Source: Octopus sinensis
Taxonomy: Eukaryota
Length of the DNA stretch: 64,000 bases
Direction of reading: 5' to 3'
Assembly: GCF_006345805.1 (NCBI RefSeq)
Contig: NC_043026.1
Span: 3,348,001 to 3,412,000, forward strand
In this document: one piece after another, positions 1-64,000 of the stretch
Numbering within the stretch: the first letter of the stretch is position 1
Layout: every line of letters begins with the position of its first letter
Notes under the pieces: generated by a model
Told to the model about the DNA's origin: nothing
The model's input: the letters and a program-made list of their open reading frames with translations, nothing else
Databases searched by the model: none
Translations under genes and position numbers: made by a program

Positions 1-71
1 TACCCCCTGCCTTCCCCAAAATTTCAGGTCTTGTGCTTATAGTAGAAAGGATTATTATTATTATTATTCTA

Positions 72-282
72 TAGGTAGTGGATTAGCAGAATCGTTGGAG
101 CATTGGACAAAATGCTTTGTGCTATTTATTCCAGCTCTTTACATTCTGAGTTCAAATCCCAATAAGATCAAGTTTACCTTCTATTTCCCTTGGCTTGGTA
201 AAACACCAGTTAAGTATAGGATTTGGTTTATTCCCCTAAACCCTTCCTTCCAAGTTTGTGGCTATCTTAGAAACAATGATTA
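72..282 (+). mobile_element. tRNA-derived SINE, family B (degenerate copy)
   Basis: GCAGAATCGTT head, CTGAGTTCAAATCC B-box-like motif and ATT-repeat tail; same layout as copies at 16575, 20613, 28581 and 40440. Confidence 0.55.
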
Positions 283-589
283 TCTTGGGAAAGCCCCAGA
301 CCAAATCAGTATTCATTTTTACTTTGCCCTCCATCCCCTATTTGCTGGGTTCAAATCTCACAGAAGTTAAAATTTCCCTTTCAGTCTTCCCTAGAAAGTT
401 GACTGATTAAATACAAATAAGATACCAGTTATGTGCTGGGTCGATTTTCATAGAATCTATCCCTCTTTTTCTCCTCCTATTCCCTCTCTACACAATTGAT
501 GGCCTTTTCCCTTTATTCAAATCATTATCATTATTATAATTATTATTGGTGCGATAATTAAAATGCTCTTGGGGCATTTACTCATTTCC

Positions 590-760
590 CGTTTCGTTCC
601 AATTTGAAATCCTCTCGAAGCTGAATCTGCCTTTCTGAGGTCAATAAAATTAAGTACCAGTCATGTACTAGGGTCAATGGTATTGATTAATCTGCCTCTC
701 TAAATTTCAGGCCTTGTGCCCATGTTAGAGACTTATTATTATTATTATTATCATTATTAT
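590..760 (+). mobile_element. SINE family B fragment
   Basis: GGTCAATAAAATTAAGTACCAG central block, AATTTCAGGCCTTGTGCC 3' block and (TAT)n tail shared with other family B copies. Confidence 0.5.
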
Positions 761-1581
761 TATTGCTGTTGTTATTCCTGGTTTATCTTTTTATTTTCTT
801 CATCTTTTTCCTTTTAAAACTTTATAAAAGATTTAGACACCAAAAGAAATGCTTTTGTTATTATTATTATTATTATTGAATTGTTTGCATTGATTGATAG
901 AGACAGCAGTTACTACATCTGCAAAGACTTTAAAATTTCTTGTTTCTTTTTTTTTCAAGAACTTTGTCAGAAGAGGGCGGGTAGAGAGCCTAGCATATCT
1001 CAAGGTTTCCAGGCCCAGCAGAAGGACGGAATGATGATACCTTCATAGCAGAGACCTAACCTGAGTGTTCTAAACCTAATCCTCAAAATGTAGCAAGGAA
1101 TATCTCATTCCTGTTCAGCAAACGGTTCTCAGTCGTAGACATATCACAAGCTTTATAACCAGAACAACTTCCAGGTCAAGTGTAATGGCTCAGATAGCAT
1201 TGCTTCTCAGCTCTCATATCATAGTTGAAGTCTGCAACTTCAGAATCACACACACGTGTCCACTTTAAAGATCTCATCTCTTTAAGGTGGTCGGATATAG
1301 AGCAGGAGAAGAATGCTATGGGATTATGGGAAATATCTTCATCAGATACAATCAGTTTGTAGATTAATTTAGGTTAAAAGTTCCACAAAATGTCAGGAAT
1401 GCAAAAGAAAATGAAATGGAAAATATTGTTGTAGTTGTAATATATATTTTGCCATTATTTGTTTGGTCTTTACCACTGAAGAGGTGCCAAGAGAGCTTAC
1501 ACAAAGACACTAAAATAACAATAAAACTGAAGGGAAGACCAAATATATAGTGTGCGTGTTTAATTGGCAAAACATATGGCC

Positions 1582-1984
1582 AGGCGCAGGAGTGGCTGTG
1601 TGATAAGTAGCTTGCTTACCAACCACATGGTTCCGGGTTCAGTCCCACTGCGTGGCATCTTGGGCAAGTGTCTTCTGCTATAGCCTCGAGCCGACCAATA
1701 CCTTGTGAATGGATTTAGTAGACGGAAACTGAAAGAAGCCCGTCATATGTATATATATAATATGCATGTGTGTGTTTGTGTATCTGTGTTTGTCCCCCTA
1801 GCATTGCTTGACAACTGATGCTGGTGTGTTTATGTCCCCGTTACTTAGCGGTTCGGCAAAAGAGATCGATAGAATAAGTACTGGGCTTACAAAAGAATAA
1901 GTCCCGGGGTCGAGCTGCTCGACTAAAGGCGGTGCTCCAGCATGGCCGCAGTCAAATGACTGAAACAAGTAAAAGAGTAAGAGT
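1582..1984 (+). mobile_element. tRNA-derived SINE, family A (CORE-like block), full length ~400 bp
   Basis: AGGCGCAGGAGTGGCTGTG head, GGTTCAGTCCC B-box-like motif, CTTGGGCAAGTGTCTTCT CORE-like block and GAAACAAGTAAAAGAGTA tail; near-identical to five minus-strand copies in the window. Confidence 0.85.
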
Positions 1985-2271
1985 ATCCCCCAAGTTTAAC
2001 AATATCTGTTTCAAGACATGATTCCACATCAAGAATCTTGCCAAACAAATCCATAAACGTAAGAAATTGAAAGTGTTACTGCTACAAACGTAGAAGCAAA
2101 TAACGATTTTGTGCTCAGATAATGATTTTATTAATGAACAAAAGATGTTGCAATAATTTCAAAGCAAAGTGTAAAAGGGTCAACTTATTCCAGTTGTCCA
2201 CAATGAAACTGAACAGAACTGTACTAGAAAGAAGCGTCCTTGATGTGAAAAAGAATAACTCCATAAAAAAT

Positions 2272-3120
2272 GTCACCTGATTGTCAAAGTGTCACCCGAT
2301 TGGATGAGGAGGTGAAAGCTAGTCACCTGATAGTCAAAGTGTCACCCGATTGGATGAGGAGGCGAAAGCTAGTCACCTGATTGTCAAAGTGTCACCCGAT
2401 TGGATGAGGAGGCGAAAGCCTGTCACCTGATAGTCAAAGTGTCACCCGATTGGATGAGGAGGCGAAAGCTAGTCACCTGATAGTCAAAGTGTCACCTGAT
2501 TGGATGAGGAGACGAAAGCCTGTCACCTGATAGTCAAAGTGTCACCCGATTGGATGAGGAGGCGAAAGCTAGTCACCTGATAGTCAAAGTGTCACCCGAT
2601 TGGATGAGGAGACGAAAGCTAGTCACCTGATAGTCAAAGTGTCACCCGATTGGATGAGGAGACGAAAGCTAGTCACCTGATAGTCAGTGTCACCCGATTG
2701 GATGAGGAGACGAAAGCCTGTCACCTGATAGTCAAAGTGTCACCCGATTGGATGAGGAGGCAAAAGCTAGTCACCTGATTGTCAAAGTGTCACCCGATTG
2801 GATGAGGAGACGAAAGCCTGTCACCTGATAGTCAAAGTGTCACCCGATTGGATGAGGAGGCAAAAGCTAGTCACCTGATTGTCAAAGTGTCACCCGATTG
2901 GATGAGGAGGCGAAAGCTAGTCACCTGACAGTCAAAGTGTCACCCGATTGGATGAGGAGGCGAAAGCTAGTCACCTGATAGTCAAAGTGTCACCCGATTG
3001 GATGAGGAGGCGAAAGCCTGTCACCTGATAGTCAAAGTGTCACCCGATTGGATGAGGAGGCAAAAGCTAGTCACCTGATTGTCAAAGTGTCACCCGATTG
3101 GATGAGGAGGCAAAAGCTAA
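2272..3120. repeat. 50-bp minisatellite, ~17 copies
   Basis: GTCACCCGAT recurs at 2291, 2341, 2391, 2441 and onward; unit GTCACCTGATAGTCAAAGTGTCACCCGATTGGATGAGGAGGCGAAAGCTA. Confidence 0.97.
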
Positions 3121-4539
3121 AAGATAAAAGCTGTGCGAGTAGGAAAGCCTCATGAGATTGGATGAATAAAAACAGACAATGTCTCGTGTCGAGACAACTG
3201 GGGTCGTCTCAGTTCCTCCGGCCATGAACACTACGTATAGAAATGCCTGGTTCATCAGTGGAATAAGAAATATGCATTTTATGTATATCTGAAAATTACT
3301 TTTTGTGATGCAGTCAAACAGATTGTTGAATAAGAATTAGGTCGCTTTTTGTTTTCCTGCCATAAAGTGAAATCCACATTTGTCATTCAAGATTGAGACA
3401 AGATAGCCTTCATTGTAATAGGTCACATGACTGCAAGCCTTTACCCAATCCCTGTTGACCTTTGAATATCTAGCTGATGTTTCTTATTAGCTCACCACCA
3501 AGTTCACCTCATCTTTTTATTACTTTGAACGATGACAGGGAGTTAGAAACTTTCGTGACAATGAATCCTCTGCTGCATCCGTATATATCGATTCTACAAC
3601 TTGTGCATTGGATGCTCTTCGTTCTAGCACCAAATACCTTTTTTCTGCTTCTCTATCTTCTTCATGTCTGTCTAGCTATCGTTTTGGTTGTCTATTTTGC
3701 TGTCAGTCCGTCTGTCTGTTTATCTGGCTGATTGTCTGTCTCATGTCCGAGCACCACTCTAGTTCCACCCTCGACATTCTTTTGGCTAACTAATCATAAT
3801 AGTCAATCTGGTTGAGATTCCATGCCATCTGGTTTAACACCACATCTCCTTTGGGTGCCTTTAAGTGGGGTTCACTGGCAAACTTTCAGATCAGACTTCT
3901 GGTTTGCTGGGTTCATGGCCTATCCAGGCATCATCAACTTCTACACTTCTACACCATGACAAAATATCGATGAAAACCACTTGGTCAGTTCTCTCTTCTC
4001 ATACAGCCAAGGATTTTCGCCAACCAAATGTGGCACATCACCTTTTTACACACACACACTCACACACCATAACCTATTTCTCTTTGAGACATAAACTTCA
4101 CGACCCTTAACTTCATCTTATCTCTACGATTCAAGATACTCTCTGCTTCACTTCGGAAGGTAATATCTGCAAATACCTAAACTCCCCTTAGCCTTGCCTT
4201 CCTCTCTCCTGACTAGATCTCAGTTGCAATAACCTAGAGTGGCTCTGGTTCAGAGTCTCTCTCCCTCCGTTTCCCTCTCAACTGCTCGTCCCACCAATAA
4301 CTCTAACTATACGATATCTTTTCATGCATTAACATATCTCACCTCTGGTGTCTCCGAAATTGTCATCAGTGGCTTCGACCCAACTCTTCATCACTCTCGT
4401 TCACATCTCCAACGGATGCTATTGGTAACGATTATTTAAGCCGGGTCTCACAGCCACAGAGAAAAATCGTTCGGACAAGCTCCCGGTAAATACGGCATTT
4501 CGTCGCGAGGCGGATCTCCCGACAACTTTATGCTCGGTG

Positions 4540-4770
4540 CGGTCTCACCTCTTGAGGGAACTCTTCCGACGAGAAGACTAGAGTGGTTTGGTCACTCGTC
4601 CGGAAGGCAATAGCACCAGATCCACCCCTAGGGGTTGGCGTAAGCAGAAGGGTGGTCAGCTGAAGACGTGGCTCATAACTGCCAAAATAGATAAGGAGCT
4701 CATTTCCGGCCCTCGTGTCTTTGGCGTTCGTCGCTGGAGCCCTCTAAAAATTCTTGATCTTTTCTCCCTT
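4540..4770 (+). mobile_element. RTE-clade LINE ORF2 C-terminal remnant
   Basis: Translates across a frameshift as RRLEWFGH...GWRKQKGGQLKTWL...ELISGPRVFGVRRW, the RRLRWFGH/GGQxKTW C-terminal signature of RTE elements. Confidence 0.6.
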
Positions 4771-5092
4771 TAAAACTCCCACCAAATTGTTATTGCCTCT
4801 GCACATATAGGGTCACCTGACTACTGCTTCATCGCACACTACACAATGTGTCCCATCTACCTGGACCCTATGGCTCGGCCCTTCAAGTCACGTGCCAGTT
4901 TTATGCCACTTATTCAAACATTTAGCCCTTCGGAATCTCTTCCCTGCAAATGGTGACTTACAACTTTTTTCTTTTCCTTTTTCATGTCGCCATCCAATTC
5001 CATTATTATGAATTGGAATTGGGAACTTGCGTTATAGTGAACATTTCGTTAGCTGATTCCACAACCATGGATACCACCCCTACTATTCAAGA

Positions 5093-5392
5093 TACGGGTT
5101 GCCTTTTGGCAAGGTATAGCACCTGTCCAACCACTCAGCCAAGTCAGAAGACTGCAATATGGCGGATTGTGAAGAGGCATTGGGAGAAATCAACTGAGCC
5201 AACGATGCTGTCAAGAGATAGAGTTTGATGATCCTCACCGTTTATCTTGTAGGATTCCTCTGCTCAGAACCAATGTAAGAAGCACCTTTGGCTCAGTTGA
5301 TTTCTCCCACTGCCTCTTCACAATGCGCCATGTTGCAGTCTCTTGGCTGAGTGGGTGAACAGGTGTTATACCTTGCCAAAGGGCAACTCGTA
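5093..5392. repeat. Imperfect inverted repeat, ~110-bp arms with ~85-bp spacer
   Basis: 5093-5202 is the reverse complement of 5288-5392 apart from scattered substitutions and a 5-bp indel. Confidence 0.9.
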
Positions 5393-5585
5393 ACGATGAA
5401 GGGTACGGTTGTCACTTCGTGAGGTATTTTCAGAATACTCTCATACCCAATGCACAGACACGTAGCCAGCCGATTGCAGCTTGGGCGGGGGTGGCTGTCT
5501 TGATACCTGGAGATGCTGAACAGAACTCTAAAAACCTTACTGTTTATAAAATTTGATAACATTTTTCTAGAAAATTCACAACGAT

Positions 5586-5659
5586 AGGCGCAGGAGTGGC
5601 TGTGTGGTAAGTAGCTTGCAAGGCCGCAGTCAAATGACTGAAACAAGTAAAAGAGTAAA
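5586..5659 (+). mobile_element. Internally deleted SINE family A (head joined to tail)
   Basis: First ~34 nt of family A (AGGCGCAGGAGTGGCTGTGTGGTAAGTAGCTTGC) joined to its last ~38 nt (GGCCGCAGTCAAATGACTGAAACAAGTAAAAGAGTA). Confidence 0.85.
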
Positions 5660-5744
5660 CAGAAAATGAGAAAATCAAGTTACGTTTTATTTGATACAAC
5701 TGCAATCTACAGCAACGCAATGCAAAAGAAAATTCAGGAGATCG

Positions 5745-7840
5745 TCCTCGTCTATAATTGATTTGTATTTACTAAGAGAAGCAAGGATCACGAGATTTGA
5801 TTTTCGCCGTTTCTCCATATTTCGTCGAAAAGGAGTCAATTCGAGTTGGCATCGAAAACGATGGCTCGCATGTGACTGTGCTAGGCCCAGGTGTTAATGC
5901 TGCACCATACAATAGATAAACATTTGGAAAGGCATCCGGTATGATACGTAAAGATCCAAAAATATCCAGCAGTATCATCATATTTTGTTTGGAAATGTTT
6001 GCTTTAGCCACAAGTTCAGACAGCAAGGCCGATTTATCGCAATTAATTAAATTGCTCAAAGGTTTTAAAGTATCAAAATCCAAAAATGTCTCAGAGATTG
6101 GTGGTAGACTTGCCAAGGAAGAATCTTTGCTGTCATTTTGCTCTGAAAATCTATATCTAGCTCTCCCAAGCTTTCATCGATGATAGCGAAATAAATTTTG
6201 CGGTGAAAGATTATCCAGTCATCTTGTGATGGTACCAGGGCTTCAACAACATAATCTGAAAATTGTTGGGACCCGCAAGCTTTTCGATCTATGCGTTCCT
6301 CAATAACATTTAATTGACTAATTTGTTTCAGAATCTCATCAAATATTGAAGAGTCTCTTAGTTTGGTTATTTCACTCTTGATAATCTTAAGAAGCTCAAG
6401 GCCATGGTGTATATCACAATTGTTGACTCTGAAGCTGTTTGTCTACTGGCCTAACTATATGCAAAATTTTTCTAAGAACAAGGGCTAAAAAAACAAACCT
6501 TTTGGAATGAATTTCATGTAGAATTCCAGTTGTTTCAATCCACGTTTTTGAATTTGACGAATCTGTGCACTCGGTTAGCAAACCAACAATCTCGGACCGA
6601 TTTTCTTTTACAGAAGCAATGGCACTGAGATGCTCCATAAGACGTGACAATTTTAGTCCTTTGCAGAGATTAGCTATCCTTGGCCATTTAATAAAATTAT
6701 GAAGAATATGGCTAACTCCGGAACCCGCTTCATTGTGTTAACCACATGATGCAACTGATGACTAAGACGATGAACATAGGGTGTATGTTTTTCAAGTCGA
6801 TTCTCAATCTTTCTTTGAACGCCACCTATTTTGCCAGACATCACAGAAGCACCATCGTAGCATTGTGACAACATACGCTTTGGGTCAATGCCGAGGTTGG
6901 TTAGTTCCTTAATTAACAAGTCGACCCAGTTTCAGCATCATATGGTTGAGGAGTTGGCATCGCAGCTACGTTTTCCAGAACCCTGCCGTTTTTCAAGTCC
7001 CTAATAACAATTGCAATATTTTCAGTATTACTCAAGTCATGCGTTCTGTCACATTTCAGCGTAAAGTAAAGAACAGCGGAACATTTTATTTCTCGACAAC
7101 AAGATATCTCCTCAAAAATTCCATGATTTCGTTTTGTATTGCTGCCGAGGTCGCATTTCGGGGATTTGTGCTGGAACATTCCATTAGCTTTGAGTCTTTC
7201 TCTAATGTGTATTGGAATCATTTCATAAAACGACCGCAGGGCTGCGTCTCACCTTCCGAATAAAGATCCTCGAAAACTTCATTTTCGTTTCCCCGAAAAG
7301 GCAATTCGTTTGCGCAAAGTAAAATGCACAAGATCAAGTGAATTGATATAGTAACGGTTTTTGCTTAATTGGCCATTTTGCAAAATTGAAGACACGGATA
7401 TTAAGGATAAACGCTGTTGGCCTTCCCTCCATGTTGCCATTGCTTGGATATGGACTGCAGAGCTAACCTTTGTTTTTGTTTTGTTTTGTTTTTTCTTTTG
7501 CGTGATGCCAGTTGGAATATCCATCTTTAATAAAGCAAGAATCCACTTGAGCAGAAGTGTTAAAGTACAGACAAGGGAAACAACATTGCTTCCCCTGAAA
7601 GAGGAATACACTGACCATGGACGACCTGTATCTCAGTTTGACGAGAAGTCACGTTTCTGATTTCTATAAATCTTTGGATCAAACTTTGCTAGAACTGGCT
7701 GCACTGGTTGGCAGTCGACCGGTCCTAGATCATCCAAAGACTTTGCAAAACTAATACTACCTTCGTTGCGCTGCGAAACTTGTTCGTTTGCAATTCTCTT
7801 CTGTTTAGCATTAGATAAATCCGATTGAAAATTCAGCAAT
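5745..7840 (-). pseudogene. Decayed hAT transposase (ZMYM1-like: TTF-type zinc finger, DUF4371-like core, hAT dimerisation domain)
   Basis: Collinear minus-strand ORF pieces: QPVLAKFDPKIYRNQKRDFSSN (TTF-like), YFTLKCDRTHDLSNTENIAIVIR, SQCYDGASVMSGKIGGVQ, YVHRLSHQL and FPNVYLLYGAALTPGPSTVTCEPSFS; many stops and frameshifts; TIRs not found. Confidence 0.85.
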
Positions 7841-8008
7841 GATCGGCTTCAGTTCTCGTTTTCGGTTGTGATTCATTATTGTACCAACACTCCGTAGTAC
7901 ACTGGCTTTAAGGTATACTTCGTTGAGTGATCTTACACTAATGTTGCTTGAATAAAAACGATTTAACCAACACCTTATACTGATTTATGTATATGTAACG
8001 ATAGGGCG

Positions 8009-8263
8009 AGTCGTTTGTGGCTTAAGAAACCAGTTCCCTGGCTACTTCGTTGCCCGGATGTCACTCCTCTGAACTTCTTTCTTTGGGGTTATGCTAAAAA
8101 CATGTCTCGAACAAAGATACGGGACGTCAATGACATGAAGCGAAGGATCACTGATGCCATTGCTACAATTTATGGGGCCATGCTACAGCAAACCTGGCAA
8201 GAAATTGATTACCGTCTCGATGTGCTTCGTGCAACTAATGCTGCCCGAATAGAGATGTATTAA
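8009..8263 (+). mobile_element. Tc1/mariner-superfamily transposase C-terminal fragment
   Basis: WLLRCPDVTPLNFFLWGYAKN...RRITDAIATI...TWQEIDYRLDVLRATNAARIE matches the WPPRSPDLTPLDFFLWG pattern. Confidence 0.75.
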
Positions 8264-10332
8264 ATGAAGGAAAAAAACCTTCAGTATCTTCTCATTTTGT
8301 AATAATTTCCACAGATTTATCGAACTATTTGCTTTTGTAAATAGATCTTTAAAATTGTGTGTGTATCATTCACCTACGACAGTGGCTCAATATATTCTTA
8401 CGGTCAACTTTCAGTTACTCGCGTGCACTCCTAGTCTTCATTATTAATTCAATCCCCAACCAAATTGAATGCATTGTTTTTAGCAATGATGCTTTTAGCA
8501 AATAAGCCACATTTTTAGATCAAGTGATTGAAATTTAGTTCATTAAGCTAGCTCAAAATACGTGAGGTCAAAAATGAGAGACTAAGACAAAAATTGAATC
8601 TGAAAAAAATTATATATAATTAAAAAAAAGTAAAAAATAGTAAAATAAAATTTCGAAATGAACAAAAGAATTGATTTCTTTAAAGCTTGCAGCACTAGAT
8701 AGCAAAGCATTTTCTATTTACAGTTTTAAAAAAATATTTAAACAAATGAAAGCTGATGAACAAATTGAGTGCAAAATTTAGAAATGACCCTATAGCCTTT
8801 TTTTTTTTTTTGTAAAAAAAAAATTATGGGTCGTTATTATCAATTTTGCTTAAATTACTATTATGTGGGGTTTTTTAATTACAATATCAAATTTATGTGC
8901 AAACTGACAGACTAGTCTTTTCATTAAAATGGGAAATAAATAGCGCTTTGAGTATTTTAGTTCAAACTTTTAAGTAAAAATTAAAAAATTAAAAAATAAG
9001 AAAGGGATTTGTTATTTTAGTTTTAAAATTCTAACTTAAGCAGCAATATTTAAATGTTCTTCTTCTTATCCTCCGGTTACCAGGTCTGGTGACTCTCCCA
9101 TATTGCTAGAACAATTTCAACGGTAACTTTCTGACCGTCCTTAACCAACGATCCCATAAAATATAACAGCTCCCTAATTTTACTTAGTGTGTTTATTTTC
9201 GAACTTATGAACAACTGACCGATATAGAGTGCCCGAGATGGCAATAATAACGAAGTTATTATTGACTTGAAAAGTTACCCGATGAAAGCTGATAATAAAA
9301 GGATGAGAAAGTAAATAAGAATGTGAAAATAACAGGAAAATAAGAAAATTATATTTATCACTCCCAAAATACTATACAGGTATGATTCACTGCAGATGTT
9401 CATGAAGAACTCATGGAGACACGAGGAAGCACGGACACACCTTTGCATTCCGAATTTTCGTTCTGTAATTTCAGTGTGTTGCAAACCCTAACCCCGAACC
9501 AGATCAGGGGATTTCATAGCGTAGACAACAGACCCTGCGGTAGGCGGCACGCTAAAGTAGCATTGAAATTTCTTCTGTCAGTCGCAGTACCGGATGCATT
9601 ATTCTGAATTTATTAACATTTTGAGACAATGAAGATAGCACAATGGACTCCCGAATACAAAAAGATCAACAGAAAAACTCCAGCAATTAAGCGGAGACCT
9701 TATTTGAAGGTTTATCGAGATTGCTTCAAACGCTAAAGTGTTACTCACAATCAAAAATATATATACAAAGACATGTAGCATATTTTTCTTGTGTGTGTGT
9801 GTGTGTGTACAAAGGTGGACCCAAAAGTAATCGGAAACCTTCTCTGTGGGATCAGCCCTTTGTAGTTGGGGTTTCCGCCACTTGATGCAACCCTCAGGCA
9901 TCAGCCTGCCTGCCGGCATTATCCTCTGGGCTCATACTGCCACTTGCTACGTCTTTACTTTGCAATGCTTCTCCCTGTTCGTCGATTTTCGCTGTGGCTG
10001 AAAAAAAAAAGAACAGTGTGCTTCCGTGAAATTGTTTTCTGCTGGGAAAACGGTGGCTGAAACAGTTGTCATGCTTCAAACAGCTTACAAGGACGTTGCC
10101 ATGAGCAAAACACAGGTTTACGAGTGGTTTCCACGCTTTAGGGATGGTTACTTGTTGCTTGAAGACCAACCTCATTCAGGACTACCGTCGACCCGAACGA
10201 ATGAATAAAAAATATCATGAAAATTCCTGAACTGATCTTGGAGAACCGTCACCGAACAACTGACGTATTTTTTGATATTGTAAGAATTAGCACTTCCTTC
10301 TCAAAGCTTGGATTCGAAATCAGACCCAAGAA

Positions 10333-12196
10333 ATCTTCTCGGACGAAGAGCATAATCAACACCTTCACCTGCTTTTCGGACGACTACGTCAATTTGGAAT
10401 TGTTATCAACCCTACCAAATGTTTGTTCGGAGTTGCTTCCCTTCATTTTCTCGGCCATATAGTCGATAAAAATGGAATTCGTCCCCTTCCCGAGAAAGTC
10501 AAGGCCATCGTGGATTTTCCACCACCCACATCTCTCCGCAAATTAAGGGAATATCTCGGTCTAGCGAATTTCTATCGACGGTTCGTGCCCCACCTCGCTG
10601 AAATAGCGCAACCGCTCACGGATTTGCTACGTCAGCGAACCTGCAAAAATGCAGATATAGCTCTGACCGAAGATCAACTCGTTTCTTTCGCTGCCCTGAA
10701 AAAAGCGTTATCTAGCGCTACCATGTTGGTTTATCCAAAACCAGACGCCCCACGATGTTTACTCGTTGATGCATCCGATTCCGGAATCGGAGGTGTGCTA
10801 CAACAGCTTGTTGACGGTATATGGCAACCGTTGTCTTTCTTTTCTAAGCGGTTAAAACCCGCGGAAACCAAATACAGCACATTCAGTCGGGAATTATTGG
10901 CGGCATACCTGGCCGTTAAGCATTTCCGTCATATGCTAGAAGGTACCAATTTTGCCATATACACCGACCACAAGCCATTAGTATACGCATTTAACACCAA
11001 ACCGGATCGCCATTCGCCAAGAGAAATACGCCACCTCGACTTCATATCGCAGTACACGACGGATATACGCCACATCAAAGGGACGACCAACGTGGCAGCC
11101 GATGCACTTTCACGTGCGCAGATCAATGCTATCCACACCACGTCTACAATTGATCTGGCACGTATAGCAGCTGACCAGGAGAATGACGAAGAACTTCTAA
11201 AGCTCCGGAATTCGTCATCTCTGAAATTTCAGCATGTTCCGCTACCATCATCCACAGCCCATATTTGGTATGATATTTCCACTGGTTACCAACGCCCTTA
11301 TGTACCACAGAAATATCGTCGAGAAGTTTTCTCCGCTCTACATTCTCTGTCACATCCTGGTATTCGCTCCACTCAAAAGCTAATATCGACCCGTTTTGTG
11401 TGGACCAGTATCAACAAGGATATCAGAGAATGGACCAAGTGCTGTGTTGCGTGCCAAAAAGCGAAAATCCACCGGCACATAAAATCACCAATCGGTTCAT
11501 TTTCGCAGCCCGATGCACGATTTCAGCACGTTCACATTGATATTGTTGGACCCCTGCCACCTTCGCAGAACTATTCATATTTGCTAACTTGCGTAGATAG
11601 GTTCTCGCGATGGCCCGAAGCCTGGCCCCTATCTGATATATCAGCAGAAACGGTCGCTAAAACGCTGATATCACAATGGGTTTCGCGTTTTGGCACACCC
11701 GCAACAATTACCACCGACAGAGGACGTCAGTTCGATTCCCACCTTTTCACCGAGCTGACTCGTCTCCTCGGGTGTAAACACACCCGCACTACAGCTTACC
11801 ACCCTGCAGCAAATGGCATGGTGGAACGCTTTCACCGCCAACTCAAGGCATCTATAAAAGCTGCTCCAGACAGTTCTCACTGGTTGGAACATCTCCCTCT
11901 CATCCTCCTTGGGGTCATCCTCCTACAAGGTCATCAAAAGAGAACCCAAATATTTCGTCCTCGATATTGGAGGTAAACGAAATACGGTCTCGATTGATCG
12001 TTTAAAAAAAGCTTTCATCGAGGAGGACTTACATTCAGTCCCCTCTTTTCCTCAAACAGACTCGGCAACTCCAGCGAACACCACAGATTCTGCACAACCC
12101 CGACACACCAAATCAGGAAGAACAGTTCGATGGCCAGCAAGGTTTGTGCAAGTTTTTCGGGTAAGTTCTGAACTCCTAACGTATCCATCTTCCTAA
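10333..12196 (+). CDS. Truncated Gypsy pol: RT thumb, RNase H, integrase (frameshifting deletion near 11915)
   Basis: Open frame 10333-11976: [13 protein letters not shown], RNase [30 protein letters not shown], integrase HHCC, core [24 protein letters not shown]; tail [27 protein letters not shown] in another frame. Confidence 0.9.
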
Positions 12197-12711
12197 TGAA
12201 CACATAACTGCATCACCCACCCAGAGAAATCAAAGAACATTTGTGTACGTAAAGAAAAAAAAAATGAAAACAAAAAACTGTCTGTATGAACTTTTACGGA
12301 ACATTTCAAAATCGAACTTTGCCGATGAACATTTCTTTCATTTTTGCATGTACATATTTTTTTGTTTTCTCTTCAAAATGTTTGCTTTCTCATAAATATA
12401 TTTTTTTGCTAACTGTATATCCACACACATTTACAAATCTTGTTCTCATGCGTGCTATCACTCGATTTTTTTTCGCCACTGAAAGATACCTTGTCTCTAT
12501 TAGACCTCTAGTAGGTCGAGTAATCAATAGACGCACATCTCTTTCAACGCGCCAACATAATTCTGCCTGGGCACATATACATATTGCCCACCATATAGCA
12601 CATACAAATTGTAAACCTTACATGCACACAATCAAAAAAAAAATAATAATAATAATGATACATTTCCAATATCGTTCGATCTCTGTGGCTTTCTCACTAG
12701 AAGGGGGGTAG

Positions 12712-13296
12712 TGTAAGAATTAGCACTTCCTTCTCAAAGCTTGGATTCGAAATCAGACCCAAGAATCATTGGTCGTAAAATACCAATGCACAAAAAGGCG
12801 CGAAATCAGAATCTCTTTGTTCTGACAAAAAAATGATGGATCGTCTCCCTTCGACCTCTGACCCGAGCAGGTCAGACGAAGTTTAACAGGACGACCAGCG
12901 ACCTACTTTAATGATAACTCTCTTGCGGTATATCTATTTTTCTGGCTATTTGAGATGTTATAAATAGAACGGAGAAATAGGTATCTGCAGAGAACCCGAA
13001 CCAACGCTATTGAGAACGCCACGCATTTATGAGGACGACGAAAGAATATTCAGAAAGGTGACTCTGTACTGCATGATTTACACATACACACACACACACA
13101 CCATCAAACATATTCTGCTTTAATGTGTATCATGTATTATGCATTCCTTTAATATGTATTATTTGCAACCACTATTTAATATGCATTTTGTACAAGCGAT
13201 GTGTAGCATTGCTTACAAATTGATGTAGTGATAATAAATCTTTAATTTATTACAAAACACTTATGTATTTATTAATACATCCACGCATCCACTACA
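12712..13296 (+). repeat. 3' LTR, 585 bp
   Basis: Starts TGTAAG after the PPT and ends CTACA before the TSD; TATAAATA at 12959 and AATAAA at 13233. Confidence 0.9.
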
Positions 13297-13742
13297 ATAT
13301 GACTGGTGTGTCCTGGAGTTCCTGTCAACGAATTTTGGGAATGAAAAGAGTTGCAACCAAATTTGTGCCTCACTTCTTCGTGGAAGATCAAAAGCAGTCA
13401 TGACTGAACGTGTGTCAAGAACCGAAGGAACGGTTGGAAGTTGATCTGGACCTTTTTTTTCGAAGGTCATCTCCGGGGACAAAAACTGGTGCTAGGGAAT
13501 TTGCAGATGTGGAAGAGGTGAAGAAGAAAAAATGAGGGATGCGTTAAAGGGCAACACTTGGCAAGAGTTCCAGCACTGCTTCCAACGGTGGAAAATGCAT
13601 CCGGACCGAGGCATTGGTTCAAATGGAGAATAAGTTATGTGAAGGCGATAAAAGTGTAAACACGTAAAACTAAGGGAATAGAATAACATTGCGAAATTCC
13701 GGCTCCTTCTGGATGTCTGTGTGTGCGCGCGCATGTATGTAT

Positions 13743-14147
13743 ACTCTTTTACTTGTTTCAGTCATTTGACTGCGGCCATGCTGGAGCACCGCCTTTAGTC
13801 GAGCATATCGACCCCGGGACTTATTCTTTGTAAGCCCAGTTCTTATTCTATCGGTCTCTTTTGCCAAACCGCTAAGTGACGGAGACGTAAACACACAAGC
13901 ATCGGTTGTCAAGCAATGCTAGGGGGACAAACACAGACACACAAACATATATACACACACACTTATATATATATGCATATATACGACAGGCTTCTTTCAG
14001 TTTCCGTCTACCAAATCCACTCACAAAGCATTGGTCGGCCCGGGTCTATAGCAGAAGACACTTGCCCAAGATGCCACGCAGTGGGACTGAACCCGGAACC
14101 ATGTGGTTGGTTAGCAAGCTACTTACCACACAGCCACTCCTGCGCCT
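13743..14147 (-). mobile_element. SINE family A, full length
   Basis: Reverse complement of 1582-1984. Confidence 0.85.
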
Positions 14148-14149
14148 AT

Positions 14150-16350
14150 TTGGACAAATATTTTTGAAATCTCCCAACTGCATCAGGGTAGAGAGATTTC
14201 AGGGTGCTGTGTGTGTTCTGTGTTCTGTGTAGGATTTTAATGTGTTGCGGTGGTGTTGTGCGTTGGTGATTCTTTGTTTTGGTATCATTTTCGGTTATGT
14301 TGGTGTTTCACCTAATGTATTCCATTAGGTCGGCGTTGTTGGTGTTTATGGCTGTCAACATTGTTGGGGGGGGGTGTTTGTGTTGATATGCTTGTTTTCT
14401 GCGGATGTTTTAGTTTCGGGAGTGGTAAACCTCCCTGCTTTGCTTGTCTGCTTCTCTATTCATTTTTCCCCCTTTTCTCCCCCCCCCCCACCCGTGGCTA
14501 TTTGCCAATCCTCTGTGTCGTCTTCATCTGATGACATGTCAGAGGAATCAGAGAGTGGGAGGGGAAGTGTATTGTGGTCTATTTCTTACTGTATTGACTT
14601 TGTTGTTGGCGTTGGTGCTGGTTGGTGACCGTTGGGGTGTGGTGTATGGGTTTTGGGAGGTGGGGTATGAGTATTTTCTGTTTGTGTGATTGTAGGTATT
14701 GTTGTGGGGTGTGTGTTGTTGGGGGATTGGGAGTAGTAACTGTCTCTTCTTCATTCATTGTAGTTGTTCTTGGTGTTGCAATTGGTTTATCTTTAGTTGG
14801 TGGTGGTGGTGGTGTTGTTTCTGTTCTTGGCGCAGGTGGTGGTGTTGTTTGGTTGGGTTGGTTCGTTCGTTGTTGCTTTTCTTGCATTTCTGCGTATAAC
14901 TGCTTGATCAGTTGTGCATATTGTAGTGTGCGAAATAATGCTGTTTTTTTTTTGGTTTTTCCTGCGGTTGTTGTTGTTGCTGTTGTTTCGCGGAAGATTT
15001 GCAATCCTTTTTAAGGTGTGCTTCACTGCCGCATATATAGCAGCGTGGTCTTCTGCCCTCGACTACTACATACAATTTGTGGTCCTCCGATAGATGTATA
15101 TGGGTGGGTATTTTATTAATGGCGTCTTGGTTTATGTGGAGAAGAATCTCCAGTCTCTTTTCCACCCAGTTTTTGTGTGCAGAAACAGCGATTTGTAGGA
15201 TATTTATGTCCTCCATTTCGACACATATGGCTGATGTTACCCAGAGTCTGTCTGCTATTTGAGGAACATTGTTGATTATGACTTTTGTTACCTTCTGGCC
15301 AAGGTAGCTGGGTATCATTATTAGGTCGTCTGAATGAAGAGTTAGCGTTGAGAATTGTTTTGCTAACTCTTCATTTTGAAAAACCACTTGTACATGGGCA
15401 AACTTGTTCCACCATGTCACATACTCTTTATATCCCCAGATAGGGCGTAGGTATTTTTTATTTTTGTCTGTGTTTGCTTTTTCTGGACTTTTAGTTGTAC
15501 TGTTTGTTATTTTATATATAATTGTTTTTTTTTTTCGTCATCTAGTATATGTTGTGGTATATTTAGTTGCACTTTGCCATTTTCTTTGGTGACTAATGCT
15601 TTAGTATCTTTTATCTGCTGTGCAGTAAAAGATACTATTGTCTTTTTTCTTTTATCGCCTCGGCGAAATTTGTTGTTGTTTTGTTGTTGTTGTTGTTGTT
15701 GTTGCTGGTGGTGGTGGTGGTGGTGGTGTTGGTGTTGATGGCAGAGGTGACAGTTGTGGGTATATCCCGTGTATGGCTGTTGATTATGCAACTAGGAAGA
15801 GGTGGAAAATTGTTTGCATAATTTGCCCCTGCATTTGAGCAGATTTCGGCAATTCGTTTGGTGGTCGTGGCTTTTTCTTTCTCTCCTTCAGTTGTTGGTG
15901 GTGGAGGGAGCAAGGGCTGAAGGGAATTGTTGTTGTTGTTGTTGTTATTGTCGTTCTTGGTGGTGTCAATGGCAGGGGAGGCAGCCGTAGCAGCAGATAT
16001 TGAAGTGGTGGCGTTGGTATTGACGGCATGGTCTTTGGTGGCGGTGACGGTGAATGGCCTAGCGACCTTGGTTTTGTTGTTGTTGGTGGTGGTAGTGGTA
16101 TCGTTAGCACAGGAAGCAGTTATAGTAACCGGAAGCCACCGTGGTGGTGGTGTCGGTGTTGATGGTGGAGTCATTGGTGGCGGTGACGGTGAATGGCCTT
16201 GCGACCTTGGTTTTGTTGTTGCTGTTGTTGTTAATGCTGATGGTGGTGGTGGTGGTGGTGTTCAAGCTGTCAGGTTCAGCTAAAAGTGGCGGGAAATCTT
16301 GCTCGTTTGTTCCGGCGTCACGCTTGACTTGCGCCTTGGCCTGAACCAAT
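14150..16350 (-). mobile_element. Tx1/L1-type LINE ORF1 (gag-like) remnant with CCHC knuckle and T/N/Q low-complexity regions
   Basis: 14908-15420 encodes ...VTKVIINNVP...LYVVVEGRRPRCYICGSEAHLKKDC (CX2CX4HX4C); frameshifted upstream pieces rich in ACA/AAC/CAA codons with repeated (D/N)FPPL; no ORF2 follows. Confidence 0.7.
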
Positions 16351-16574
16351 CAAGAAAAAGAAAAAGGGGGCAAAGCAGCGGAAGTCGTAGGGGGAGGTGT
16401 GATGGTCTACGTCCCCCAGAACAAATTATGTGCTAAGCTGCGCTCCGCGGTAATGACAGCGATGGCGTTGCCAGGGAGGATGACCGGGCAACACACGTTG
16501 GTTCCACATTGAAACATTCATCGAACGTGAAGGCACATCCATAGAGTAATCGCTATAGAAGTAGAAAAAGCTGC

Positions 16575-16738
16575 ACCAAATGCTTAGCATTTCGTCCTTT
16601 GCGTTCTGAGTTCAAATTCCGCCTTTCCTTCCTTTCGGAGTCGATAAATTAAGTACCAGTGAAACACTGAGGTCAATGTAATCGACTAGGCCCCTCCCCC
16701 AAAATTTCAGGCCTTGTGCCTCAAGTAGAAAGGATTAT
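16575..16738 (+). mobile_element. SINE family B
   Basis: CTGAGTTCAAATTCCGCC..GAGTCGATAAATTAAGTACCAG..CCCCCAAAATTTCAGGCCTTGTGCC..GTAGAAAGGATTATT. Confidence 0.7.
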
Positions 16739-17469
16739 TTATAGATTCTAGTCAGGCAGCGAACTGGCAGAATGTTTAGCGGCATTTCGGCCGTCTTTAC
16801 GTTCTGAGTTCAAAGTCCGATAAAATCAGTCAGCTACTAGGGTCGAAGTAATCGACTTCCATAAACAATCTCGATTGTTCACAAATAGGATAGGAACTAT
16901 AACAAGTCCACTGCTACTTCAGTTTTTCAACCCTTGAAGAACTGATTGTAAAAATGAATAAATTCAACGGGATTTGAACGCAAAACGTTCACAGTATATT
17001 GCATTCTCATCAAACCAGATTTCTTTAATAACCTTGAATGGCTGTTGATTAGATTCGTCAAAAAATTCTTGAAATTACGTCATGAAGGTTGACGGCAGAC
17101 ATTATGACGTTGGATTCCTAAAGAAACAAACTGAAGGTTTTTCTCACTTCTACTTGGCTTTCTTTAGAATTGGTGCTTCAAGTTAGTCACGGGTTGATTT
17201 ATTATATTTCTTATTGGTTTATTGGCTTTGAATTAATCCCTGTCTTATTTTCATAATTTAACTGATAACTTAATCAACCAACTCTCTTTTCCTTTCTTTT
17301 CTCCTTTCGTCTTAAAGACTTTCCTTTCTCTATTTCCGTCTTTAACACTACTTCTCTTTGTATTTTTGCCTGCTTCATTTGGTCATTAATAACCGACTGA
17401 TTCAAATATAACATTTATCATTCATTTTATTACAATTGAATTCACTGCCTTTATACAATGTCTCTTTTG

Positions 17470-17513
<44 letters not shown>

Positions 17514-17817
17514 TCTCTCCCTACCTTCCTTTCTCTGCATTTAAATATTTGGTTGATTGATTTCTAATTAATCAAACAACAAATTAGAATTATTTCTATT
17601 TAATTTACTGATATCATTATCAATCAATTCTTTCTTTCTCTTTCTATTTTCCTTTCGTTTGTAAGTTTACCTGTTTGATTAATTGTTTAATTACCTGTCT
17701 GGGCTTTTGCTTGTTTTGTTTTTAATCAATCTATTTCTTTTCACTTTAATTAAATAAGTAAAAGCGGCGACCAGGCAGAACCGTCGGCACGCCGGACAAT
17801 AGTGCTCAGCGTGACTA

Positions 17818-18118
17818 CTTCTTCTTCTTTGCTCCTTCTCGAGCCATGCCTGGCTCATAAGGGCCGGTTTCCCGGTTTCCTTGGCGTATAGGTTCCCCAC
17901 CTGGACGGGACACCGGTCCGTCGCAGGTGAGCTGCAAGATGCAGGAGGAAAGAGTGAGAGAAAGTCGTGGCGAAAGAGTCAGCAGAAGTTCGCCATTACC
18001 TTCTGCCGGAGCCGCGTGGAGCCTAGGTGTTTTCGCTCATAAAAACACACATCACCCAGACTGAGATTCGAACCCCGACCGCGAGTCCGCTGCTCTAACC
18101 ATTAGGCCATATGCCTCC
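17818..18118 (-). mobile_element. tRNA-derived SINE, family D
   Basis: Minus strand begins GGAGGCATATGGCCTAATGGTTAGAGCAGCGG..GGGGTTCGAATCTC (A and B boxes) and ends in an (AAG)n tail. Confidence 0.7.
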
Positions 18119-18593
18119 ACGTGATTTCTTCCAGAAGTATGAGGCGCAGTGTCGACTTTGCAGCTGGATTACATCCGAAAGGCGATCTACCCAGCGAACC
18201 TCTGGCCAAAACCTAACGGCCAAGATCCCTCTAGCTCGTAGGTTCACGCGCGCCCGTCGGCATCCGCAGCCACCGAGGAAAAGGGCCCTACGTTGGTCCT
18301 ACTTCTGTCCATCCCACGTGACCTTCCTCACTTCTGCTCTTCCGGTAGAACCCTTCAGCCGTTGACATCACTGACCCTTTACCAGCTTTATGTTCTGTAT
18401 CAAAATATCTGCCGAGATCGAATTTGCATTTCGTTCTTTCGAAATCGATAAAATAAGTCGATGTCAGCGAATAACCTCCCTCCCAGAAAATTTCACGCTT
18501 TGGGGCAAAGAGTAGAAAGAAGAAGTAATTAAGCGCAAACTTATCAGTCAGTCGTTGTTTTTCTGGTTGAAGCCCTCCATACAACCCGTCGAG

Positions 18594-18900
18594 TGAAGGC
18601 GCATGGCCTAGTGGTTAAGATATTCGGCTCACGACCATAAGGTCATGAGCTCAATTCCCGGCGACGCGTTGTGTCATTTGAGCAAGACACTTTATTTCAC
18701 GTTGCTCCAGTCCACCCAGCTAGCAAAAATGAGTTGTACCTTTATTTCAAAGGGTCAGCCTTGTCACACTCTGTGCCACGCTGAATTTCTCTGAGAACTA
18801 CGTTAAGGGAAACACACGTCTGTAGAATGCTCAGCCTCTTTTGCACGCTAATTCCACGAGTAGGCTGTTCCGTTGATCGGATCAGCAGGAATCCTCCTCA
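18594..18900 (+). mobile_element. tRNA-derived SINE with CORE-like block, family E
   Basis: GGCGCATGGCCTAGTGGTTAAG A-box, degenerate B-box, then TTGAGCAAGACACTTTATTTCACGTTGCTCCAGTCCAC CORE-like block. Confidence 0.65.
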
Positions 18901-18904
18901 TTGT

Positions 18905-19009
18905 ATACACCCCTCATATTTTTTTTCTCCATTTTTAGGAATTTTCAGGAAACGTTTCCGAATTTGTGTTCTACGATTATGAAAAAAAACAACAACTTAA
19001 AATCCACCC

Positions 19010-19057
<48 letters not shown>

Positions 19058-19420
19058 TCATCGTAAATCCTAAAAGTTCCACTCCTTTTCAATTATTTTT
19101 TGATCACGATTTAAAATATGGCCAGTCCGAATTTTTTGCTTAAATCCCAGCAATGGACCCCTCTTGGGGTGCACCCTCATTCCATCAAATGTATTCCTGG
19201 GGAGGAAAACATTGAAAGTCATCGTTACGTGTCAGAGTGACAAAGAAAAGAGAACATGGAATGTGCTAAAACCAACAGCTAAACCGCCCTTAAATCACAC
19301 ACTATTTTTTTCTATTGTTTTTTTCATAGTTGTATCAATTCCCAGGTGTAGAACACAAATTAGCAAAAACTTTCTGAAAATTCCTAAAAATAAAAACATT
19401 ATGGCGGCTTATGTGGGGTC
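18905..19420. mobile_element. MITE-like element with inverted ends
   Basis: 18931-18974 is an imperfect reverse complement of 19348-19391; no ORF; (CA)n inside; TSD not evident. Confidence 0.45.
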
Positions 19421-19769
19421 ATAAACCAGAATTCCAATTTTTTCTTTTCTTTTTTTCTTTGTTTTTCATTATTTATTTATTTGATTCCATTAATTCTTGT
19501 ATTTTAGGGTTTTTAAGCGAATAAATTGATGTCTTCATTGTTGTCAACAGGTACTGAGAGAACGTGTGACGTTCTGAGAGAACGTGTGACCTGCTTCATT
19601 TCCCCGGCAACACTTTCTTTAACCAAGTTCTTCACAGAGTAAACTCTGTCAGACTTCATTCCAATTTCACAGATGAAGCACCGCTTCAACGTTTTCCTTG
19701 TAAGAAATATCCCTTGATAAGCTACCCAAGCAATTCACTTTGAACGAACTTTTCGCAGAGGTGGTGAAT

Positions 19770-20318
19770 ATGAGTCATGAAGATGAATTAGGGAAGGACG
19801 AAACTATGGTGCAGGTGATAGATGAATTAAAAAGGGAGGAAAAGCAGATATCACAGGAGTTGAAGGAACTGAAGGAACTGGAAAAACAGATGAATAAAGA
19901 TCTAAAGGCAGGTATGAGCAAGTTAGAAGAGTTGGAAATACCCGAGCTAAAGGAACTGGAAACTCTGGAGCTGAAAGAACCTGAAGATCTGGCGATAGCT
20001 GAATTGGATGATCTAGAAGAACTGGAAGAACTGGAAGAAATGGAGATACCTGAGCTGAAGGAACTGAAGGAAGATTTAGAGGCAAGTGAGATGAAGGAAC
20101 TAGATCTCGAAATACCGGAGCTAAAGGAGCTGGAAGATCTGGAGATAAATGAGTTGAAAGATCTGGATGATCTGGAGATAAATGAGTTGAAAGACCTGGA
20201 TGATCTGGAGATACCTGAGCTGAAAGAACTGGAAGATTTGAAGATAATGGATGACACCGAACTGAATAAAGAGATAGAAGACTTGGAGTGTTTGAAGAAT
20301 TGGCGGCTCCACTGTTGA
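19770..20318 (+). CDS. Orphan acidic Leu/Glu-rich protein, 182 aa, with 11-aa repeats (LEIPELKELED / LEINELKDLDD)
   Basis: Uninterrupted 549-nt ORF; A at -3 of the ATG; repeat units differ largely at synonymous sites; candidate splice acceptors upstream (19550, 19672, 19758). No homology recognised. Confidence 0.65.
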   Translation: MSHEDELGKDETMVQVIDELKREEKQISQELKELKELEKQMNKDLKAGMSKLEELEIPELKELETLELKEPEDLAIAELDDLEELEELEEMEIPELKELKEDLEASEMKELDLEIPELKELEDLEINELKDLDDLEINELKDLDDLEIPELKELEDLKIMDDTELNKEIEDLECLKNWRLHC

Positions 20319-20612
20319 AAAAGAAATGTCAAATCTGTTTAAGTTTGCAATGGCAGTGTTAAAGTAATATCTTTGGTTTCATCCAAAGATTGGTTTCGTC
20401 AGAAAATATAATTCGGAATGTGAAAGTATATTCATTGTTCAAGATGTATTTCAGTCGATATAAAAGTTATAAAGATTAGATTTGCGCATAGCTGTTTGCT
20501 TATCATTTGCTATCATAACATATTATCTTTTTAACACACGTCATATGAATGTTTCTCACATGTATTTATAGACATTAGCTTAAATAATTTTGCAATTATT
20601 TGATTTCACTCC

Positions 20613-20765
20613 AAGGCGGCGAGCTGGCAGAATCGTTAGCACACCGGACAAAATGCTTAACCGTACTTCGTCCGTCTTTACAGTCTGAGTTCAAATTCCA
20701 CTGAGGTACACTTTGCCTTCGACTTAACCCCTCCTCACGAACTTACTAACCTTTTGCCAAAGTTT
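20613..20765 (+). mobile_element. SINE family B, internally deleted
   Basis: AAGGCGGCGAGCTGGCAGAATCGTTAGCAC head and CTGAGTTCAAATTCC B-box. Confidence 0.65.
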
Positions 20766-21270
20766 GAAACCGTTATTTTATTTCACTTTGCGGCATGTAC
20801 TGAAGATCGAATCAGTATTATTTCTGTAAGTATAAACTAAAGGAGAAATGGAGGTGCAAAACAGATAACAACTGATGGCTTTATTAAGCTACATCAGACC
20901 TCTTTCCTCCACGCTAAATATTAGCATGGAGTTAACAGTGCATAGGAATGTCTGGAAATTAGTAGCTAATAGGGAACCTATTTCGTTACTAGCAACTCGA
21001 TATAAACAAGAGTGCATTTTGCACCAAAATCCAGCTTGAGCGTTTCTCTCACGTTATCTGCCGCAGTATAGTTTGTTCTAACAGAACATCAATATCTAAG
21101 CAGAAATAAATATTATTTCTCAGTACAAATACTGCCTCTGTCGCTTATACACACACACACATATATATATATAGGTACTTAACTCATATAATATACATAC
21201 ATACATAACTATATATATATACATATACATATATGTGTGTGTGTGTGTGTATTTGTATTTATGTGTGTAT

Positions 21271-21322
<52 letters not shown>

Positions 21323-21589
21323 CATAGCTTTACAGGCTCTAGCTACCATACTACATTATAAAAATTACCGTAGATGTAATGCCATACTAAGACTTACGGA
21401 TTATGTACTTCATGGTACATATGTACACAATGTCACTGTTTACCTTCCATATCAATTTACACATAAGGCAAGGTCTCGTTGCAAACTACATATATCAACT
21501 AAACAAGGTCTAGCTACAATATTAAACGAATCAACTAGGTAAAGTATAACTAACATAATACATAACTGAGATCTTCCAATGGATGTTAT

Positions 21590-21990
21590 CGTTGACACCT
21601 TACTGGATAATTTGGTTGTTTTTCTTTTTTCCCAGTGTCTGAAACTGAAGGTGTGATTGTTGAACCTGGCTTTGAAATTCCCCTCTGTGAGACCCACATA
21701 TTTATTTGATGAAACAATGTCCTTAGTGGTTGTAGAGACTACAGTGGCTTCATAAATGATGGTCTCGGACATGCAGGCTCCATTTTCGCGGGCACAAATT
21801 TTTATCCCTGCATGAACAGCTGGTGGTCATTGTTGTTTTTATGTGTTGTGTGCAATTATATTTTTAAAATTAGTAATTGAGCTAAAACTAATTTTTAAGT
21901 TATGCCTATTAAAGAGCTTTCTGTAATTATGATTGATTGGAAAATGCCTATCTATAAGTGATAACGGTTGAAAAAAGAACAAAATAATTA
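21590..21990 (-). mobile_element. Penelope-like element remnant (GIY-YIG endonuclease region)
   Basis: LSLIDRHFPINHNYRKLFNRHNLKISFSSITNFKNIIAHN followed by IIYEATVV...KYVGLTEGNFKARFNNHTFSF..TTKLS, typical of the Penelope linker plus GIY-YIG. Confidence 0.7.
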
Positions 21991-22016
21991 AAAATGACAG
22001 AGAATACTGGAAGTAT

Positions 22017-23332
22017 TTAATATTTAGCTTCAATCACACTCTGACATCTTCGACTGCATGGGGAAATTAAATTTTCAATTTCTTGCTGTGTGATCTTATT
22101 CCATTCTTCCCGAAGGGCATTCCATAATTGCTCGGTTATTGTAGGATTTCTGGCATTCGAACGTTCTCCTAGAATATTCCACACATTTTTAATAGAATTG
22201 AGATCTGGGCTTTGAGCAGACCAATCCATAGCAATAACTTTTTCAGCCTTGAGGAAGTTCATGACCACCTTAGCCTTGTGACATGGGGCATTGTCCTGCA
22301 TGAATATGGGTGGTCGCTTAGTTGAATTTCTTAGCACAGGCAAGACATGATCTTTTACAAGTTGTTTATAAACTCCTGCGTTTACCTTTCCATGTAATCG
22401 CACCAAAGGGCCCACAACATCTCCAGATATCATCCCCCAAACCATGACACTTCCTCCACCAAATTTAACACTAGTCTTAAGGCATTTAGGCGACAATTTT
22501 TCACCTACTTTTCTACGAACGTACCTTTTCCCATCTGAGCCAAATTACATAAACTTAGATTCATCACTGAAATGCACCGTTTGCCATTTTTCTTGAAACC
22601 ACAACACATGTTCGGTTGCAAAGGTAAGGCAACACTTTTTATTCTTGGAGCTGATCAGTGGCTACACTGCAGGTGCTCTTGCTTGTAGGTCATGTTCAAC
22701 TAAACAACGAGACACAGTTTTTCGAGATAAAGTTTTCTTCAATACAATGCTCATTTTCCGAGAAACAGCAGCAGCAGTTTTAAATCTGTCCTTTTTAACC
22801 AACTTTACCATAGCACGATCTTCTCTCTTGGTCGTTTTTCTTGGCCTACCTGTAGACTTTCTTGCTTCACACGAATACCATGAACAACATTTTTTGACTT
22901 GTTAACAATCTTTGCAATAGACCCAATACTTAAATTATCCTTCTTTCGAAGCTTAATAATCTGCTGACGAATTAGTAACGGAGTAAGTGGCATTATATTA
23001 AAGTGCACTGCAGATATTCTTACTAATGTTTAGTAAACGAACCGTCACGTAAACAAATTCAAAACATTTGAGTTCGCCGGTTAAATATACTAAAACACGG
23101 AGTAAAAGCAACCGTTCTGATCATTTTGGCTGCCATGGGTTTTGCAGTAAATCACTAAATCATCCATAACTTTTGTATTATCCTCTCAAATTACACCAAA
23201 ATCGCAGACAATAACAAATAATGTCGTATTTATTGTCTGTGAAAATTATAGAAGATAAAACAACTTTGATAAGAAATTATACTTACTTTTCTGATGAAAA
23301 CAATGCCGTTCTGAACATTTTGACCGTAACTG
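22017..23332 (-). mobile_element. Tc1-family transposon (DD34E type), decayed, only the 5' TIR retained
   Basis: Transposase relic 22017-22993: TGRPRKT, VHFSDESKF, GGGSVMVWG, FMQDNAPCH, SPDLNSIKNVW (E to K); 5' end TA|CAGTTACGGTC at 23332; internal direct repeat at ~23111 and ~23305. Confidence 0.88.
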
Positions 23333-23339
23333 TATATAC

Positions 23340-23370
<31 letters not shown>

Positions 23371-24597
23371 GCCATGCTGAAGCACCGCCTCGAAAGGGTT
23401 AAGTCGAACAAATTGAGCTCAGTACTTTTTTAAGCCTGGTACATATTCTCTCAGTCTCTTTTGCCGAACCGCTAAGCCCGGTTTCACCCGGTCGGTTTGG
23501 ATGATGTGGTTGTAAAACCTGCTCTGTGTAAGCATTCGACTTGCTTGGGCACGCTTACGTTAAAAAATCAATTTTAGAATGACTTTTTGTTTTGTCAAAA
23601 CGCTAAAAATAACTGACCAACAAAAAACAACCAAGATTCACCGAAATCAAAAAAATAAACCCAAATACTAAGCGAACAAAGATGCAAAACAACAGAAACA
23701 AACATAAAAAAATAAAACAAAAATTAAAAGAAATAAAAAAATAAGTAAAGAAATCTTTTAAATTTTCAAAGGTCAAAAAACAACAAAAAAAATAATAACT
23801 GAAAAACATTAAATACCGCAAACTCAATGCGAAATATTACACAAAATTTAAAACGAAAAGAAAAAAACCCATTTGAAACTGAAAACCAAATAACTGAAAC
23901 ACTACAAAGGAAAACTTCACAAAAAATCCCCACTCACACACACACACACACACACACACAGATTCACATACCTCCCCCCTTTTACATACGCACACATATA
24001 TTCACACAGAGTTGAAACGCTGTTTGATTTATTTTTCCAGCGTACAATTTTCATCCTCCCACTACCAAGTGTCACATCACCCCTTCCTTCCTTATTCATC
24101 TATCACTCCTTCCTTTCTCATTCATAAACGCAAGAGTATTATTATAGTAGATTATCTCAGTAACCATGGGAGCTATGAAAAAATACAAAGCCCAGCAACA
24201 CCACCTGATCTTTCTACACATCGATGAGTAATTTTTCGCGCAATTCCACCCAGCCGTTTGACCGTGAATCCCAAGACAAGAAAGAATCGCCCATGTCATA
24301 TTTATATGTATAGATTTTTAAACTATCATACAAAATACATCCACATCATATCTCTGGCCGTTTGGTCCAGTGCAGGTTTCCTTACAGCTATTGTGCTTTT
24401 GTTCACATCGGTGTTGTTACTAATATCAGCCATGATCGTGCTAGCGGAATAGCACATGGTGTAAGATATATTTTTTTCAATTCGATCTGAACACCCTCAT
24501 TTATAACTGAAGAAATAAGTCAGTTACTGACTTGGGCAGGAAGAATTGGCATAATCGTAGAAGAAAACGTTCAAAGGGGCAATTCGAACATTTCCTT

Positions 24598-24770
24598 TCA
24601 TCATCATCATTGTTCGACCGTGGTCGAGACAATGGAATTTACTATGTTACGCCAGGCCTCACGGTCCATCATAGCATTACGGAGGTCCTGTTGCTGGATG
24701 CCTGTATCCCTGGAGATTACATCAGGGTAGGAGAGTGTGCACCCTCTGGTATCGCAAGCAATTGCTTCTG
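24598..24770 (-). mobile_element. RTE-type LINE 3' end with (TGA)n tail
   Basis: Minus strand reads YPDVISRDTGIQQQDLRNAMMDREAWRNIV then ends in ATGATGATGATGA. Confidence 0.55.
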
Positions 24771-25900
24771 ACAGAGCGACTTCTCAAACATCTTTCCAAG
24801 ACATTTAATCAGATTTTCCTCTGTTGATGGTATGGCTTCTCCTTGCACTTGTAGCTTAATTTTGTTTGTTACTTTACCTCTTCTGGTTACCATACCCCTA
24901 TATTTGGGAGGCTTAAACTTCTTTCTAACGAATATTACCATGTGTTCAAATGAGGTCAGCACCATTTCTGCCTCCACATGGGTTGTAGTTGTTACCGTGA
25001 TATCATCCATGAAACCCCTTATTGGCTGCTGACAGCTGCCTGATTCCATTGTTGGTCCTTGGCCTTCATTTTCAGCAGCTGACACGAGGAGATTCATAGC
25101 CATGATGAAAAGAATGAGGGAGATTGTGCAACCAGTATGATTCCTTTCTCAAGGTCTTGCCACTGACTTGTGAAGTGGGCTGTTCTGAAACATAACTCGA
25201 TGCCTCCAAAGTGATTGCTGATTATTCCCTCAACAGGTGAGGAATATGGTAACAGTCAAGGGCTGCTTGGATGAGGCTGTGAGGAATTGATCCACATGCA
25301 TTTTCCAGATCCAACCAAGCCACTGTCATGTCACCTTTACTTCTTTTGGCCTCCCGAATCAGCTGGTTGTGTTCCAGACAGCCCGAGAAACCCGAGACCC
25401 TCACTTTCTGGATAGAGGTGTTTATATACTCATTGTATGAGGTCACCCTTTTGGTCAGTACAGAAGGTTTTTCCCTCAACACTCAGGAAGGAGAATGGTC
25501 CTGAATTTGTTAATGGCTGATGAGTTTTCTTCCTTTGGCAGCACAAAACTTCCTTTCGGTGGAATGATACTATTTGTCCAGATCTTTCAGAATAGTGTCC
25601 ACAGCCTCTGAGGGAGCCATGGGCATTTCTTGTATACTTTATAAGGTACACCACTTAGACAGGAGCTGATCCTGATCTGGCCCCTTTCACAACCACTCGT
25701 CCCACTTCTTTCCAGAATGGACAACTGACGTTGAACTCATTTCCTGGTATTTCAGCTCTACAGACTTTTGGGTTAACATTAGGAGCTTGATTTCTGAGGT
25801 TATGGTTGTAGATCTCTCCCCCTCCACCCAGAAAAGCTTCTACCTTTTCTCTGGAGCTGGTCCATTTCCCTGATTTCGTCCTCCCATGTCCCAACACTGT
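24771..25900 (-). mobile_element. R2-group (Hero-like) non-LTR reverse transcriptase remnant
   Basis: ARSGSAP, FRTISFLSVEGK, SGFSGCLEH..LIREAK..WLDLENACGSIPH, RGFMDDITVTT, IKCLGK in successive frames with stops. Confidence 0.75.
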
Positions 25901-25995
25901 TCAGGTCAGCCTGAAAGGGTCCACCTGTCATGTGCGTGTATATGTATGCGTTTGTGTATGTGTGCATGCGTGTGTGTGTGTATGTGTGTCTACAG

Positions 25996-26215
25996 ACGAG
26001 GGAGTATTGAAATGTTTCTGGCTTCAGGTAAAACAAAATAGAGACGAATCACTTCATTAGCATTCTATTCAACATATTCTCCCCTCTCACATTCACACAC
26101 TTGTTGCAGTGGCCCTTCAGTTTTTCTAAGCCCTGGGAAAAAGAACACAGCTGGTTCGGTCTCCAGCCAGTCCTCTGCAGCAGTGGTCATGCCGGGTACT
26201 TTTCATCAACCCCTG
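25996..26215. mobile_element. Mariner-derived MITE (~220 bp)
   Basis: ACGAGGGAGTATTGAAATGTTTCTGGC at the left versus GCCGGGTACTTTTCATCAACCCCTG|TA at the right form imperfect mariner-style TIRs. Confidence 0.5.
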
Positions 26216-26599
26216 TATACGCATACCTACCCACCTAACTACACACACGGATGGATTAACGTAGAGACATTCAACTAAAGGGAGATAACCATTCATATAC
26301 CATTAACAGAAAATTAGCTCGGTCAAGACAGCATATATACACACACACACACACACAGATGGATGGATAGAGAGAGAGACAGATAGATATATCGATAGGT
26401 AGATAGACAGAGAGGCAGATAGACAGATAAATAGATAGACTGTTTGTAGTGATGTACAGATTTTATGCTTTAAAAATGGGAGTTTGCGAGAATTTTGGAT
26501 AATTCGTTATTAGTGTTTTCATCTCATTCATTGGAACTTGTCAGATTTGAGTTTTACAGGAAACTTTGTCTTTTGTTGAAATCTGTTTTGCTTTGTTAT

Positions 26600-26630
<31 letters not shown>

Positions 26631-27195
26631 AGAAAAAGAGGAAATATGCGATGAGAGAAGGTAAGAGAGAAAGAAGAGAAAAGAGAAAAAAAGGGATAAA
26701 GAAAGGAAGAAGGGAGATAGAGAGACAAGCGATCTTTTTTCTTGTTTGTTTAGAAGAAATGTGGGGACTTCAAGGGGGGGGGGACTATATCGGAAAATAA
26801 ACCCCATTTGGTCACCTTCCGTGAGAGAATCTTGGTCAGCCTATGGACCTTTCAGCCGACCCCCGTAAAAGGCATTCTATAAAAATACTTTTTACATATA
26901 TGGTTTCATATAATGCTCGAAATAACAGCTAAGTCGTCACAAATTTGTGTTGTTCTTCCCCTTATGCAATATTTAGATGGCGAACACACATAATCTCTCT
27001 CTCTCTCTCTCCCTCCCGACTTTACTCCACCTCTCTTGCTTTTTCTCACTCTCTTTATCATTAGCTCTCTCTCTCTCTCAGCTTTTCTCTCTCTTTTACT
27101 AAACATTTTTCTTTCATCTTATGTCCCTCCCCCTCTCGCTATCCCTCTCTGACATATTTTTCTTTTCCCTCTCTTCTTCCCTCCCACCACGAATG

Positions 27196-27230
<35 letters not shown>

Positions 27231-28149
27231 AAGCAGCCCCTACCGCCCAGTCAAAAATCTCGTAGTTCCAAGGGAGGCTACAACTGTCTTCGAAAGGTAT
27301 AGAATTACCTCCCTTCAATCAGTTATAAATTTGGATTCGAAAGAAAATTAATTAATTTTGTAGTTCATAATTCATATAATTAAATACTGTGGGTATTGAA
27401 CAAGAATTTAAGAAAGATTTACGGAAAGAAATTCGCGACATGTGATTTTGCGTCACGCTAGGAATAACAGTCAACTACCCTGAAATTTGCGTTGATTTTT
27501 ATACAAATTGGAAGGACACCTTAAGAATTTGTGCCATATATGGTCATTCTTCATGCTAGACTACATTAAGCAAGAGCCTTCAAATTGGTTTCGATTTCTC
27601 GTATGCAAATAGGACACTTAACCATTTCTAAAATATAATGAACAATATATGGTCCCACATATTGCGAGAAATAGCAACCACATGGCCTTAAATCTGTGAT
27701 GTGATGTGTATAAAAATTAAAGGACACTTGAAGACGAAGCATCTGTAAGAATATTGTACTACAGGTGGGGTCTCACATCATGGTAGACATAACAAACAAG
27801 AACCTTTCAATTTCCGTGTAGTGTTTATGTGTATATATATGAAGGACACTTTTAGAATTATTATAAAATATTATCCTATAAGTAGACTCACATCATGCTA
27901 GAAACAACAACTAAATACCCACAGAATTGCATTGTTTCTCATATGAAACAAACTGTCTTTCCGTCTCTTAACAAACATGTTATTCCGGGGCTTCTTTTGT
28001 TTATTCCTATCCTAAATGTTGAGGGCCGGGAAACAAGGACGCGTGAACCCTCCATCGGTTCCTACCTACCCGCGCTAGAAAGAGTAGCCAAGTGCCTTGA
28101 AGCCTAATAAAAAGGCTGAGGAAAAAATAATCCTTAACTGGTCAGGCGG

Positions 28150-28480
28150 ATTTGGCGAACACTTACATTAGCTCCATCATATATTACTGCCTGACCGTTG
28201 TGCCTCGCCTCATTTCAAGTCTAACCGACCTGGAGCGCTTGCCATTCCGCTCTCTGTGCGATGGATGAATTCCACTGGCCAAGCGCTGCCTTTGCTGTCA
28301 ACACCTGCTCAACGAACGACTGGACATGCTGTAGCTGATTACACGCAGGTATGCACTGAGGCTGCGACCTCTCTCCATCAATTCCTTGACGGTGAACATG
28401 TGTGGTCGCTGTTTCCCCCCAGTTTCTCTCAATCAGAGGCCGAAACAGCTGGAATATGGTCGAGCCCTGGCGATCCTCTA
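28150..28480 (+). mobile_element. Tx1-type LINE ORF2 fragment (post-RT region)
   Basis: ANTYISSIIYYCLTVVP...LERL..R.L..G.IPL..R..CCQH.LN..LDM...RRYALRLR...FLDGEHVWS across frameshifts. Confidence 0.55.
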
Positions 28481-28580
28481 CCAGTGGGATAATGTAGCTG
28501 TTGGAAGTTCAATATTGGATTTTGACAGAGGATTTGTGGCGAGCAAATGGGATTTGATTCTCTGGGAAAAGGAGGACATC

Positions 28581-28795
28581 GTCGGCGAGTTAGCAGAATC
28601 ATTAGCACGCCATGTAAACTGCATAGCAACATGTAGTGAATCTCTACGTTCTGAGTTCAAATCCCGCCGAGGTCAACTTTGCCTTTGCTCCTTTCTGGAT
28701 CGACGAAATAGTAACCAGTCAAGTACTGGGGTCGGTGATACCAACTAGACCCCTAAACCAAAATTTCAGGCCTTGTACCTATGCTAGAAATCATT
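28581..28795 (+). mobile_element. SINE family B
   Basis: GGCGAGTTAGCAGAATC head, CTGAGTTCAAATCCCGCCGAGGTCAACTTTGCCTTT, AAATTTCAGGCCTTGTACC. Confidence 0.7.
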
Positions 28796-29439
28796 TTTAT
28801 TGTTCTGTTTTGCTCAATGGGATAACTGAATAAATATATGAGGTAAAGGGGAACATCTCCAAACTGAGCGAAAATGAGAGAGAGAGAGAGAGTGAGGAGT
28901 GAGAGGGAGAGAGAGAGAGTGAGTGAGAGAGAGAGAAAGAGAGAGAGAGAAGTGGCACTAATTGCAACTCGGACACTGAAAGATTCCAAGTGATAGTTGA
29001 CAGAGATTCGCTCGGATATATCTTAATAATCCGTTTAAATCATAGATTTCTTTATGTGAACTTATTAACGCTACAGTAATTCTATCCAAGTAGAAACCCA
29101 TAAAAAGTTTAAAAAGTGAAAAAAAAGGTCAATTTTGCCTTTCATCCTTTGGGGATCGATAAATAAAGTACCAGAGAAACACTGGGGATCAGTGTAATCA
29201 ATTAATCCCCTCCACCAAAATTTCAAGCTTTGGGCAAACAGTGGAAAGGGTTGTTACACAGCGAAAAGGGATTGCTTCGAAAAGGGATTGTATCTTTGAA
29301 GAAACGTAAATATCGGAAGAGTTTATATTCCAATTAACGAAGAGGATGGAGGGAGCAACTGGTTTCTCTTGCATAATTGCACAACGGTTTCACAAACACT
29401 TTATCAGTATTTTGGGGGTTTTTTGTATACGTATCTGCA

Positions 29440-29842
29440 TGCATGTATATGTATGTGTGCATGCACGTGTGTGTGTGTGTGTATGTGTATATATAAATAT
29501 ATATATATATAAATAAAAACTTGGAGAAGAGAAACGACGCGTGCGTTCGGTCATATAATAACAATAGAATAAATAGATAAAATATATGCATATATACATA
29601 CATATATGTACGTACTTACATCTACATGTATATATACAAGCATATATAGATATATATGAGTACAGGACACCACAAATATACGTAGAACACAACGAGAAAC
29701 AAAAACATAAAATCAAACAAGGAAACGGACTTTTTTTAACAACGAAAAAACAGAGTACAGGACAAACAAAACAAGGAAAATTCCACTTCATCAGCTGCCC
29801 CTGGTTCGATTCAATGTGTGTGTCAAAGGTAATATATATATG

Positions 29843-29921
<79 letters not shown>

Positions 29922-30035
29922 ATATATATATATATATATGTATATACATATATATATGTATCTATCTAGCTATCTCTCTCTCTCTCTCTCTCCTCTATAT
30001 ATATATATATATATATATATGTATCTATCTATCTA

Positions 30036-30067
<32 letters not shown>

Positions 30068-30100
30068 TAGTATGTATGTATGTATGTATGTATGTATGTA

Positions 30101-30156
<56 letters not shown>

Positions 30157-30189
30157 CTATATACATATATACATATATTATATATACAT

Positions 30190-30248
<59 letters not shown>

Positions 30249-30563
30249 GTATTATATATAGGAGCTGGCAGAATCGTTTGCATGCCGGACATAATGTTTA
30301 ATGGTATTTCGTGTGTCTTTTCCTTTTATAGGCACAAGAGTGGCTGTGTGGTAAGTAGCTTCCTTACCAACCACATGGTTCCGGGTTCAGTCCCACTACG
30401 TGGCACCTTGGGCAAGTGTCTTCTACTATAGCCTCAGGCTGACAAAAGGCTTGTGAGTCAATTTTGTAGACGGAAACTGAAAGAAACCCGTCATATATAT
30501 GCGTGCATATATATATATTTACACATTATATATATATACATAATATATATATATGTATATGGA

Positions 30564-30617
<54 letters not shown>

Positions 30618-30930
30618 CATATATATATAGATATATATATATAACATACATACATATCATCATCATCATCGTTTAACGTCCGTTTTCCGCGCTAGCACGG
30701 GTTGGACGGTTTCGACCGGGGTCTGGGGAGCTCGGGACTGCCCCAGGCTCCAGTCTAGTCTGGCAGTGTTTCTACAGCTGGATGCCCTTCCTAACGCCAA
30801 CCACTCCGCGAGTGTAGTGGGTGTTTTTTACGTGCCACCTGCACAGGTGCCAGAGGGGTCTGGCATCGGCCATATAGATATATATATATATACATACATA
30901 CATATATATATGATATATATATATATATAT

Positions 30931-30963
<33 letters not shown>

Positions 30964-31022
30964 TACATACATACATACATACATAGATACATATAACATA
31001 CATACATACATATATATATATA
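29440..31022. repeat. Compound microsatellite field (TA, TATC, TATG, TC, CA) with embedded SINE pieces
   Basis: Direct reading; includes a family B head fused to a family A body at 30262-30500. Confidence 0.95.
30655..30875 (-). mobile_element. (GAT)n-tailed short retroelement, family C
   Basis: CATCATCATC GTTTAACGTCCG..GGATGCCCTTCCTAACGCCAACCACTCC..TTTTTACGTGCCACC, shared with copies at 39238, 52480, 56090, 58617, 61062 and 63123. Confidence 0.75.
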
Positions 31023-33749
31023 TGGGTAGGTAAGGTAATCGAGGTAGTCAGAGTAAGTGACAGAGTAATTAAAATTAGATTAGTCCTTCACCATAGGACA
31101 GCTACCATCATCTCGGCATATGCCCCTCAACCAGGGCTACCGGAAGGACAAAAAGACCAATTCTATGACACCCTATTGCGGACTACCTCATTGACAAATG
31201 ACAGTGACCTTCTCTTCGTGGCAGGTGATTTCAATGGACATGTTGGACGACATGTCGGGGGCTTCCATGGCGTCCATGGAGGCTACGGTTTCGGCTCTCG
31301 TAATGAGGAGGGAACCAGGCTGCTGGAGTTCTGCGATGCAAATGACCTTATGGTCTGCAATACCAACTTCAGGAAACCCACCTCTCACCTAGTCACCTAC
31401 CGTTCTGGCAGATACACCAGCCAGATTGACTACATCCTTGCCAGAAAAAGGGAAAGAGGGCTGATTATAAATGCCAAAACCTTTCCAGGCGAAGAATGTA
31501 CTCCCCAACATAGATTAGTGGCTAGTGACTTCAGGATCAGAGCTAAATGGTTGCCCAGAAGAAGACCAGCTTGGAGGAGAAGGGTCTGGAAGCTTAAAGA
31601 TCCTGCAAATGGACAGAGATTTAGAGACATACTACTCTAGGCCTTTGACGAAATAGAAGGGGATATAGCTTCACTTAATGTGGAAGACAACTGGAGATTC
31701 CTTCGGGACAATCTGCTGACAGCCACTGACCAGATCTGTGGATGGAGCAAAGTACCATCTCGACCCAGAGTAACATGGTGTGGAACACTGTAGTTGACAG
31801 GGCTATTAGACAAAAGAGACAGGCTTGGAAGGACTGGAAGAACGGTGGTAGCAGGGAATTGTATCAGACAGCCAGAAGGGAAGCTAGGAGACAGGTTTAT
31901 CTCGCCAGAGGGGAAGCAGATAAGAAAAAATTTGCCAATGTTCTGAGCCGTGAGGATGAAAGACTTGAGGTATTTCGTGTTGCAAGACAGTGTGTAAGAG
32001 AGAATCGTGATGTGGTAGGAGAGAAGTGTGTTCGCATGGATGATGGTTCACTTGCGCTAAATGAGGATGCAAAGAGAGAGGTTTGGAGATGCCACTATGA
32101 AGGGTTGCTGAATAAAGAAAATGAATGGGATAAAGAGAGTCTGCCAAATGTTGACCCAACAGAGGGACCAGCTATCCGAGTTGATAGTTCCGTGGTAGCT
32201 AAGGCAATTAGAAGCATGAAGACAGGGAAAGCCCCAGGCCCATCAGGAATTACTGCAGAGATGCTCAAAATATCTGGCAGTGTCAGCTGTAACCTAGTCA
32301 CCCGTATAGTCAACCAGGTGATACACGAAGGAGTCATACCCAATGACTGGTGTAGCAGCATACTAGTCAACTGCTACAAAGGTAAAGGTGATGCCCTGGA
32401 TATAAATAATTACAGAGGTATCAAGCTGTTGGATCAGGTAATGAAGGTTACGGAGAGGGTCATAGCCCAACTAATTAGAGAGAGAGTTAGTTTAGATGAG
32501 ATGCAGTTTGGGTTCGTGCCAGGGAAAAGCACCACTGATGCTATATTCCTGGTAAGGCTACTGCAGGAGAAATACCTAGCCAAAGATAAGCCCCTGTACC
32601 TGGCTTTCGTTGACATGGAGAAAGCCTTTGATAGGGTCCCCCGATCCCTCATCTGGTGGTCAATGAGGAAACTAGGGATAGATGAATGGCTGGTGAGGGC
32701 TGTGCAAGCCATGTACAGAGATGCCGTAAGTAAGGTTAGGGTTGGCAAATGTACACAGAAGAATTCAAAGTAGAGGTTGGGGTCCACCAGGGTTCAGTAC
32801 TCAGCCCCCTCCTATTATCATAGTCCTCCAGGCAATTGTGGAGGAATTCAAGACAGGCTGCCCCTGGGAGCTCCTCTATGCTGACGACCTCGCTCTAATT
32901 GCTGAATCACTATCAGAACTGGAGCAGAAGTTCCAGATGTGGAAGGAGGGTTAGAATCGAGGGGCCTTAGAGTCAACCTAGCTAAAACCAAAGTACTAAT
33001 AAGTAGAAAGGTAGACAATCCACAAATATCCTCAGGAAGATGGCCCTGCTCGATCTGTAGAAAAGGTGTAGGTAGAAACTCTATAAGATGTACCCAGTGT
33101 AAGCTATGGACACATAAGAGGTGCAGCAATGTCAAAGGTAGGCTAACTGGGAAGATAGTTTTTGTATGTGGCAGATGCTCGGGAGCATTGACCTCCGAAA
33201 ATCTGCAGAAACACAACTTCCGTCACTTTCCGGGGGGAAAAGCTAGAAGTAGTTGATAGCTCCCAATATCTAGGTGACCAAGTCAGTAGTGGGGGTGGGT
33301 GCGCTGAAAGTGTAACTGCTAGAATAAGAATAGCCTGGGCAAAGTTTAGGGAGCTCTTACCTCTGCTGGTGACTAAAGCCTCTCGCTCAGAGTAAAAGGC
33401 AGACTGTATGATGCATGTGTACGAACAGCTATGCTACATGGCAGTGAAACATGGGCCGTGACTGCTGAGGACATGCGTAAGCTCGTGAGGAATGAAGCCA
33501 GTATGCTCCGATGGATGTGTAATGTCAGTGTACTTACACGACAGAGCGTTAGTACCTTGAGAGAAATGTTGTACCTAAGAAGCATCAGTTGTGGTGTGCA
33601 AGAGAGACGATTGCGCTGGTATGGTCATGTGGCGAGAATGTGGATGAAGATAGGTGTGGGAGAAAGTGCGAATCCCTAGCAGTTGAGGGAACCCGTGGAA
33701 GAGGTAGACCCAGGAAAACCTGGGACGAGGTGGTGAAGCACGACCTTCG
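31023..33749 (+). mobile_element. RTE-clade LINE ORF2 (APE endonuclease, RT, PHD-like finger), 5'-truncated, 3' end lost in gap
   Basis: EN: SAYAPQ, VAGDFNGHVG, QIDYIL, PQHRLV; RT: KAPGPSG, NYRGIKLL, QFGFVPGKSTTDAIF, FVDMEKAFDRVP, LLYADDL; C-terminus RRLRWYGHV, RGRGRPRKTW; one in-frame stop and several single-base frameshifts. Confidence 0.93.
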
Positions 33750-33849
33750 NNNNNNNNNNNNNNNNNNNNNNNNNNNNNNNNNNNNNNNNNNNNNNNNNNN
33801 NNNNNNNNNNNNNNNNNNNNNNNNNNNNNNNNNNNNNNNNNNNNNNNNN
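33750..33849. other. Assembly gap (100 N)
   Basis: Run of N; true size unknown. Confidence 1.
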
Positions 33850-33984
33850 CTCAACAAAAACAGTAAGAAATTTTGTGAAATTCTATTTGAAGCATTTAAA
33901 ATAGAGATGTATAGCATATTGGACAACTGGAAGTCCCTGCAGGACAATCTACTGAGGGACACAGACTATTCATTCAAATAATAC

Positions 33985-34480
33985 CAAGAAGTTTTTAGAA
34001 TATTTTATACGTCTGACGTTTTTCGCAGAGCGCCTTGTTTCCCTGGGCATGGATTCACTGAAGCTCCGGCGTCTGGCGATGGACTTGGTAAACACCCACA
34101 AAGTTATCAACAACCTCACCAACAACAACACTGAACACCTTTTTGATCTCCATGTGTCCAACACACGTGGACATGCCTACAAAGTCAGAAAACAGCACCG
34201 CTCCCATGACTTTCGCAAACATTTTTTCACGCTCAGAGTTGCTGAAGCATGGAACAAACTGCCTGCTTCAGTTGTTGACTGCCATGACACTGCATCCTTT
34301 AAGGCCCTCATGCTTTCCGAAATCTGCCAAAACTACACCTGATTGCCCCACTTCTATACTCATACACATATGTGTATGTCATGACTCATACTCTGTTCTT
34401 TTCCTGACGCTTGTACATTACCCTATGTACTATACATACACTTTAGATGAGTTGTAGTGCACCTGAGCACTGTACACAAT
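33985..34480 (+). mobile_element. CR1-type LINE 3' end
   Basis: ERLVSLGMDSLKLRRLAMDL..TRGHAYKVRK..RKHFFTLRVAEAWNKLPASVV..SFK plus 3' UTR GTGCACCTGAGCACTGTACAC leading into a (TAT)n tail. Confidence 0.85.
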
Positions 34481-34484
34481 GTTT

Positions 34485-34518
34485 TATTATTATTATTATT
34501 TTCATTATTATTATTATA

Positions 34519-34549
<31 letters not shown>

Positions 34550-34587
34550 CATCATTATTATTATTATTATTCTTATTATTATTATTA

Positions 34588-34621
<34 letters not shown>

Positions 34622-34753
34622 CATTATTATTATATTATTATTATTATTTTTATTATTATTATTATCATTATTATTATATTATTATTTTTATTATTATTAT
34701 CATTATTATTATTATTATTATCATTATTATTATTATTATATTATTATTATTAT
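34485..34753. repeat. (TAT)n microsatellite, ~270 bp
   Basis: Direct reading; likely an expanded CR1 tail. Confidence 0.97.
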
Positions 34754-34818
34754 AGTTGAGGTCCCCAGGAACAGAAAGATAGTAACAAGAGTTATCTACC
34801 GTGCTTTCTGTAAAACCC

Positions 34819-34963
34819 ACGCGTGCGCACGAGATACATTTCCGTTTCCGTCTTGACATTATTGAATTGTTGGTTGAATGAATTTCTATTTCTAAACTTT
34901 TAATACATTTCTCATCTATTACAAATGCACTTATAACAACGTTATCCCCTATGAAACTTTTCC
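34819..34963 (+). promoter_or_regulatory. Putative promoter motif and non-coding exon 1 of ZNF gene 1
   Basis: ACGCGTGCGCAC (NRF1-like) at 34819-34830 and GTGAGT donor at 34964; homologous to 47445-47570 (-) and 48899-49062 (+). Confidence 0.6.
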
Positions 34964-35038
34964 GTGAGTATTTCATCAGTAGACGTTCAGTATTTGACTT
35001 TTCGATTGGCTGTGTTTCTCCAATTTTTTATGTATCAG

Positions 35039-35862
35039 AGATGTCTATGAATTGTACAAGATTTGGCTGCTATTTCTAGCTATGGAAGAGAGTTATCTAT
35101 GATTTAAGCGAGATCTGGTTGCTGTTTCTAGTTATGGAAGAGAAATCACTATGTTTCGTGCCAGATTTGGCTGCTATTTCTAGCAATGAAGAGATGTCCA
35201 TAATTTGTGCAAGATTTGGCTGCTATTTCTAGCTATGGAAGATAGTTATCTATGATTTAAGCGAGATCTGGTTGCTGTTTCTAGTTATGGAAGAGAAATC
35301 ACTATGTTTCGTGCCAGATTTGGCTGCTATTTCTAGCTATGGAAGTGAAATGTCTATGATTAGTGCAATATCTGGTTGCTATTTCTAGCTATGGATGAGA
35401 GATTTCTATTATTTGTGCAAGATTTGGCTGCTATTTCTAGCTATGGATGAGAGATGTCTATTATTTGTGCGATATCTGGCTGCTATTTCTAGCAATGGAA
35501 GAGATGTCCATAATTTGTGCAAGATTTGGCTGCTATTTCTAGCTATGGAAGTGAAATGTCTATGTTAGTTCGATATCTGGCTGCTATTTCTAGCTATGGA
35601 AGAGAGATGTCCATAATTTGTGCGAGATTTGGCTGCTATTTCTAGCTATGGATGAGAGATGTCTATTATTTGTGCGAGATTTGGCTGCTATTTCTAGCTA
35701 TGGAAGAGAAATGTCTATGATTAGTGCGATATCTGGCTGCTATTTCTAGCTATGGATGAGAGATGTCTATTATTTGTGCGAGATTTGGCTGCTATTTCTA
35801 GCTATGGAAGAGAAATGTCTATGATTTGTGCGAGATTTGGCTGCTATTTCTAGCTATGGAAG
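35039..35862 (+). repeat. 52-bp tandem array, ~16 diverged copies, in putative intron 1 of ZNF gene 1
   Basis: Unit ATTTGTGCGAGATTTGGCTGCTATTTCTAGCTATGGAAGAGAGATGTCTATG; period 52 (e.g. 35641 to 35693). Confidence 0.95.
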
Positions 35863-36867
35863 CCACATCCTCCATCGTTGCTGTGTTTGTTGTGTTTTGA
35901 GAAATATTCTCAAATACACCCCAACCGCTGAAATGTTGAGAAACCAATACTTTATTATTATTATTTATCGAATGTTTCTTGATATAACTACCGATGTGTG
36001 CTCACTCAACTAGCAATTTGATTCGTCATAACTTCGGGAAAAATGGATATTTTTGGTAATGAAATTTTCTAGAAATACTTTTCAGACAATGTGGATTACG
36101 AATATGTTGGAATTTGTTGTGAAAAAAATATAATTGGGAGAAAGGGTTACATGTTTTATGTCTTCGACTTTGTTTCCTCATATATTTTAACGACACAACT
36201 GTTCCCCACATCTGTCTTGTTATGAGGTGATGCAGATCAATCACAGGGAATATTGTGTGTCGCATGTATCTACGTACAACTCTTTATCTGTCTACCTCTG
36301 TCTCTTATGCTTTTCTCTTTGCGAGCTTTCACCTTCTATATATTTACCACATTCTCTCTCACTCTTTCTCTCTATATGTATATCTCTCGTGCTGATATTT
36401 GTATATGTCTTGAATCTGCAATTTTTAAGTAGTTTCTGTGTCTTACACTGTTGTTTCTTTATTATTTCAGGACATATCAAATGACATTGGGGTAACTGAA
36501 GATATTTCAAAATTTTTATCGTGTTTTGAAGACAAAGAAAATGCTATTGAAAGCAGATATATAATACGATTTCTGTAAAGTTATCATGGCATTCCAGTGC
36601 AATATATGCTCTGTTATTATTATCGAACGTTCCTTGCATTTCTGACTACAGTGTCAACAAAACGAATTTGTGTGCAAATTAAACTTGGATAAATTGAGAA
36701 AAAAGTTCTGAGACAAAGGTAACATTGGACAGAAATACAGTGATTGAAATATTGGCAAGGTATAACCTATAAGAACAAAATAAAAAATATATGTTTGCGT
36801 ATATATATTTATATATTTATCGTCATCATCATTATTATTATTATATATTGATTTGAAAAGAAAAATT

Positions 36868-38190
36868 ATGGATAAAAGCGAGAAACATACCGAATTGATT
36901 TTACCTGAAGACATGATAAAAGAGAGAAGTAAATTATCCTATGACTGTGATATCTGTGAAAAGACATTCTCTCTAAAAGGTAATTTGACTAAACACAAAC
37001 GTATTCATACAGGAGAGAAGCCATATCATTGTGATATCTGTGGTAAATCTTTCTCTGGGAGTACTGCCCTAACAATACACATACGTATTCATACAGGAGA
37101 GAAACCATATCGCTGTAATATCTGTGACAAATCATTTTCTCAAAATATTGACTTAAATAAGCACATTCGTATTCATACTGGGGAGAAGCCATATCATTGT
37201 GATATCTGTGGTAAATCATTCTCTCAAAGTGCTGTCTTAACTACACACAAGCGTGTTCATACGGGAGAGAAGCCATATCACTGTGATATCTGTGGTAAAT
37301 CATTCTCTCGAAGTTATCACTTGACTTCTCACAAACGTATTCATTCAGGAGAGAAGCCCTATTGTTGTGATATCTGTGGTAATTCATTCTCTGAAAGTAG
37401 TGTCTTAACTAAACACAAGCGTATTCATACAGCAGAGAAGCCATATCATTGTGATATCTGTGATAAATCATTCTCTGTAAGTAGTTACTTACGTAAACAT
37501 AAGCATATCCATACAGGAGAGAAGCCATTTCACTGTGATGTCTGTGACAAATCATTCTCTGCAAATAGTGACTTAACAAGACACAAATTTGTTCATACAG
37601 GAGAGAAACCATATCATTGTGATGTCTGTGGTAAATCATTCTCTGTAAGTAGTTACTTGGCTGAGCACAAAAGTTTTCATACAGAGGAAAGGCAATATCT
37701 CTGTGATATCTGTGGTAAATCATTCTCCAAATTTGGTACATTAACTAGACACATTCGTAGTCATACAGGAGAGAAACCATTTCATTGTAATATTTGTAGT
37801 AAATCATTCTCTGGAAGTAGCGACTTTACTAAACACAAACGTATTCATTCAGGCGAAAAGCCATTTCACTGTGATATTTGTGATAAATCATTCTCGCAAA
37901 GTTATAACTTGACTTCTCACAAACGTATTCATACAGGAGAGAAGCCACATCACTGTGATATCTGTGGTAAATCATTCTCTGCAAGTAGTAACTTAATTTC
38001 TCACAAACGTATCCATACAGGTGAAAAGCCATATGCCTGTGATATCTGTAGCAAATCATTCTCTCAAAGTAGTGACTTAACTAAACACAAACGTATTCAT
38101 ATGGGAGAGAAGGCATATCACTGTGACATTTGTGGTAAATCTTTCTCTGAAAGTCATAAGTTAAATAAACATACATCTACACATATGTAA
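36868..38190 (+). CDS. C2H2 zinc-finger protein (ZNF gene 1), 440 aa, 15 tandem fingers, no KRAB/BTB/SCAN domain
   Basis: Intact ORF of CxxC-x12-H-x3-H units with TGEKP linkers; first ATG at 36868; acceptor TTATTATTTCAG ending 36470. Confidence 0.95.
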
Positions 38191-38580
38191 GTGCAACTAT
38201 ATCAATGTCAAAACTTATAACAACAATAACAAACATTTTAGGCATCATCTGATGTAAGGGTAACCTTGTGCATTTTGCTATACAAGTAACTAATCCACTC
38301 GATATATCACCCACTTTTTAGGTTTGACATTTACTGATGCCAACCCCTTTACTTACCTCTTACTGTATGCCAGAATATGGTTTACTTTAAAAATTTGTTT
38401 TATGGAAAACAAAAATGGAAACATCTATAACTGCAAATGTTTTTATATAAGGAAGGAGTTTGATAATAACCTTCCAACACTATAGTTTTTATCTCTACAG
38501 CTATATCTCTATTGATGAGATAGTTTACCTCTGTGATATTTTTAATAAAAGTAATTTCTCCCAAACTTTGAATATGTTAC

Positions 38581-38791
38581 TCTTTACTCTTTTACTTGTT
38601 TCAGTCATTTGACTGCTGCCATGCTGGAGCACCGCCTTTAGTCGAGCAAATCGACCCCGGGTCTTATTCTTTGTAAGCCCAGTACTTATTCTATTGGTTT
38701 CTTTTGCCGAAGTGCTAAGTGACAGGGACGTAAACACACCAGCATCGGTTGTCAAGCAATGCTAGAGGGATAAACACAGACACACAAACAT

Positions 38792-38846
<55 letters not shown>

Positions 38847-39021
38847 CAAACATATATACGACAGGCTTTTTTCAGTTTCCGTCTACCAAATCCACTCACA
38901 AGGCATTGATTGGCCTGAGGCTATAGCAGAAGACACTTGCCCAAGATGCCACGCAGTGGGACTGAACCTGGAACCATGTGGTTGGTTAGCAAGCTACTTA
39001 CCACACAGCCACTCCTGCGCC
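38581..39021 (-). mobile_element. SINE family A, full length
   Basis: Reverse complement of 1582-1984 with an expanded internal (TA)n. Confidence 0.85.
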
Positions 39022-39237
39022 TTGTTACAAGAACTTTTATGTGAAACTATTTTTTGAAACCAATCTCTTGCTTTCTCAATGTTAAATAAGAAAATATTTT
39101 CTGGGATCCTAAGCATCAGTTACTGAGAAAAAGAAGTGAAATATAGACAACCAACAACCAGTGAGTGAATGTATAGGTTTTACTCATCGTGACTCCTCAT
39201 GAATGAATGTTTTTCAGAATATCCATATATATATATA

Positions 39238-39618
39238 TAGCTGTGATACCAGTGCCGGTGGCACGTAAAAAGCACCATCCGATCATGGCCATTTGCCAGC
39301 TTCGCCTGGCCCCCGTGCTGGTGGCACGTAAAAAGCACCAATCCGATCGTGGCCATTTGCCAGCCTCGCCTGGCCCCCGTGCCGGTGGCACGTAAATAGC
39401 ACCAATCCGATAGTGGCCATTGCCAGCCTCGCCTGGCACGTAAAAAGCACCCACTACACTCATGGAGTGGTTGGTGTTAGGAAGGGCATCCAGCTGTAGA
39501 AACATTGCCAGATCAGACTGGGCCTGTTGCAGCCTTCTTGCTTCCCAGACCCCAGTTGAACCATCCAACCCATGCTAGCATGGAAAGCGGACGCTAAACG
39601 AGGATGATGATGATGATA
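39238..39618 (+). mobile_element. Family C retroelement with ~3.5 internal ~60-bp repeats
   Basis: GGTGGCACGTAAAAAGCACC recurs; ends GATGATGATGAT. Confidence 0.8.
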
Positions 39619-40439
39619 TTTATTCCTTGTGAGTCTTTGTAGAAATGAGATGTTCTAGTCGAAGCATTTGATGGTGGAGGAGATAGAGATGTATAGCATA
39701 TATGACAACTGGAAGTTCCTAGGGAACAATCTACTGAGGGGCTATAGACCAAATATGTGGCTGGTGCAAAGTCCCAGCCAGGGGGACATAGTGTTGGAAC
39801 TGTGAGGTAGACGACAGTGTGATAAAATTAGAAAGGCTGGAAATATGGGGACAACAGAGAAATAGTAATTAAGTCAGTTTAATTAGTCGTACTAACCACT
39901 GGTTCCCTCATTGTTTTTTAAAGTATTCTACATGTGAGGTATCTCTGAATGTCTGCAATGTTTTTAAGGTTTGCTGATTTTTGTCTATAAAATAGATTCA
40001 TAAGACAGTAATTATCTCAGTTTAATTAATTTTGTAATCACTGATTTATTTGTAAATTCTGTTTTGGATATAACTACAGTTTAGTGCCCCACCCATGACT
40101 TTGTTTCCTCATAGCTCTCTTTAAAACTGATCACATTTTTAAATGAAATTTCTGCAAAATCTTTGCTAAGGTTTAGAATACATAGTGTTTTTATTTCACG
40201 CAATTATTTTTAAAAAATTGTGAAAATCCAAATTTATGGAAATTGATGATAACAAAACTGAGGTGGGGGTTGAGAAAGATTGGAAACTCCTCTAGAAAAA
40301 TGTTTTCCTAAATCTTTATGAAGATAATCATAATGTAAGTCCTCAAAAACTTATCACCCCAAAGTTTAATTTTAAAAATCTCATCTTTGTAAGATATACA
40401 TTTTTCTGAAAGTTACGTACATTGATAACACTTCCAATC

Positions 40440-40862
40440 AGTTAAGATCAAAAACCAGGTAAAACAGTAGGATTTCATCCATTTTTATGTTCTGAGTTCA
40501 AATTCCACCGAGGTCGACTTTGCCTTTCTACCTTTTGGGGTCCATGAAGTAACAGTCATGCACTAGGGATGATGTAATCGACTGGCTCCCTCCCCCAAAA
40601 CCCAAGGTCTTATGCTAATAACAGAAAGGATTATTATTATTATTTGGGTGGCAAGATGGCAGACACGTTAGCATGCAGATTAAAATACTTGGTGGAATTT
40701 CGTTTGGCTTCATGTTCTGAGTTCAAATTTTGCTGAGGTTGACTTTGCCTTTATCTTTTCTAGTCAATAAATCAAGTACCAGTTATGCACTGGGGTCAAT
40801 GTAATTGACTAGTCCCCTCACACCAGATTTCAGGCCTTGTGCCTTTAGTAAAAAGGATTTTT
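40440..40862 (+). mobile_element. Two tandem SINE family B copies
   Basis: CTGAGTTCAAATT B-box and central block at ~40490 and ~40717, each with its own tail. Confidence 0.7.
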
Positions 40863-41454
40863 ATTATTTTTATTTAAAAAGGGTCTGATTTGGCCCCATG
40901 AAGTCTTTTAGGCTCATCGTTGGAACCTAGCTTGTCAGGCTCAGATGATTAAATGCAGAGATAGAGGAATTCCAAAGTGGTTACTGGAGACTAGGATGTG
41001 ATTGGTCAAGGCAGGTCACATGGTGTTGTTGATAATAGTATTGAAATATGAGGGATATCAAATGCATATCTCAAGCTGTGTTTCTTGGATTGTGTGGTTG
41101 GGACATGTTGCTAGGGGTACGAATGCTCATATGCAAATGCCAGATGCACACAAGCACACATACACACACACAGATTCTTACATACACACATTCTTACATA
41201 CACTTACAAATACAGAAATGAGTATGTTCACACACACCAGACATTGGTATGCACACAAACTCATGCATCCCAGACATGTATGCATAGACACACGCCCACA
41301 GATGGTACTAATGCACATGTATACACACACACACACACACAGAGTCCTGCATATGTGCACTCACACAGTTGATACCCACCCTAGCAAACACGTATATACA
41401 CAGTTGAGCTGATGCCATCAGGTCACACACATATGCATTCATACAGCAGGTGAA

Positions 41455-41625
41455 CGCACACACTATCTATTCCTTTACTACCCACAAGGGGCTAAACATA
41501 GAGGGGACAAACAAGGACAGACATAGGTATTAAGTCGATCATATCAACCCCAGTGCGTAACTGGTACTTATTTAATCAACCCCAAAAGGATGAAAGGCAA
41601 AGTTGGTATTGCTTAAGTTTTTGCC
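41455..41625 (-). mobile_element. SINE fragment related to the family B central block
   Basis: Reverse complement contains AACTTTGCCTTTCATCCTTTTGGG..ATTAAATAAGTACCAGTTACGCACTGGGGTTGAT. Confidence 0.55.
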
Positions 41626-42189
41626 TCCATACTACCATACAGTGCCACCAACATCCTGTCCATTCTCATGATCTATAATCTTTAGATTGGGATCTCTATC
41701 TTATCTCATTGATATATCAATACTGTTATCAACAATGCTGCACAACCCTCCTTAACCAATAGCAGCTCAATATCCAGTAAGCATCTTGACCTTCCTCAGT
41801 CTCTGCATTCAGTTGCCTTTGCCTGATAAGCTATGTTCTTGTAATGTTTTTTTTAAATAAAAAATTTAACTCTTAAATGTGCTGTCTCTTTCTTTTCTTT
41901 TTTCACTCTCTTGTATATATGTACATACGTGCATGATGATGATGATGGTCGTGTACTTGTGACTGAGGAAGACTATTGCTGACCTTTAGGAACATTTTGT
42001 GCTCTAGGACTAACTTATGTTTTGCATTTGCAGCTCCAATGGTGACTAATGAGCCCTGCTCTTGACAAGCATACACGACTGCAAACATTGGAAACCAAGA
42101 TTTCCCCATTCACTACACCAGCAGGCTTAAATTCTTCATGCAGAATATGTGCTCTCACATAGGTGTTGACCCCCTCCTTAACCTGCTCC

Positions 42190-42480
42190 CTCCATCTGTG
42201 GTGATGACAGGCATTGACATATCCTGAATGTTAGCAGGGCCTTAAAAAATCCAAACACACAGGTCCTGAGGAAAGCTGATATGTTGAGTATTGAGGCAAT
42301 GGTGCACAAACACTGGTTATGTTGGACTGGACACCTTATTAGAAGGATAGCAGGATCCCTAAACAAATGTTATGTAAGGAACTTGTTAGTGAAAAGAGGA
42401 CCCAGAAGAAACCAAGGCTGCAAGGCCTTCAATGGGAACTTGAGACGGTCCGTCTCAAGTTCCCATTGAAGGCCTGTGAT
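42190..42480 (+). mobile_element. RTE/BovB-like LINE C-terminal remnant
   Basis: ..IPNTQVLRKADMLSIEAMVHKHWLCWTGHLIR, matching the IPNTEVL..A...SIE.M....LRW.GH pattern. Confidence 0.55.
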
Positions 42481-43852
42481 ATGTAGGAAACCGATGTACG
42501 CACAAACATACAAATGATTTAATATTTCGCTTAGACATAGTGAAACTGATAACCTGGAGTAGAACTCAAGATACAAAAAGTCCAGAACACAATGTTATAT
42601 GAGCGTAGAGCAGTAACAGAAAACAAAGAAATGACACTGGAAAATCTAAATGTTATCTGATGAGCAACTAAGAGTTCACCACATCTATAGCACAAACAAT
42701 TGTAAGCTAATGAAGTCTTTACACAACATTCAGATTTTCCAGTGTCATCTCTTTATGTGTGTGGGTGTGATCATAATCATATCGCTTAACATCCATTTTC
42801 AGTGCATGCATGGGCAGAACATGTGACAGAAGCCAGCCAGGTAGAAGACTACTCCAGGTTACTATGTCTGTTTTGGCAGGGTTTTTATGGCTGGATGCTT
42901 TTTACGTGACACCAGCAGTGGCAGGATCACCAAGTAACTTGCAAGACAAGGAATTTTGAGAGGGGCAGGGGCATTTGAAGAGGGAACTTGTGTCAGAGGA
43001 TGAAAGGTTAGAGTGTAACCGAGAGGCAGAGACAGAAACAGGGGTTTTGCTGTAATGGAGGAAATGATCTGGAGTCAGATGACGAAAGGTGAGAGAAACT
43101 TTGTCACCACACCATTCAGAAAGCTACAGATCAGTGTGATGAAAAATATTTTGTGGGACGCAAACATCAACTGCTTAAAAAAAAAAGAATAAATGAAAAA
43201 ACAAACAAACAAACATGTATTAGACTTTATTAATTATAGCTTTTCCCAAATATAACAATATTAGTTTCAACATAGTTTCAGATCAATACGAATTCAAAAG
43301 CGAGAAGAAATTGCCTTTATTAAAAATATCCCAGACATAAATTATCTCACCTGTGAAAATATAGTTGTTGTGAAATAAAATGTAGTATTGGGAGGCAGTT
43401 GCCACACACTGTTGTATCTCCTTCTTTATATGAATACATATTGATACAGATGAGCAATTTTTTATCTTATAGAGGAATTTTAACTAAAATCAATATCACT
43501 GTATGCTATAGGAGATATCTAAAGTGAGTTGCATCAAGAAGGGTCAACCAGCTGAAAATGACAGCTAAAAATACAGTGCCTCAACGTGTCAGTTATTGCT
43601 GAGATTAAAACCCACAAGGCTATTCACACTATAGGTAAAGGTCAAAATATTCGTTGTTGCTATGAAATTTTACATTGATATAGTTATACTTGTATATGAA
43701 TATATACATGTCTGCATCAGTGGCTACTTTCAGTGAAAGATTTACCACATACATCAGTGACATGGTTTCTCTCCTCTAAGAATATGTTTGCATTTAGCTA
43801 ATTGAAGACTTCCAGAGAATGATGTGCCATTGATATCACAATGGGATGGCTT

Positions 43853-44927
<1,075 letters not shown>

Positions 44928-45549
44928 TTACCTTCTCAAATCACAATGCATATATATTTCTTGCTTTTGTTCTTATACTTTATTCTTTACAATTACTCAT
45001 ACTGCTGTATTTTTGTCTAGTGTTACCTTTGTCTAAGAACTCTTGTAAATTTATTCAAGTTTAGTTTACACAATCTCATCTTGTAGACACTACAATCAGT
45101 GTACACATTTTGCTAATAATCACAGTTCAGAGGAAATATTTCACAGTAATTCTGCCAAAGATTTATAGAAACAGTGTTATATATCTCTTCAGTACAACAT
45201 TTTTCTTCAGTCTTCAAAAGATGATAGATAAGGAGCATATATCTCTTGGTATCCCAAACGTCATCAGATATTCTGAAATAATAAAGAAACAACAGTGAAA
45301 GATATAGAGGTTACTTTATAAATACAGATTCAACAGTGGAAAATCTACAACACGTCTGTAGAGAGGAACTGTAGAAATAAACATCTACCTCACAACTGAA
45401 CATTTTAATTTACTAGCAGAGACACCTGGTGTTGTCCGCAAATGAAATTTTGTATATTTTGGAAGAAAAAAGCAAAATATGTTGTATAGAATTTGTGATT
45501 CTAAATTCAATTTATTCTTCAATTGAGATACAATTTATTCCTTAATTAC

Positions 45550-45944
45550 TCTTTACTCTTTTACTTGTTTCAGTCATTTGACTGCGGCCATGCTGGAGTA
45601 CCGCCTTTAATCGAGCAACTTAACCCCGGGACTTATTCTTTTGTAAGCCCAGTACTTATTCTATCGGTCTCTTTTGTCGAACCGCTAAGTAACGGGGACA
45701 TAAACACCCCATCGGTTGTCAAGCAATGCTAGGAGGACAAACACAGACACACAGACATACACGCACACATGTATATATATATATACATTCTTTTCAGTTT
45801 CCGTCTACCAAATCCACTCACAAGGCTTTGGTCGGCCCGAAACTATAGTAGAAGACACTTGCCCAAGATGCCATGCAATGGGACTGAACCCGGAACCATG
45901 TGGTTGGTAAACAAGCTACTTACCACACAGCCACTCCTGCGCCT
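45550..45944 (-). mobile_element. SINE family A, full length (in putative intron 1 of ZNF gene 2)
   Basis: Reverse complement of 1582-1984. Confidence 0.85.
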
Positions 45945-46287
45945 ATTGGAAAATCAATTCTGAATTTATAATACAAAAATAATAATAATGATGATGATGA
46001 TAATAAAACGAAAATACAAAATTAACCCCTTTTATGAAAGGAGATAAATTCTACCGAAGTCCTCTCCCCACCCCTAGGAAAAGATTTTACCCACAAATTT
46101 CGTTATAATCGTAATGTATAAAATTTCATTTAAAAAAAATAAAACCATTTTCCTAAAAGTTATTAGGGAAAAACTCGGATCTTGTGAATTTTCCGAAGTC
46201 CTCTCCCCATCCCGCCGTTGCTTTCCACGCATTTTTCCTTTCATTTTCGTTTCCTGCTCCCCATTTTTTAATACCCGTTGCACTATT

Positions 46288-47339
46288 CATAGACACCTCT
46301 CTTCCATAGCTAGAAATAGCAGCCAAATCTCGCACAAATCATAGACACCTCTCTTCCATAACTAGAAATAGCAGCCAAATCTCGCACAAATCATAGACCC
46401 CTCTCTTCCATAGCTAGAAATAGCAGCCAAATCTCGCACAAATCATAGACACCATCTCTTTCATAGCTAGAAATAGCAGCCAAATCTCGCACAAATCATA
46501 GACACCTCTCTTCCATAGCTAGAAATAGCAGCCAAATCTTGCACAAATCATAGACACCTCTCTTCCATAGCTAGAAATAGCAGCCAAATCTCGCACAAAT
46601 CATAGACACCTCTCTTCCATAGCTAGAAATAGCTGCCAAATCTCGCACAAATCATAGACACACCTCTCTTCCATAGCTAGAAATAGCAGCCAAATCTCGC
46701 ACAAATCATAGACACCTCTCTTCCATAGCTAGAAATAGCAGCCAAATCTCGCACAAATCATATAGACACCTCTCTTCCATAGCTAGAAATAGCAGCCAAA
46801 TCTCGCACAATCATAGACACCTCTCTTTCATAGCTAGAAATAGCAGCCAAATCTCGCACAAATCATAGACACCTCTCTTCCATAGCTAGAATAGCAGCCA
46901 AATCTTGCACAAATCATAGACACCTCTCTTCCATAGCTAGAAATAGCAGCCAAATCTCGCACAAATCATAGACACCTCTCTTCCATAGCTAGAAATAGCT
47001 GCCAAATCTCGCACAAATCATAGACACCTCTCTTCCATAGCTAGAAATAGCAGCCAAATCTCGCACAAATCATAGACACCTCTCTTCCATAGCTAGAAAT
47101 AGCAGCCAAATCTCGCACAAATCATATAGACACCTCTCTTCCATAGCTAGAAATAGCAGCCAAATCTCGCACAAATCATAGACATCTCTCTTTCATAGCT
47201 AGAAATAGCAGCTAAATCTCGCACAAATCATAGACACCTCTCTTCCATAGCTAGAGATAGCAGCCAAATCTCGCACAAATCATAGACACCTCTCTTCCAT
47301 AGCTAGAAATAGCAGCCAAATCCCGCGCAAATCATAGAC
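46288..47339 (-). repeat. 52-bp tandem array, ~20 homogeneous copies, in putative intron 1 of ZNF gene 2
   Basis: CATAGACACCTCTCTTCCATAGCTAGAAATAGCAGCCAAATCTCGCACAAAT at 46288, 46340, 46392 and onward; reverse complement of the 35039-35862 unit. Confidence 0.97.
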
Positions 47340-47444
47340 ATCATTCATTCATAAAAGATAGAAAAAACACAAAGAATCGAGTCGTCAAATATCGAAAGTC
47401 TACAGAATTAAAAAGACTGAATATTTTCCTTGTTTAATACTTAC

Positions 47445-47570
47445 AGCAATGTTTTATAAAGGATAGTGTTGTTTACAAAGTATTATAAATGTATTCATAA
47501 ATTCAAGCAATGGACATAAATAATTCGATGCTAAAATGGAAAGAGATGGACGCATGGTGCGCATGCGCGT
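47445..47570 (-). promoter_or_regulatory. Putative promoter motif and non-coding exon 1 of ZNF gene 2
   Basis: TGCGCATGCGCG at 47558-47569 (full NRF1 consensus match) and minus-strand GTAAGT donor at 47444. Confidence 0.62.
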
Positions 47571-47966
47571 TTTTGGACTCGATGGTTCCATTAGCTCACG
47601 CTTGTTACCTCCCTTGATGTTTCATGTCGGTCTTTACATCTCCTATATTGAGTGCGTCTCATTATAGCATCTCTGGGTTAAATTTCTAGAATACATCTTT
47701 ACTGTGCAAATAAAAAGCACACATGTAGACATGAATATATATACAGACACAGTCATGCATAAGTATATATTTACAGATATATATATATATATATACTTTA
47801 TTTTAAGCAGCAGAAAATTCAACAAAATCTGTTACTCTGAGTTTCTCGTTGCCGTTCATCAGACAGTTTTTGCTAGCAAAAACTGCTTAAAATAAAGCAT
47901 ATTACTCTACCACTGGTATTTGAGTACTCTTTTTTCCACCTTGTTTCACATTTATGTGTTTACTCC

Positions 47967-48010
<44 letters not shown>

Positions 48011-48011
<1 letters not shown>

Positions 48012-48400
48012 CTCTTTTACTCTTTTACTTGTTTCAGTCATTTGACTGTGGCCATGCTGGAGCACCGCCTTTAGTCGAGCAGATCGACCCCGGAACTTAT
48101 TCTTTTGTAAGCCCAGTACTTATTCAATCGGTCTCTTTTGCCGAACCGCTAAGTTACGGGGACGTAAACACACCAGCATCGGTTGTCAAGCAATGCTAGG
48201 GGACAAACACACACACACATATATATATACATATATACGACAGGCTTCTTTCAGTTTCCGTCTACCAAATCCACTCACAAGGCATTGGTCGGCCCGGGGC
48301 TATAGCAGAAGACACTTGCCCAAGATGCCACGCAGTGGGACTGAACCCGAACCATGTGGTTGGTTAGCAAGCTATTTACCACACAGCCACTCCTGCGCCT
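48011..48400 (-). mobile_element. SINE family A, full length, between the divergent ZNF promoters
   Basis: Reverse complement of 1582-1984. Confidence 0.85.
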
Positions 48401-48898
48401 ATGTATAATATTTATATATTATTTTTTTAGGGAATAAAAATTCCGGGATCTTTGATTTTAGCTCAATAGAGGCAATAGGATTGGTTAAAATTCGAAAACG
48501 TAGCTTAATTCGAAAAATTAAGCTACGTTAAACTTACAAATTACAATTTTCTCAAGAAAGCCAAGAGAAAAAAAAATGTGGAATCCAATGTAGATCCCAA
48601 CAAATATCTTACAAACTATAGAATTTTCTCAATAAAGCCAAGAGAAAAAGATGTTTTATAAACACATTCTACCAGTATACGAAGTTTAAAAGTGTTTAGT
48701 TAACTAGAAATTGTGTTAAAAATCTGCCGGTCAAAGCGAAAAGATCCAAATAAAGTTTGCCTTTCACCTTTTTGCTGGGGTTCAATAAAATAAATACCAG
48801 TTAACAACTGAGGTCCGCGGTAATCGACTTACGCACCCTCCCCTCCCCCGAAATTGCTGGCATTGTGCCAAAATGTGAATATCTCACACCTATTACAT

Positions 48899-49062
48899 AC
48901 GCATGCGCACTAAGCCTATTTCCGCTTCTATTCATTACATCTTGACAAGCTTTGTTTGGCGCCAGAATTTCTATTAATTCACTCGGCAATACATTTATAA
49001 AACATTTCTCTACCACCTGACGCACTCATAACAACGACACCATCTTTTATAAAGACATTTCC
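48899..49062 (+). promoter_or_regulatory. Putative promoter motif and non-coding exon 1 of ZNF gene 3
   Basis: ACGCATGCGCAC at 48899-48910 and GTAAGT donor at 49063; exon and donor flanks align with the other two paralogs. Confidence 0.62.
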
Positions 49063-49675
49063 GTAAGTATTAAACAATGAAAACATTTAATCTTTCAATA
49101 ATTCGTGTATCAGATTTTGTTCCACATTTAGCTGCTATTTCTAGCTATGGTGGCTACCTTCTACTCTCTCCATCGTTTCCTCTTAAGTTTGTTGGGTATT
49201 TTAGTTGGAGAAATATCCCAAATACTCTACAACCCCAGAAATGTTGAGAAACGAATGTTTTATTATAATTTATCGAATGTTCGTTTCTTGGTATCGGGAA
49301 GGGGAAGAAATAGTAAGCGGGGCAAAATGAGTAATTTCTTATTATTTTCTTACCATTATGACATTGGTTAGAAAGATTTCAACTGAAATCATTGTAGGTT
49401 TTAGCCAGAATTATTCTAAAGGACATTTCAGAACTCTTCTGGAAACTTCCGTGGGATGTTATAAAATCCTGGGCTTTTTTTTCCGATTTTTACTTAGTGA
49501 ATCGCTTGCTTTCTGGAAGCTACTCATTCCCACATAGTTCTTGTTTTGTAAAATTAAAGATACCCGACGTTGCTTTCCTCCATAATGACCAAAAGTCATA
49601 AAGTTATAAACTTGAAGAAAGAAAGCCTTGCATATTCGTTCTACACCCGTTTCATGTGTGTATGTAAAATCGGTT

Positions 49676-51596
49676 AATATAGGGCGTAACAAATATCAGA
49701 AAATCAAAAAAAAAATGTGTGTAATAGGTGTAAAACAACTTCCTATGAACGAATATGAAAAAAAAAATTCGCGCACGCGAAAGGGGGGTGGGAGAGAGGC
49801 CTCGGAAAATTCACATCGGGAAGTTCCGAAAGCGTCTGAGGAGCTGACCCGGGCACCAAAACAAAAAAAAAATAGTGTAATATGTGTAAAACAACTTGCT
49901 CTAAACGAATATGACAAAAAAAAATGCGCTCTCGCGAAAGAGGGGTGGGGGAGAGGCCTCGGAATATTTATATCGGGAATTTCCGAAAGCGTCTGAACCG
50001 GGCACAAAAACAAAAACAAAAACAGCGTAATAGGTGTAAAACAACTTGCTCTAAACGACTATCATGAAAAAAATGCGCGCTCGCGAAAGGGGGGTGGGGG
50101 AGAGGCTTCGGAAATTTCACATCTTCAGTCCACGGCCTTTAAACTAAGAAAAAATAGTGTAATTGGTGTAAAACTACTTGTTCTAAACGAGTATCAAGAA
50201 CACACACTCACACATGAATCATAAACTCCGTATTTCGCAAAAAAAAAAATAATAAAGAGAAGAAATTCTGGAAAAAGTGAAGAAATGTTGGATCTCCGCC
50301 ATGTGAATCAAAATACGTGTCAGAAACATCTTGAAATACTACAGAAATTATGTTACGAAAATGATAATGTATACATACCTCTTTGAGTGGTCCATCGATA
50401 ACGATGATAAAGAAATGAGTTGGATTTGAACTCAGAATATTGACTAACACAACTACATACTACAAGACTCAAAATATTCAGCCAAGTCACCACCCTTTAA
50501 CTAGCAATAATAATAACATCAATAACATAACAGCCAAAAGATTTATTTGTTCTGAAAATAACAATCATAGTAAATAAATATGTTCTTTAATATTCACATT
50601 CATGTGCACAGTTAAACACACTTACATACAAACAGTCACGCATGCATAATACAGAACGGAACACATAAATGAAGGATGCATTACTTAGTATATATTACAT
50701 CGAGAGAATTTTGATTAATAAGTCAAATATGCAAATTATAAAGATAATTAATTGCTTTACTAAACAGTGTTGTAAAGGTGAAAAAATAAATTTGGGAAAA
50801 AAATACACGCCAAAACTAATTAATAAAGGATAATTAGGGAAGGATTGACACAAAATAATTATTTTTTCTGTCTCTTTTTTTCTGATAAATGCATCTTAAT
50901 AAGTGAGAAGAATTGCATATATCTGAACTATTTCAAAGAAAAGCATAAATTTAATGTTTAAAATAGCTTTAACCAAGGAATGAGATCCAACATTTCTTCA
51001 CTTTTTCCAGAATTTCTTCTCTTTATTTTTTTTTTTTTTGCGAAATACGGAGTTTATGATTCATGTGTGAGTGTGTGTTCTTGATACTCGTTTAGAACAA
51101 GTAGTTTTACACCAATTACACTATTTTTTCTTAGTTTAAAGGCCGTGGACTGAAGATGTGAAATTTCCGAAGCCTCTCCCCCACCCCCCTTTCGCGAGCG
51201 CGCATTTTTTTCATGATAGTCGTTTAGAGCAAGTTGTTTTACACCTATTACGCTGTTTTTGTTTTTGTGCCCGGTTCAGACGCTTTCGGAAATTCCCGAT
51301 ATAAATATTCCGAGGCCTCTCCCCCACCCCTCTTTCGCGAGAGCGCATTTTTTTTTGTCATATTCGTTTAGAGCAAGTTGTTTTACACATATTACACTAT
51401 TTTTTTTTTGTTTTGGTGCCCGGGTCAGCTCCTCAGACGCTTTCGGAACTTCCCGATGTGAATTTTCCGAGGCCTCTCCCCCACCCCCCTTTCGCGTGCG
51501 CGAATTTTTTTTTTCATATTCGTTCATAGGAAGTTGTTTTACACCTATTACACACATTTTTTTTTTGATTTTCTGATATTTGTTACGCCCTATATT
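49676..51596. mobile_element. Foldback-type element: ~620-bp near-identical modular TIRs around a 685-bp AT-rich spacer
   Basis: 49676-50296 is the reverse complement of 50982-51596; arms contain ~3.3 modules of ~140-155 bp; TATGTAAAATC flanks both sides (49661-49671 and 51597-51607). Confidence 0.85.
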
Positions 51597-52004
51597 TATG
51601 TAAAATCTGCAAATTTCCAAACAGAATCGAACTGTCATTTGCTTCCACGGAAATATCCGAAGTGAAATGGTTTGACTTTTGTCGAGTTATATCGAAGGAA
51701 TGCCGTCATAAGTCTTGTACTAGCTTCAGATTTGTTTGAATGAAACTGAGAGGTGCTTTAATTCTTGTCATCTCTGTGGGACGTAGCTTTCAGACCGGAA
51801 TTTAGGGCCGCCTTCCCGTTTAATCACATAGTTCTTTATTGACGAATGGAAATTACTCTCCAGTATTTATATGGAATTGAATTTGGTAAAATGAACGAGA
51901 ACCAAATGAAAATATCTTTGGAATTGACGCTTTAATACGTCTCCAGGAAAGGTATTTGACCGCTCTTGTCATTTTATCAAGAGCAAGTAGTAAAAGAAAT
52001 CAGT

Positions 52005-52460
52005 TTTAAGTGAAAAAATGTTTCCGAAAGTCATGGGAGCTGTGCTGTTTTCTGATTTTGTAAATAAGCCGACAGGTGGAGTTTGAAAAGGGGCTCAGAG
52101 TTATTGTTAATGAGATGGTTAATAATTTTATGGGTGTCTGCATATGCAGTAATGTACAAATGTCTGGGAAGTGAACAGTGTATGAGTCAGATATATGCTT
52201 GCGTGTGTATGGAGGGGAGAAAATCAGGTGTAGTGTTGGCGAATCTCAGGAAGCATGGAAGATTTGAAGGATGCAGTGCTCCAACAACTAACTACTGATG
52301 CCGGCAGTTTGTTCCATGCTTCAGCAACTCTCAGCGTGAAAAAATGTTTCCTAAAGTCATGGGAGCTGTGCTGTTTTCTGACTTTGTAAATATGTCCACG
52401 GGTGTTAGACAGGTGGAGTTCAAAAAGGGGCTCAGAGTTATTGTTTGTAAGATGGTTAAA
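52005..52460 (-). mobile_element. Two adjacent CR1-type 3' fragments
   Basis: Minus strand LSNTRGHIYKVRKQHSSHDFRKHFFTLRVAEAWNKLPASVV; same family as 33985-34480. Confidence 0.8.
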
Positions 52461-52479
52461 TGAAGGGCACATGTCAATC

Positions 52480-52766
52480 CCAACATCCGAATCGTAGCCG
52501 AAGCCAGTGCCGCCTCGACTGGCTTCCATAAAATGCACCAATCCGACCGTGGCCGATGCCAGCCTCGCCTGGCACCAGTGCAGGTGGCACGTAAAAAGCA
52601 CCCACTACACTCACGGAGTGGTTGGCGTTAGGAAGGGCATCCAGCTGTAGAAACTTTGCCAGATAAGACCGGAGCCTGGTGCAGCCTTCTGGCTTCCCAG
52701 ATCCCCGGTCGAACCGTCCAACCCATGCTAGCATGGAGAACGGACGTTAAATGATGATGATGATGA
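52480..52766 (+). mobile_element. Family C retroelement
   Basis: GGTGGCACGTAAAAAGCACCCACTACACTCACGG..GGAAGGGCATCC..ATGATGATGATGATG. Confidence 0.8.
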
Positions 52767-53619
52767 TCTTTGTGGGAATATCTCATTCAACCATAATAAA
52801 TATGAAGACAGCCAAATAGAAACTGAAGAACATCTACACCACTTTCTGCATCGAATGTTTGTTTCTTGATATAGAGAAAGGGAACAAAACTTAGTAGGTG
52901 GGGCAAAATGAGTAATTTCTTTCACCTTTTTTAAAATTTTTTCTCTTTTTTTTCCCTTCAGTCTTTAAAGTCATGTTTTCAGTATTGACCTCTTTGGTGG
53001 GAAACCTGACTGCTGAGAAGCAAGCAGATGACTTAGTGGCAACTGAGAGGAGAGAAACAGCCCTATAATTGTTGCAGTTGTGGTAGGCTCCTTTACCCTC
53101 CTACAATGGGATAATGACACCTCTTTCCCTGTCAGGCTTTTCTAATTCCAATCAACAGAACAGCCTACTCTTCAAATTAACATGTAAGTGGCTGAGCACC
53201 CCACAGACACGCTCACCCATAACGGAGCTCTCACATATTAAGCATGTGACCATGTGATAAGGCTGGCCCTTCAAATTACTCGTACAATTCAGTTTTGTCA
53301 GCTGAGTGAACCTGGAGCAACATGTCTTGCTCAACAACACAGCACACTGCTGGGAATTGGAATTATGACCTTATTAGGAGCTGATTGCTCAGACCACTAA
53401 CCCCAATACCTTCACATACACACACATGTATATACATACACATACATATATATTAACGTGTAAGCATATATATATATATATATGTTTCCAGGTTCAATCC
53501 CACTGCGTACCTACTTAGGCAAGTATTTTATACAATAGACATTAGCCGACCAAATCCTTGTGATTGGATTTGGTAGATAGAAACTGAAGGAAGCCCAATA
53601 TATATATATATATATATAT

Positions 53620-53849
53620 ATCACAATCAAGGAACGGCCATAATAGGCCATTCACCCACTAGAAATAACAGCCAAAGCTTCAACCGCAAATAACATTAAT
53701 TCCGCAAACCAGGAGAAAATTAAAAAACATTTACCCTGTAATTTTTAATTTTCTCCTGGTTTGCGGAATTAATGTTATTTTGCGGTTGAAGCTTTGGCTG
53801 TTATTTCTAGTGGGTGAATGGCCTATTATGGCCGTTCCTTGATTGTGAT
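53620..53849. repeat. Near-perfect palindrome, ~107-bp arms, 15-nt loop
   Basis: 53620-53726 is the reverse complement of 53742-53849 with a single 1-nt indel; loop ACATTTACCCTGTAA. Confidence 0.95.
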
Positions 53850-54809
53850 GTTGAACTTATAAATGGTCTATGACTATTTAATTTTTTCCCACTAGGCCGC
53901 TGGTGGCAAAGAAATTCTACAAAATTTTTTTGCCACCCTATATTGATTAATATATTATATATATATATATATATATTAATGAGTATTTATGTGTATATAC
54001 ATATATATCTCTGTGTGTCTTTGTGACTGTTTGACGCCCCACCAACACTTGATAACCAGTGTTGGTGTGTATATGTCACCATTATTTAGTGGTTTCACAA
54101 AAGAGGCCAATATAAGTACTAGGCTCAAAAGTGAAGTCCTAGGGTTGATTTGATCAACTAACACCTTCTAAGGTGATGCTCCAGTATAGCCACAGCCAAA
54201 ACAACTGATACAAGGAAAAGTATATATATATATACATATATATATATGTGTGTGTGTGTGTGTGAATGTGTAGCTGGAGTTTAAAAATATGTTAGCTTCA
54301 CAGAAGATTTTCTGATGTAAATTCTAATAAATTAGAAAGTTCTGTTGTTCAGTTAAATGTTTATTTCTAGAATTTATCTCTATGGAAATGTTGAATCTGT
54401 ATTTTTTAAGTAGCCTCTCTATCTTACACTGTTGTTTCTTTATTATTTCAGAATATCAGATGACATTGGCATAACTGAAGATACATCCTCATTATTTATC
54501 ATCTTTTTAAAGACCAAAATGGAAATATTGTACAGAACAGATATATAAGATTGTTTCTCTAAATCTATGGCAGAATTCCTCTGATATATTTACTCTGAAA
54601 AGTATTATTAGCAAACCTTCTGGACATCACTGGCTGGAGTGTCTACAAGATGAGTCTTTGTTCAAACTAAACTTGGATAAATTTACTAAAGAACTTTGGG
54701 ACAAAGGTGATAAGGGACAGAAATAGAGCAGTCGAAATATTTGGAAACAAAATACTATAGAATCAAAAAGGTGAAAAAAGATATATACTGTGATTTTTGA
54801 AGAAAAATA

Positions 54810-55925
54810 ATGGAAAAGAGTGAGAAAATAAAGAAACTGATTTTTCCAGAAAATAGAGAAAAAGGGAGCCAAAAATTGTCACATGAGTGTGATGTCTGTA
54901 AAAAGTCTTTCTCTCAAAAGAGCAGCTTGAATACGCACAAACGTATTCATAGAGGAGAGAAGCCATTTCATTGTGACATTTGTGATAAATCATTCTCTCA
55001 GAGTTGTAACTTGAGTACACACAAACGTATTCATACAGGAGAGAAGCCATTTCACTGTAATGTCTGTAGTAGGTCATTCTCTAACCACAATGCTTTAAAT
55101 TCTCATATACGTGTTCATACAGGGGAGAAGCCATTTCACTGTGACACTTGTGGTAAATCATTCTCTATAAATGTTTCACTGACTAAACACAAACGTATTC
55201 ATACTGGAGAGAAGCCATATCACTGTGATGTCTGTGGTAAATCATTCACTCAAAATGGTAATTTATCTATACACAAGCAAATTCATACAGGAGAGAAGCC
55301 ATTTCACTGTGATGTCTGTGGTACATCATTCTCTCAGCGGAGTTCTTTAGATTCTCACAAGCGTTTTCATACAGGAGAGAAGCCATTTCACTGTGACATC
55401 TGTGACAAATCATTCCGGGGAAAAGACAGCTTGACCAAACACCGACGTATTCATATAGGAGATAAGCCATATGACTGTGACATTTGTGGTATATCATTCC
55501 CTCAGAAAGGTAGCTTGACTTCACACAAACGTATTCATACTGGAGAAAAGCCGTTTCACTGTAATGTCTGCAGTGCATCATTCTCTCAGCAAAGTGCCTT
55601 GGAGTCTCACATACGTGTTCATACAGGAGAGAAGCCATTTCACTGTGACATCTGTGGTAAATCTTTCCCTCAAAGTAATAACTTGACTATACACCAACTT
55701 GTTCATACAGGAGAGAAACCGTTTCACTGTGACACTTGTGGTAAATCATTCTCTCAAAAAAGTAACTTGACTAGGCACATACGTGTTCATACAGCAGAGA
55801 AGCCCTATCACTGTGATATCTGTGGTACATCATTCTCAGACCAAAGTGTTTTAAAATGTCACAAACGTAATCATGCCAGCGAGAGGCCTTATCACTGTGG
55901 TGTACTCGTATACATGCTCATATAG
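54810..55925 (+). CDS. C2H2 zinc-finger protein (ZNF gene 3), 371 aa, 12 fingers
   Basis: Intact ORF with TGEKP-linked fingers; N-terminus MEKSEK..LIFPE..EK..KLSH homologous to genes 1 and 2; acceptor ending 54451. Confidence 0.93.
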   Translation: MEKSEKIKKLIFPENREKGSQKLSHECDVCKKSFSQKSSLNTHKRIHRGEKPFHCDICDKSFSQSCNLSTHKRIHTGEKPFHCNVCSRSFSNHNALNSHIRVHTGEKPFHCDTCGKSFSINVSLTKHKRIHTGEKPYHCDVCGKSFTQNGNLSIHKQIHTGEKPFHCDVCGTSFSQRSSLDSHKRFHTGEKPFHCDICDKSFRGKDSLTKHRRIHIGDKPYDCDICGISFPQKGSLTSHKRIHTGEKPFHCNVCSASFSQQSALESHIRVHTGEKPFHCDICGKSFPQSNNLTIHQLVHTGEKPFHCDTCGKSFSQKSNLTRHIRVHTAEKPYHCDICGTSFSDQSVLKCHKRNHASERPYHCGVLVYMLI

Positions 55926-56620
55926 GATAGAAACCATATCATTTGTAGTAAATCCTTCTCTCAAAGTAGTGCTTAACTTCTCACAAACATTTTCATTCAA
56001 GAGAGACACCATATTCCTGTAACATCTCTTCTCTTTCATCAGTGCTTTAACTCATGAAGGTATTCATACAAAAGCCATGTTACTGTGACATCATCATCAT
56101 CATTTAACGTCTGCTTTTCATGCTAGCATGGGTTGGACGGTTCGACCGGGAATCTGGGAAGCCAGAAGGCTGCACCAGGCTCCAGTCTGATCTGGCAGTG
56201 TTTTTACCGCTGGATGCCTTCCTAATGCCAACCACTCCGTGAGTGTAGTGGGTGCTTTTTACGTGCCAGGGGAAGCTGGCAACGGCCATGATCGGATTGG
56301 TGCTTTTTACGTGCCACCGGCACGGAAGCCAGTCTAGGCATCTGTAACAAATATTTCTCTTTTAATAGTAAGCTAATTTATTGAGACACCCTATTCCTGT
56401 GATGTCTGTGATAAATAATTCTCCCTAAATGACAAATCAGAAACTCACAGACATTTTCACACAGAAGAGAAACCATATCACAATGATATCTGTGGGGAAA
56501 TCATTCACTATGAGTTCTCGCTTATCTGATCACAGACATATCCATACAAGAAGTCATTCACTCAAAATAGCAAATTACCTTCTCACAAACGAGATCATGG
56601 CAGGGCTGAAGTGTTCCCAC
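55926..56620 (+). pseudogene. Decayed zinc-finger units downstream of the ZNF gene 3 stop, interrupted by a family C element
   Basis: Finger-like DNA (GAAACCATATCA..AAATCATTC..CACAAAC) with stops and indels at 55926-56090 and 56380-56620. Confidence 0.7.
56090..56340 (-). mobile_element. Family C retroelement
   Basis: CATCATCATCATCATTTAACGTC..GGATGCCTTCCTAATGCCAACC..TTTTTACGTGCC twice. Confidence 0.75.
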
Positions 56621-56664
56621 TGATATTTGTGCTAAAACATTCCCTGTAAGTGACGACTTAACCC

Positions 56665-56880
56665 TTTACTATACTCTTTACTCTTTTACTTGTTTCAGTC
56701 ATTTGACTGTGGCCATGCTGGAGCACTGCCTTTAGTCGAGCAAATTGACCCTGGGACTTTGTAAGCCCAGTACTTATTCTATCGGTCTCTTTTGCCGAAC
56801 CGCTAAGTGACGGGGACGTAAACACACCAGCATCGGTTGTCAAGCAATGCTAGGGGACAAACACAGACACACAAACATAT

Positions 56881-56911
<31 letters not shown>

Positions 56912-57083
56912 CATATATACGACAGGCTTCTTTCAGTTTCCATCTACCAAATCCACTCACAAGGCATTGGTCGGCCCAAGGCTATAGTAGAAGACACTTG
57001 CCCAAGATTCCACGCAGTGGGACTGAACCTGGAACCATGTGGTTGGTGAGCAAGCTACTTACCACACAGCCACTCCTGCGCCC
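56665..57083 (-). mobile_element. SINE family A, full length
   Basis: Reverse complement of 1582-1984. Confidence 0.85.
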
Positions 57084-57303
57084 ATGTAGTTCATTCTGTC
57101 CAATGTGATGTTTATTCACGTTATTTTCAATTTGTCCTGCATTAACTCACAGCTTTCAAGTGATGACGATGTGGTTGAGTATTTTTAGAATAACATTGTA
57201 GGGTAGGTGTAAGAGGCCAACTCTGGTTAGTTTGAAAATAAAAGAGGTAGCATATTTGGGCCAGTTGTGGCTGGTTTAAATGCTAAACGGTTAACACTAG
57301 AAC

Positions 57304-57792
57304 AGTGGTTCCCAAACTTTTTAGAGTCGCGACCCACTATTTATCACACCAGTTTATGACGACCCACTTAACTCTACTGAGTAAAAGCATTAATGAAATT
57401 AAGAAATTTATTTCAGATTACATCTTCAGTGAGGCCTGTGAGAAGGATGATCCTGTCTCTTGCTACGCTCAATAATAGAATCAACATCAGGTTCAATGCG
57501 TCCTGGTGATCACTCCTATACTTTTTAAATAATTTATAAACTTACTGGGTGTATAAGGAACCTTACAGATGTTGGGGCCACAATGAAATGCAGCCTGCAC
57601 TTTTTTAAGAGGGTAGCAAAAGAGCAGAAGCATCATGAAGTCAAAAGAATCCTTTAGTCTAGTTCAGTGGTTCCCAAACTTTTTAGAGTCGTGACTCACT
57701 ATTTATCACACCAGTTTATGACGACTCACTTAACTCTACTGAGTAAAAACATTAATGAAATAAAGAAATTTATTTCAGATTACGTCTTCAGT
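57304..57792 (+). mobile_element. Two ~127-bp direct copies of a hAT/Charlie-like element end (57304-57430, 57666-57792)
   Basis: Both start CAGTGGTTCCCAAACTTTTTAGAGTC, a Charlie-type TIR start; no matching right TIR seen. Confidence 0.55.
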
Positions 57793-57804
57793 CCCTCAGT
57801 GTAG

Positions 57805-58340
57805 TAACTTGATTACACACAAACGTATTCATACTAGAGAGAAGTCTTACCACTGTGATGTCTGCAGCACATCATTCTCTGACCAAAGTGCCTTAAAGTC
57901 TTACGTCTTCATACAGGAGAGAAGCCTTATCACTGTGATGTCTGTGGTACATCATTCTCTGACCGAAGCGCTTTAAGTTCTCACATACATGTTTATACAG
58001 GGGAAAGGCCGTTTCACTGTGAAATCTGTGGCAAGTCATTCTCCGAAAGTGCTACATTGACTAGACATACACGTATTCATACAGGAGAGAAGCCATATCA
58101 TTGTGATACCTGTGGTACATCATTCTCTCAGCGAAGTGCCTTAAATTGTCACATTTGTGGTAAATCATTCTCTCAAAGTAATATCATGACTACACACAAA
58201 CGTGTCCATACAGGATAGAAGCCATATCACTGTAATATCTGTGGTAAATCATTCTATCAAAGTAGTACTTAAACTTCTCACAAACATGTTCATTCAAGAG
58301 AGACATATTCCTGTAATATCTGTGGTAAATCATTAACTTC
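57805..58340 (+). pseudogene. Zinc-finger pseudogene fragment (~6 decayed fingers)
   Basis: [54 protein letters not shown] and others, with deletions and a GGATAG stop. Confidence 0.8.
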
Positions 58341-59255
58341 TCCTGCCTTAACGTTTTTCTTATTTTATTTTACAAACAAATCCTTTCTAATGGTTTTAAC
58401 TTGTGACCTCAGTTCAAATTGTAATTGACCAATTGGAGAGACTACTCTACTTAGACTTGCTCCATTGTGGACCATAGGTGGCACCCTAGGCAGTAATTTC
58501 TGTGAGTAAATTTTCTACAGTAATTGTCTACTTTTACTTGAGTTTACTCCAATAGAATAGGTACTGCCCTTTGATAATTATGTTAGTATTTTCCTTATAT
58601 ATAGTTTCTTGATAACTTCATCATCATCGTTTAGCGTCCGCTTTCCATGCTATCATGGGTTGGACGGTTCAACTGGGGTCTGGGAAGCCAGAAGGCTGCA
58701 CCAGGCCCAGTCTGATCTGGCAATGTTTCTACGGCTGGATGCCCTTCCTAACGCCAACCACTCCGTGAGTGTAGTGGGTGCTTTTTACGTGCCACTGGCA
58801 CGGGGGCCAAGCAAGGCTGGCAAATGGCCACGATCGGATGGTGCTTTTTACGTACCACCGGCACAGAGGCCAGTCGGGGCAGCGCTGGCAACGGCCACAT
58901 TCAGATGGTTCTCTTACGTACCACCTGCACTGGTACCACAGCTGCAATTTCCATTTCCTTTCCATATATATATATAAGTTAAGTTAAGTTGGCTCAAAAA
59001 GCAAAAAGCTAGGCCATGTAGGGGGACATGGAGTTATGTACAGGGGTGTTCATGCAAAGAATTCAGGCCATTTCTGGTCAAGAGAGACCTTCAACCGAGC
59101 GGTCTTCGGCATCTTCACTATCTCGTCCGGCAGCTTATTCCACGGATCTGCAACCCGGACGATTGATAAAAATGGTAAGATAAAAGAAAGAAAGAGACCT
59201 CGATATTATGTAAATAGAGGAAATTATCTGTAAATGTAATATGTGACAATTATTC

Positions 59256-59400
59256 GGTGGCCAAGATAAAACTCATGAGTTCCGGATGCCGAGGTGGAAA
59301 TTCACACCGCCATCTCTTCAATTATGCGGCCATAACTGAAGAGATGGCGGCGTGAATTTCCATCTTGGCATCCGAAACTCAGAGTTTTATCTTGGCCACC
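59256..59400. repeat. 145-bp hairpin (copy 1)
   Basis: GGTGGCCAAGATAAAACTC...TTATG-CGGC-CATAA...GAGTTTTATCTTGGCCACC. Confidence 0.93.
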
Positions 59401-61762
59401 AATTTCCAGGGTGGAGAGAAAACATGCTTTCAACAAGTTGGCATCTTGTATATATAATAAAGTAGCAGTAATGCTCGTCATTGAGTTACTTTTACTACTT
59501 CTGGGCAGCCACGTTCAAAGTATTATTATATATATAATTTACTCCTCCTGTATGTGTGTATTTTTATAATAAAAAATATGTAATAATTGAATTAGAAAAA
59601 AGATAAATTTTATGCATGAACTTCTGTTTGTTTGTTACATGACAATAATAAAAGAATTTTATGATTTATTGTATTTATCAATCCAGTAATGGCAATTATT
59701 GATAATAAAAATAATGAAATTATTGTATACAGTGCTCGGGTGCACCACAACTTGTCAAAAGTGCGTATAAAGCATATGCAGTAATGTACAAATGTCTGGA
59801 AAGCGACCAGTGTATGAGTCAGATACATGCTTGCGTGTGTATGGAGGGGAGAAAATCAGGTGTAGTGTTGGCGAATCTCAGGAAGCATGGAAGTTTTGAA
59901 GGATGCAGTGCTCCGACAATAATAATAACAACCCTCCCTTTCCTATTTTATATCCTTCATATGTCCTTCTCTTTTACTTTGTTCTCTCTTTCCCTGTCTC
60001 CTTTTAAATGCCAACTTTAACATTTCCCTTCTTTTATATAAACATATATTATGTATGTGTGTGTGTTATATATTGTGTACGTGTATATGTATATTATGTA
60101 TGTGTATATATGTATATACTTTTATTCGTGTACTTGTTTCACTCATAAAAAAATAATGAAATTATTGTATACAGTGCTCAGGTGCACCACAACTTGTCAT
60201 AAAGTACGTATAAAGCATATGCAGTAATGTACAAATGTCTGGGAAGTGAACAATGTATGAGTCAGATACATGCTTGCGTGTGTATGGAGGGGAGAAAATC
60301 AGGTGTAGTGTTGGCGAATCTCAGGAAGCATGGAAGTTTTGAAGGATGCAGTGCTCCGACAATAATAATAACAACCCTCCCTTTCCTATTTTATATCCTT
60401 CATATGTCCTTCTCTTTTACTTTGTTCTCTCTTTCCCTGTCTCCTTTTAAATGCCAACTTTAACATTTCCCTTCTTTTATATAAACATATATTATGTATG
60501 TGTGTGTGTTATATATTGTGTACGTGTATATGTATATTATGTATGTGTATATATGTATATACTTTTATTCGTGTACTTGTTTCACTCATAAAAAAATAAT
60601 GAAATTATTGTATACAGTGCTCAGGTGCACCACAACTTGTCATAAAGTACGTATAAAGCATATGCAGTAATGTACAAATGTCTGGGAAGTGAACAGTGTA
60701 TGAGTCAGATACATGCTTGTGTGTCATGAAAGAAAAAAACATGCAATAATTGAAGTAGGAGAAAGATGAATTTCTGTTTGTTTATTAAACGATAACAATA
60801 AGTGACTTGCACATGTTATTATTTATCAATGCAGTAATGGCAATTATATAATCTATTTATATAAAATTCTTTGCCTGTCTGTTCCCAATGCATTCTCAGA
60901 CAGCTCAACCAAATTAAATCAAATTTTACACGATAATAGTATCAGACCCTGTGAGTGTTAACATGTTACTTTTTTTGGGGGGTTCATTTGCATTAAAACA
61001 ATATAACATTGGCAATGGTTTGGCATTTCATGTCAAAAGTGAAAGAATAACATCTCTATACATCATCATCATTTAGTGTCCGCTTTCCATGCTAGCATGG
61101 GTTGGACGGTTCAACTGGGGTCTGGGAAGCCAGAAGGCTGCACCAGGCCCAGTCTGATATGGCAATGTTTCTACGGTTGGATGCCCTTCCTAACGCCAAC
61201 CACTCCGTGAGTGTAGTGGGTGCTTTTTACGTGCCACCGGCACAGGTGCCAGACGGGACTGGCAAACGGCCACGGACAGATGGTGCTTTTTACGTGCCAC
61301 CGGCACGGAGGCCAGTCAGGGCGACGCTGGCAACAGCCATGTTCTGATGGTGCTTTTTACGTACCACCGGCACAGAGGCCAGTCGGGGCAGCGCTGGCAA
61401 CGGCCACATTCAGATGGTTCTCTTACGTACCACCTGCACTGGTACCACAGCTGCAATTTCCATTTCCTTTCCATATATATATAAGTTAAGTTAAGTTGGC
61501 TCAAAAAGCAAAAAGCTAGGCCATGTAGGGGGACATGGAGTTATGTACAGGGGTGTTCATGCAAAGAATTCAGGCCATTTCTGGTCAAGAGAGACCTTCA
61601 ACCGAGCGGTCTTCGGCATCTTCACTATCTCGTCCGGCAGCTTATTCCACGGATCTGCAACCCGGACGATTGATAAAAATGGTAAGATAAAAGAAAGAAA
61701 GAGACCTCGATATTATGTAAATAGAGGAAATTATCTGTAAATGTAATATGTGACAATTATTC

Positions 61763-61906
61763 GGTGGCCAAGATAAAACTCATGAGTTCCGGATGCCGAG
61801 GTGAAATTCACACCGCCATCTCTTCAATTATGCGGCCATAACTGAAGAGATGGCGGCGTGAATTTCCATCTTGGCATCCGAAACTCAGAGTTTTATCTTG
61901 GCCACC
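61763..61906. repeat. 144-bp hairpin (copy 2)
   Basis: Duplicate of 59256-59400 with a 1-bp deletion. Confidence 0.93.
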
Positions 61907-63122
61907 AATTTCCAGGGTGGAGAGAAAACATGCTTTCAACAAGTTGGCATCTTGTATATATAATAAAGTAGCAGTAATGCTCGTCATTGAGTTACTTTTA
62001 CTACTTCTGGGCAGCCACGTTCAAAGTATTATTATATATATAATTTACTCCTCCTGTATGTGTGTATTTTTATAATAAAAAATATGTAATAATTGAATTA
62101 GAAAAAAGATAAATTTTATGCATGAACTTCTGTTTGTTTGTTACATGACAATAATAAAAGAATTTTATGATTTATTGTATTTATCAATCCAGTAATGGCA
62201 ATTATTGATAATAATAATAATGAAATTATTGTATACAGTGCTCGGGTGCACCACAACTTGTCAAAAGTGCGTATAAAGCATATGCAGTAATGTACAAATG
62301 TCTGGAAAGCGAACAATGTATGAGTCAGATACATGCTTGCGTGTGTATGGAGGGGAGAAAATCAGGTGTAGTGTTGGCGAATCTCAGGAAGCATGGAAGT
62401 TTTGAAGGATGCAGTGCTCCGACAATAATAATAACAACCCTCCCTTTCCTATTTTATATCCTTCATATGTCCTTCTCTTTTACTTTGTTCTCTCTTTCCC
62501 TGTCTCCTTTTAAATGCCAACTTTAACATTTCCCTTCTTTTATATAAACATATATATGTATGTGTGTGTGTTATATATTGTGTACGTGTATATGTATATT
62601 ATGTATGTGTATATATGTATATACTTTTATTCGTGTACTTGTTTCACTCATAAAAAAATAATGAAATTATTGTATACAGTGCTCAGGTGCACCACAACTT
62701 GTCATAAAGTACGTATAAAGCATATGCAGTAATGTACAAATGTCTGGGAAGTGAACAGTGTATGAGTCAGATACATGCTTGTGTGTCATGAAAGAAAAAA
62801 ACATGCAATAATTGAAGTAGGAGAAAGATGAATTTCTGTTTGTTTATTAAACGATAACAATAAGTGACTTGCACATGTTATTATTTATCAATGCAGTAAT
62901 GGCAATTATATAATCTATTTATATAAAATTCTTTGCCTGTCTGTTCCCAATGCATTCTCAGACAGCTCAACCAAATTAAATCAATTTTACACGATAATAG
63001 TATCAGACCCTGTGAGTGTTAACATGTTACTTTTTTTGGGGGGTTCATTTGCATTAAAACAATATAACATTGGCAATGGTTTGGCATTTCATGTCAAAAG
63101 TGAAAGAATAACATCTCTATAC

Positions 63123-63590
63123 ATCATCATCATTTAGTGTCCGCTTTCCATGCTAGCATGGGTTGGACGGTTCAACTGGGGTCTGGGAAGCCAGAAGGCT
63201 GCACCAGGCCCAGTCTGATATGGCAATGTTTCTACGGTTGGATGCCCTTCCTAACGCCAACCACTCCGTGAGTGTAGTGGGTGCTTTTTACGTGCCACCG
63301 GCACAGGTGCCAGACGGGACTGGCAAACGGCCACGGACAGATGGTGCTTTTTACGTGCCACCGGCACGGAGGCCAGTCAGGGCGACGCTGGCAACAGCCA
63401 TGTTCTGATGGTGCTTTTTACGTGCCACCGGCACGGGGGCCAGGCGAGGCTGGCAACGACCGTGAATCGGATGGTGCTTTTTATGTGTCACCGGCACGGT
63501 GGACAGGCGAGGCTGGCAACGGCCACGATTGGGCGGTGCTTTTTACGTGCCACCGGCACTGGTATCACAGCTGCAATTTCCATTGATGTT
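63123..63590 (-). mobile_element. Family C retroelement with ~5 internal repeats
   Basis: GGTGCTTTTTA(C/T)GTG recurs five times after the conserved body; CATCATCATCAT tail at 63123. Confidence 0.8.
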
Positions 63591-64000
63591 GATCGACTTC
63601 AATTTTGGTTCTGATTTCTGATTTCCACTTGCCTCAACGGAATGTCATGTAATTTTGTTTCATTTTTATTCTTCTACTTTTAATTCGAATTATATCCCAA
63701 TGTGAATGGCATTATCCATTGGCAACTTTCTGTCTTTACGGCTATGACAGCAGAATGGTATGTCAGTTGCAAATTTACTGTTAAATTAGCAGTTCATACA
63801 AATGCTTGTATTTGGTTAATTTGATTGATTGATTGATTGATTCTAGTTTCAGCTTATGAGCTGTGGCCATGCTGGGGCACCGCCATTATATTTGTTTATA
63901 TTTGGTTAATATTTGTGGCACTCTGTCAGGACAAGAGTTCCAGTTGATCCGATCAACGAAACAGCCTGCCCATGGAATTGACATGCAAGTGGCTAAGCAC

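Follow-up and report, generated by a model that had tools for sequence, protein, structure and literature searches.

Cephalopods, the octopuses included, are noted for their novel genes. The closest relatives of the open reading frame (ORF) described here form a family that is already annotated but uncharacterised. Two of its members, CAI9742523.1 of Octopus vulgaris (181 aa, annotated as 'hypothetical'; hereafter P0001) and the product of LOC106872922 of Octopus bimaculoides (197 aa; hereafter P0002), which was found with P0001 as the query, are orthologues that are 86% identical and lie at syntenic loci. Two further members, CAI9743666.1 of O. vulgaris (P0003) and XP_052833563.1 of O. bimaculoides (P0004), are more distant from the ORF. 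P0004 has been named 'golgin subfamily A member 6-like protein 7', an automatic label; a Pfam search found no golgin or GRIP domain in it. The genes for P0002 and P0004 share an O. bimaculoides chromosome, on which 150 kb separate them, and both are single-exon, while for P0001 of O. vulgaris one exon holds everything except the first few codons. A literature search for LOC106872922 returned no papers, and a general search gave only background on cephalopod novel genes.

Over the 179 codons that can be aligned between P0001 and P0002 there are no indels, and dS is 0.245, dN 0.067 and omega 0.27; to judge by such comparisons, the family consists of real coding genes. Its members share a plan in which a basic, almost acid-free head of approximately 45 residues (pI about 12), carrying the conserved motifs MxPLxP..TP, RFIS, GPxP and QRFPxKK.LFIxE, is followed by a disordered linker and then by an acidic body in which two long helices, the second of them starting at the proline of a D-I-E-M-P-E-L-K-E-L-E motif, precede a short C-terminal one. 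An AlphaFold model of P0002 is all-helical, with pLDDT above 90 for the helical body, and the confidently predicted helices span residues 73-133, 136-175 and 178-196.

A diverged member of the family in O. sinensis

The window analysed here, 64,000 nucleotides of Octopus sinensis DNA (contig NC_043026.1, positions 3,348,001 to 3,412,000), contains on its forward strand a frame of 182 codons, running from an ATG at 19770 to a TGA at 20316-20318 with no internal stop, just as an earlier note on this DNA had read it. The same note had put the aspartate and glutamate content of the product at about 38% and had remarked on the lack of phenylalanine and tyrosine. Our composition count agrees on both points (D+E 37.9%, with E 26.9% and D 11.0%; no Phe or Tyr). 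The other main residues are leucine (20.9%) and lysine (11.5%), and the product has a predicted pI of 4.1 and a net charge of approximately -46. The open frame is more than a product of chance or composition. The sense frame was kept open in 0 of 5000 dinucleotide-preserving shuffles, the remaining two sense frames of the region contain 31 and 16 stops, and none of the 96 one-base routes to a stop codon that exist within the ORF has been taken. There is an A at position -3 of the ATG at 19770. A serine-rich antisense ORF of 185 aa (19775-20332, reverse strand) was rejected as part of the gene; since the antisense frame is open in 2.4% of shuffles, it is attributed to the composition of the purine-rich sense strand.

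Among the proteins of O. sinensis, O. vulgaris and O. bimaculoides in the collection searched, none covers the ORF, and since that collection contains no identical or near-identical protein the ORF is unannotated. It had been put forward as an orphan gene candidate of restricted lineage. Its orphan status does not survive, as there are four homologous protein clusters in Octopus, but the restriction to the lineage does. A search of 5.8 billion proteins with the ORF gave a single match among 8000 candidates scored, P0001 (E = 1.8e-4), but that search was saturated by low-complexity word matches and we relied instead on a HMMER profile search that covered 1.84 billion representative proteins exhaustively. 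This added P0004 and P0003 (E = 1.7e-9 and 1.1e-14, in the order listed) and gave a family of four protein clusters, all from Octopus. Among these representatives no relative outside the genus was seen at E <= 1e-3 except for the two weakest matches, an unnamed ENA sequence and a protein of the fungus Mycena, both of which are probably spurious. Pairwise comparison of the ORF with P0001 gave E values of 3e-10 and 2e-9, and tblastn of the family against the window gave matches in two frames, the best with E = 4e-19.

The ORF matches residues ~66-181 of the family protein, and in the window the homologous region runs on without interruption, as in a one-exon gene. On these alignments we consider the ORF to be a diverged paralogue within a small, Octopus-restricted and essentially single-exon gene family, of which at least three paralogue lineages are present in Octopus. 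It is a new, unannotated and structurally altered member. The earlier suggestion that it might be the last exon of a larger gene does not apply in the ordinary sense, because the ORF represents the 3' two-thirds of a family ORF whose missing 5' third lies just upstream in the window, out of frame and stopped.

Two stretches of the ORF carry most of the resemblance. The conserved first-helix region (about residues 9-65; 19794-19964, forward strand) belongs to an N-terminal portion of 65-75 residues that is 49-54% identical to P0001 and P0002 and that ends in LEELEIPELKELE, where the relatives have LDDIEMPELKELE. The conserved C-terminal tail (20247-20318, forward strand; 52-60% identity) comprises the last 25 residues, which read MDDTELNKEIEDLECLKNWRLHC before the stop as against MEDPELVKEIEYLENMKSWQFHV in P0001 and P0002, and the stop falls at the same position in all three, one codon past the aligned H-x. 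The tail pattern of the P0001/P0002 subgroup, M-E/D-D-x-E-L-x-K-E-I-E-x-L-E-x-x-K-x-W-x-x-H, can thus be read in the ORF, and at the nucleotide level homology with the paralogues runs out at about 20322, i.e. at the stop codon. In common with LOC106872922 and P0001, then, the window copy has the first acidic helix (…LVQVLKRQEKQLEQEL…LEKQLNQDLK…), the D-I-E-M-P-E-L-K-E-L-E motif, the tail …PELVKEIEYLENxKSWxFH with its stop at the equal codon, and, upstream of the ORF, a recognisable start codon and N-terminal motif. It also shares with P0001, by synteny, the chromosome (OX597841.1) and a location in a C2H2 zinc-finger cluster. It differs from them in that its basic N-terminal region has been frameshifted away and in its pI, which is 4.1 as opposed to 7.8. 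Because synonymous sites are saturated, we regard it as an old paralogue and not as the orthologue of LOC106872922/P0001. P0003 and P0004 stand further off and are without the C-terminal KEIExLExxKxW tail. P0004 also has an internal duplication in its helical body, so that repeat growth recurs in the family; the segments duplicated in P0003/P0004 are, however, not those duplicated in the window copy.

The window lies in a C2H2 zinc-finger gene cluster with many remnants of SINEs and other transposable elements (TEs). Over 5.4 kb it matches the O. sinensis chromosome record CM016888.1 (GCA_006345805.1) with 100% identity. It is syntenic with, and 98.7-99.2% identical to, part of O. vulgaris OX597841.1 (GCA_951406725.2), on which P0001 lies approximately 1.3 Mb from the window's syntenic position; the offset puts the counterpart of the ORF at about 2.355-2.362 Mb. 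It was an overstatement that nearly every other long ORF here is a broken TE, because intact C2H2 zinc-finger genes are present at 36853-38190 and 54810-55925; for the latter (371 aa) an identical sequence is annotated in both O. sinensis and O. vulgaris. The annotated genes nearest to the 182-codon ORF are zinc-finger genes more than 16 kb away, with none within 10 kb. Exact-protein look-ups of the ORFs neighbouring it gave no match, and an Rfam search over 15-25 kb of the window gave none either. A protein search with a nearby Ty3/gypsy pol ORF found no octopus copy above 63% identity.

Acidic repeats and predicted structure

When the ORF is read in frame, four consecutive 33-nt units are seen from 20106, as had been reported: LEIPELKELED (20106), LEINELKDLDD (20139 and 20172) and LEIPELKELED again (20205). 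TRF detects the 33-nt period at 20118-20247, with 3.9 copies and 85% matches, and older, dispersed copies of the repeat are found at 19932 and 20040. Taken with the family alignment and the comparison of units, this places a lineage-specific expansion of an E-I/M-P-E-L-K-E-L-E motif at 19932-20237 on the forward strand. The amplified acidic 11-mers, approximately 90 residues in all, stand where the paralogues have a basic LERLYDLEWHxKQKKQL…VEM segment. In the family a single helix-start motif, tested here as (D/E)-x-(P/H)-E-L-(K/M)-(E/Q)-L-E, is followed by L..L.DL(E/D)WHxKQK; in the window copy there are six copies of the motif, and WHxKQK is absent.

The units had been described as keeping their amino acids while their codons vary, and every one of the codon variants listed in support (for Pro, Leu, Glu and Lys) was found. 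A comparison of the six units revealed at least 11 synonymous and at least 10 non-synonymous changes, where 23% would be expected to be synonymous (binomial P = 0.0035); the test rests on approximately 21 changes, and transition bias would weaken P to roughly 0.03. In shifted-frame controls only 4 of 20 and 1 of 21 changes were synonymous. The first and fourth tandem units (20106 and 20205) encode an identical peptide and differ at six synonymous and no non-synonymous positions. Since the units diverged mostly at synonymous sites, these results indicate that the peptide was under purifying selection.

The period of the repeat had been likened both to a half leucine-rich repeat (LRR) and to a hendecad amphipathic helix. 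It is the second reading that fits: the AlphaFold model of the ORF product is all-helical (pLDDT 74; 100% helix or coil). An LRR solenoid built of half-LRR units has in its favour the leucine spacing LxxLxxLxI(N/P), with its LxxLxxLxIN form, and sub-threshold Pfam matches to LRR_EndoS (E = 0.0044, 17.7 bits) and LRR_Zer-1 (E = 0.014, 16 bits). These matches of 16-18 bits nevertheless miss the respective gathering scores (27.9 and 27 bits) by a wide margin, the unit has 11 residues as compared with 20-30 for LRRs, the model gives helices alone with no strands, and the corresponding stretch of the paralogues is confidently predicted to be a helix, with pLDDT above 90. We therefore regard a solenoid as extremely improbable.

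Proline-punctuated amphipathic-helix repeats of 11 or 22 residues are a feature of the exchangeable apolipoproteins, the perilipins and the group-3 LEA proteins, and the repeats of the ORF resemble these in their 11-residue period, their predicted helicity, the proline at the start of the unit and the 3-3-3-2 hydrophobic spacing. They differ in that no sequence or Pfam similarity to such proteins is seen, and in that the ORF is extremely acidic, with one lysine per unit, and does not form a zwitterionic class-A helix. On the strength of the model, the product is best described as a proline-kinked amphipathic helical polyanion. The ion-binding or nucleic-acid-mimic role suggested in the earlier note is speculative. 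Searches of Pfam with all family members and of the PDB by sequence or profile gave nothing significant, and neither did Foldseek with the P0002 model (best E = 3.9).

A broken head and a constrained body

Upstream of the ORF the remains of the family head can still be followed on the forward strand. Alignment with the family places the ancestral start at 19529, from which a 37-codon remnant (MSSLLSTGTERTCDVLRERVTCFISPATLSLTKFFTE before the stop; 19529-19642) runs to a TAA at 19640. This stub, which contains a 20-nt direct duplication (19554-19593), is now an upstream ORF. Compared with each of the four paralogues, the window copy has lost 10 nt at 19622-19632, the exact position depending on the alignment, and this deletion constitutes the first frameshift. 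Beyond it a remnant of the family N-terminal motif (VLHRVNSVRLHSNFTDEAPLQRFPCKK; 19627-19707) is 56% identical to P0002 over 32 residues, in a frame that is neither that of the start codon nor that of the main ORF. A second frameshift, a 1-nt deletion at 19729-19731 relative to P0001 and P0002 (a spacer of 50 nt as against 51 nt), brings the sequence near 19730 into the frame of the 182-aa ORF. As a result of the two deletions the head is spread over three frames, and the basic N-terminal region, which in the family is in frame with the body, is not so here. A second short upstream ORF of 14 codons can be read from an ATG at 19673 to a TGA at 19715 (19673-19717).

The head has changed in substance as well as in frame. 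It is without the GPxP and LFIxE motifs that are invariant in the other four members, and its similarity to the outgroup paralogues is 10-12 points lower than that of P0001 and P0002. Further upstream, a non-coding block at 16958-17274 on the forward strand is held in common with the proximal upstream regions of the paralogues (9586-9782 in locus L002 and 8656-9334 in locus L005); in the window approximately 2.3 kb of repeats separate it from the gene. Displacement of the promoter was dropped as an argument for a pseudogene, the block being similarly displaced, by approximately 2 kb, in O. vulgaris P0001. Neither AATAAA nor ATTAAA is found within 700 nt past the stop of the ORF, as compared with the paralogues, which have such a hexamer at +19 to +290.

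The earlier note had claimed a signature of protein-level selection, and this holds up both among the repeat units and in comparison with the paralogues. The alignable parts of the ORF give, against P0001 and P0002, a pN of 0.27 and a pS of 0.68-0.76, with omega at most about 0.19, values that mostly record the history before any inactivation. In a nucleotide alignment, mismatches at codon positions 1, 2 and 3 number 21, 11 and 29 in the ORF (against P0002) and 7, 4 and 9 in the tail, and are flat in the broken head, at 27, 23 and 31. The saturation of synonymous sites, together with the pattern of divergence from the paralogues, leads us to conclude that the duplication that gave rise to the window copy long predates the split between O. 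vulgaris and O. bimaculoides. The alignments also indicate that, in the lineage of the window copy, selection on the protein constrained the body and continued to do so once the repeats had arisen. Indels inside the ORF relative to the paralogues are all multiples of three, and both frameshifts fall within the 240-nt head, although the latter is a weak test (P about 0.09 for two events). These patterns suggest that the head decayed while the body stayed open; the statistical contrast between an intact body and a decayed head is suggestive only.

A shortened gene or a young pseudogene

Since the front third of the family ORF is broken in the window copy, the locus can be read in two ways, as a gene that has been shortened or as a young pseudogene. 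Three changes in this copy are shown by the alignments. In-frame duplication raised the helix-start motif to six copies, of which four are tandem 33-nt units, and these replaced the basic LEWHxKQKK segment. The units then diverged, mainly at synonymous sites. The 10-nt and 1-nt deletions severed the ancestral start and the N-terminal region, leaving the 37-codon stub. We lean slightly towards the first reading, in which what survives of the diverged paralogue is its body, in a shortened frame that is still maintained. Translation from the ATG at 19770 would yield a 182-aa, proline-kinked helical polyanion with a net charge of -46 and without the basic head. The product may then work through the helices common to it and its paralogues, associating helix to helix either with the partners of those paralogues or with the paralogues directly, and the amplified acidic repeats may serve as a charged spacer.

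A young pseudogene has somewhat less than an even chance of being correct and is a serious alternative. On this view a full-length gene would have functioned through most of its history until the 10-nt and 1-nt deletions recently put it out of action, so that past function accounts for every signature of selection and the frame is open because too little time has passed for it to close. A copy with two frameshifts, a premature TAA and no usable family start is a priori a pseudogene; moreover, two upstream ORFs (at 19529 and 19673) precede the ATG at 19770, the stop is followed by no polyadenylation hexamer within 700 nt, and the locus is without annotation in three Octopus genomes. The breakage need not be old, given that over 32 residues the N-terminal remnant has kept 56% identity to P0002, and family members do decay, as is evident from the premature TGA at ancestral codon 14 of O. 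vulgaris P0001. What speaks against recent inactivation is the difference between the two parts of the gene. The head diverges faster and has lost motifs that are invariant in the family, whereas the body keeps its codon-position pattern and has suffered no disabling change. Had the head drifted at a neutral divergence of 0.05-0.1, ~1.6-3.2 new stops, plus frameshifts, would be expected in the body, but none is seen and all indels in the body preserve the frame.

Two other explanations bear on where the protein begins and on what kind of sequence this is. The ORF could be the terminal exon of a spliced gene in which an acceptor-like sequence, ttttcgcag|AG (about 19749-19759), 11 nt upstream of the ATG at 19770, is used to bypass the broken head. 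There is some precedent in the O. vulgaris annotation, which joins a 5' mini-exon to P0001 and so skirts its premature stop, in a gene model that spans 6.3 kb with nearly all of the protein coming from one exon, and the common upstream block lies 2.3 kb away. Both annotated O. bimaculoides members, however, consist of one exon, and because a TAA at 19701 closes the frame upstream of 19770, an upstream exon would add only untranslated sequence or very few codons. We consider such splicing unlikely. Far less probable still is an origin in a TE, as ORF1 of a retroelement, a gag-like coiled coil or some other TE part. The surroundings are rich in TE remnants, among them a Ty3/gypsy pol (10423-11976), a DDE_3 (22017-22496) and an RVT_1 (31742-32773), and LINE ORF1 proteins include acidic coiled coils. 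But the family has only four clusters among the 1.84 billion representatives, all in Octopus, and one copy per locus. Next to that copy, no ORF for a reverse transcriptase or an endonuclease is present at loci L001, L002 and L005 or in the window, and no gag or ORF1 Pfam domains were found in the family. The homology between copies extends no further than the stop codon and takes in the unique upstream block, and P0001 and P0002 are syntenic orthologues with a dN/dS of 0.27. Identity with the ORF1 of a multicopy retroelement, the outcome that the earlier note had named as fatal to its proposal, is thus not seen in a family that is low-copy and that has no adjoining reverse transcriptase at four loci, and the TE reading is largely refuted.

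If the gene is maintained in shortened form, the question arises of what the loss of the head would entail. In the paralogues the basic, acid-free head looks, from its sequence, like a targeting or nucleic-acid-binding region, and the window copy is without it. It is conceivable, if rather improbable, that this decapitated copy has been neofunctionalised, through loss of a basic head that resembles a presequence and through acquisition of a polyanionic repeat kinked by prolines, to become a soluble decoy or antagonist that pairs with its paralogues or their partners through the conserved helices.

Three points of annotation also emerge. A member of the family is missing from the annotation of O. 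sinensis, the RefSeq N-terminus of XP_052833563.1 of O. bimaculoides is probably truncated, and the spliced model of CAI9742523.1 of O. vulgaris hides a premature stop. Should the locus be a pseudogene, it would be an ordinary one, and the synonymous and non-synonymous patterns of its repeats would record past selection and not present function. If the frame is still used, on the other hand, it would be a compact example of change in a lineage-restricted gene family, in which a targeting or otherwise basic head was lost by frameshift and an acidic repeat domain was gained by in-frame duplication of 33 nt. Were the decoy or antagonist reading to be true, the locus would represent a regulator of recent birth that evolves through in-frame amplification of a motif, inside a cluster of octopus zinc-finger genes.

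Gene models of the family relatives

Relative to its O. bimaculoides orthologue (LOC106872922), the genomic ORF of the O. vulgaris family member CAI9742523.1 carries a TGA at ancestral codon 14 (positions 15704-15745 of locus L001, on OX597841.1), and the annotated model bypasses this stop by means of a mini-exon joined from 5.7 kb upstream. The ORF of the more distant O. bimaculoides member XP_052833563.1 (9839-10762 of locus L005, on CM046628.1) continues upstream for 54 further codons, up to an in-frame ATG. Because this extension carries the conserved N-terminal motif of the Octopus family, the RefSeq N-terminus of XP_052833563.1 is probably too short, and its name, 'golgin A6-like 7', reflects composition only.

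Transposable-element remnants and other repeats

A Ty3/gypsy-type pol remnant with RNase H and integrase zinc-binding and core domains lies at window 10423-11976 (+); its closest database relative shares only 63% identity, and the protein database search found no annotated octopus copy. Fragments of a DDE_3 (Tc1/mariner-like) transposase and of an RVT_1 reverse transcriptase occupy 22017-22496 (-) and 31742-32773 (+), respectively. An assembly gap at about 33.65-33.85 kb, seen as a run of N, produces X runs within ORFs on both strands. Two arrays of a 157-nt repeat (49700-50123 and 51155-51572) are mutually inverted and spaced about 1 kb apart, and a 443-nt tandem repeat (2.3 copies, 98% identical) is found at 59702-60724.

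The zinc-finger region

C2H2 zinc-finger genes whose arrays repeat every 84 nt are clustered in the window at 36853-38190 (+), 43724-44924 (-), 54810-55925 (+) and 57803-58334. The 371-residue product of the ORF at 54810-55925 is annotated as an identical protein in O. sinensis and O. vulgaris. Zinc-finger arrays of opposite orientation are flanked by 52-nt minisatellites (35037-35862 and 46280-47340), one of which is the reverse complement of the other, and this arrangement suggests that the segments at approximately 35-38 kb and 43.7-47.3 kb are an inverted segmental duplication.

Approximately 950 nt of O. sinensis sequence (56321-57269) is missing from the O. vulgaris sequence compared with this region (L004), while the blocks on either side are 99% identical. 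The difference is an indel separating the two sister species.

What the first reader, a model, noticed from the sequence alone, without database searches (positions are those of the whole stretch)
34819..54810. Three ZNF paralogs share a complete hidden gene architecture
Seen in all three, in gene orientation: (1) the 10-mer CGCRTGCGCA (reverse TGCGCAYGCG) at 34819, 47557 and 48899; (2) an alignable 110-150-nt segment ending in a GTRAGTA donor (34964, 47444, 49063); (3) an intron of 1507, 2172 and 5389 bp beginning with homologous sequence; (4) an identical acceptor CACTGTTGTTTCTTTATTATTTCAG (36470, 45273, 54451); (5) one exon holding ~350-400 nt of UTR plus the whole finger array. Established: the motif matches the NRF1/EWG consensus, and octopus genomes have large clustered C2H2-ZNF expansions lacking KRAB. 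Inference: the family expands as whole promoter-bearing cassettes under one upstream regulator, a module that could be mapped genome-wide.
Basis: partly seen in the sequence, partly recalled or inferred. Interest (0 to 1): 0.8.

Follow-up and report, generated by a model that had tools for sequence, protein, structure and literature searches.

The report
Shared 5' architecture of octopus zinc-finger genes
Three neighbouring zinc-finger genes of Octopus sinensis do share one layout (NRF1-like site, short non-coding first exon, intron, invariant splice acceptor, one big coding exon), and parts of it recur in 15 more copies on other chromosomes. It is the ordinary result of whole-gene duplication, with a plausible but untested common regulator.

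Summary
The window is Octopus sinensis chromosome CM016888.1. The 10-mer occurs three times (0.03 expected by chance), the 25-nt acceptor three times exactly (0 expected), and the intron lengths of 1507, 2172 and 5389 bp are exact.

I fetched paralogous loci and scanned them with two sequence profiles. The acceptor, leader and finger exon recur in 18 of 18 units sampled, on six chromosome records of two species, and 17 keep the AG. The first-exon module with its GTRAGTA donor recurs in only 7 units, all of the MEKSEK subfamily.

Five of those 7 keep the site (RCGCNTGCGC), which matches the NRF1 consensus or a variant that human NRF1 binds with about 4-fold lower affinity. Two lost it through changes of the CpG-decay type. 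Some copies (L003, L005c) lack the first-exon module altogether.

G2 carries two 1-bp deletions in this assembly and evolves almost neutrally. The G3 coding sequence is identical in O. vulgaris. A 52-bp element repeated 1-35 times in the intron is a further shared part.

I could obtain no RNA, transcription-start or binding data, so the splicing, the start site and NRF1 control remain inferences. This is a real but largely ordinary gene-family structure, of moderate interest.

The parts
34819..34829 (+). G1 NRF1-like site, ACGCGTGCGCA (RCGCNTGCGC with A at the first position)
   Evidence: It is the only conserved block in the first ~115 alignment columns of the five motif-retaining units.
34830..34963 (+). 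G1 inferred non-coding exon 1. The 3' end is fixed by the donor; the 5' end (transcription start) is unknown and assumed to lie near the motif.
34964..36470 (+). G1 5'UTR intron, 1507 bp, from donor GTGAGTA to acceptor TTTCAG
35037..35862 (+). 52-bp tandem repeat in the G1 intron, 16 copies, with the palindromic core GCTA-TTTC-TAGC
36446..36470 (+). G1 invariant 3' splice-site 25-mer
36471..36867 (+). G1 exon-2 leader (5'UTR), 397 nt. With exon 1, the inferred spliced leader holds 8 upstream ATGs and 8-11 stops in each frame.
36868..38190 (+). G1 coding sequence, 440 aa: a 26-aa N-terminal leader followed by 15 C2H2 fingers
43851..44924 (-). G2 coding region. It is homologous to an intact 357-aa ORF in O. 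vulgaris, but here it is interrupted by two 1-bp deletions (AAA to AA), near 44544 and 44125.
44925..45272 (-). G2 exon-2 leader, 348 nt
45273..45297 (-). G2 invariant 3' splice-site 25-mer
45273..47444 (-). G2 5'UTR intron, 2172 bp. It includes a SINE-like insertion at 45548-45944 that is absent from O. vulgaris.
46280..47340 (-). 52-bp tandem repeat in the G2 intron: 20.3 copies here and about 35 in O. vulgaris
47445..47557 (-). G2 inferred non-coding exon 1 (5' end unknown)
47558..47568 (-). G2 NRF1 consensus site. It contains GCGCATGCGC exactly.
48899..48909 (+). G3 NRF1-like site, ACGCATGCGCA
   Evidence: It is unchanged in O. vulgaris.
48910..49062 (+). G3 inferred non-coding exon 1 (5' end unknown). 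There are 0 substitutions against O. vulgaris.
49063..54451 (+). G3 5'UTR intron, 5389 bp. It holds one 52-bp-like unit at 49126-49150 and a 1.9-kb DNA-transposon insertion at 49672-51596 that is absent from O. vulgaris.
54427..54451 (+). G3 invariant 3' splice-site 25-mer
54452..54809 (+). G3 exon-2 leader, 358 nt
54810..55925 (+). G3 coding sequence, 371 aa with 12 fingers. It is identical at the DNA level to the O. vulgaris ortholog.

Best explanation
G1, G2 and G3 are three old DNA-level duplicates of one complete transcription unit. They belong to the KRAB-less C2H2 zinc-finger family of Octopus sinensis.

Each unit has these parts, in order:
- a promoter with no evident TATA box, whose only deeply conserved element is an NRF1-type palindrome (RCGCNTGCGC), often followed by an ETS-like TTCCG;
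- a short non-coding exon 1, about 115-155 nt if transcription starts near the site, ending in GTRAGTA;
- a 1.5-5.4-kb intron that begins with a conserved ~70 nt and a 52-bp repeat, and otherwise accumulates transposable elements;
- a nearly invariant branch/polypyrimidine/TTTCAG acceptor;
- one exon carrying a ~350-nt leader rich in upstream ATGs, a 25-aa N-terminal peptide, the whole finger array and the 3'UTR.

The family grew by segmental duplication, both tandem and inverted. The intron was retained, so retroposition is excluded. Selection has kept the splice signals and, in active copies, the promoter site. Copies lose the site by changes of the CpG-to-TpG/CpA type, and some copies were duplicated or converted without the first exon.

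What is shown: the sequence anatomy, its recurrence in other loci, the pattern of conservation, and the fit to the NRF1 consensus. What is inferred: that the donor and acceptor are spliced to each other, that transcription starts near the motif, and that an octopus NRF1/EWG homologue binds it.
For: Motif and acceptor occur three times each, far above chance.

Conservation along the unit among G1, G2 and G3: upstream of the motif it is at the shuffled level (0.27-0.41 against 0.28-0.33). The motif is 9/10 invariant. The last 100 nt of the intron are 0.62-0.76 identical, the leader 0.58-0.73 and the coding sequence 0.75-0.82. Synonymous divergence is dS 0.64-0.79, so an invariant 25-mer is not neutral.

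Recurrence of exon 2: the acceptor+leader profile finds 18 units in the window, L003-L008 and O. vulgaris, each directly upstream of a finger array where one is present. The AG is kept in 17 of 18.

Recurrence of exon 1: the exon-1 profile finds 7 units on three chromosomes. All have GT(A/G)AGTA at the aligned position and lie 1.5-5.5 kb upstream of an acceptor in the same orientation.

Across the five motif-retaining units, the site is the only conserved block in the first ~115 alignment columns.

All 8 RCGCNTGCGC sites in ~304 kb of sampled octopus DNA lie 1.6-8 kb upstream of a family acceptor.

The site in L005b and L005d is exactly the ATaCGCATGCGCAT oligonucleotide that human NRF1 binds with Kd 1.27 uM, against 0.31 uM for the consensus.

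The leader has 6-16 stops per frame, so it is non-coding.

Between species, the motif, exon 1, acceptor and coding sequence of G3 are unchanged, while the flanks differ by 0.5-1.4%.
Against: No transcript, CAGE, ATAC or binding data could be reached, so splicing and the transcription start are untested.

Conservation around the donor is as strong in the first ~70 nt of the 'intron' as in the exon. The block could therefore be something other than an exon end.

The exon-side donor context (TCC/GCT before GT) is poor.

Similarity of the leader (58-73%) is only moderately above what dS 0.64-0.79 predicts for neutral DNA.

All motif copies are homologous by descent, so they do not count as independent enrichment.

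Two of seven modules lack the site. L003 and L005c lack the module, and the divergent subfamilies show no recognisable exon 1.

The G1 site differs from the full 12-nt palindrome at 3 positions.

I did not check whether octopus has an NRF1 orthologue.
Confidence: 0.65

Rival explanations
1. The shared blocks are only relics of common descent. The duplicated segment happened to start near the motif, and neither the motif nor the 'first exon' has a function. Transcription would start elsewhere, for example just upstream of or inside the leader.
For: All copies of the motif are homologous, and homology among G1-G3 begins about at the motif. Leader identity is not far above the neutral expectation. 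Two modules lost the motif and two units lack the module. There are no RNA data.
Against: At dS 0.64-0.79, a 25-mer invariant in four units and 22-23/25 identical in the next closest cannot be neutral. GT and AG are kept at the aligned positions in 7/7 and 17/18 units. The CpG-rich 10-mer survives in a sequence with CpG observed/expected of 0.64, while its flanks are randomised between subgroups.
Confidence: 0.15
2. The block formed by the exon-1-like sequence, the first ~70 nt of the intron and the 52-bp repeat is not an exon. It would be an upstream or intronic regulatory module (an enhancer or silencer, possibly repeat-derived) for a transcript that starts elsewhere, and the GTRAGTA would be incidental.
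For: Conservation runs straight through the donor into the 'intron'. The 52-bp unit is conserved far better than neutral: the G1 and G2 consensus units differ at 1/52 although dS is 0.64. A single unit persists even in the divergent L006 and L008 units.
Against: A conserved strong acceptor needs an upstream donor. The only conserved GTRAGTA within reach, in the right orientation and 1.5-5.5 kb away in 7 units, is this one. The block is not a dispersed repeat, because it is found only upstream of family members.
Confidence: 0.12
3. The motif is functional but is read by something other than NRF1/EWG. Candidates are another factor that recognises CGCATGCG-like palindromes, or the site acting as an unmethylated CpG seed that keeps the promoter open.
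For: Only sequence similarity links it to NRF1. Four of the five sites have A instead of the first G. The copies that lost the site did so by CpG-type transitions, and they have fewer CpGs overall (5 against 7-11).
Against: The invariant part is TGCGCA, which contains the TGCGC half-site that NRF1 recognises, and the A variant is still bound by human NRF1. NRF1 homologues are reported in fly, sea urchin and fish.
Confidence: 0.08

Closest known systems
Mammalian KRAB-ZNF gene clusters
   Same: They are lineage-specific tandem clusters of poly-C2H2 genes that grew by segmental duplication of whole genes. They have a short 5' exon or exons, with all fingers and the 3'UTR in one large last exon, and fingers that evolve fast while the framework is conserved (my own knowledge; PMC2443715 and PMC4592553 were listed).
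   Different: There is no effector-domain exon here. Pfam finds only C2H2 families, and the non-finger part is a 25-aa peptide encoded in the same exon as the fingers. The upstream exon is entirely non-coding.
Zebrafish chromosome-4 FiNZ zinc-finger genes with shared promoter architecture
   Same: Hundreds of paralogs share a gene structure and a recognisable promoter type that sets a common expression programme (PMC10547256, citing Hadzhiev et al.).
   Different: Part of the zebrafish family (the early, sharp-peak genes) uses a TATA-box promoter, and the family has a FiNZ exon. Here the shared element is an NRF1-type palindrome with no evident TATA box, and co-expression has not been shown. 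The 2025 cephalopod C2H2 study instead reports paralogs in different co-expression modules (PMC12513265).
NRF1/EWG/P3A2-dependent promoters
   Same: The site is a GCGCNTGCGC palindrome placed where a proximal promoter would be. An ETS-like TTCCG often lies nearby, as in the classical NRF-1 plus GABP promoters (consensus and affinities from PMC10810270; the GABP pairing is from my own knowledge).
   Different: Binding, transcription start and factor are untested in octopus. Four of the five sites are the weaker A variant.
Chromatin marking of human ZNF gene 3' exons (H3K9me3, ZNF274)
   Same: It is a family-wide sequence feature inside ZNF genes that recruits a common factor. This makes it a possible analogue for the conserved 52-bp intronic repeat (PMC3039671, listed; its mechanism is from my own knowledge).
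   Different: The octopus element lies in the 5'UTR intron, not in the finger exon, and nothing is known of its chromatin state. This is only an analogy.

Membership tests
KRAB-less poly-C2H2 zinc-finger genes of octopus | Tandem C2H2 fingers joined by TGEKP-type linkers | tested here: met
   15, 10 and 12 fingers were found by pattern. Pfam zf-C2H2 and zf-H2C2_2 score E 1e-64 to 1e-123.
KRAB-less poly-C2H2 zinc-finger genes of octopus | No KRAB, SCAN or BTB effector domain | tested here: met
   Only zinc-finger-type families appear among the best 25 Pfam hits shown for G1 and G3. The non-finger N-terminus is only 25-26 aa.
KRAB-less poly-C2H2 zinc-finger genes of octopus | Source organism and clustered arrangement | tested here: met
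   The window is 100% identical to O. sinensis GCA_006345805.1 CM016888.1. It holds three genes plus a remnant within 24 kb, and clusters were also seen in L005 and L008.
U2-type spliceosomal intron in the 5'UTR | GT donor fitting GTRAGT | tested here: met
   GTGAGTA or GTAAGTA is present in 7/7 first-exon modules at the aligned position. The exon-side context is weak.
U2-type spliceosomal intron in the 5'UTR | Polypyrimidine tract followed by a YAG acceptor, conserved among paralogs | tested here: met
   TTTCAG is preceded by a T/C-rich tract in 17/18 units. The 25-mer is invariant in G1-G3 and L003.
U2-type spliceosomal intron in the 5'UTR | The junction is observed in RNA | not testable with these tools
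   No transcript collection for octopus was reachable. The look-ups returned only genome assemblies.
NRF1/EWG/P3A2 binding site | GCGCNTGCGC palindrome (two TGCGC half-sites with a 2-bp centre) | tested here: met
   G2 matches exactly. G1, G3, L005b and L005d match except for A at the first G. That variant is bound by human NRF1 with Kd 1.27 against 0.31 uM.
NRF1/EWG/P3A2 binding site | Lies in the proximal promoter near the transcription start | not testable with these tools
   There are no transcription-start data. The position 114-155 nt upstream of the donor is compatible.
NRF1/EWG/P3A2 binding site | Bound by the organism's NRF1 homologue | not tested
   I did not look for an octopus NRF1. 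Homologues in fly, sea urchin and fish are reported in PMC10810270.
Processed retrogene copies | Intronless copy of the mRNA with a poly(A) remnant and target-site duplication | tested here: not met
   Every unit keeps the acceptor and intron sequence, and seven keep the donor and exon 1 in genomic arrangement.
KRAB-ZNF / FiNZ-ZNF type architecture | A separate exon encoding an N-terminal effector domain upstream of the finger exon | tested here: not met
   The spliced leader has 6-16 stops in every frame, and the ATG lies in the finger exon.

The most novel reading that the evidence does not exclude
The NRF1-like site (with its ETS-like neighbour) and the conserved 52-bp palindrome-cored repeat at the start of the 5'UTR intron together form a family-wide cis-regulatory 'address'. 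One or two trans-factors would use it to switch a whole subfamily of octopus zinc-finger genes on or off. For the repeat, the analogue would be the ZNF274/KAP1 marking of human ZNF genes. CpG decay of the site would mark copies that have been permanently silenced.
Probability: 0.15. Interest if true: 0.6.

Novelty: new member of a known kind. Interest (0 to 1): 0.35.

Why it matters
Octopus genomes carry a very large expansion of C2H2 zinc-finger genes (my own knowledge). The 2025 cephalopod C2H2 study that I checked contains none of the words exon, intron, promoter, motif or UTR.

Practical uses:
- The conserved acceptor-leader and first-exon profiles give a cheap way to find the true 5' ends and promoters of these genes genome-wide. 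The gene ranges called for these loci begin at the ATG.
- They help separate live copies from decayed ones.
- They make it possible to ask whether a subfamily shares a regulator.

The finding itself is what whole-gene duplication predicts, so its value is practical rather than conceptual, unless the NRF1 site or the 52-bp intronic repeat proves to coordinate expression.

Tried and rejected
1. The search for homologous proteins with G3 returned mostly long vertebrate zinc-finger proteins, no cephalopod protein and not even the query itself. Neither G1 nor G3 is in that protein collection.

2. What worked was the N-terminal profile searched against the representative library. The few hits that matched from residue 1 (P0126, P0139, P0155, P0178, P0220) were accepted by the look-up of encoding contigs. 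P0186, picked for its octopus-type fingers, was also accepted.

3. I looked for RNA evidence. Every look-up returned genome assemblies only. P0205 and P0269 were not on record. P0184 was a metagenome contig, L009, in which neither profile found anything.

4. Coding potential of the leader or exon 1 is rejected: there are 6-16 stops per frame and no conserved ORF.

5. Retrogene origin is rejected, because the intron is retained.

6. A known structured RNA in the region is rejected: Rfam gave 0 hits at gathering score.

7. I asked whether the first-exon module is a dispersed transposable element. It is not: the profile hits only upstream of family members.

8. I looked for a first exon in L006 next to its 52-bp unit. 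An AAG|GTGAGTA donor exists at about 25597 (minus strand), but part of the sequence leading up to it resembles window 48680-48760, so it may be repeat-derived. I left this open.

9. Literature searches for an octopus ZNF promoter or NRF1 link found nothing specific.

Full report
**1. What is in the sequence**

- CGCRTGCGCA occurs exactly three times in 64 kb, at 34820 (+), 47558-47567 (-) and 48900 (+). Shuffles give 0.03.
- The 25-mer CACTGTTGTTTCTTTATTATTTCAG occurs exactly three times even with 3 mismatches allowed, ending at 36470, 45273 (minus strand) and 54451. Shuffles give 0.
- The donors are GTGAGTA at 34964, GTAAGTA at 47444 (minus strand) and GTAAGTA at 49063. This gives introns of 1507, 2172 and 5389 bp.
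- The aligned ATG lies 397, 348 and 358 nt downstream of the acceptor.
- The ATG is followed by a 25-26-aa N-terminal peptide (MEKSEK..LIFPE..IKE.SKLSY) and then 15, 10 and 12 C2H2 fingers. Pfam finds only C2H2-type families, with no KRAB, SCAN or BTB.
- The inferred spliced leader cannot be coding: it has 6-16 stops in every frame and 4-10 upstream ATGs.

**2. Source and orthologue**

The G3 protein is encoded on Octopus sinensis GCA_006345805.1 CM016888.1, which is 100% identical to the window. It is also encoded on O. vulgaris GCA_951406725.2 OX597841.1, at about 98% identity (locus L002). In O. vulgaris both motifs and both acceptors of G2 and G3 are unchanged.

Differences between the two species, by feature:
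- G3 coding sequence: 0 of 1116 positions.
- G3 exon 1: 0 of 153.
- Last 100 nt of the G3 intron: 0 of 100.
- Neighbouring introns and flanks: 0.5-1.4%.

G2 behaves differently. It has 21 substitutions in 1074 positions, 14 non-synonymous and 5 synonymous, giving dN/dS of about 0.68. The window sequence has two 1-bp deletions (AAA to AA, near 44544 and 44125), while O. vulgaris keeps a 357-aa ORF that has itself lost a zinc-binding histidine. G2 is therefore under relaxed constraint. The deletions could be real, or they could be long-read homopolymer errors.

Intron length differences come from insertions and repeat copy number. These are a SINE-like element (45548-45944), a 1.9-kb DNA transposon (49672-51596) and the 52-bp repeat.

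**3. How conserved is each part among the three paralogs?**

| Part | Pairwise identity | Shuffled control |
|---|---|---|
| Upstream of the motif | 0.27-0.41 | 0.28-0.33 |
| Motif | 9/10 invariant | n/a |
| Rest of exon 1 | 0.36-0.53 | 0.34 |
| Last 100 nt of the intron | 0.62-0.76 | 0.40 |
| Exon-2 leader | 0.58-0.73 | 0.34 |
| Coding sequence | 0.75-0.82 | 0.33 |

- Within exon 1, only the last ~35 nt are well conserved.
- The interior of the intron is not alignable, apart from the 52-bp tandem repeat shared by G1 (16 copies) and G2 (20 copies); G3 has one unit.
- Synonymous divergence over the first 128 codons is dS 0.64-0.79. These are therefore old duplicates, tens of times older than the sinensis/vulgaris split.
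- At that age an invariant 25-mer and a 9/10 CpG-rich 10-mer are not neutral survivals. CpG observed/expected for the window is 0.64, against 1.15-1.33 around the sites.
- The leader, by contrast, is only moderately above the neutral expectation.

**4. Does the layout generalise?**

The protein word-index search was useless here. A profile of the 41 N-terminal residues, searched against the representative library, did recover subfamily members, and their loci could be fetched:
- L003: O. vulgaris, same chromosome, 6.9 Mb.
- L004, L005, L006: O. sinensis CM016876.1, CM016862.1 and CM016865.1.
- L007: CM016888.1 at 10.6 Mb.
- L008: O. vulgaris OX597842.1.

An nhmmer profile of the acceptor plus leader finds 18 units: three in the window, one in L003, two in L004, four in L005, two in L006, one in L007 and five in L008.
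- Where a finger array is present, the unit lies directly upstream of it.
- The core ACTGTTGTTTCT..TTTCAG|A.(C/T)ATCA is preserved, and the AG is kept in 17 of 18 units; L005b has TTTCAAAG.
- The leader is consistently about 345-400 nt long.
- This is strong comparative evidence that the acceptor is real and ancestral to a wide part of the family, including subfamilies with a different N-terminus (MENELCEN and similar).

A profile of the first-exon module finds only 7 units: G1, G2, G3, L004 3930-4200, and L005 5766-6043, 18402-18674 and 32999-33263.
- All belong to the MEKSEK subfamily.
- All lie 1.5-5.5 kb upstream of an acceptor in the same orientation.
- All have GT(A/G)AGTA at the aligned column.
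- The profile finds nothing in L003, L006, L007 or L008, and nothing upstream of L005c, even at relaxed thresholds for L003, L006 and L007.

**5. The motif**

In the seven modules the site is:
- ACGCGTGCGCA in G1;
- GCGCATGCGCA in G2;
- ACGCATGCGCA in G3, L005b and L005d;
- decayed in L004 (..TTTCATGAGAC..) and L005a (ACACATATGAA).

In L005a the CpGs have gone to CpA or TpG; L004 keeps only the central CATG. Those two modules also have fewer CpGs overall, 5 against 7-11.

Across the five retaining units, the site is the only conserved block in the first ~115 alignment columns.

All 8 RCGCNTGCGC sites in about 304 kb of sampled octopus DNA lie upstream of family acceptors:
- five lie in first-exon modules;
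- a pair of perfect sites lies in unique CpG-rich DNA 8 kb upstream of the L003 acceptor;
- one lies 3.5 kb upstream of an L008 acceptor.

The structural study of NRF1 gives GCGCNTGCGC as the consensus. It reports that ATaCGCATGCGCAT, letter for letter the L005b/d site, is bound by human NRF1 with Kd 1.27 uM against 0.31 uM for the consensus. It also notes homologues in fly (EWG), sea urchin (P3A2) and zebrafish (PMC10810270). The sequence fit is therefore genuine. Binding in octopus, and the position of the transcription start, are not tested.

**6. Limits of the 'promoter-bearing cassette' idea**

The closest sampled paralog of G3 is L003.
- The two are 91% identical from 190 bp upstream of the acceptor to just short of the ATG.
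- Their coding sequences are only 80% identical.
- Nothing further upstream is alignable apart from transposable-element copies.

Either this copy was made without exon 1 and the promoter, or the leader has been homogenised by gene conversion. Together with L005c (no module), the two decayed sites and the absence of a recognisable module in the divergent subfamilies, this means that only part of the family carries the complete cassette.

**7.

The 52-bp unit GAGATTTGGCTGCTATTTCTAGCTATGGAAGAGAGATGTCTATGATTTGTGC has the core palindrome GCTA-TTTC-TAGC.
- It sits in sense orientation in the 5'UTR intron of G1, G2, G3, L004b and L005a-d, and upstream of the acceptors of L006b and one L008 unit, in 1 to 35 copies.
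- The consensus units of G1 and G2 differ at 1 of 52 positions although dS is 0.64.
- This points to constraint on the unit or to exchange between the arrays.
- Its function is unknown.

**8. Verdict**

This is a real, conserved two-exon transcription-unit design of an octopus zinc-finger subfamily, spread by DNA-level duplication. It has a credible NRF1-type promoter element. It is of the same kind as the shared architectures of mammalian KRAB-ZNF and zebrafish FiNZ-ZNF clusters, but without an effector exon.

I found no description of it in the literature I could search. The finding is useful for annotation and for testing co-regulation, but it is not surprising in kind.

My confidence is:
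- about 0.85 that the acceptor/leader exon is real;
- about 0.7 that the first exon and donor are real;
- about 0.4-0.5 that NRF1 controls these genes.

Noticed in passing
window 43851-44924 (-), near 44544 and 44125: G2 has two 1-bp deletions (AAA to AA in CACAAACG) relative to an intact 357-aa O. vulgaris ORF. Between the species it has 14 non-synonymous and 5 synonymous changes, and O. vulgaris has lost a zinc-binding His. G2 is either a decaying gene, or the deletions are homopolymer errors in the assembly.
   Followed up: partly
window 54810-55925: The G3 coding sequence has 0 substitutions in 1116 bp against O. vulgaris, not even synonymous ones, while the flanks differ by 0.5-1.4%. About 10 would be expected if it were neutral.
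   Followed up: partly
window 35037-35862, 46280-47340, 49126-49150; L002 3059-4836: A 52-bp intronic tandem repeat with a palindromic core (GCTATTTCTAGC). Copy number is 16, 20 and 1 in the three genes, and about 35 in O. vulgaris G2. The unit is much better conserved between G1 and G2 than synonymous sites are.
   Followed up: partly
window 49672-51596: A 1.9-kb insertion in the G3 intron that is absent from O. vulgaris. It has ~25-bp terminal inverted repeats (AATATAGGGCGTAACAAATATCAGA), ~620-bp inverted arms and an 11-bp target-site duplication (TATGTAAAATC). It is a recently active DNA transposon.
   Followed up: partly
window 45548-45944; related copies at 1582-1985, 13742-14168, 38578-39025, 48012-48404, 56672-57082: A ~400-bp SINE-like repeat family. 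The copy in the G2 intron, and a 947-bp block downstream of G3 (56322-57268) that contains another copy, are absent from O. vulgaris, so these insertions postdate the species split.
   Followed up: partly
L003 1180-1211: Two perfect NRF1 consensus sites 12 bp apart, in unique CpG-rich DNA 8 kb upstream of the acceptor of a G3-like paralog that lacks the usual first-exon module. This could be a replacement promoter or the promoter of another gene.
   Followed up: partly
window 34845-34856, 48923-48928; L004 ~3988-3995; L005 ~18481-18488; L008 ~17588-17596: ETS-like TTCCG / CCGGAAGT-type elements lie 15-50 nt downstream of the NRF1-like site in most modules. G2 has TTTCCA at the corresponding place. 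This recalls the classical NRF1 + GABP pairing. I did not test it statistically.
   Followed up: no
window 36868-36945, 44847-44924 (-), 54810-54887; P0126, P0139, P0155, P0178, P0205, P0220: A short N-terminal peptide (MEKSEK..LIFPE(D/E)MIKE..K.SY, or ME.EL.E...(I/M).F(P/S)(D/E)..L.E in divergent copies) is conserved ahead of the first finger across subfamilies. It may be a small effector or interaction motif standing in for KRAB.
   Followed up: no
window 36471-36490, 45253-45272 (-), 54452-54470: The first ~15 nt of exon 2 (A.(C/T)ATCA.ATGAC) are nearly as conserved as the acceptor. In most units they contain an upstream ATG that opens a 4-codon ORF (MTLG*/MTLA*). This could be a splicing enhancer or a regulatory upstream ORF.
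   Followed up: partly
window 56398-58293: A fourth, degenerate finger array with in-frame stops and no acceptor/leader module. O. vulgaris has a 220-aa gene called at the corresponding place (L002 12000-12736).
   Followed up: partly
window 10423-11976, 22017-22496, 31176-32773: Long ORFs in the first half of the window look like transposable-element genes: an integrase/RNase H-like ORF, a Tc1/mariner-like transposase fragment, and LINE-like endonuclease and reverse transcriptase. This is judged by eye only.
   Followed up: no
L005 22446-22470 and 23039-23266: Unit L005b keeps the NRF1-like site and the first exon, but its acceptor reads TTTCAAAG and its finger array is short and degenerate. 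The next unit, L005c, has a good acceptor but no first exon of its own. L005c may use the L005b promoter, or both may be pseudogenes.
   Followed up: no

Follow-up and report, generated by a model that had tools for sequence, protein, structure and literature searches.

A recent foldback insertion between two zinc-finger genes of Octopus sinensis, with arm modules akin to those of octopod Merlin transposons

The DNA considered here, which we call the window, is a stretch of 64,000 nucleotides from Octopus sinensis (contig NC_043026.1, positions 3,348,001 to 3,412,000), and all coordinates below count from its first base unless another sequence is named. It contains two C2H2 zinc-finger genes that are transcribed away from each other. 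The coding sequence of ZNF3 (371 amino acids) lies on the forward strand at 54810-55925; its protein is identical in Octopus vulgaris and is on record in two assemblies. The frame starts at 54810 (MEKSEKIKK...) and is preceded, four codons upstream, by a stop. The 5′ part of a paralogue, ZNF2, lies on the reverse strand at 44469-44924, with its start codon at 44924, and begins with the same motif (MEKIEKSEE...). A first-pass annotation of this DNA had placed the element described below inside intron 1 of ZNF3. However, both annotations on record begin ZNF3 at the ATG at 54810 and have no gene annotated from 44924 to 54810. The element therefore lies between two divergent genes, in a repeat-rich stretch of 9.9 kb, and is upstream of both, at 3.2 kb from ZNF3 and 4.7 kb from ZNF2. 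An intronic placement would hold only if ZNF3 had an unannotated, non-coding first exon upstream of 49661.

The foldback structure spans 49661-51607 and is bounded on either side by an 11-bp direct repeat, TATGTAAAATC (49661-49671 and 51597-51607). The inserted DNA itself is 1,925 bp long and runs from GGTT to ...CCCTATATT. Its first four bases, GGTT (49672-49675, forward strand), separate the left copy of TATGTAAAATC from the palindromic part and are probably the true left terminus (5′-GG). They have no counterpart on the other side: the right end, which is shorter by 4 nt, has neither an AACC to mirror them nor a final CC. The left arm (49676-50296, forward strand, 621 nt) consists of a terminal 22-mer, AATATAGGGCGTAACAAATATC, a series of tandem modules and a unique inner part of about 100 nt. 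The right arm (50982-51596, reverse strand, 615 nt), which ends in ...CGCCCTATATT, is its reverse complement, and a global alignment of the two shows just 2 mismatches and one 6-nt indel, the latter within an (AAAAAC)n run.

Each arm carries about 3.4 modules of roughly 150 bp. In the left arm these are m1 (49698-49857), m2 (49858-50007), m3 (50008-50139) and a partial m4 (50140 to about 50200) that retains the first 60 nt or so; TRF describes the arms as 2.8 copies of a 157-nt period with 84% matches. A conserved 54-nt module core occurs four times per arm, at spacings of 132-157 nt. Within the window, this core and the terminal 22-mer are confined to the two arms, and shuffled sequences predict 0 matches. 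The non-palindromic spacer (50297-50981) is 685 nt long with a GC content of 28%. It is non-coding: all its open reading frames are of 80 amino acids or fewer, it has no match in Pfam, and a tblastn search of the window and of the spacer for Merlin-type transposases turned up no remnant. Rfam gave no match inside the element. The description in the first-pass annotation of near-identical modular arms of about 620 bp, a non-coding spacer and an 11-bp flanking repeat with an extra GGTT on the left is thus an accurate one. Its suggestion of a duplex of about 600 bp in an RNA copy agrees with the predicted fold: of the 621 bases of the left arm, 613 are paired with bases of the right arm, giving a stem of about 613 bp. 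The predicted minimum free energy of the element RNA is -1239 kcal/mol, compared with about -400 to -430 kcal/mol for shuffled sequences.

The window is 100% identical to the O. sinensis assembly GCA_006345805.1 (CM016888.1, L002), which provides the filled site. For comparison we used the orthologous locus of O. vulgaris, 21 kb of OX597841.1 in assembly GCA_951406725.2 (L003). The species identities of both assemblies follow PMC10700109, where a split of about 2.5 My between the two octopuses is cited. The two loci are collinear on both sides of the element, with flank identities of 96.5-98.6%. The alignment stops at window position 49671 and restarts at 51597, the two segments overlapping by 11 bases in O. 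vulgaris. The site there reads ...CATGTGTGTATGTAAAATC/CGCAAATTTCC... and contains a single copy of TATGTAAAATC (L003 7147-7157), without GGTT, arm, spacer or gap. Over the rest of the 21 kb, sensitive blastn found nothing that matches the interior of the element, except for an old remnant near 46 kb that is described below. With the element present in one species, absent at the orthologous site of the other, and a single target copy where the site is empty, this is a genuine insertion specific to one lineage, complete with its target-site duplication, and the foldback structure is not a chance repeat. The proposal of a recent insertion of a mobile, non-coding, foldback-type element with long terminal inverted repeats (TIRs) is hence borne out by the empty site in O. 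vulgaris.

The insertion is either younger than the O. sinensis/O. vulgaris split or still polymorphic. The arms differ from each other at 0.3% of positions, whereas the flanks differ between the species at about 1.4-3.5%. Taken naively, this suggests that the arms began to diverge well under 1 My ago, an estimate that conversion between the arms or sequencing errors would distort. The CpG observed/expected ratio of the arms is high (1.32), which fits a young age. For context, the DNA transposons of cephalopods are generally described as quiet (PMC8967140).

Evidence on the origin of the element, which itself is non-coding, comes from relatives of its arm modules. Searched exhaustively with HMMER, the translation of 49676-49993 matched a single protein, P0001 (E 1.8e-5), in which three module-like repeats (38-49% protein identity) are fused to a segment of an ISXO2-like transposase (DDE_Tnp_IS1595, Pfam E 3.6e-10, above the gathering score). 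P0001 is encoded by a 1,662-bp ENA scaffold (L004), which begins with unrelated sequence and continues with GGTTAAT at position 290 and three tandem modules of 160-178 bp. Directly after the modules comes a frameshifted IS1595-like transposase, of which only the 3′ half is present and whose closest named relative is an ISXO2-like protein of Octopus bimaculoides (73% identity). About 500 nt of other sequence follow, and the inverted module core, CTCTCGCCCCCACCCCCTTCGCG, stands at the very end of the contig. By blastn the element aligns to L004 290-771 with 65% identity over 484 aligned nt (E 5e-47; a run of the whole window under default scoring gives 4e-25), and the alignment starts at the first base of the element, the G of GGTT. 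On this layout, and with an alignment that starts at the first base, L004 is an element built in the same way that has lost part of its interior but still contains a transposase remnant.

Two further loci show the same association with complete transposase genes. In O. vulgaris (OX597819.1, 115.08 Mb, L007) an intact IS1595-like reading frame of 326 amino acids lies between inverted arms (9017-9391 and 10865-11123 of that locus) that are about 76% alike and both carry the module core. A full module at 8805-8922 is 75% identical to a module of the O. sinensis element; this module is not in the stretch of the left arm that remains paired with the right arm, which is truncated. We looked for the right terminus and target-site duplication of this element, which are unreadable because the right arm is truncated. 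The second case comes from Logan contigs of two sequencing runs (L005 and L006), which encode a full-length transposase of 315 amino acids, P0004. Both contigs end within an inverted module core (...GGACTGATCATGTGAATTTTCCGAGTGCCCTACCCC), 220 nt beyond the stop codon. This core is a short match, agreeing with the innermost module of the element at 31 of 38 nt, and its alignment score is 22, against 14.1 ± 2.1 in shuffles (z about 3.7). In L004, L007 and L005/L006 alike, the core is oriented as a right-hand TIR would be.

An older trace of such arms lies in the window itself. The first-pass annotation had reported that a module piece of about 45 bp occurs twice near 46 kb, and this stands in part: both pieces exist (46052-46080 and 46184-46252, reverse strand, 76% identity over 69 nt), but an exact 25-mer is found only once and the second piece shares the core alone. 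They belong to a longer reverse-strand segment at 46057-46287, made up of one full and one half module, which is collinear with the left arm of the L007 element and 70% identical to it over 249 nt (L007 8820-9064, E 5e-32). The pieces are an old arm remnant of the L007 element's family. The remnant is retained in O. vulgaris (L003 2941-3053) and abuts a 52-bp satellite at 46280-47340.

Outside the modules the similarity ends. No similarity links the spacer to the transposases or to the interior of L004, L005 or L007, and the inner arm and spacer, compared with the non-module parts of L004, give local alignment scores within the range of shuffled sequences. A 13-mer that the element and L004 have in common, GAATCATAAACTC, is accordingly a chance match. 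A word-indexed protein search with the minus-frame reading frame of the arm returned no matches and DNA pattern scans of viral contigs returned nothing; the sole match of a scan of metagenome contigs (L001) was rejected as chance. The loci of three more distant IS1595-like proteins from other organisms (L011, L012 and L013) have no modules and no informative TIRs, and gave no help with the length of the target-site duplication. These scans of viral and metagenome contigs and the protein searches with the arm reading frame thus yielded only diverged relatives, with no copy of the same family and no autonomous copy with the exact termini (GGTTAATATAGGGCG). A full-text search of the literature on foldback elements or MITEs in cephalopods brought up nothing relevant.

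The eukaryotic transposases of the IS1595-like type define the Merlin superfamily. From the sequence that it shares with IS1595-encoding elements (L004, L007 and L005/L006), we consider that the insertion, itself non-coding, is probably a non-autonomous class II foldback transposon whose modules belong to an octopod group of Merlin arms and which was likely mobilised in trans by a Merlin transposase. The identity of its modules to the Merlin-associated arms is only 65-78%, so the link is one at the level of a group of families and not of the same family. Merlin elements are related to the bacterial IS1016/IS1595 elements (Feschotte 2004, as summarised in PMC8101967). The same source describes TIRs of 24-462 bp that begin with 5′-GG and are often imperfect, and target-site duplications of 8-9 bp (PMC8101967). 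The left end of our element, GGTTAATATAGGG, has the 5′-GG, and its GGTTAAT is found in L004 too, although the right end lacks the corresponding CC-3′. The arms, at 615-621 bp, exceed the range of Merlin TIRs, which is descriptive and not strict. The direct repeat of 11 bp, checked against one empty site, is longer than a Merlin duplication. A duplication of 8-9 bp would require an imperfect right TIR (ending in ...CCCTATATTTA or ...TAT) whose last 2-3 bases match the target by chance, which has a probability of 1/16 to 1/64. Given the 11-bp duplication, a right end without CC and no sign of an autonomous copy of the same family, Merlin membership is provisional, and on these sequence comparisons it is the best-supported reading.

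An alternative that we think unlikely would make the modules a dispersed or satellite-like repeat in its own right, one that just tends to lie in or near Merlin elements; the foldback element would then have been moved by some other transposase or be a composite of two inverted repeat blocks that were mobilised together. The modest identity to the Merlin-associated arms, a spacer that matches nothing, the atypical duplication and right end, and the satellite next to the related remnant in the window are all in keeping with this. However, the inverted core lies beyond the transposase gene in three independent loci, as TIRs would, and L004 has the GGTTAAT start in common with the element.

The first-pass annotation had instead assigned the element to the Foldback/Mutator-like group, with a MULE transposase in an autonomous partner, and this now seems quite improbable. 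The target-site duplications of MULEs are typically 9-11 bp long. In Drosophila, the FB elements have 9-bp duplications and MULE-related partners. Long TIRs of tandem subrepeats are indeed what the element has, and its 11-bp repeat falls within the MULE range, though not at the 9 bp of FB, with an uncertainty of 2-3 bp in the true length. However, a MULE domain is found in none of the scanned reading frames of the window and at none of the related loci, where the transposases that flank or adjoin the module homologues are always IS1595/ISXO2-like (L004, L005/L006 and L007). Nor is a foldback architecture peculiar to one superfamily, and its most likely source here is Merlin elements, not MULEs.

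We give little credence to an insertion without a transposase, in which a hairpin or extrachromosomal DNA was captured at a staggered break of both strands and GGTT served to fill the junction. The asymmetric ends, with four extra bases on one side, and the unusual length of the duplication would suit such an event, but the homologous L004 element also begins with GGTTAAT, which indicates that GGTT was templated, and the target is duplicated exactly, at clean junctions. Least credible of all is that there was no insertion and the structure is a chimeric palindromic read or a local inverted duplication: the arms are near-perfect, come from a PacBio-based assembly and are known here from that assembly alone, but the filled and empty sites rule out the local duplication and make the artefact very unlikely, given that neither arm nor spacer occurs at or near the O. 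vulgaris locus, that the flanks are collinear on both sides with 11 bp of target duplicated exactly at the junctions, that the arms enclose a unique 685-nt spacer, and that the module family is found in other assemblies.

Returning to a Merlin origin, we propose as the most likely account that a Merlin-type transposon of octopods lost or rearranged part of its interior and that the resulting derivative gained multiplied subterminal modules. These reiterated modules would be the probable binding sites of a transposase, presumably a Merlin-type enzyme that the genome encodes and that acts in trans. This enzyme would cut at the GG terminus and integrate the element with a staggered cut that duplicates TATGTAAAATC. 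In this way the element may have landed between the two zinc-finger genes in the O. sinensis lineage.

The element is real, recent and an ordinary kind of mobile DNA, and the insertion itself, as far as the evidence goes, is most likely neutral. With a predicted stem of 613 bp, effects on transcription, editing or silencing are possible in principle, and any influence on the neighbouring zinc-finger genes or on double-stranded RNA and its editing would be hypothetical, as are the effects on editing, splicing or nuclear retention that the first-pass annotation proposed. A bolder reading is that the element represents an undescribed and still active octopod branch of Merlin, with foldback arms of more than 600 bp, putative binding modules of about 150 bp and an 11-bp staggered cut, which seeds hairpin insertions beside rapidly evolving C2H2 zinc-finger genes. 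We regard this as doubtful; if it were true, any of the insertions that are transcribed would provide substrates for ADAR or for small-RNA pathways in coleoids.

There are more modest points of interest: the link between Merlin and a foldback structure, the unusually long arms and a possibly longer duplication. A Merlin rather than a MULE origin would correct how such repeats are classed in the repeat libraries of cephalopods. Furthermore, with the hairpin present in one species and absent from the other, the locus is a convenient natural test case that can be used for studying the instability of hairpin DNA and, if it is transcribed, the editing or silencing of double-stranded RNA beside a zinc-finger gene.

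Among known systems, other foldback elements are a natural point of comparison. Like Drosophila Foldback (FB), our element has long inverted arms of tandem subrepeats, a mostly non-coding middle of the variable kind and the capacity for a snap-back hairpin. Unlike FB, to which it has no sequence similarity, it shows no MULE link and has IS1595-like transposases as its associates. The Galileo group, with 7-bp duplications and a P-type transposase, belongs to the foldback-like elements of the P superfamily (Drosophila buzzatii). It is a precedent for very long, repetitive TIRs outside the MULEs and consists mostly of non-autonomous copies; for our element, no link to P or THAP was seen.

A further comparison, with a complete transposase gene, is the L007 element. 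The two have in common the module core (GGGGTGGGGAGAGG-CTTCGGAAAATTCACA), the AATAGTGTAATAGGT segment and long inverted arms. The L007 element nevertheless belongs to a different, older family, with a module identity of about 70-75%, one and a half modules in place of 3.4, and a truncated right arm. With respect to Merlin in general, the element departs in the length of its arms and of its duplication, in its right end, and in having neither a transposase gene or remnant inside nor, as far as was seen, an autonomous partner of its own family. It agrees with Merlin in its 5′-GG left terminus, its TIRs and flanking duplication, and in modules whose homologues form arms around DDE_Tnp_IS1595 genes in octopod sequences. 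Tandem repeats are also documented inside Merlin elements, e.g. units of 163 bp (PMC8101967), and Merlin is unusually abundant in Octopus bimaculoides, where it accounts for 191 sequences (PMC8101967).

The arms of the 1.9-kb foldback insertion (window 49676-50296 and 50982-51596) have a CpG observed/expected ratio of 1.32, against 0.67 in the spacer between them and 0.24 to 1.06 across the window in 4-kb bins. The ratio is consistent with a young insertion that has not yet been deaminated.

The target of this insertion may be located at the end of another repeat. At an O. vulgaris locus that hosts a Merlin-like element (L007, on OX597819.1), positions 11300-11347, placed 180 nucleotides beyond the right arm of that element, match window 49622-49671 (plus the T at 51608) over a 50-nucleotide stretch with 82% identity. 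The matching window sequence comprises the left flank and target site of the foldback insertion, and the similarity ends exactly at the insertion point. Alternatively, this likeness may be a hint of a preferred target.

A second insertion without a counterpart in O. vulgaris, of about 330 bp, is located within a (TA)n microsatellite at window 53621-53950; the matching site in the orthologous O. vulgaris locus (L003 9155-9168) is plain (TA)n. It forms a hairpin whose arms measure about 110 bp (CACAATCAAGG... / ...CCTTGATTGTG), followed by a 100-nucleotide tail with CCACCCTATATTGATTAAT at its end, and may be a TA-targeting MITE. Rfam returns weak miRNA-like matches within it, with scores far under the gathering level. 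The third stretch that lacks an O. vulgaris counterpart (window 56322-57268, about 950 bp) includes a roughly 400-bp SINE-like repeat, which is also found, at 87-88% identity, at 45547-45943 and 48012-48402; a tRNA-like head forms the end of the copy near 45880.

Other traces of mobile elements, at window 10423-11976, 31742-32773 and 22017-22496, comprise a pol fragment of Gypsy-like type (RNase H and integrase), an ORF for a reverse transcriptase, and a DDE_3 fragment of Tc1/mariner type. A scaffold gap of 100 N at 33750-33849 is distant from the foldback insertion.

Two arrays of a 52-bp satellite, one at window 46280-47340 (20 copies, 95% matches) and the other at about 35052-35976, adjoin Merlin-like arm remnants (46057-46287 and 36026-36126, respectively), and each is followed, 0.7-1.1 kb downstream, by a ZNF start codon. 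This shared arrangement suggests either that a ZNF gene and its upstream repeat were duplicated as one, or that the satellite is part of the Merlin-like element family. The satellite array is longer in O. vulgaris.

The L007 element also carries an unbroken 326-amino-acid ORF for an IS1595/Merlin-type transposase (L007 9836-10816, at about 115.08 Mb of OX597819.1), with a Cys-rich segment at its N-terminal end; the recorded annotation covers the last 271 amino acids only. This ORF is a candidate for supplying active transposase within the O. vulgaris/O. sinensis complex.
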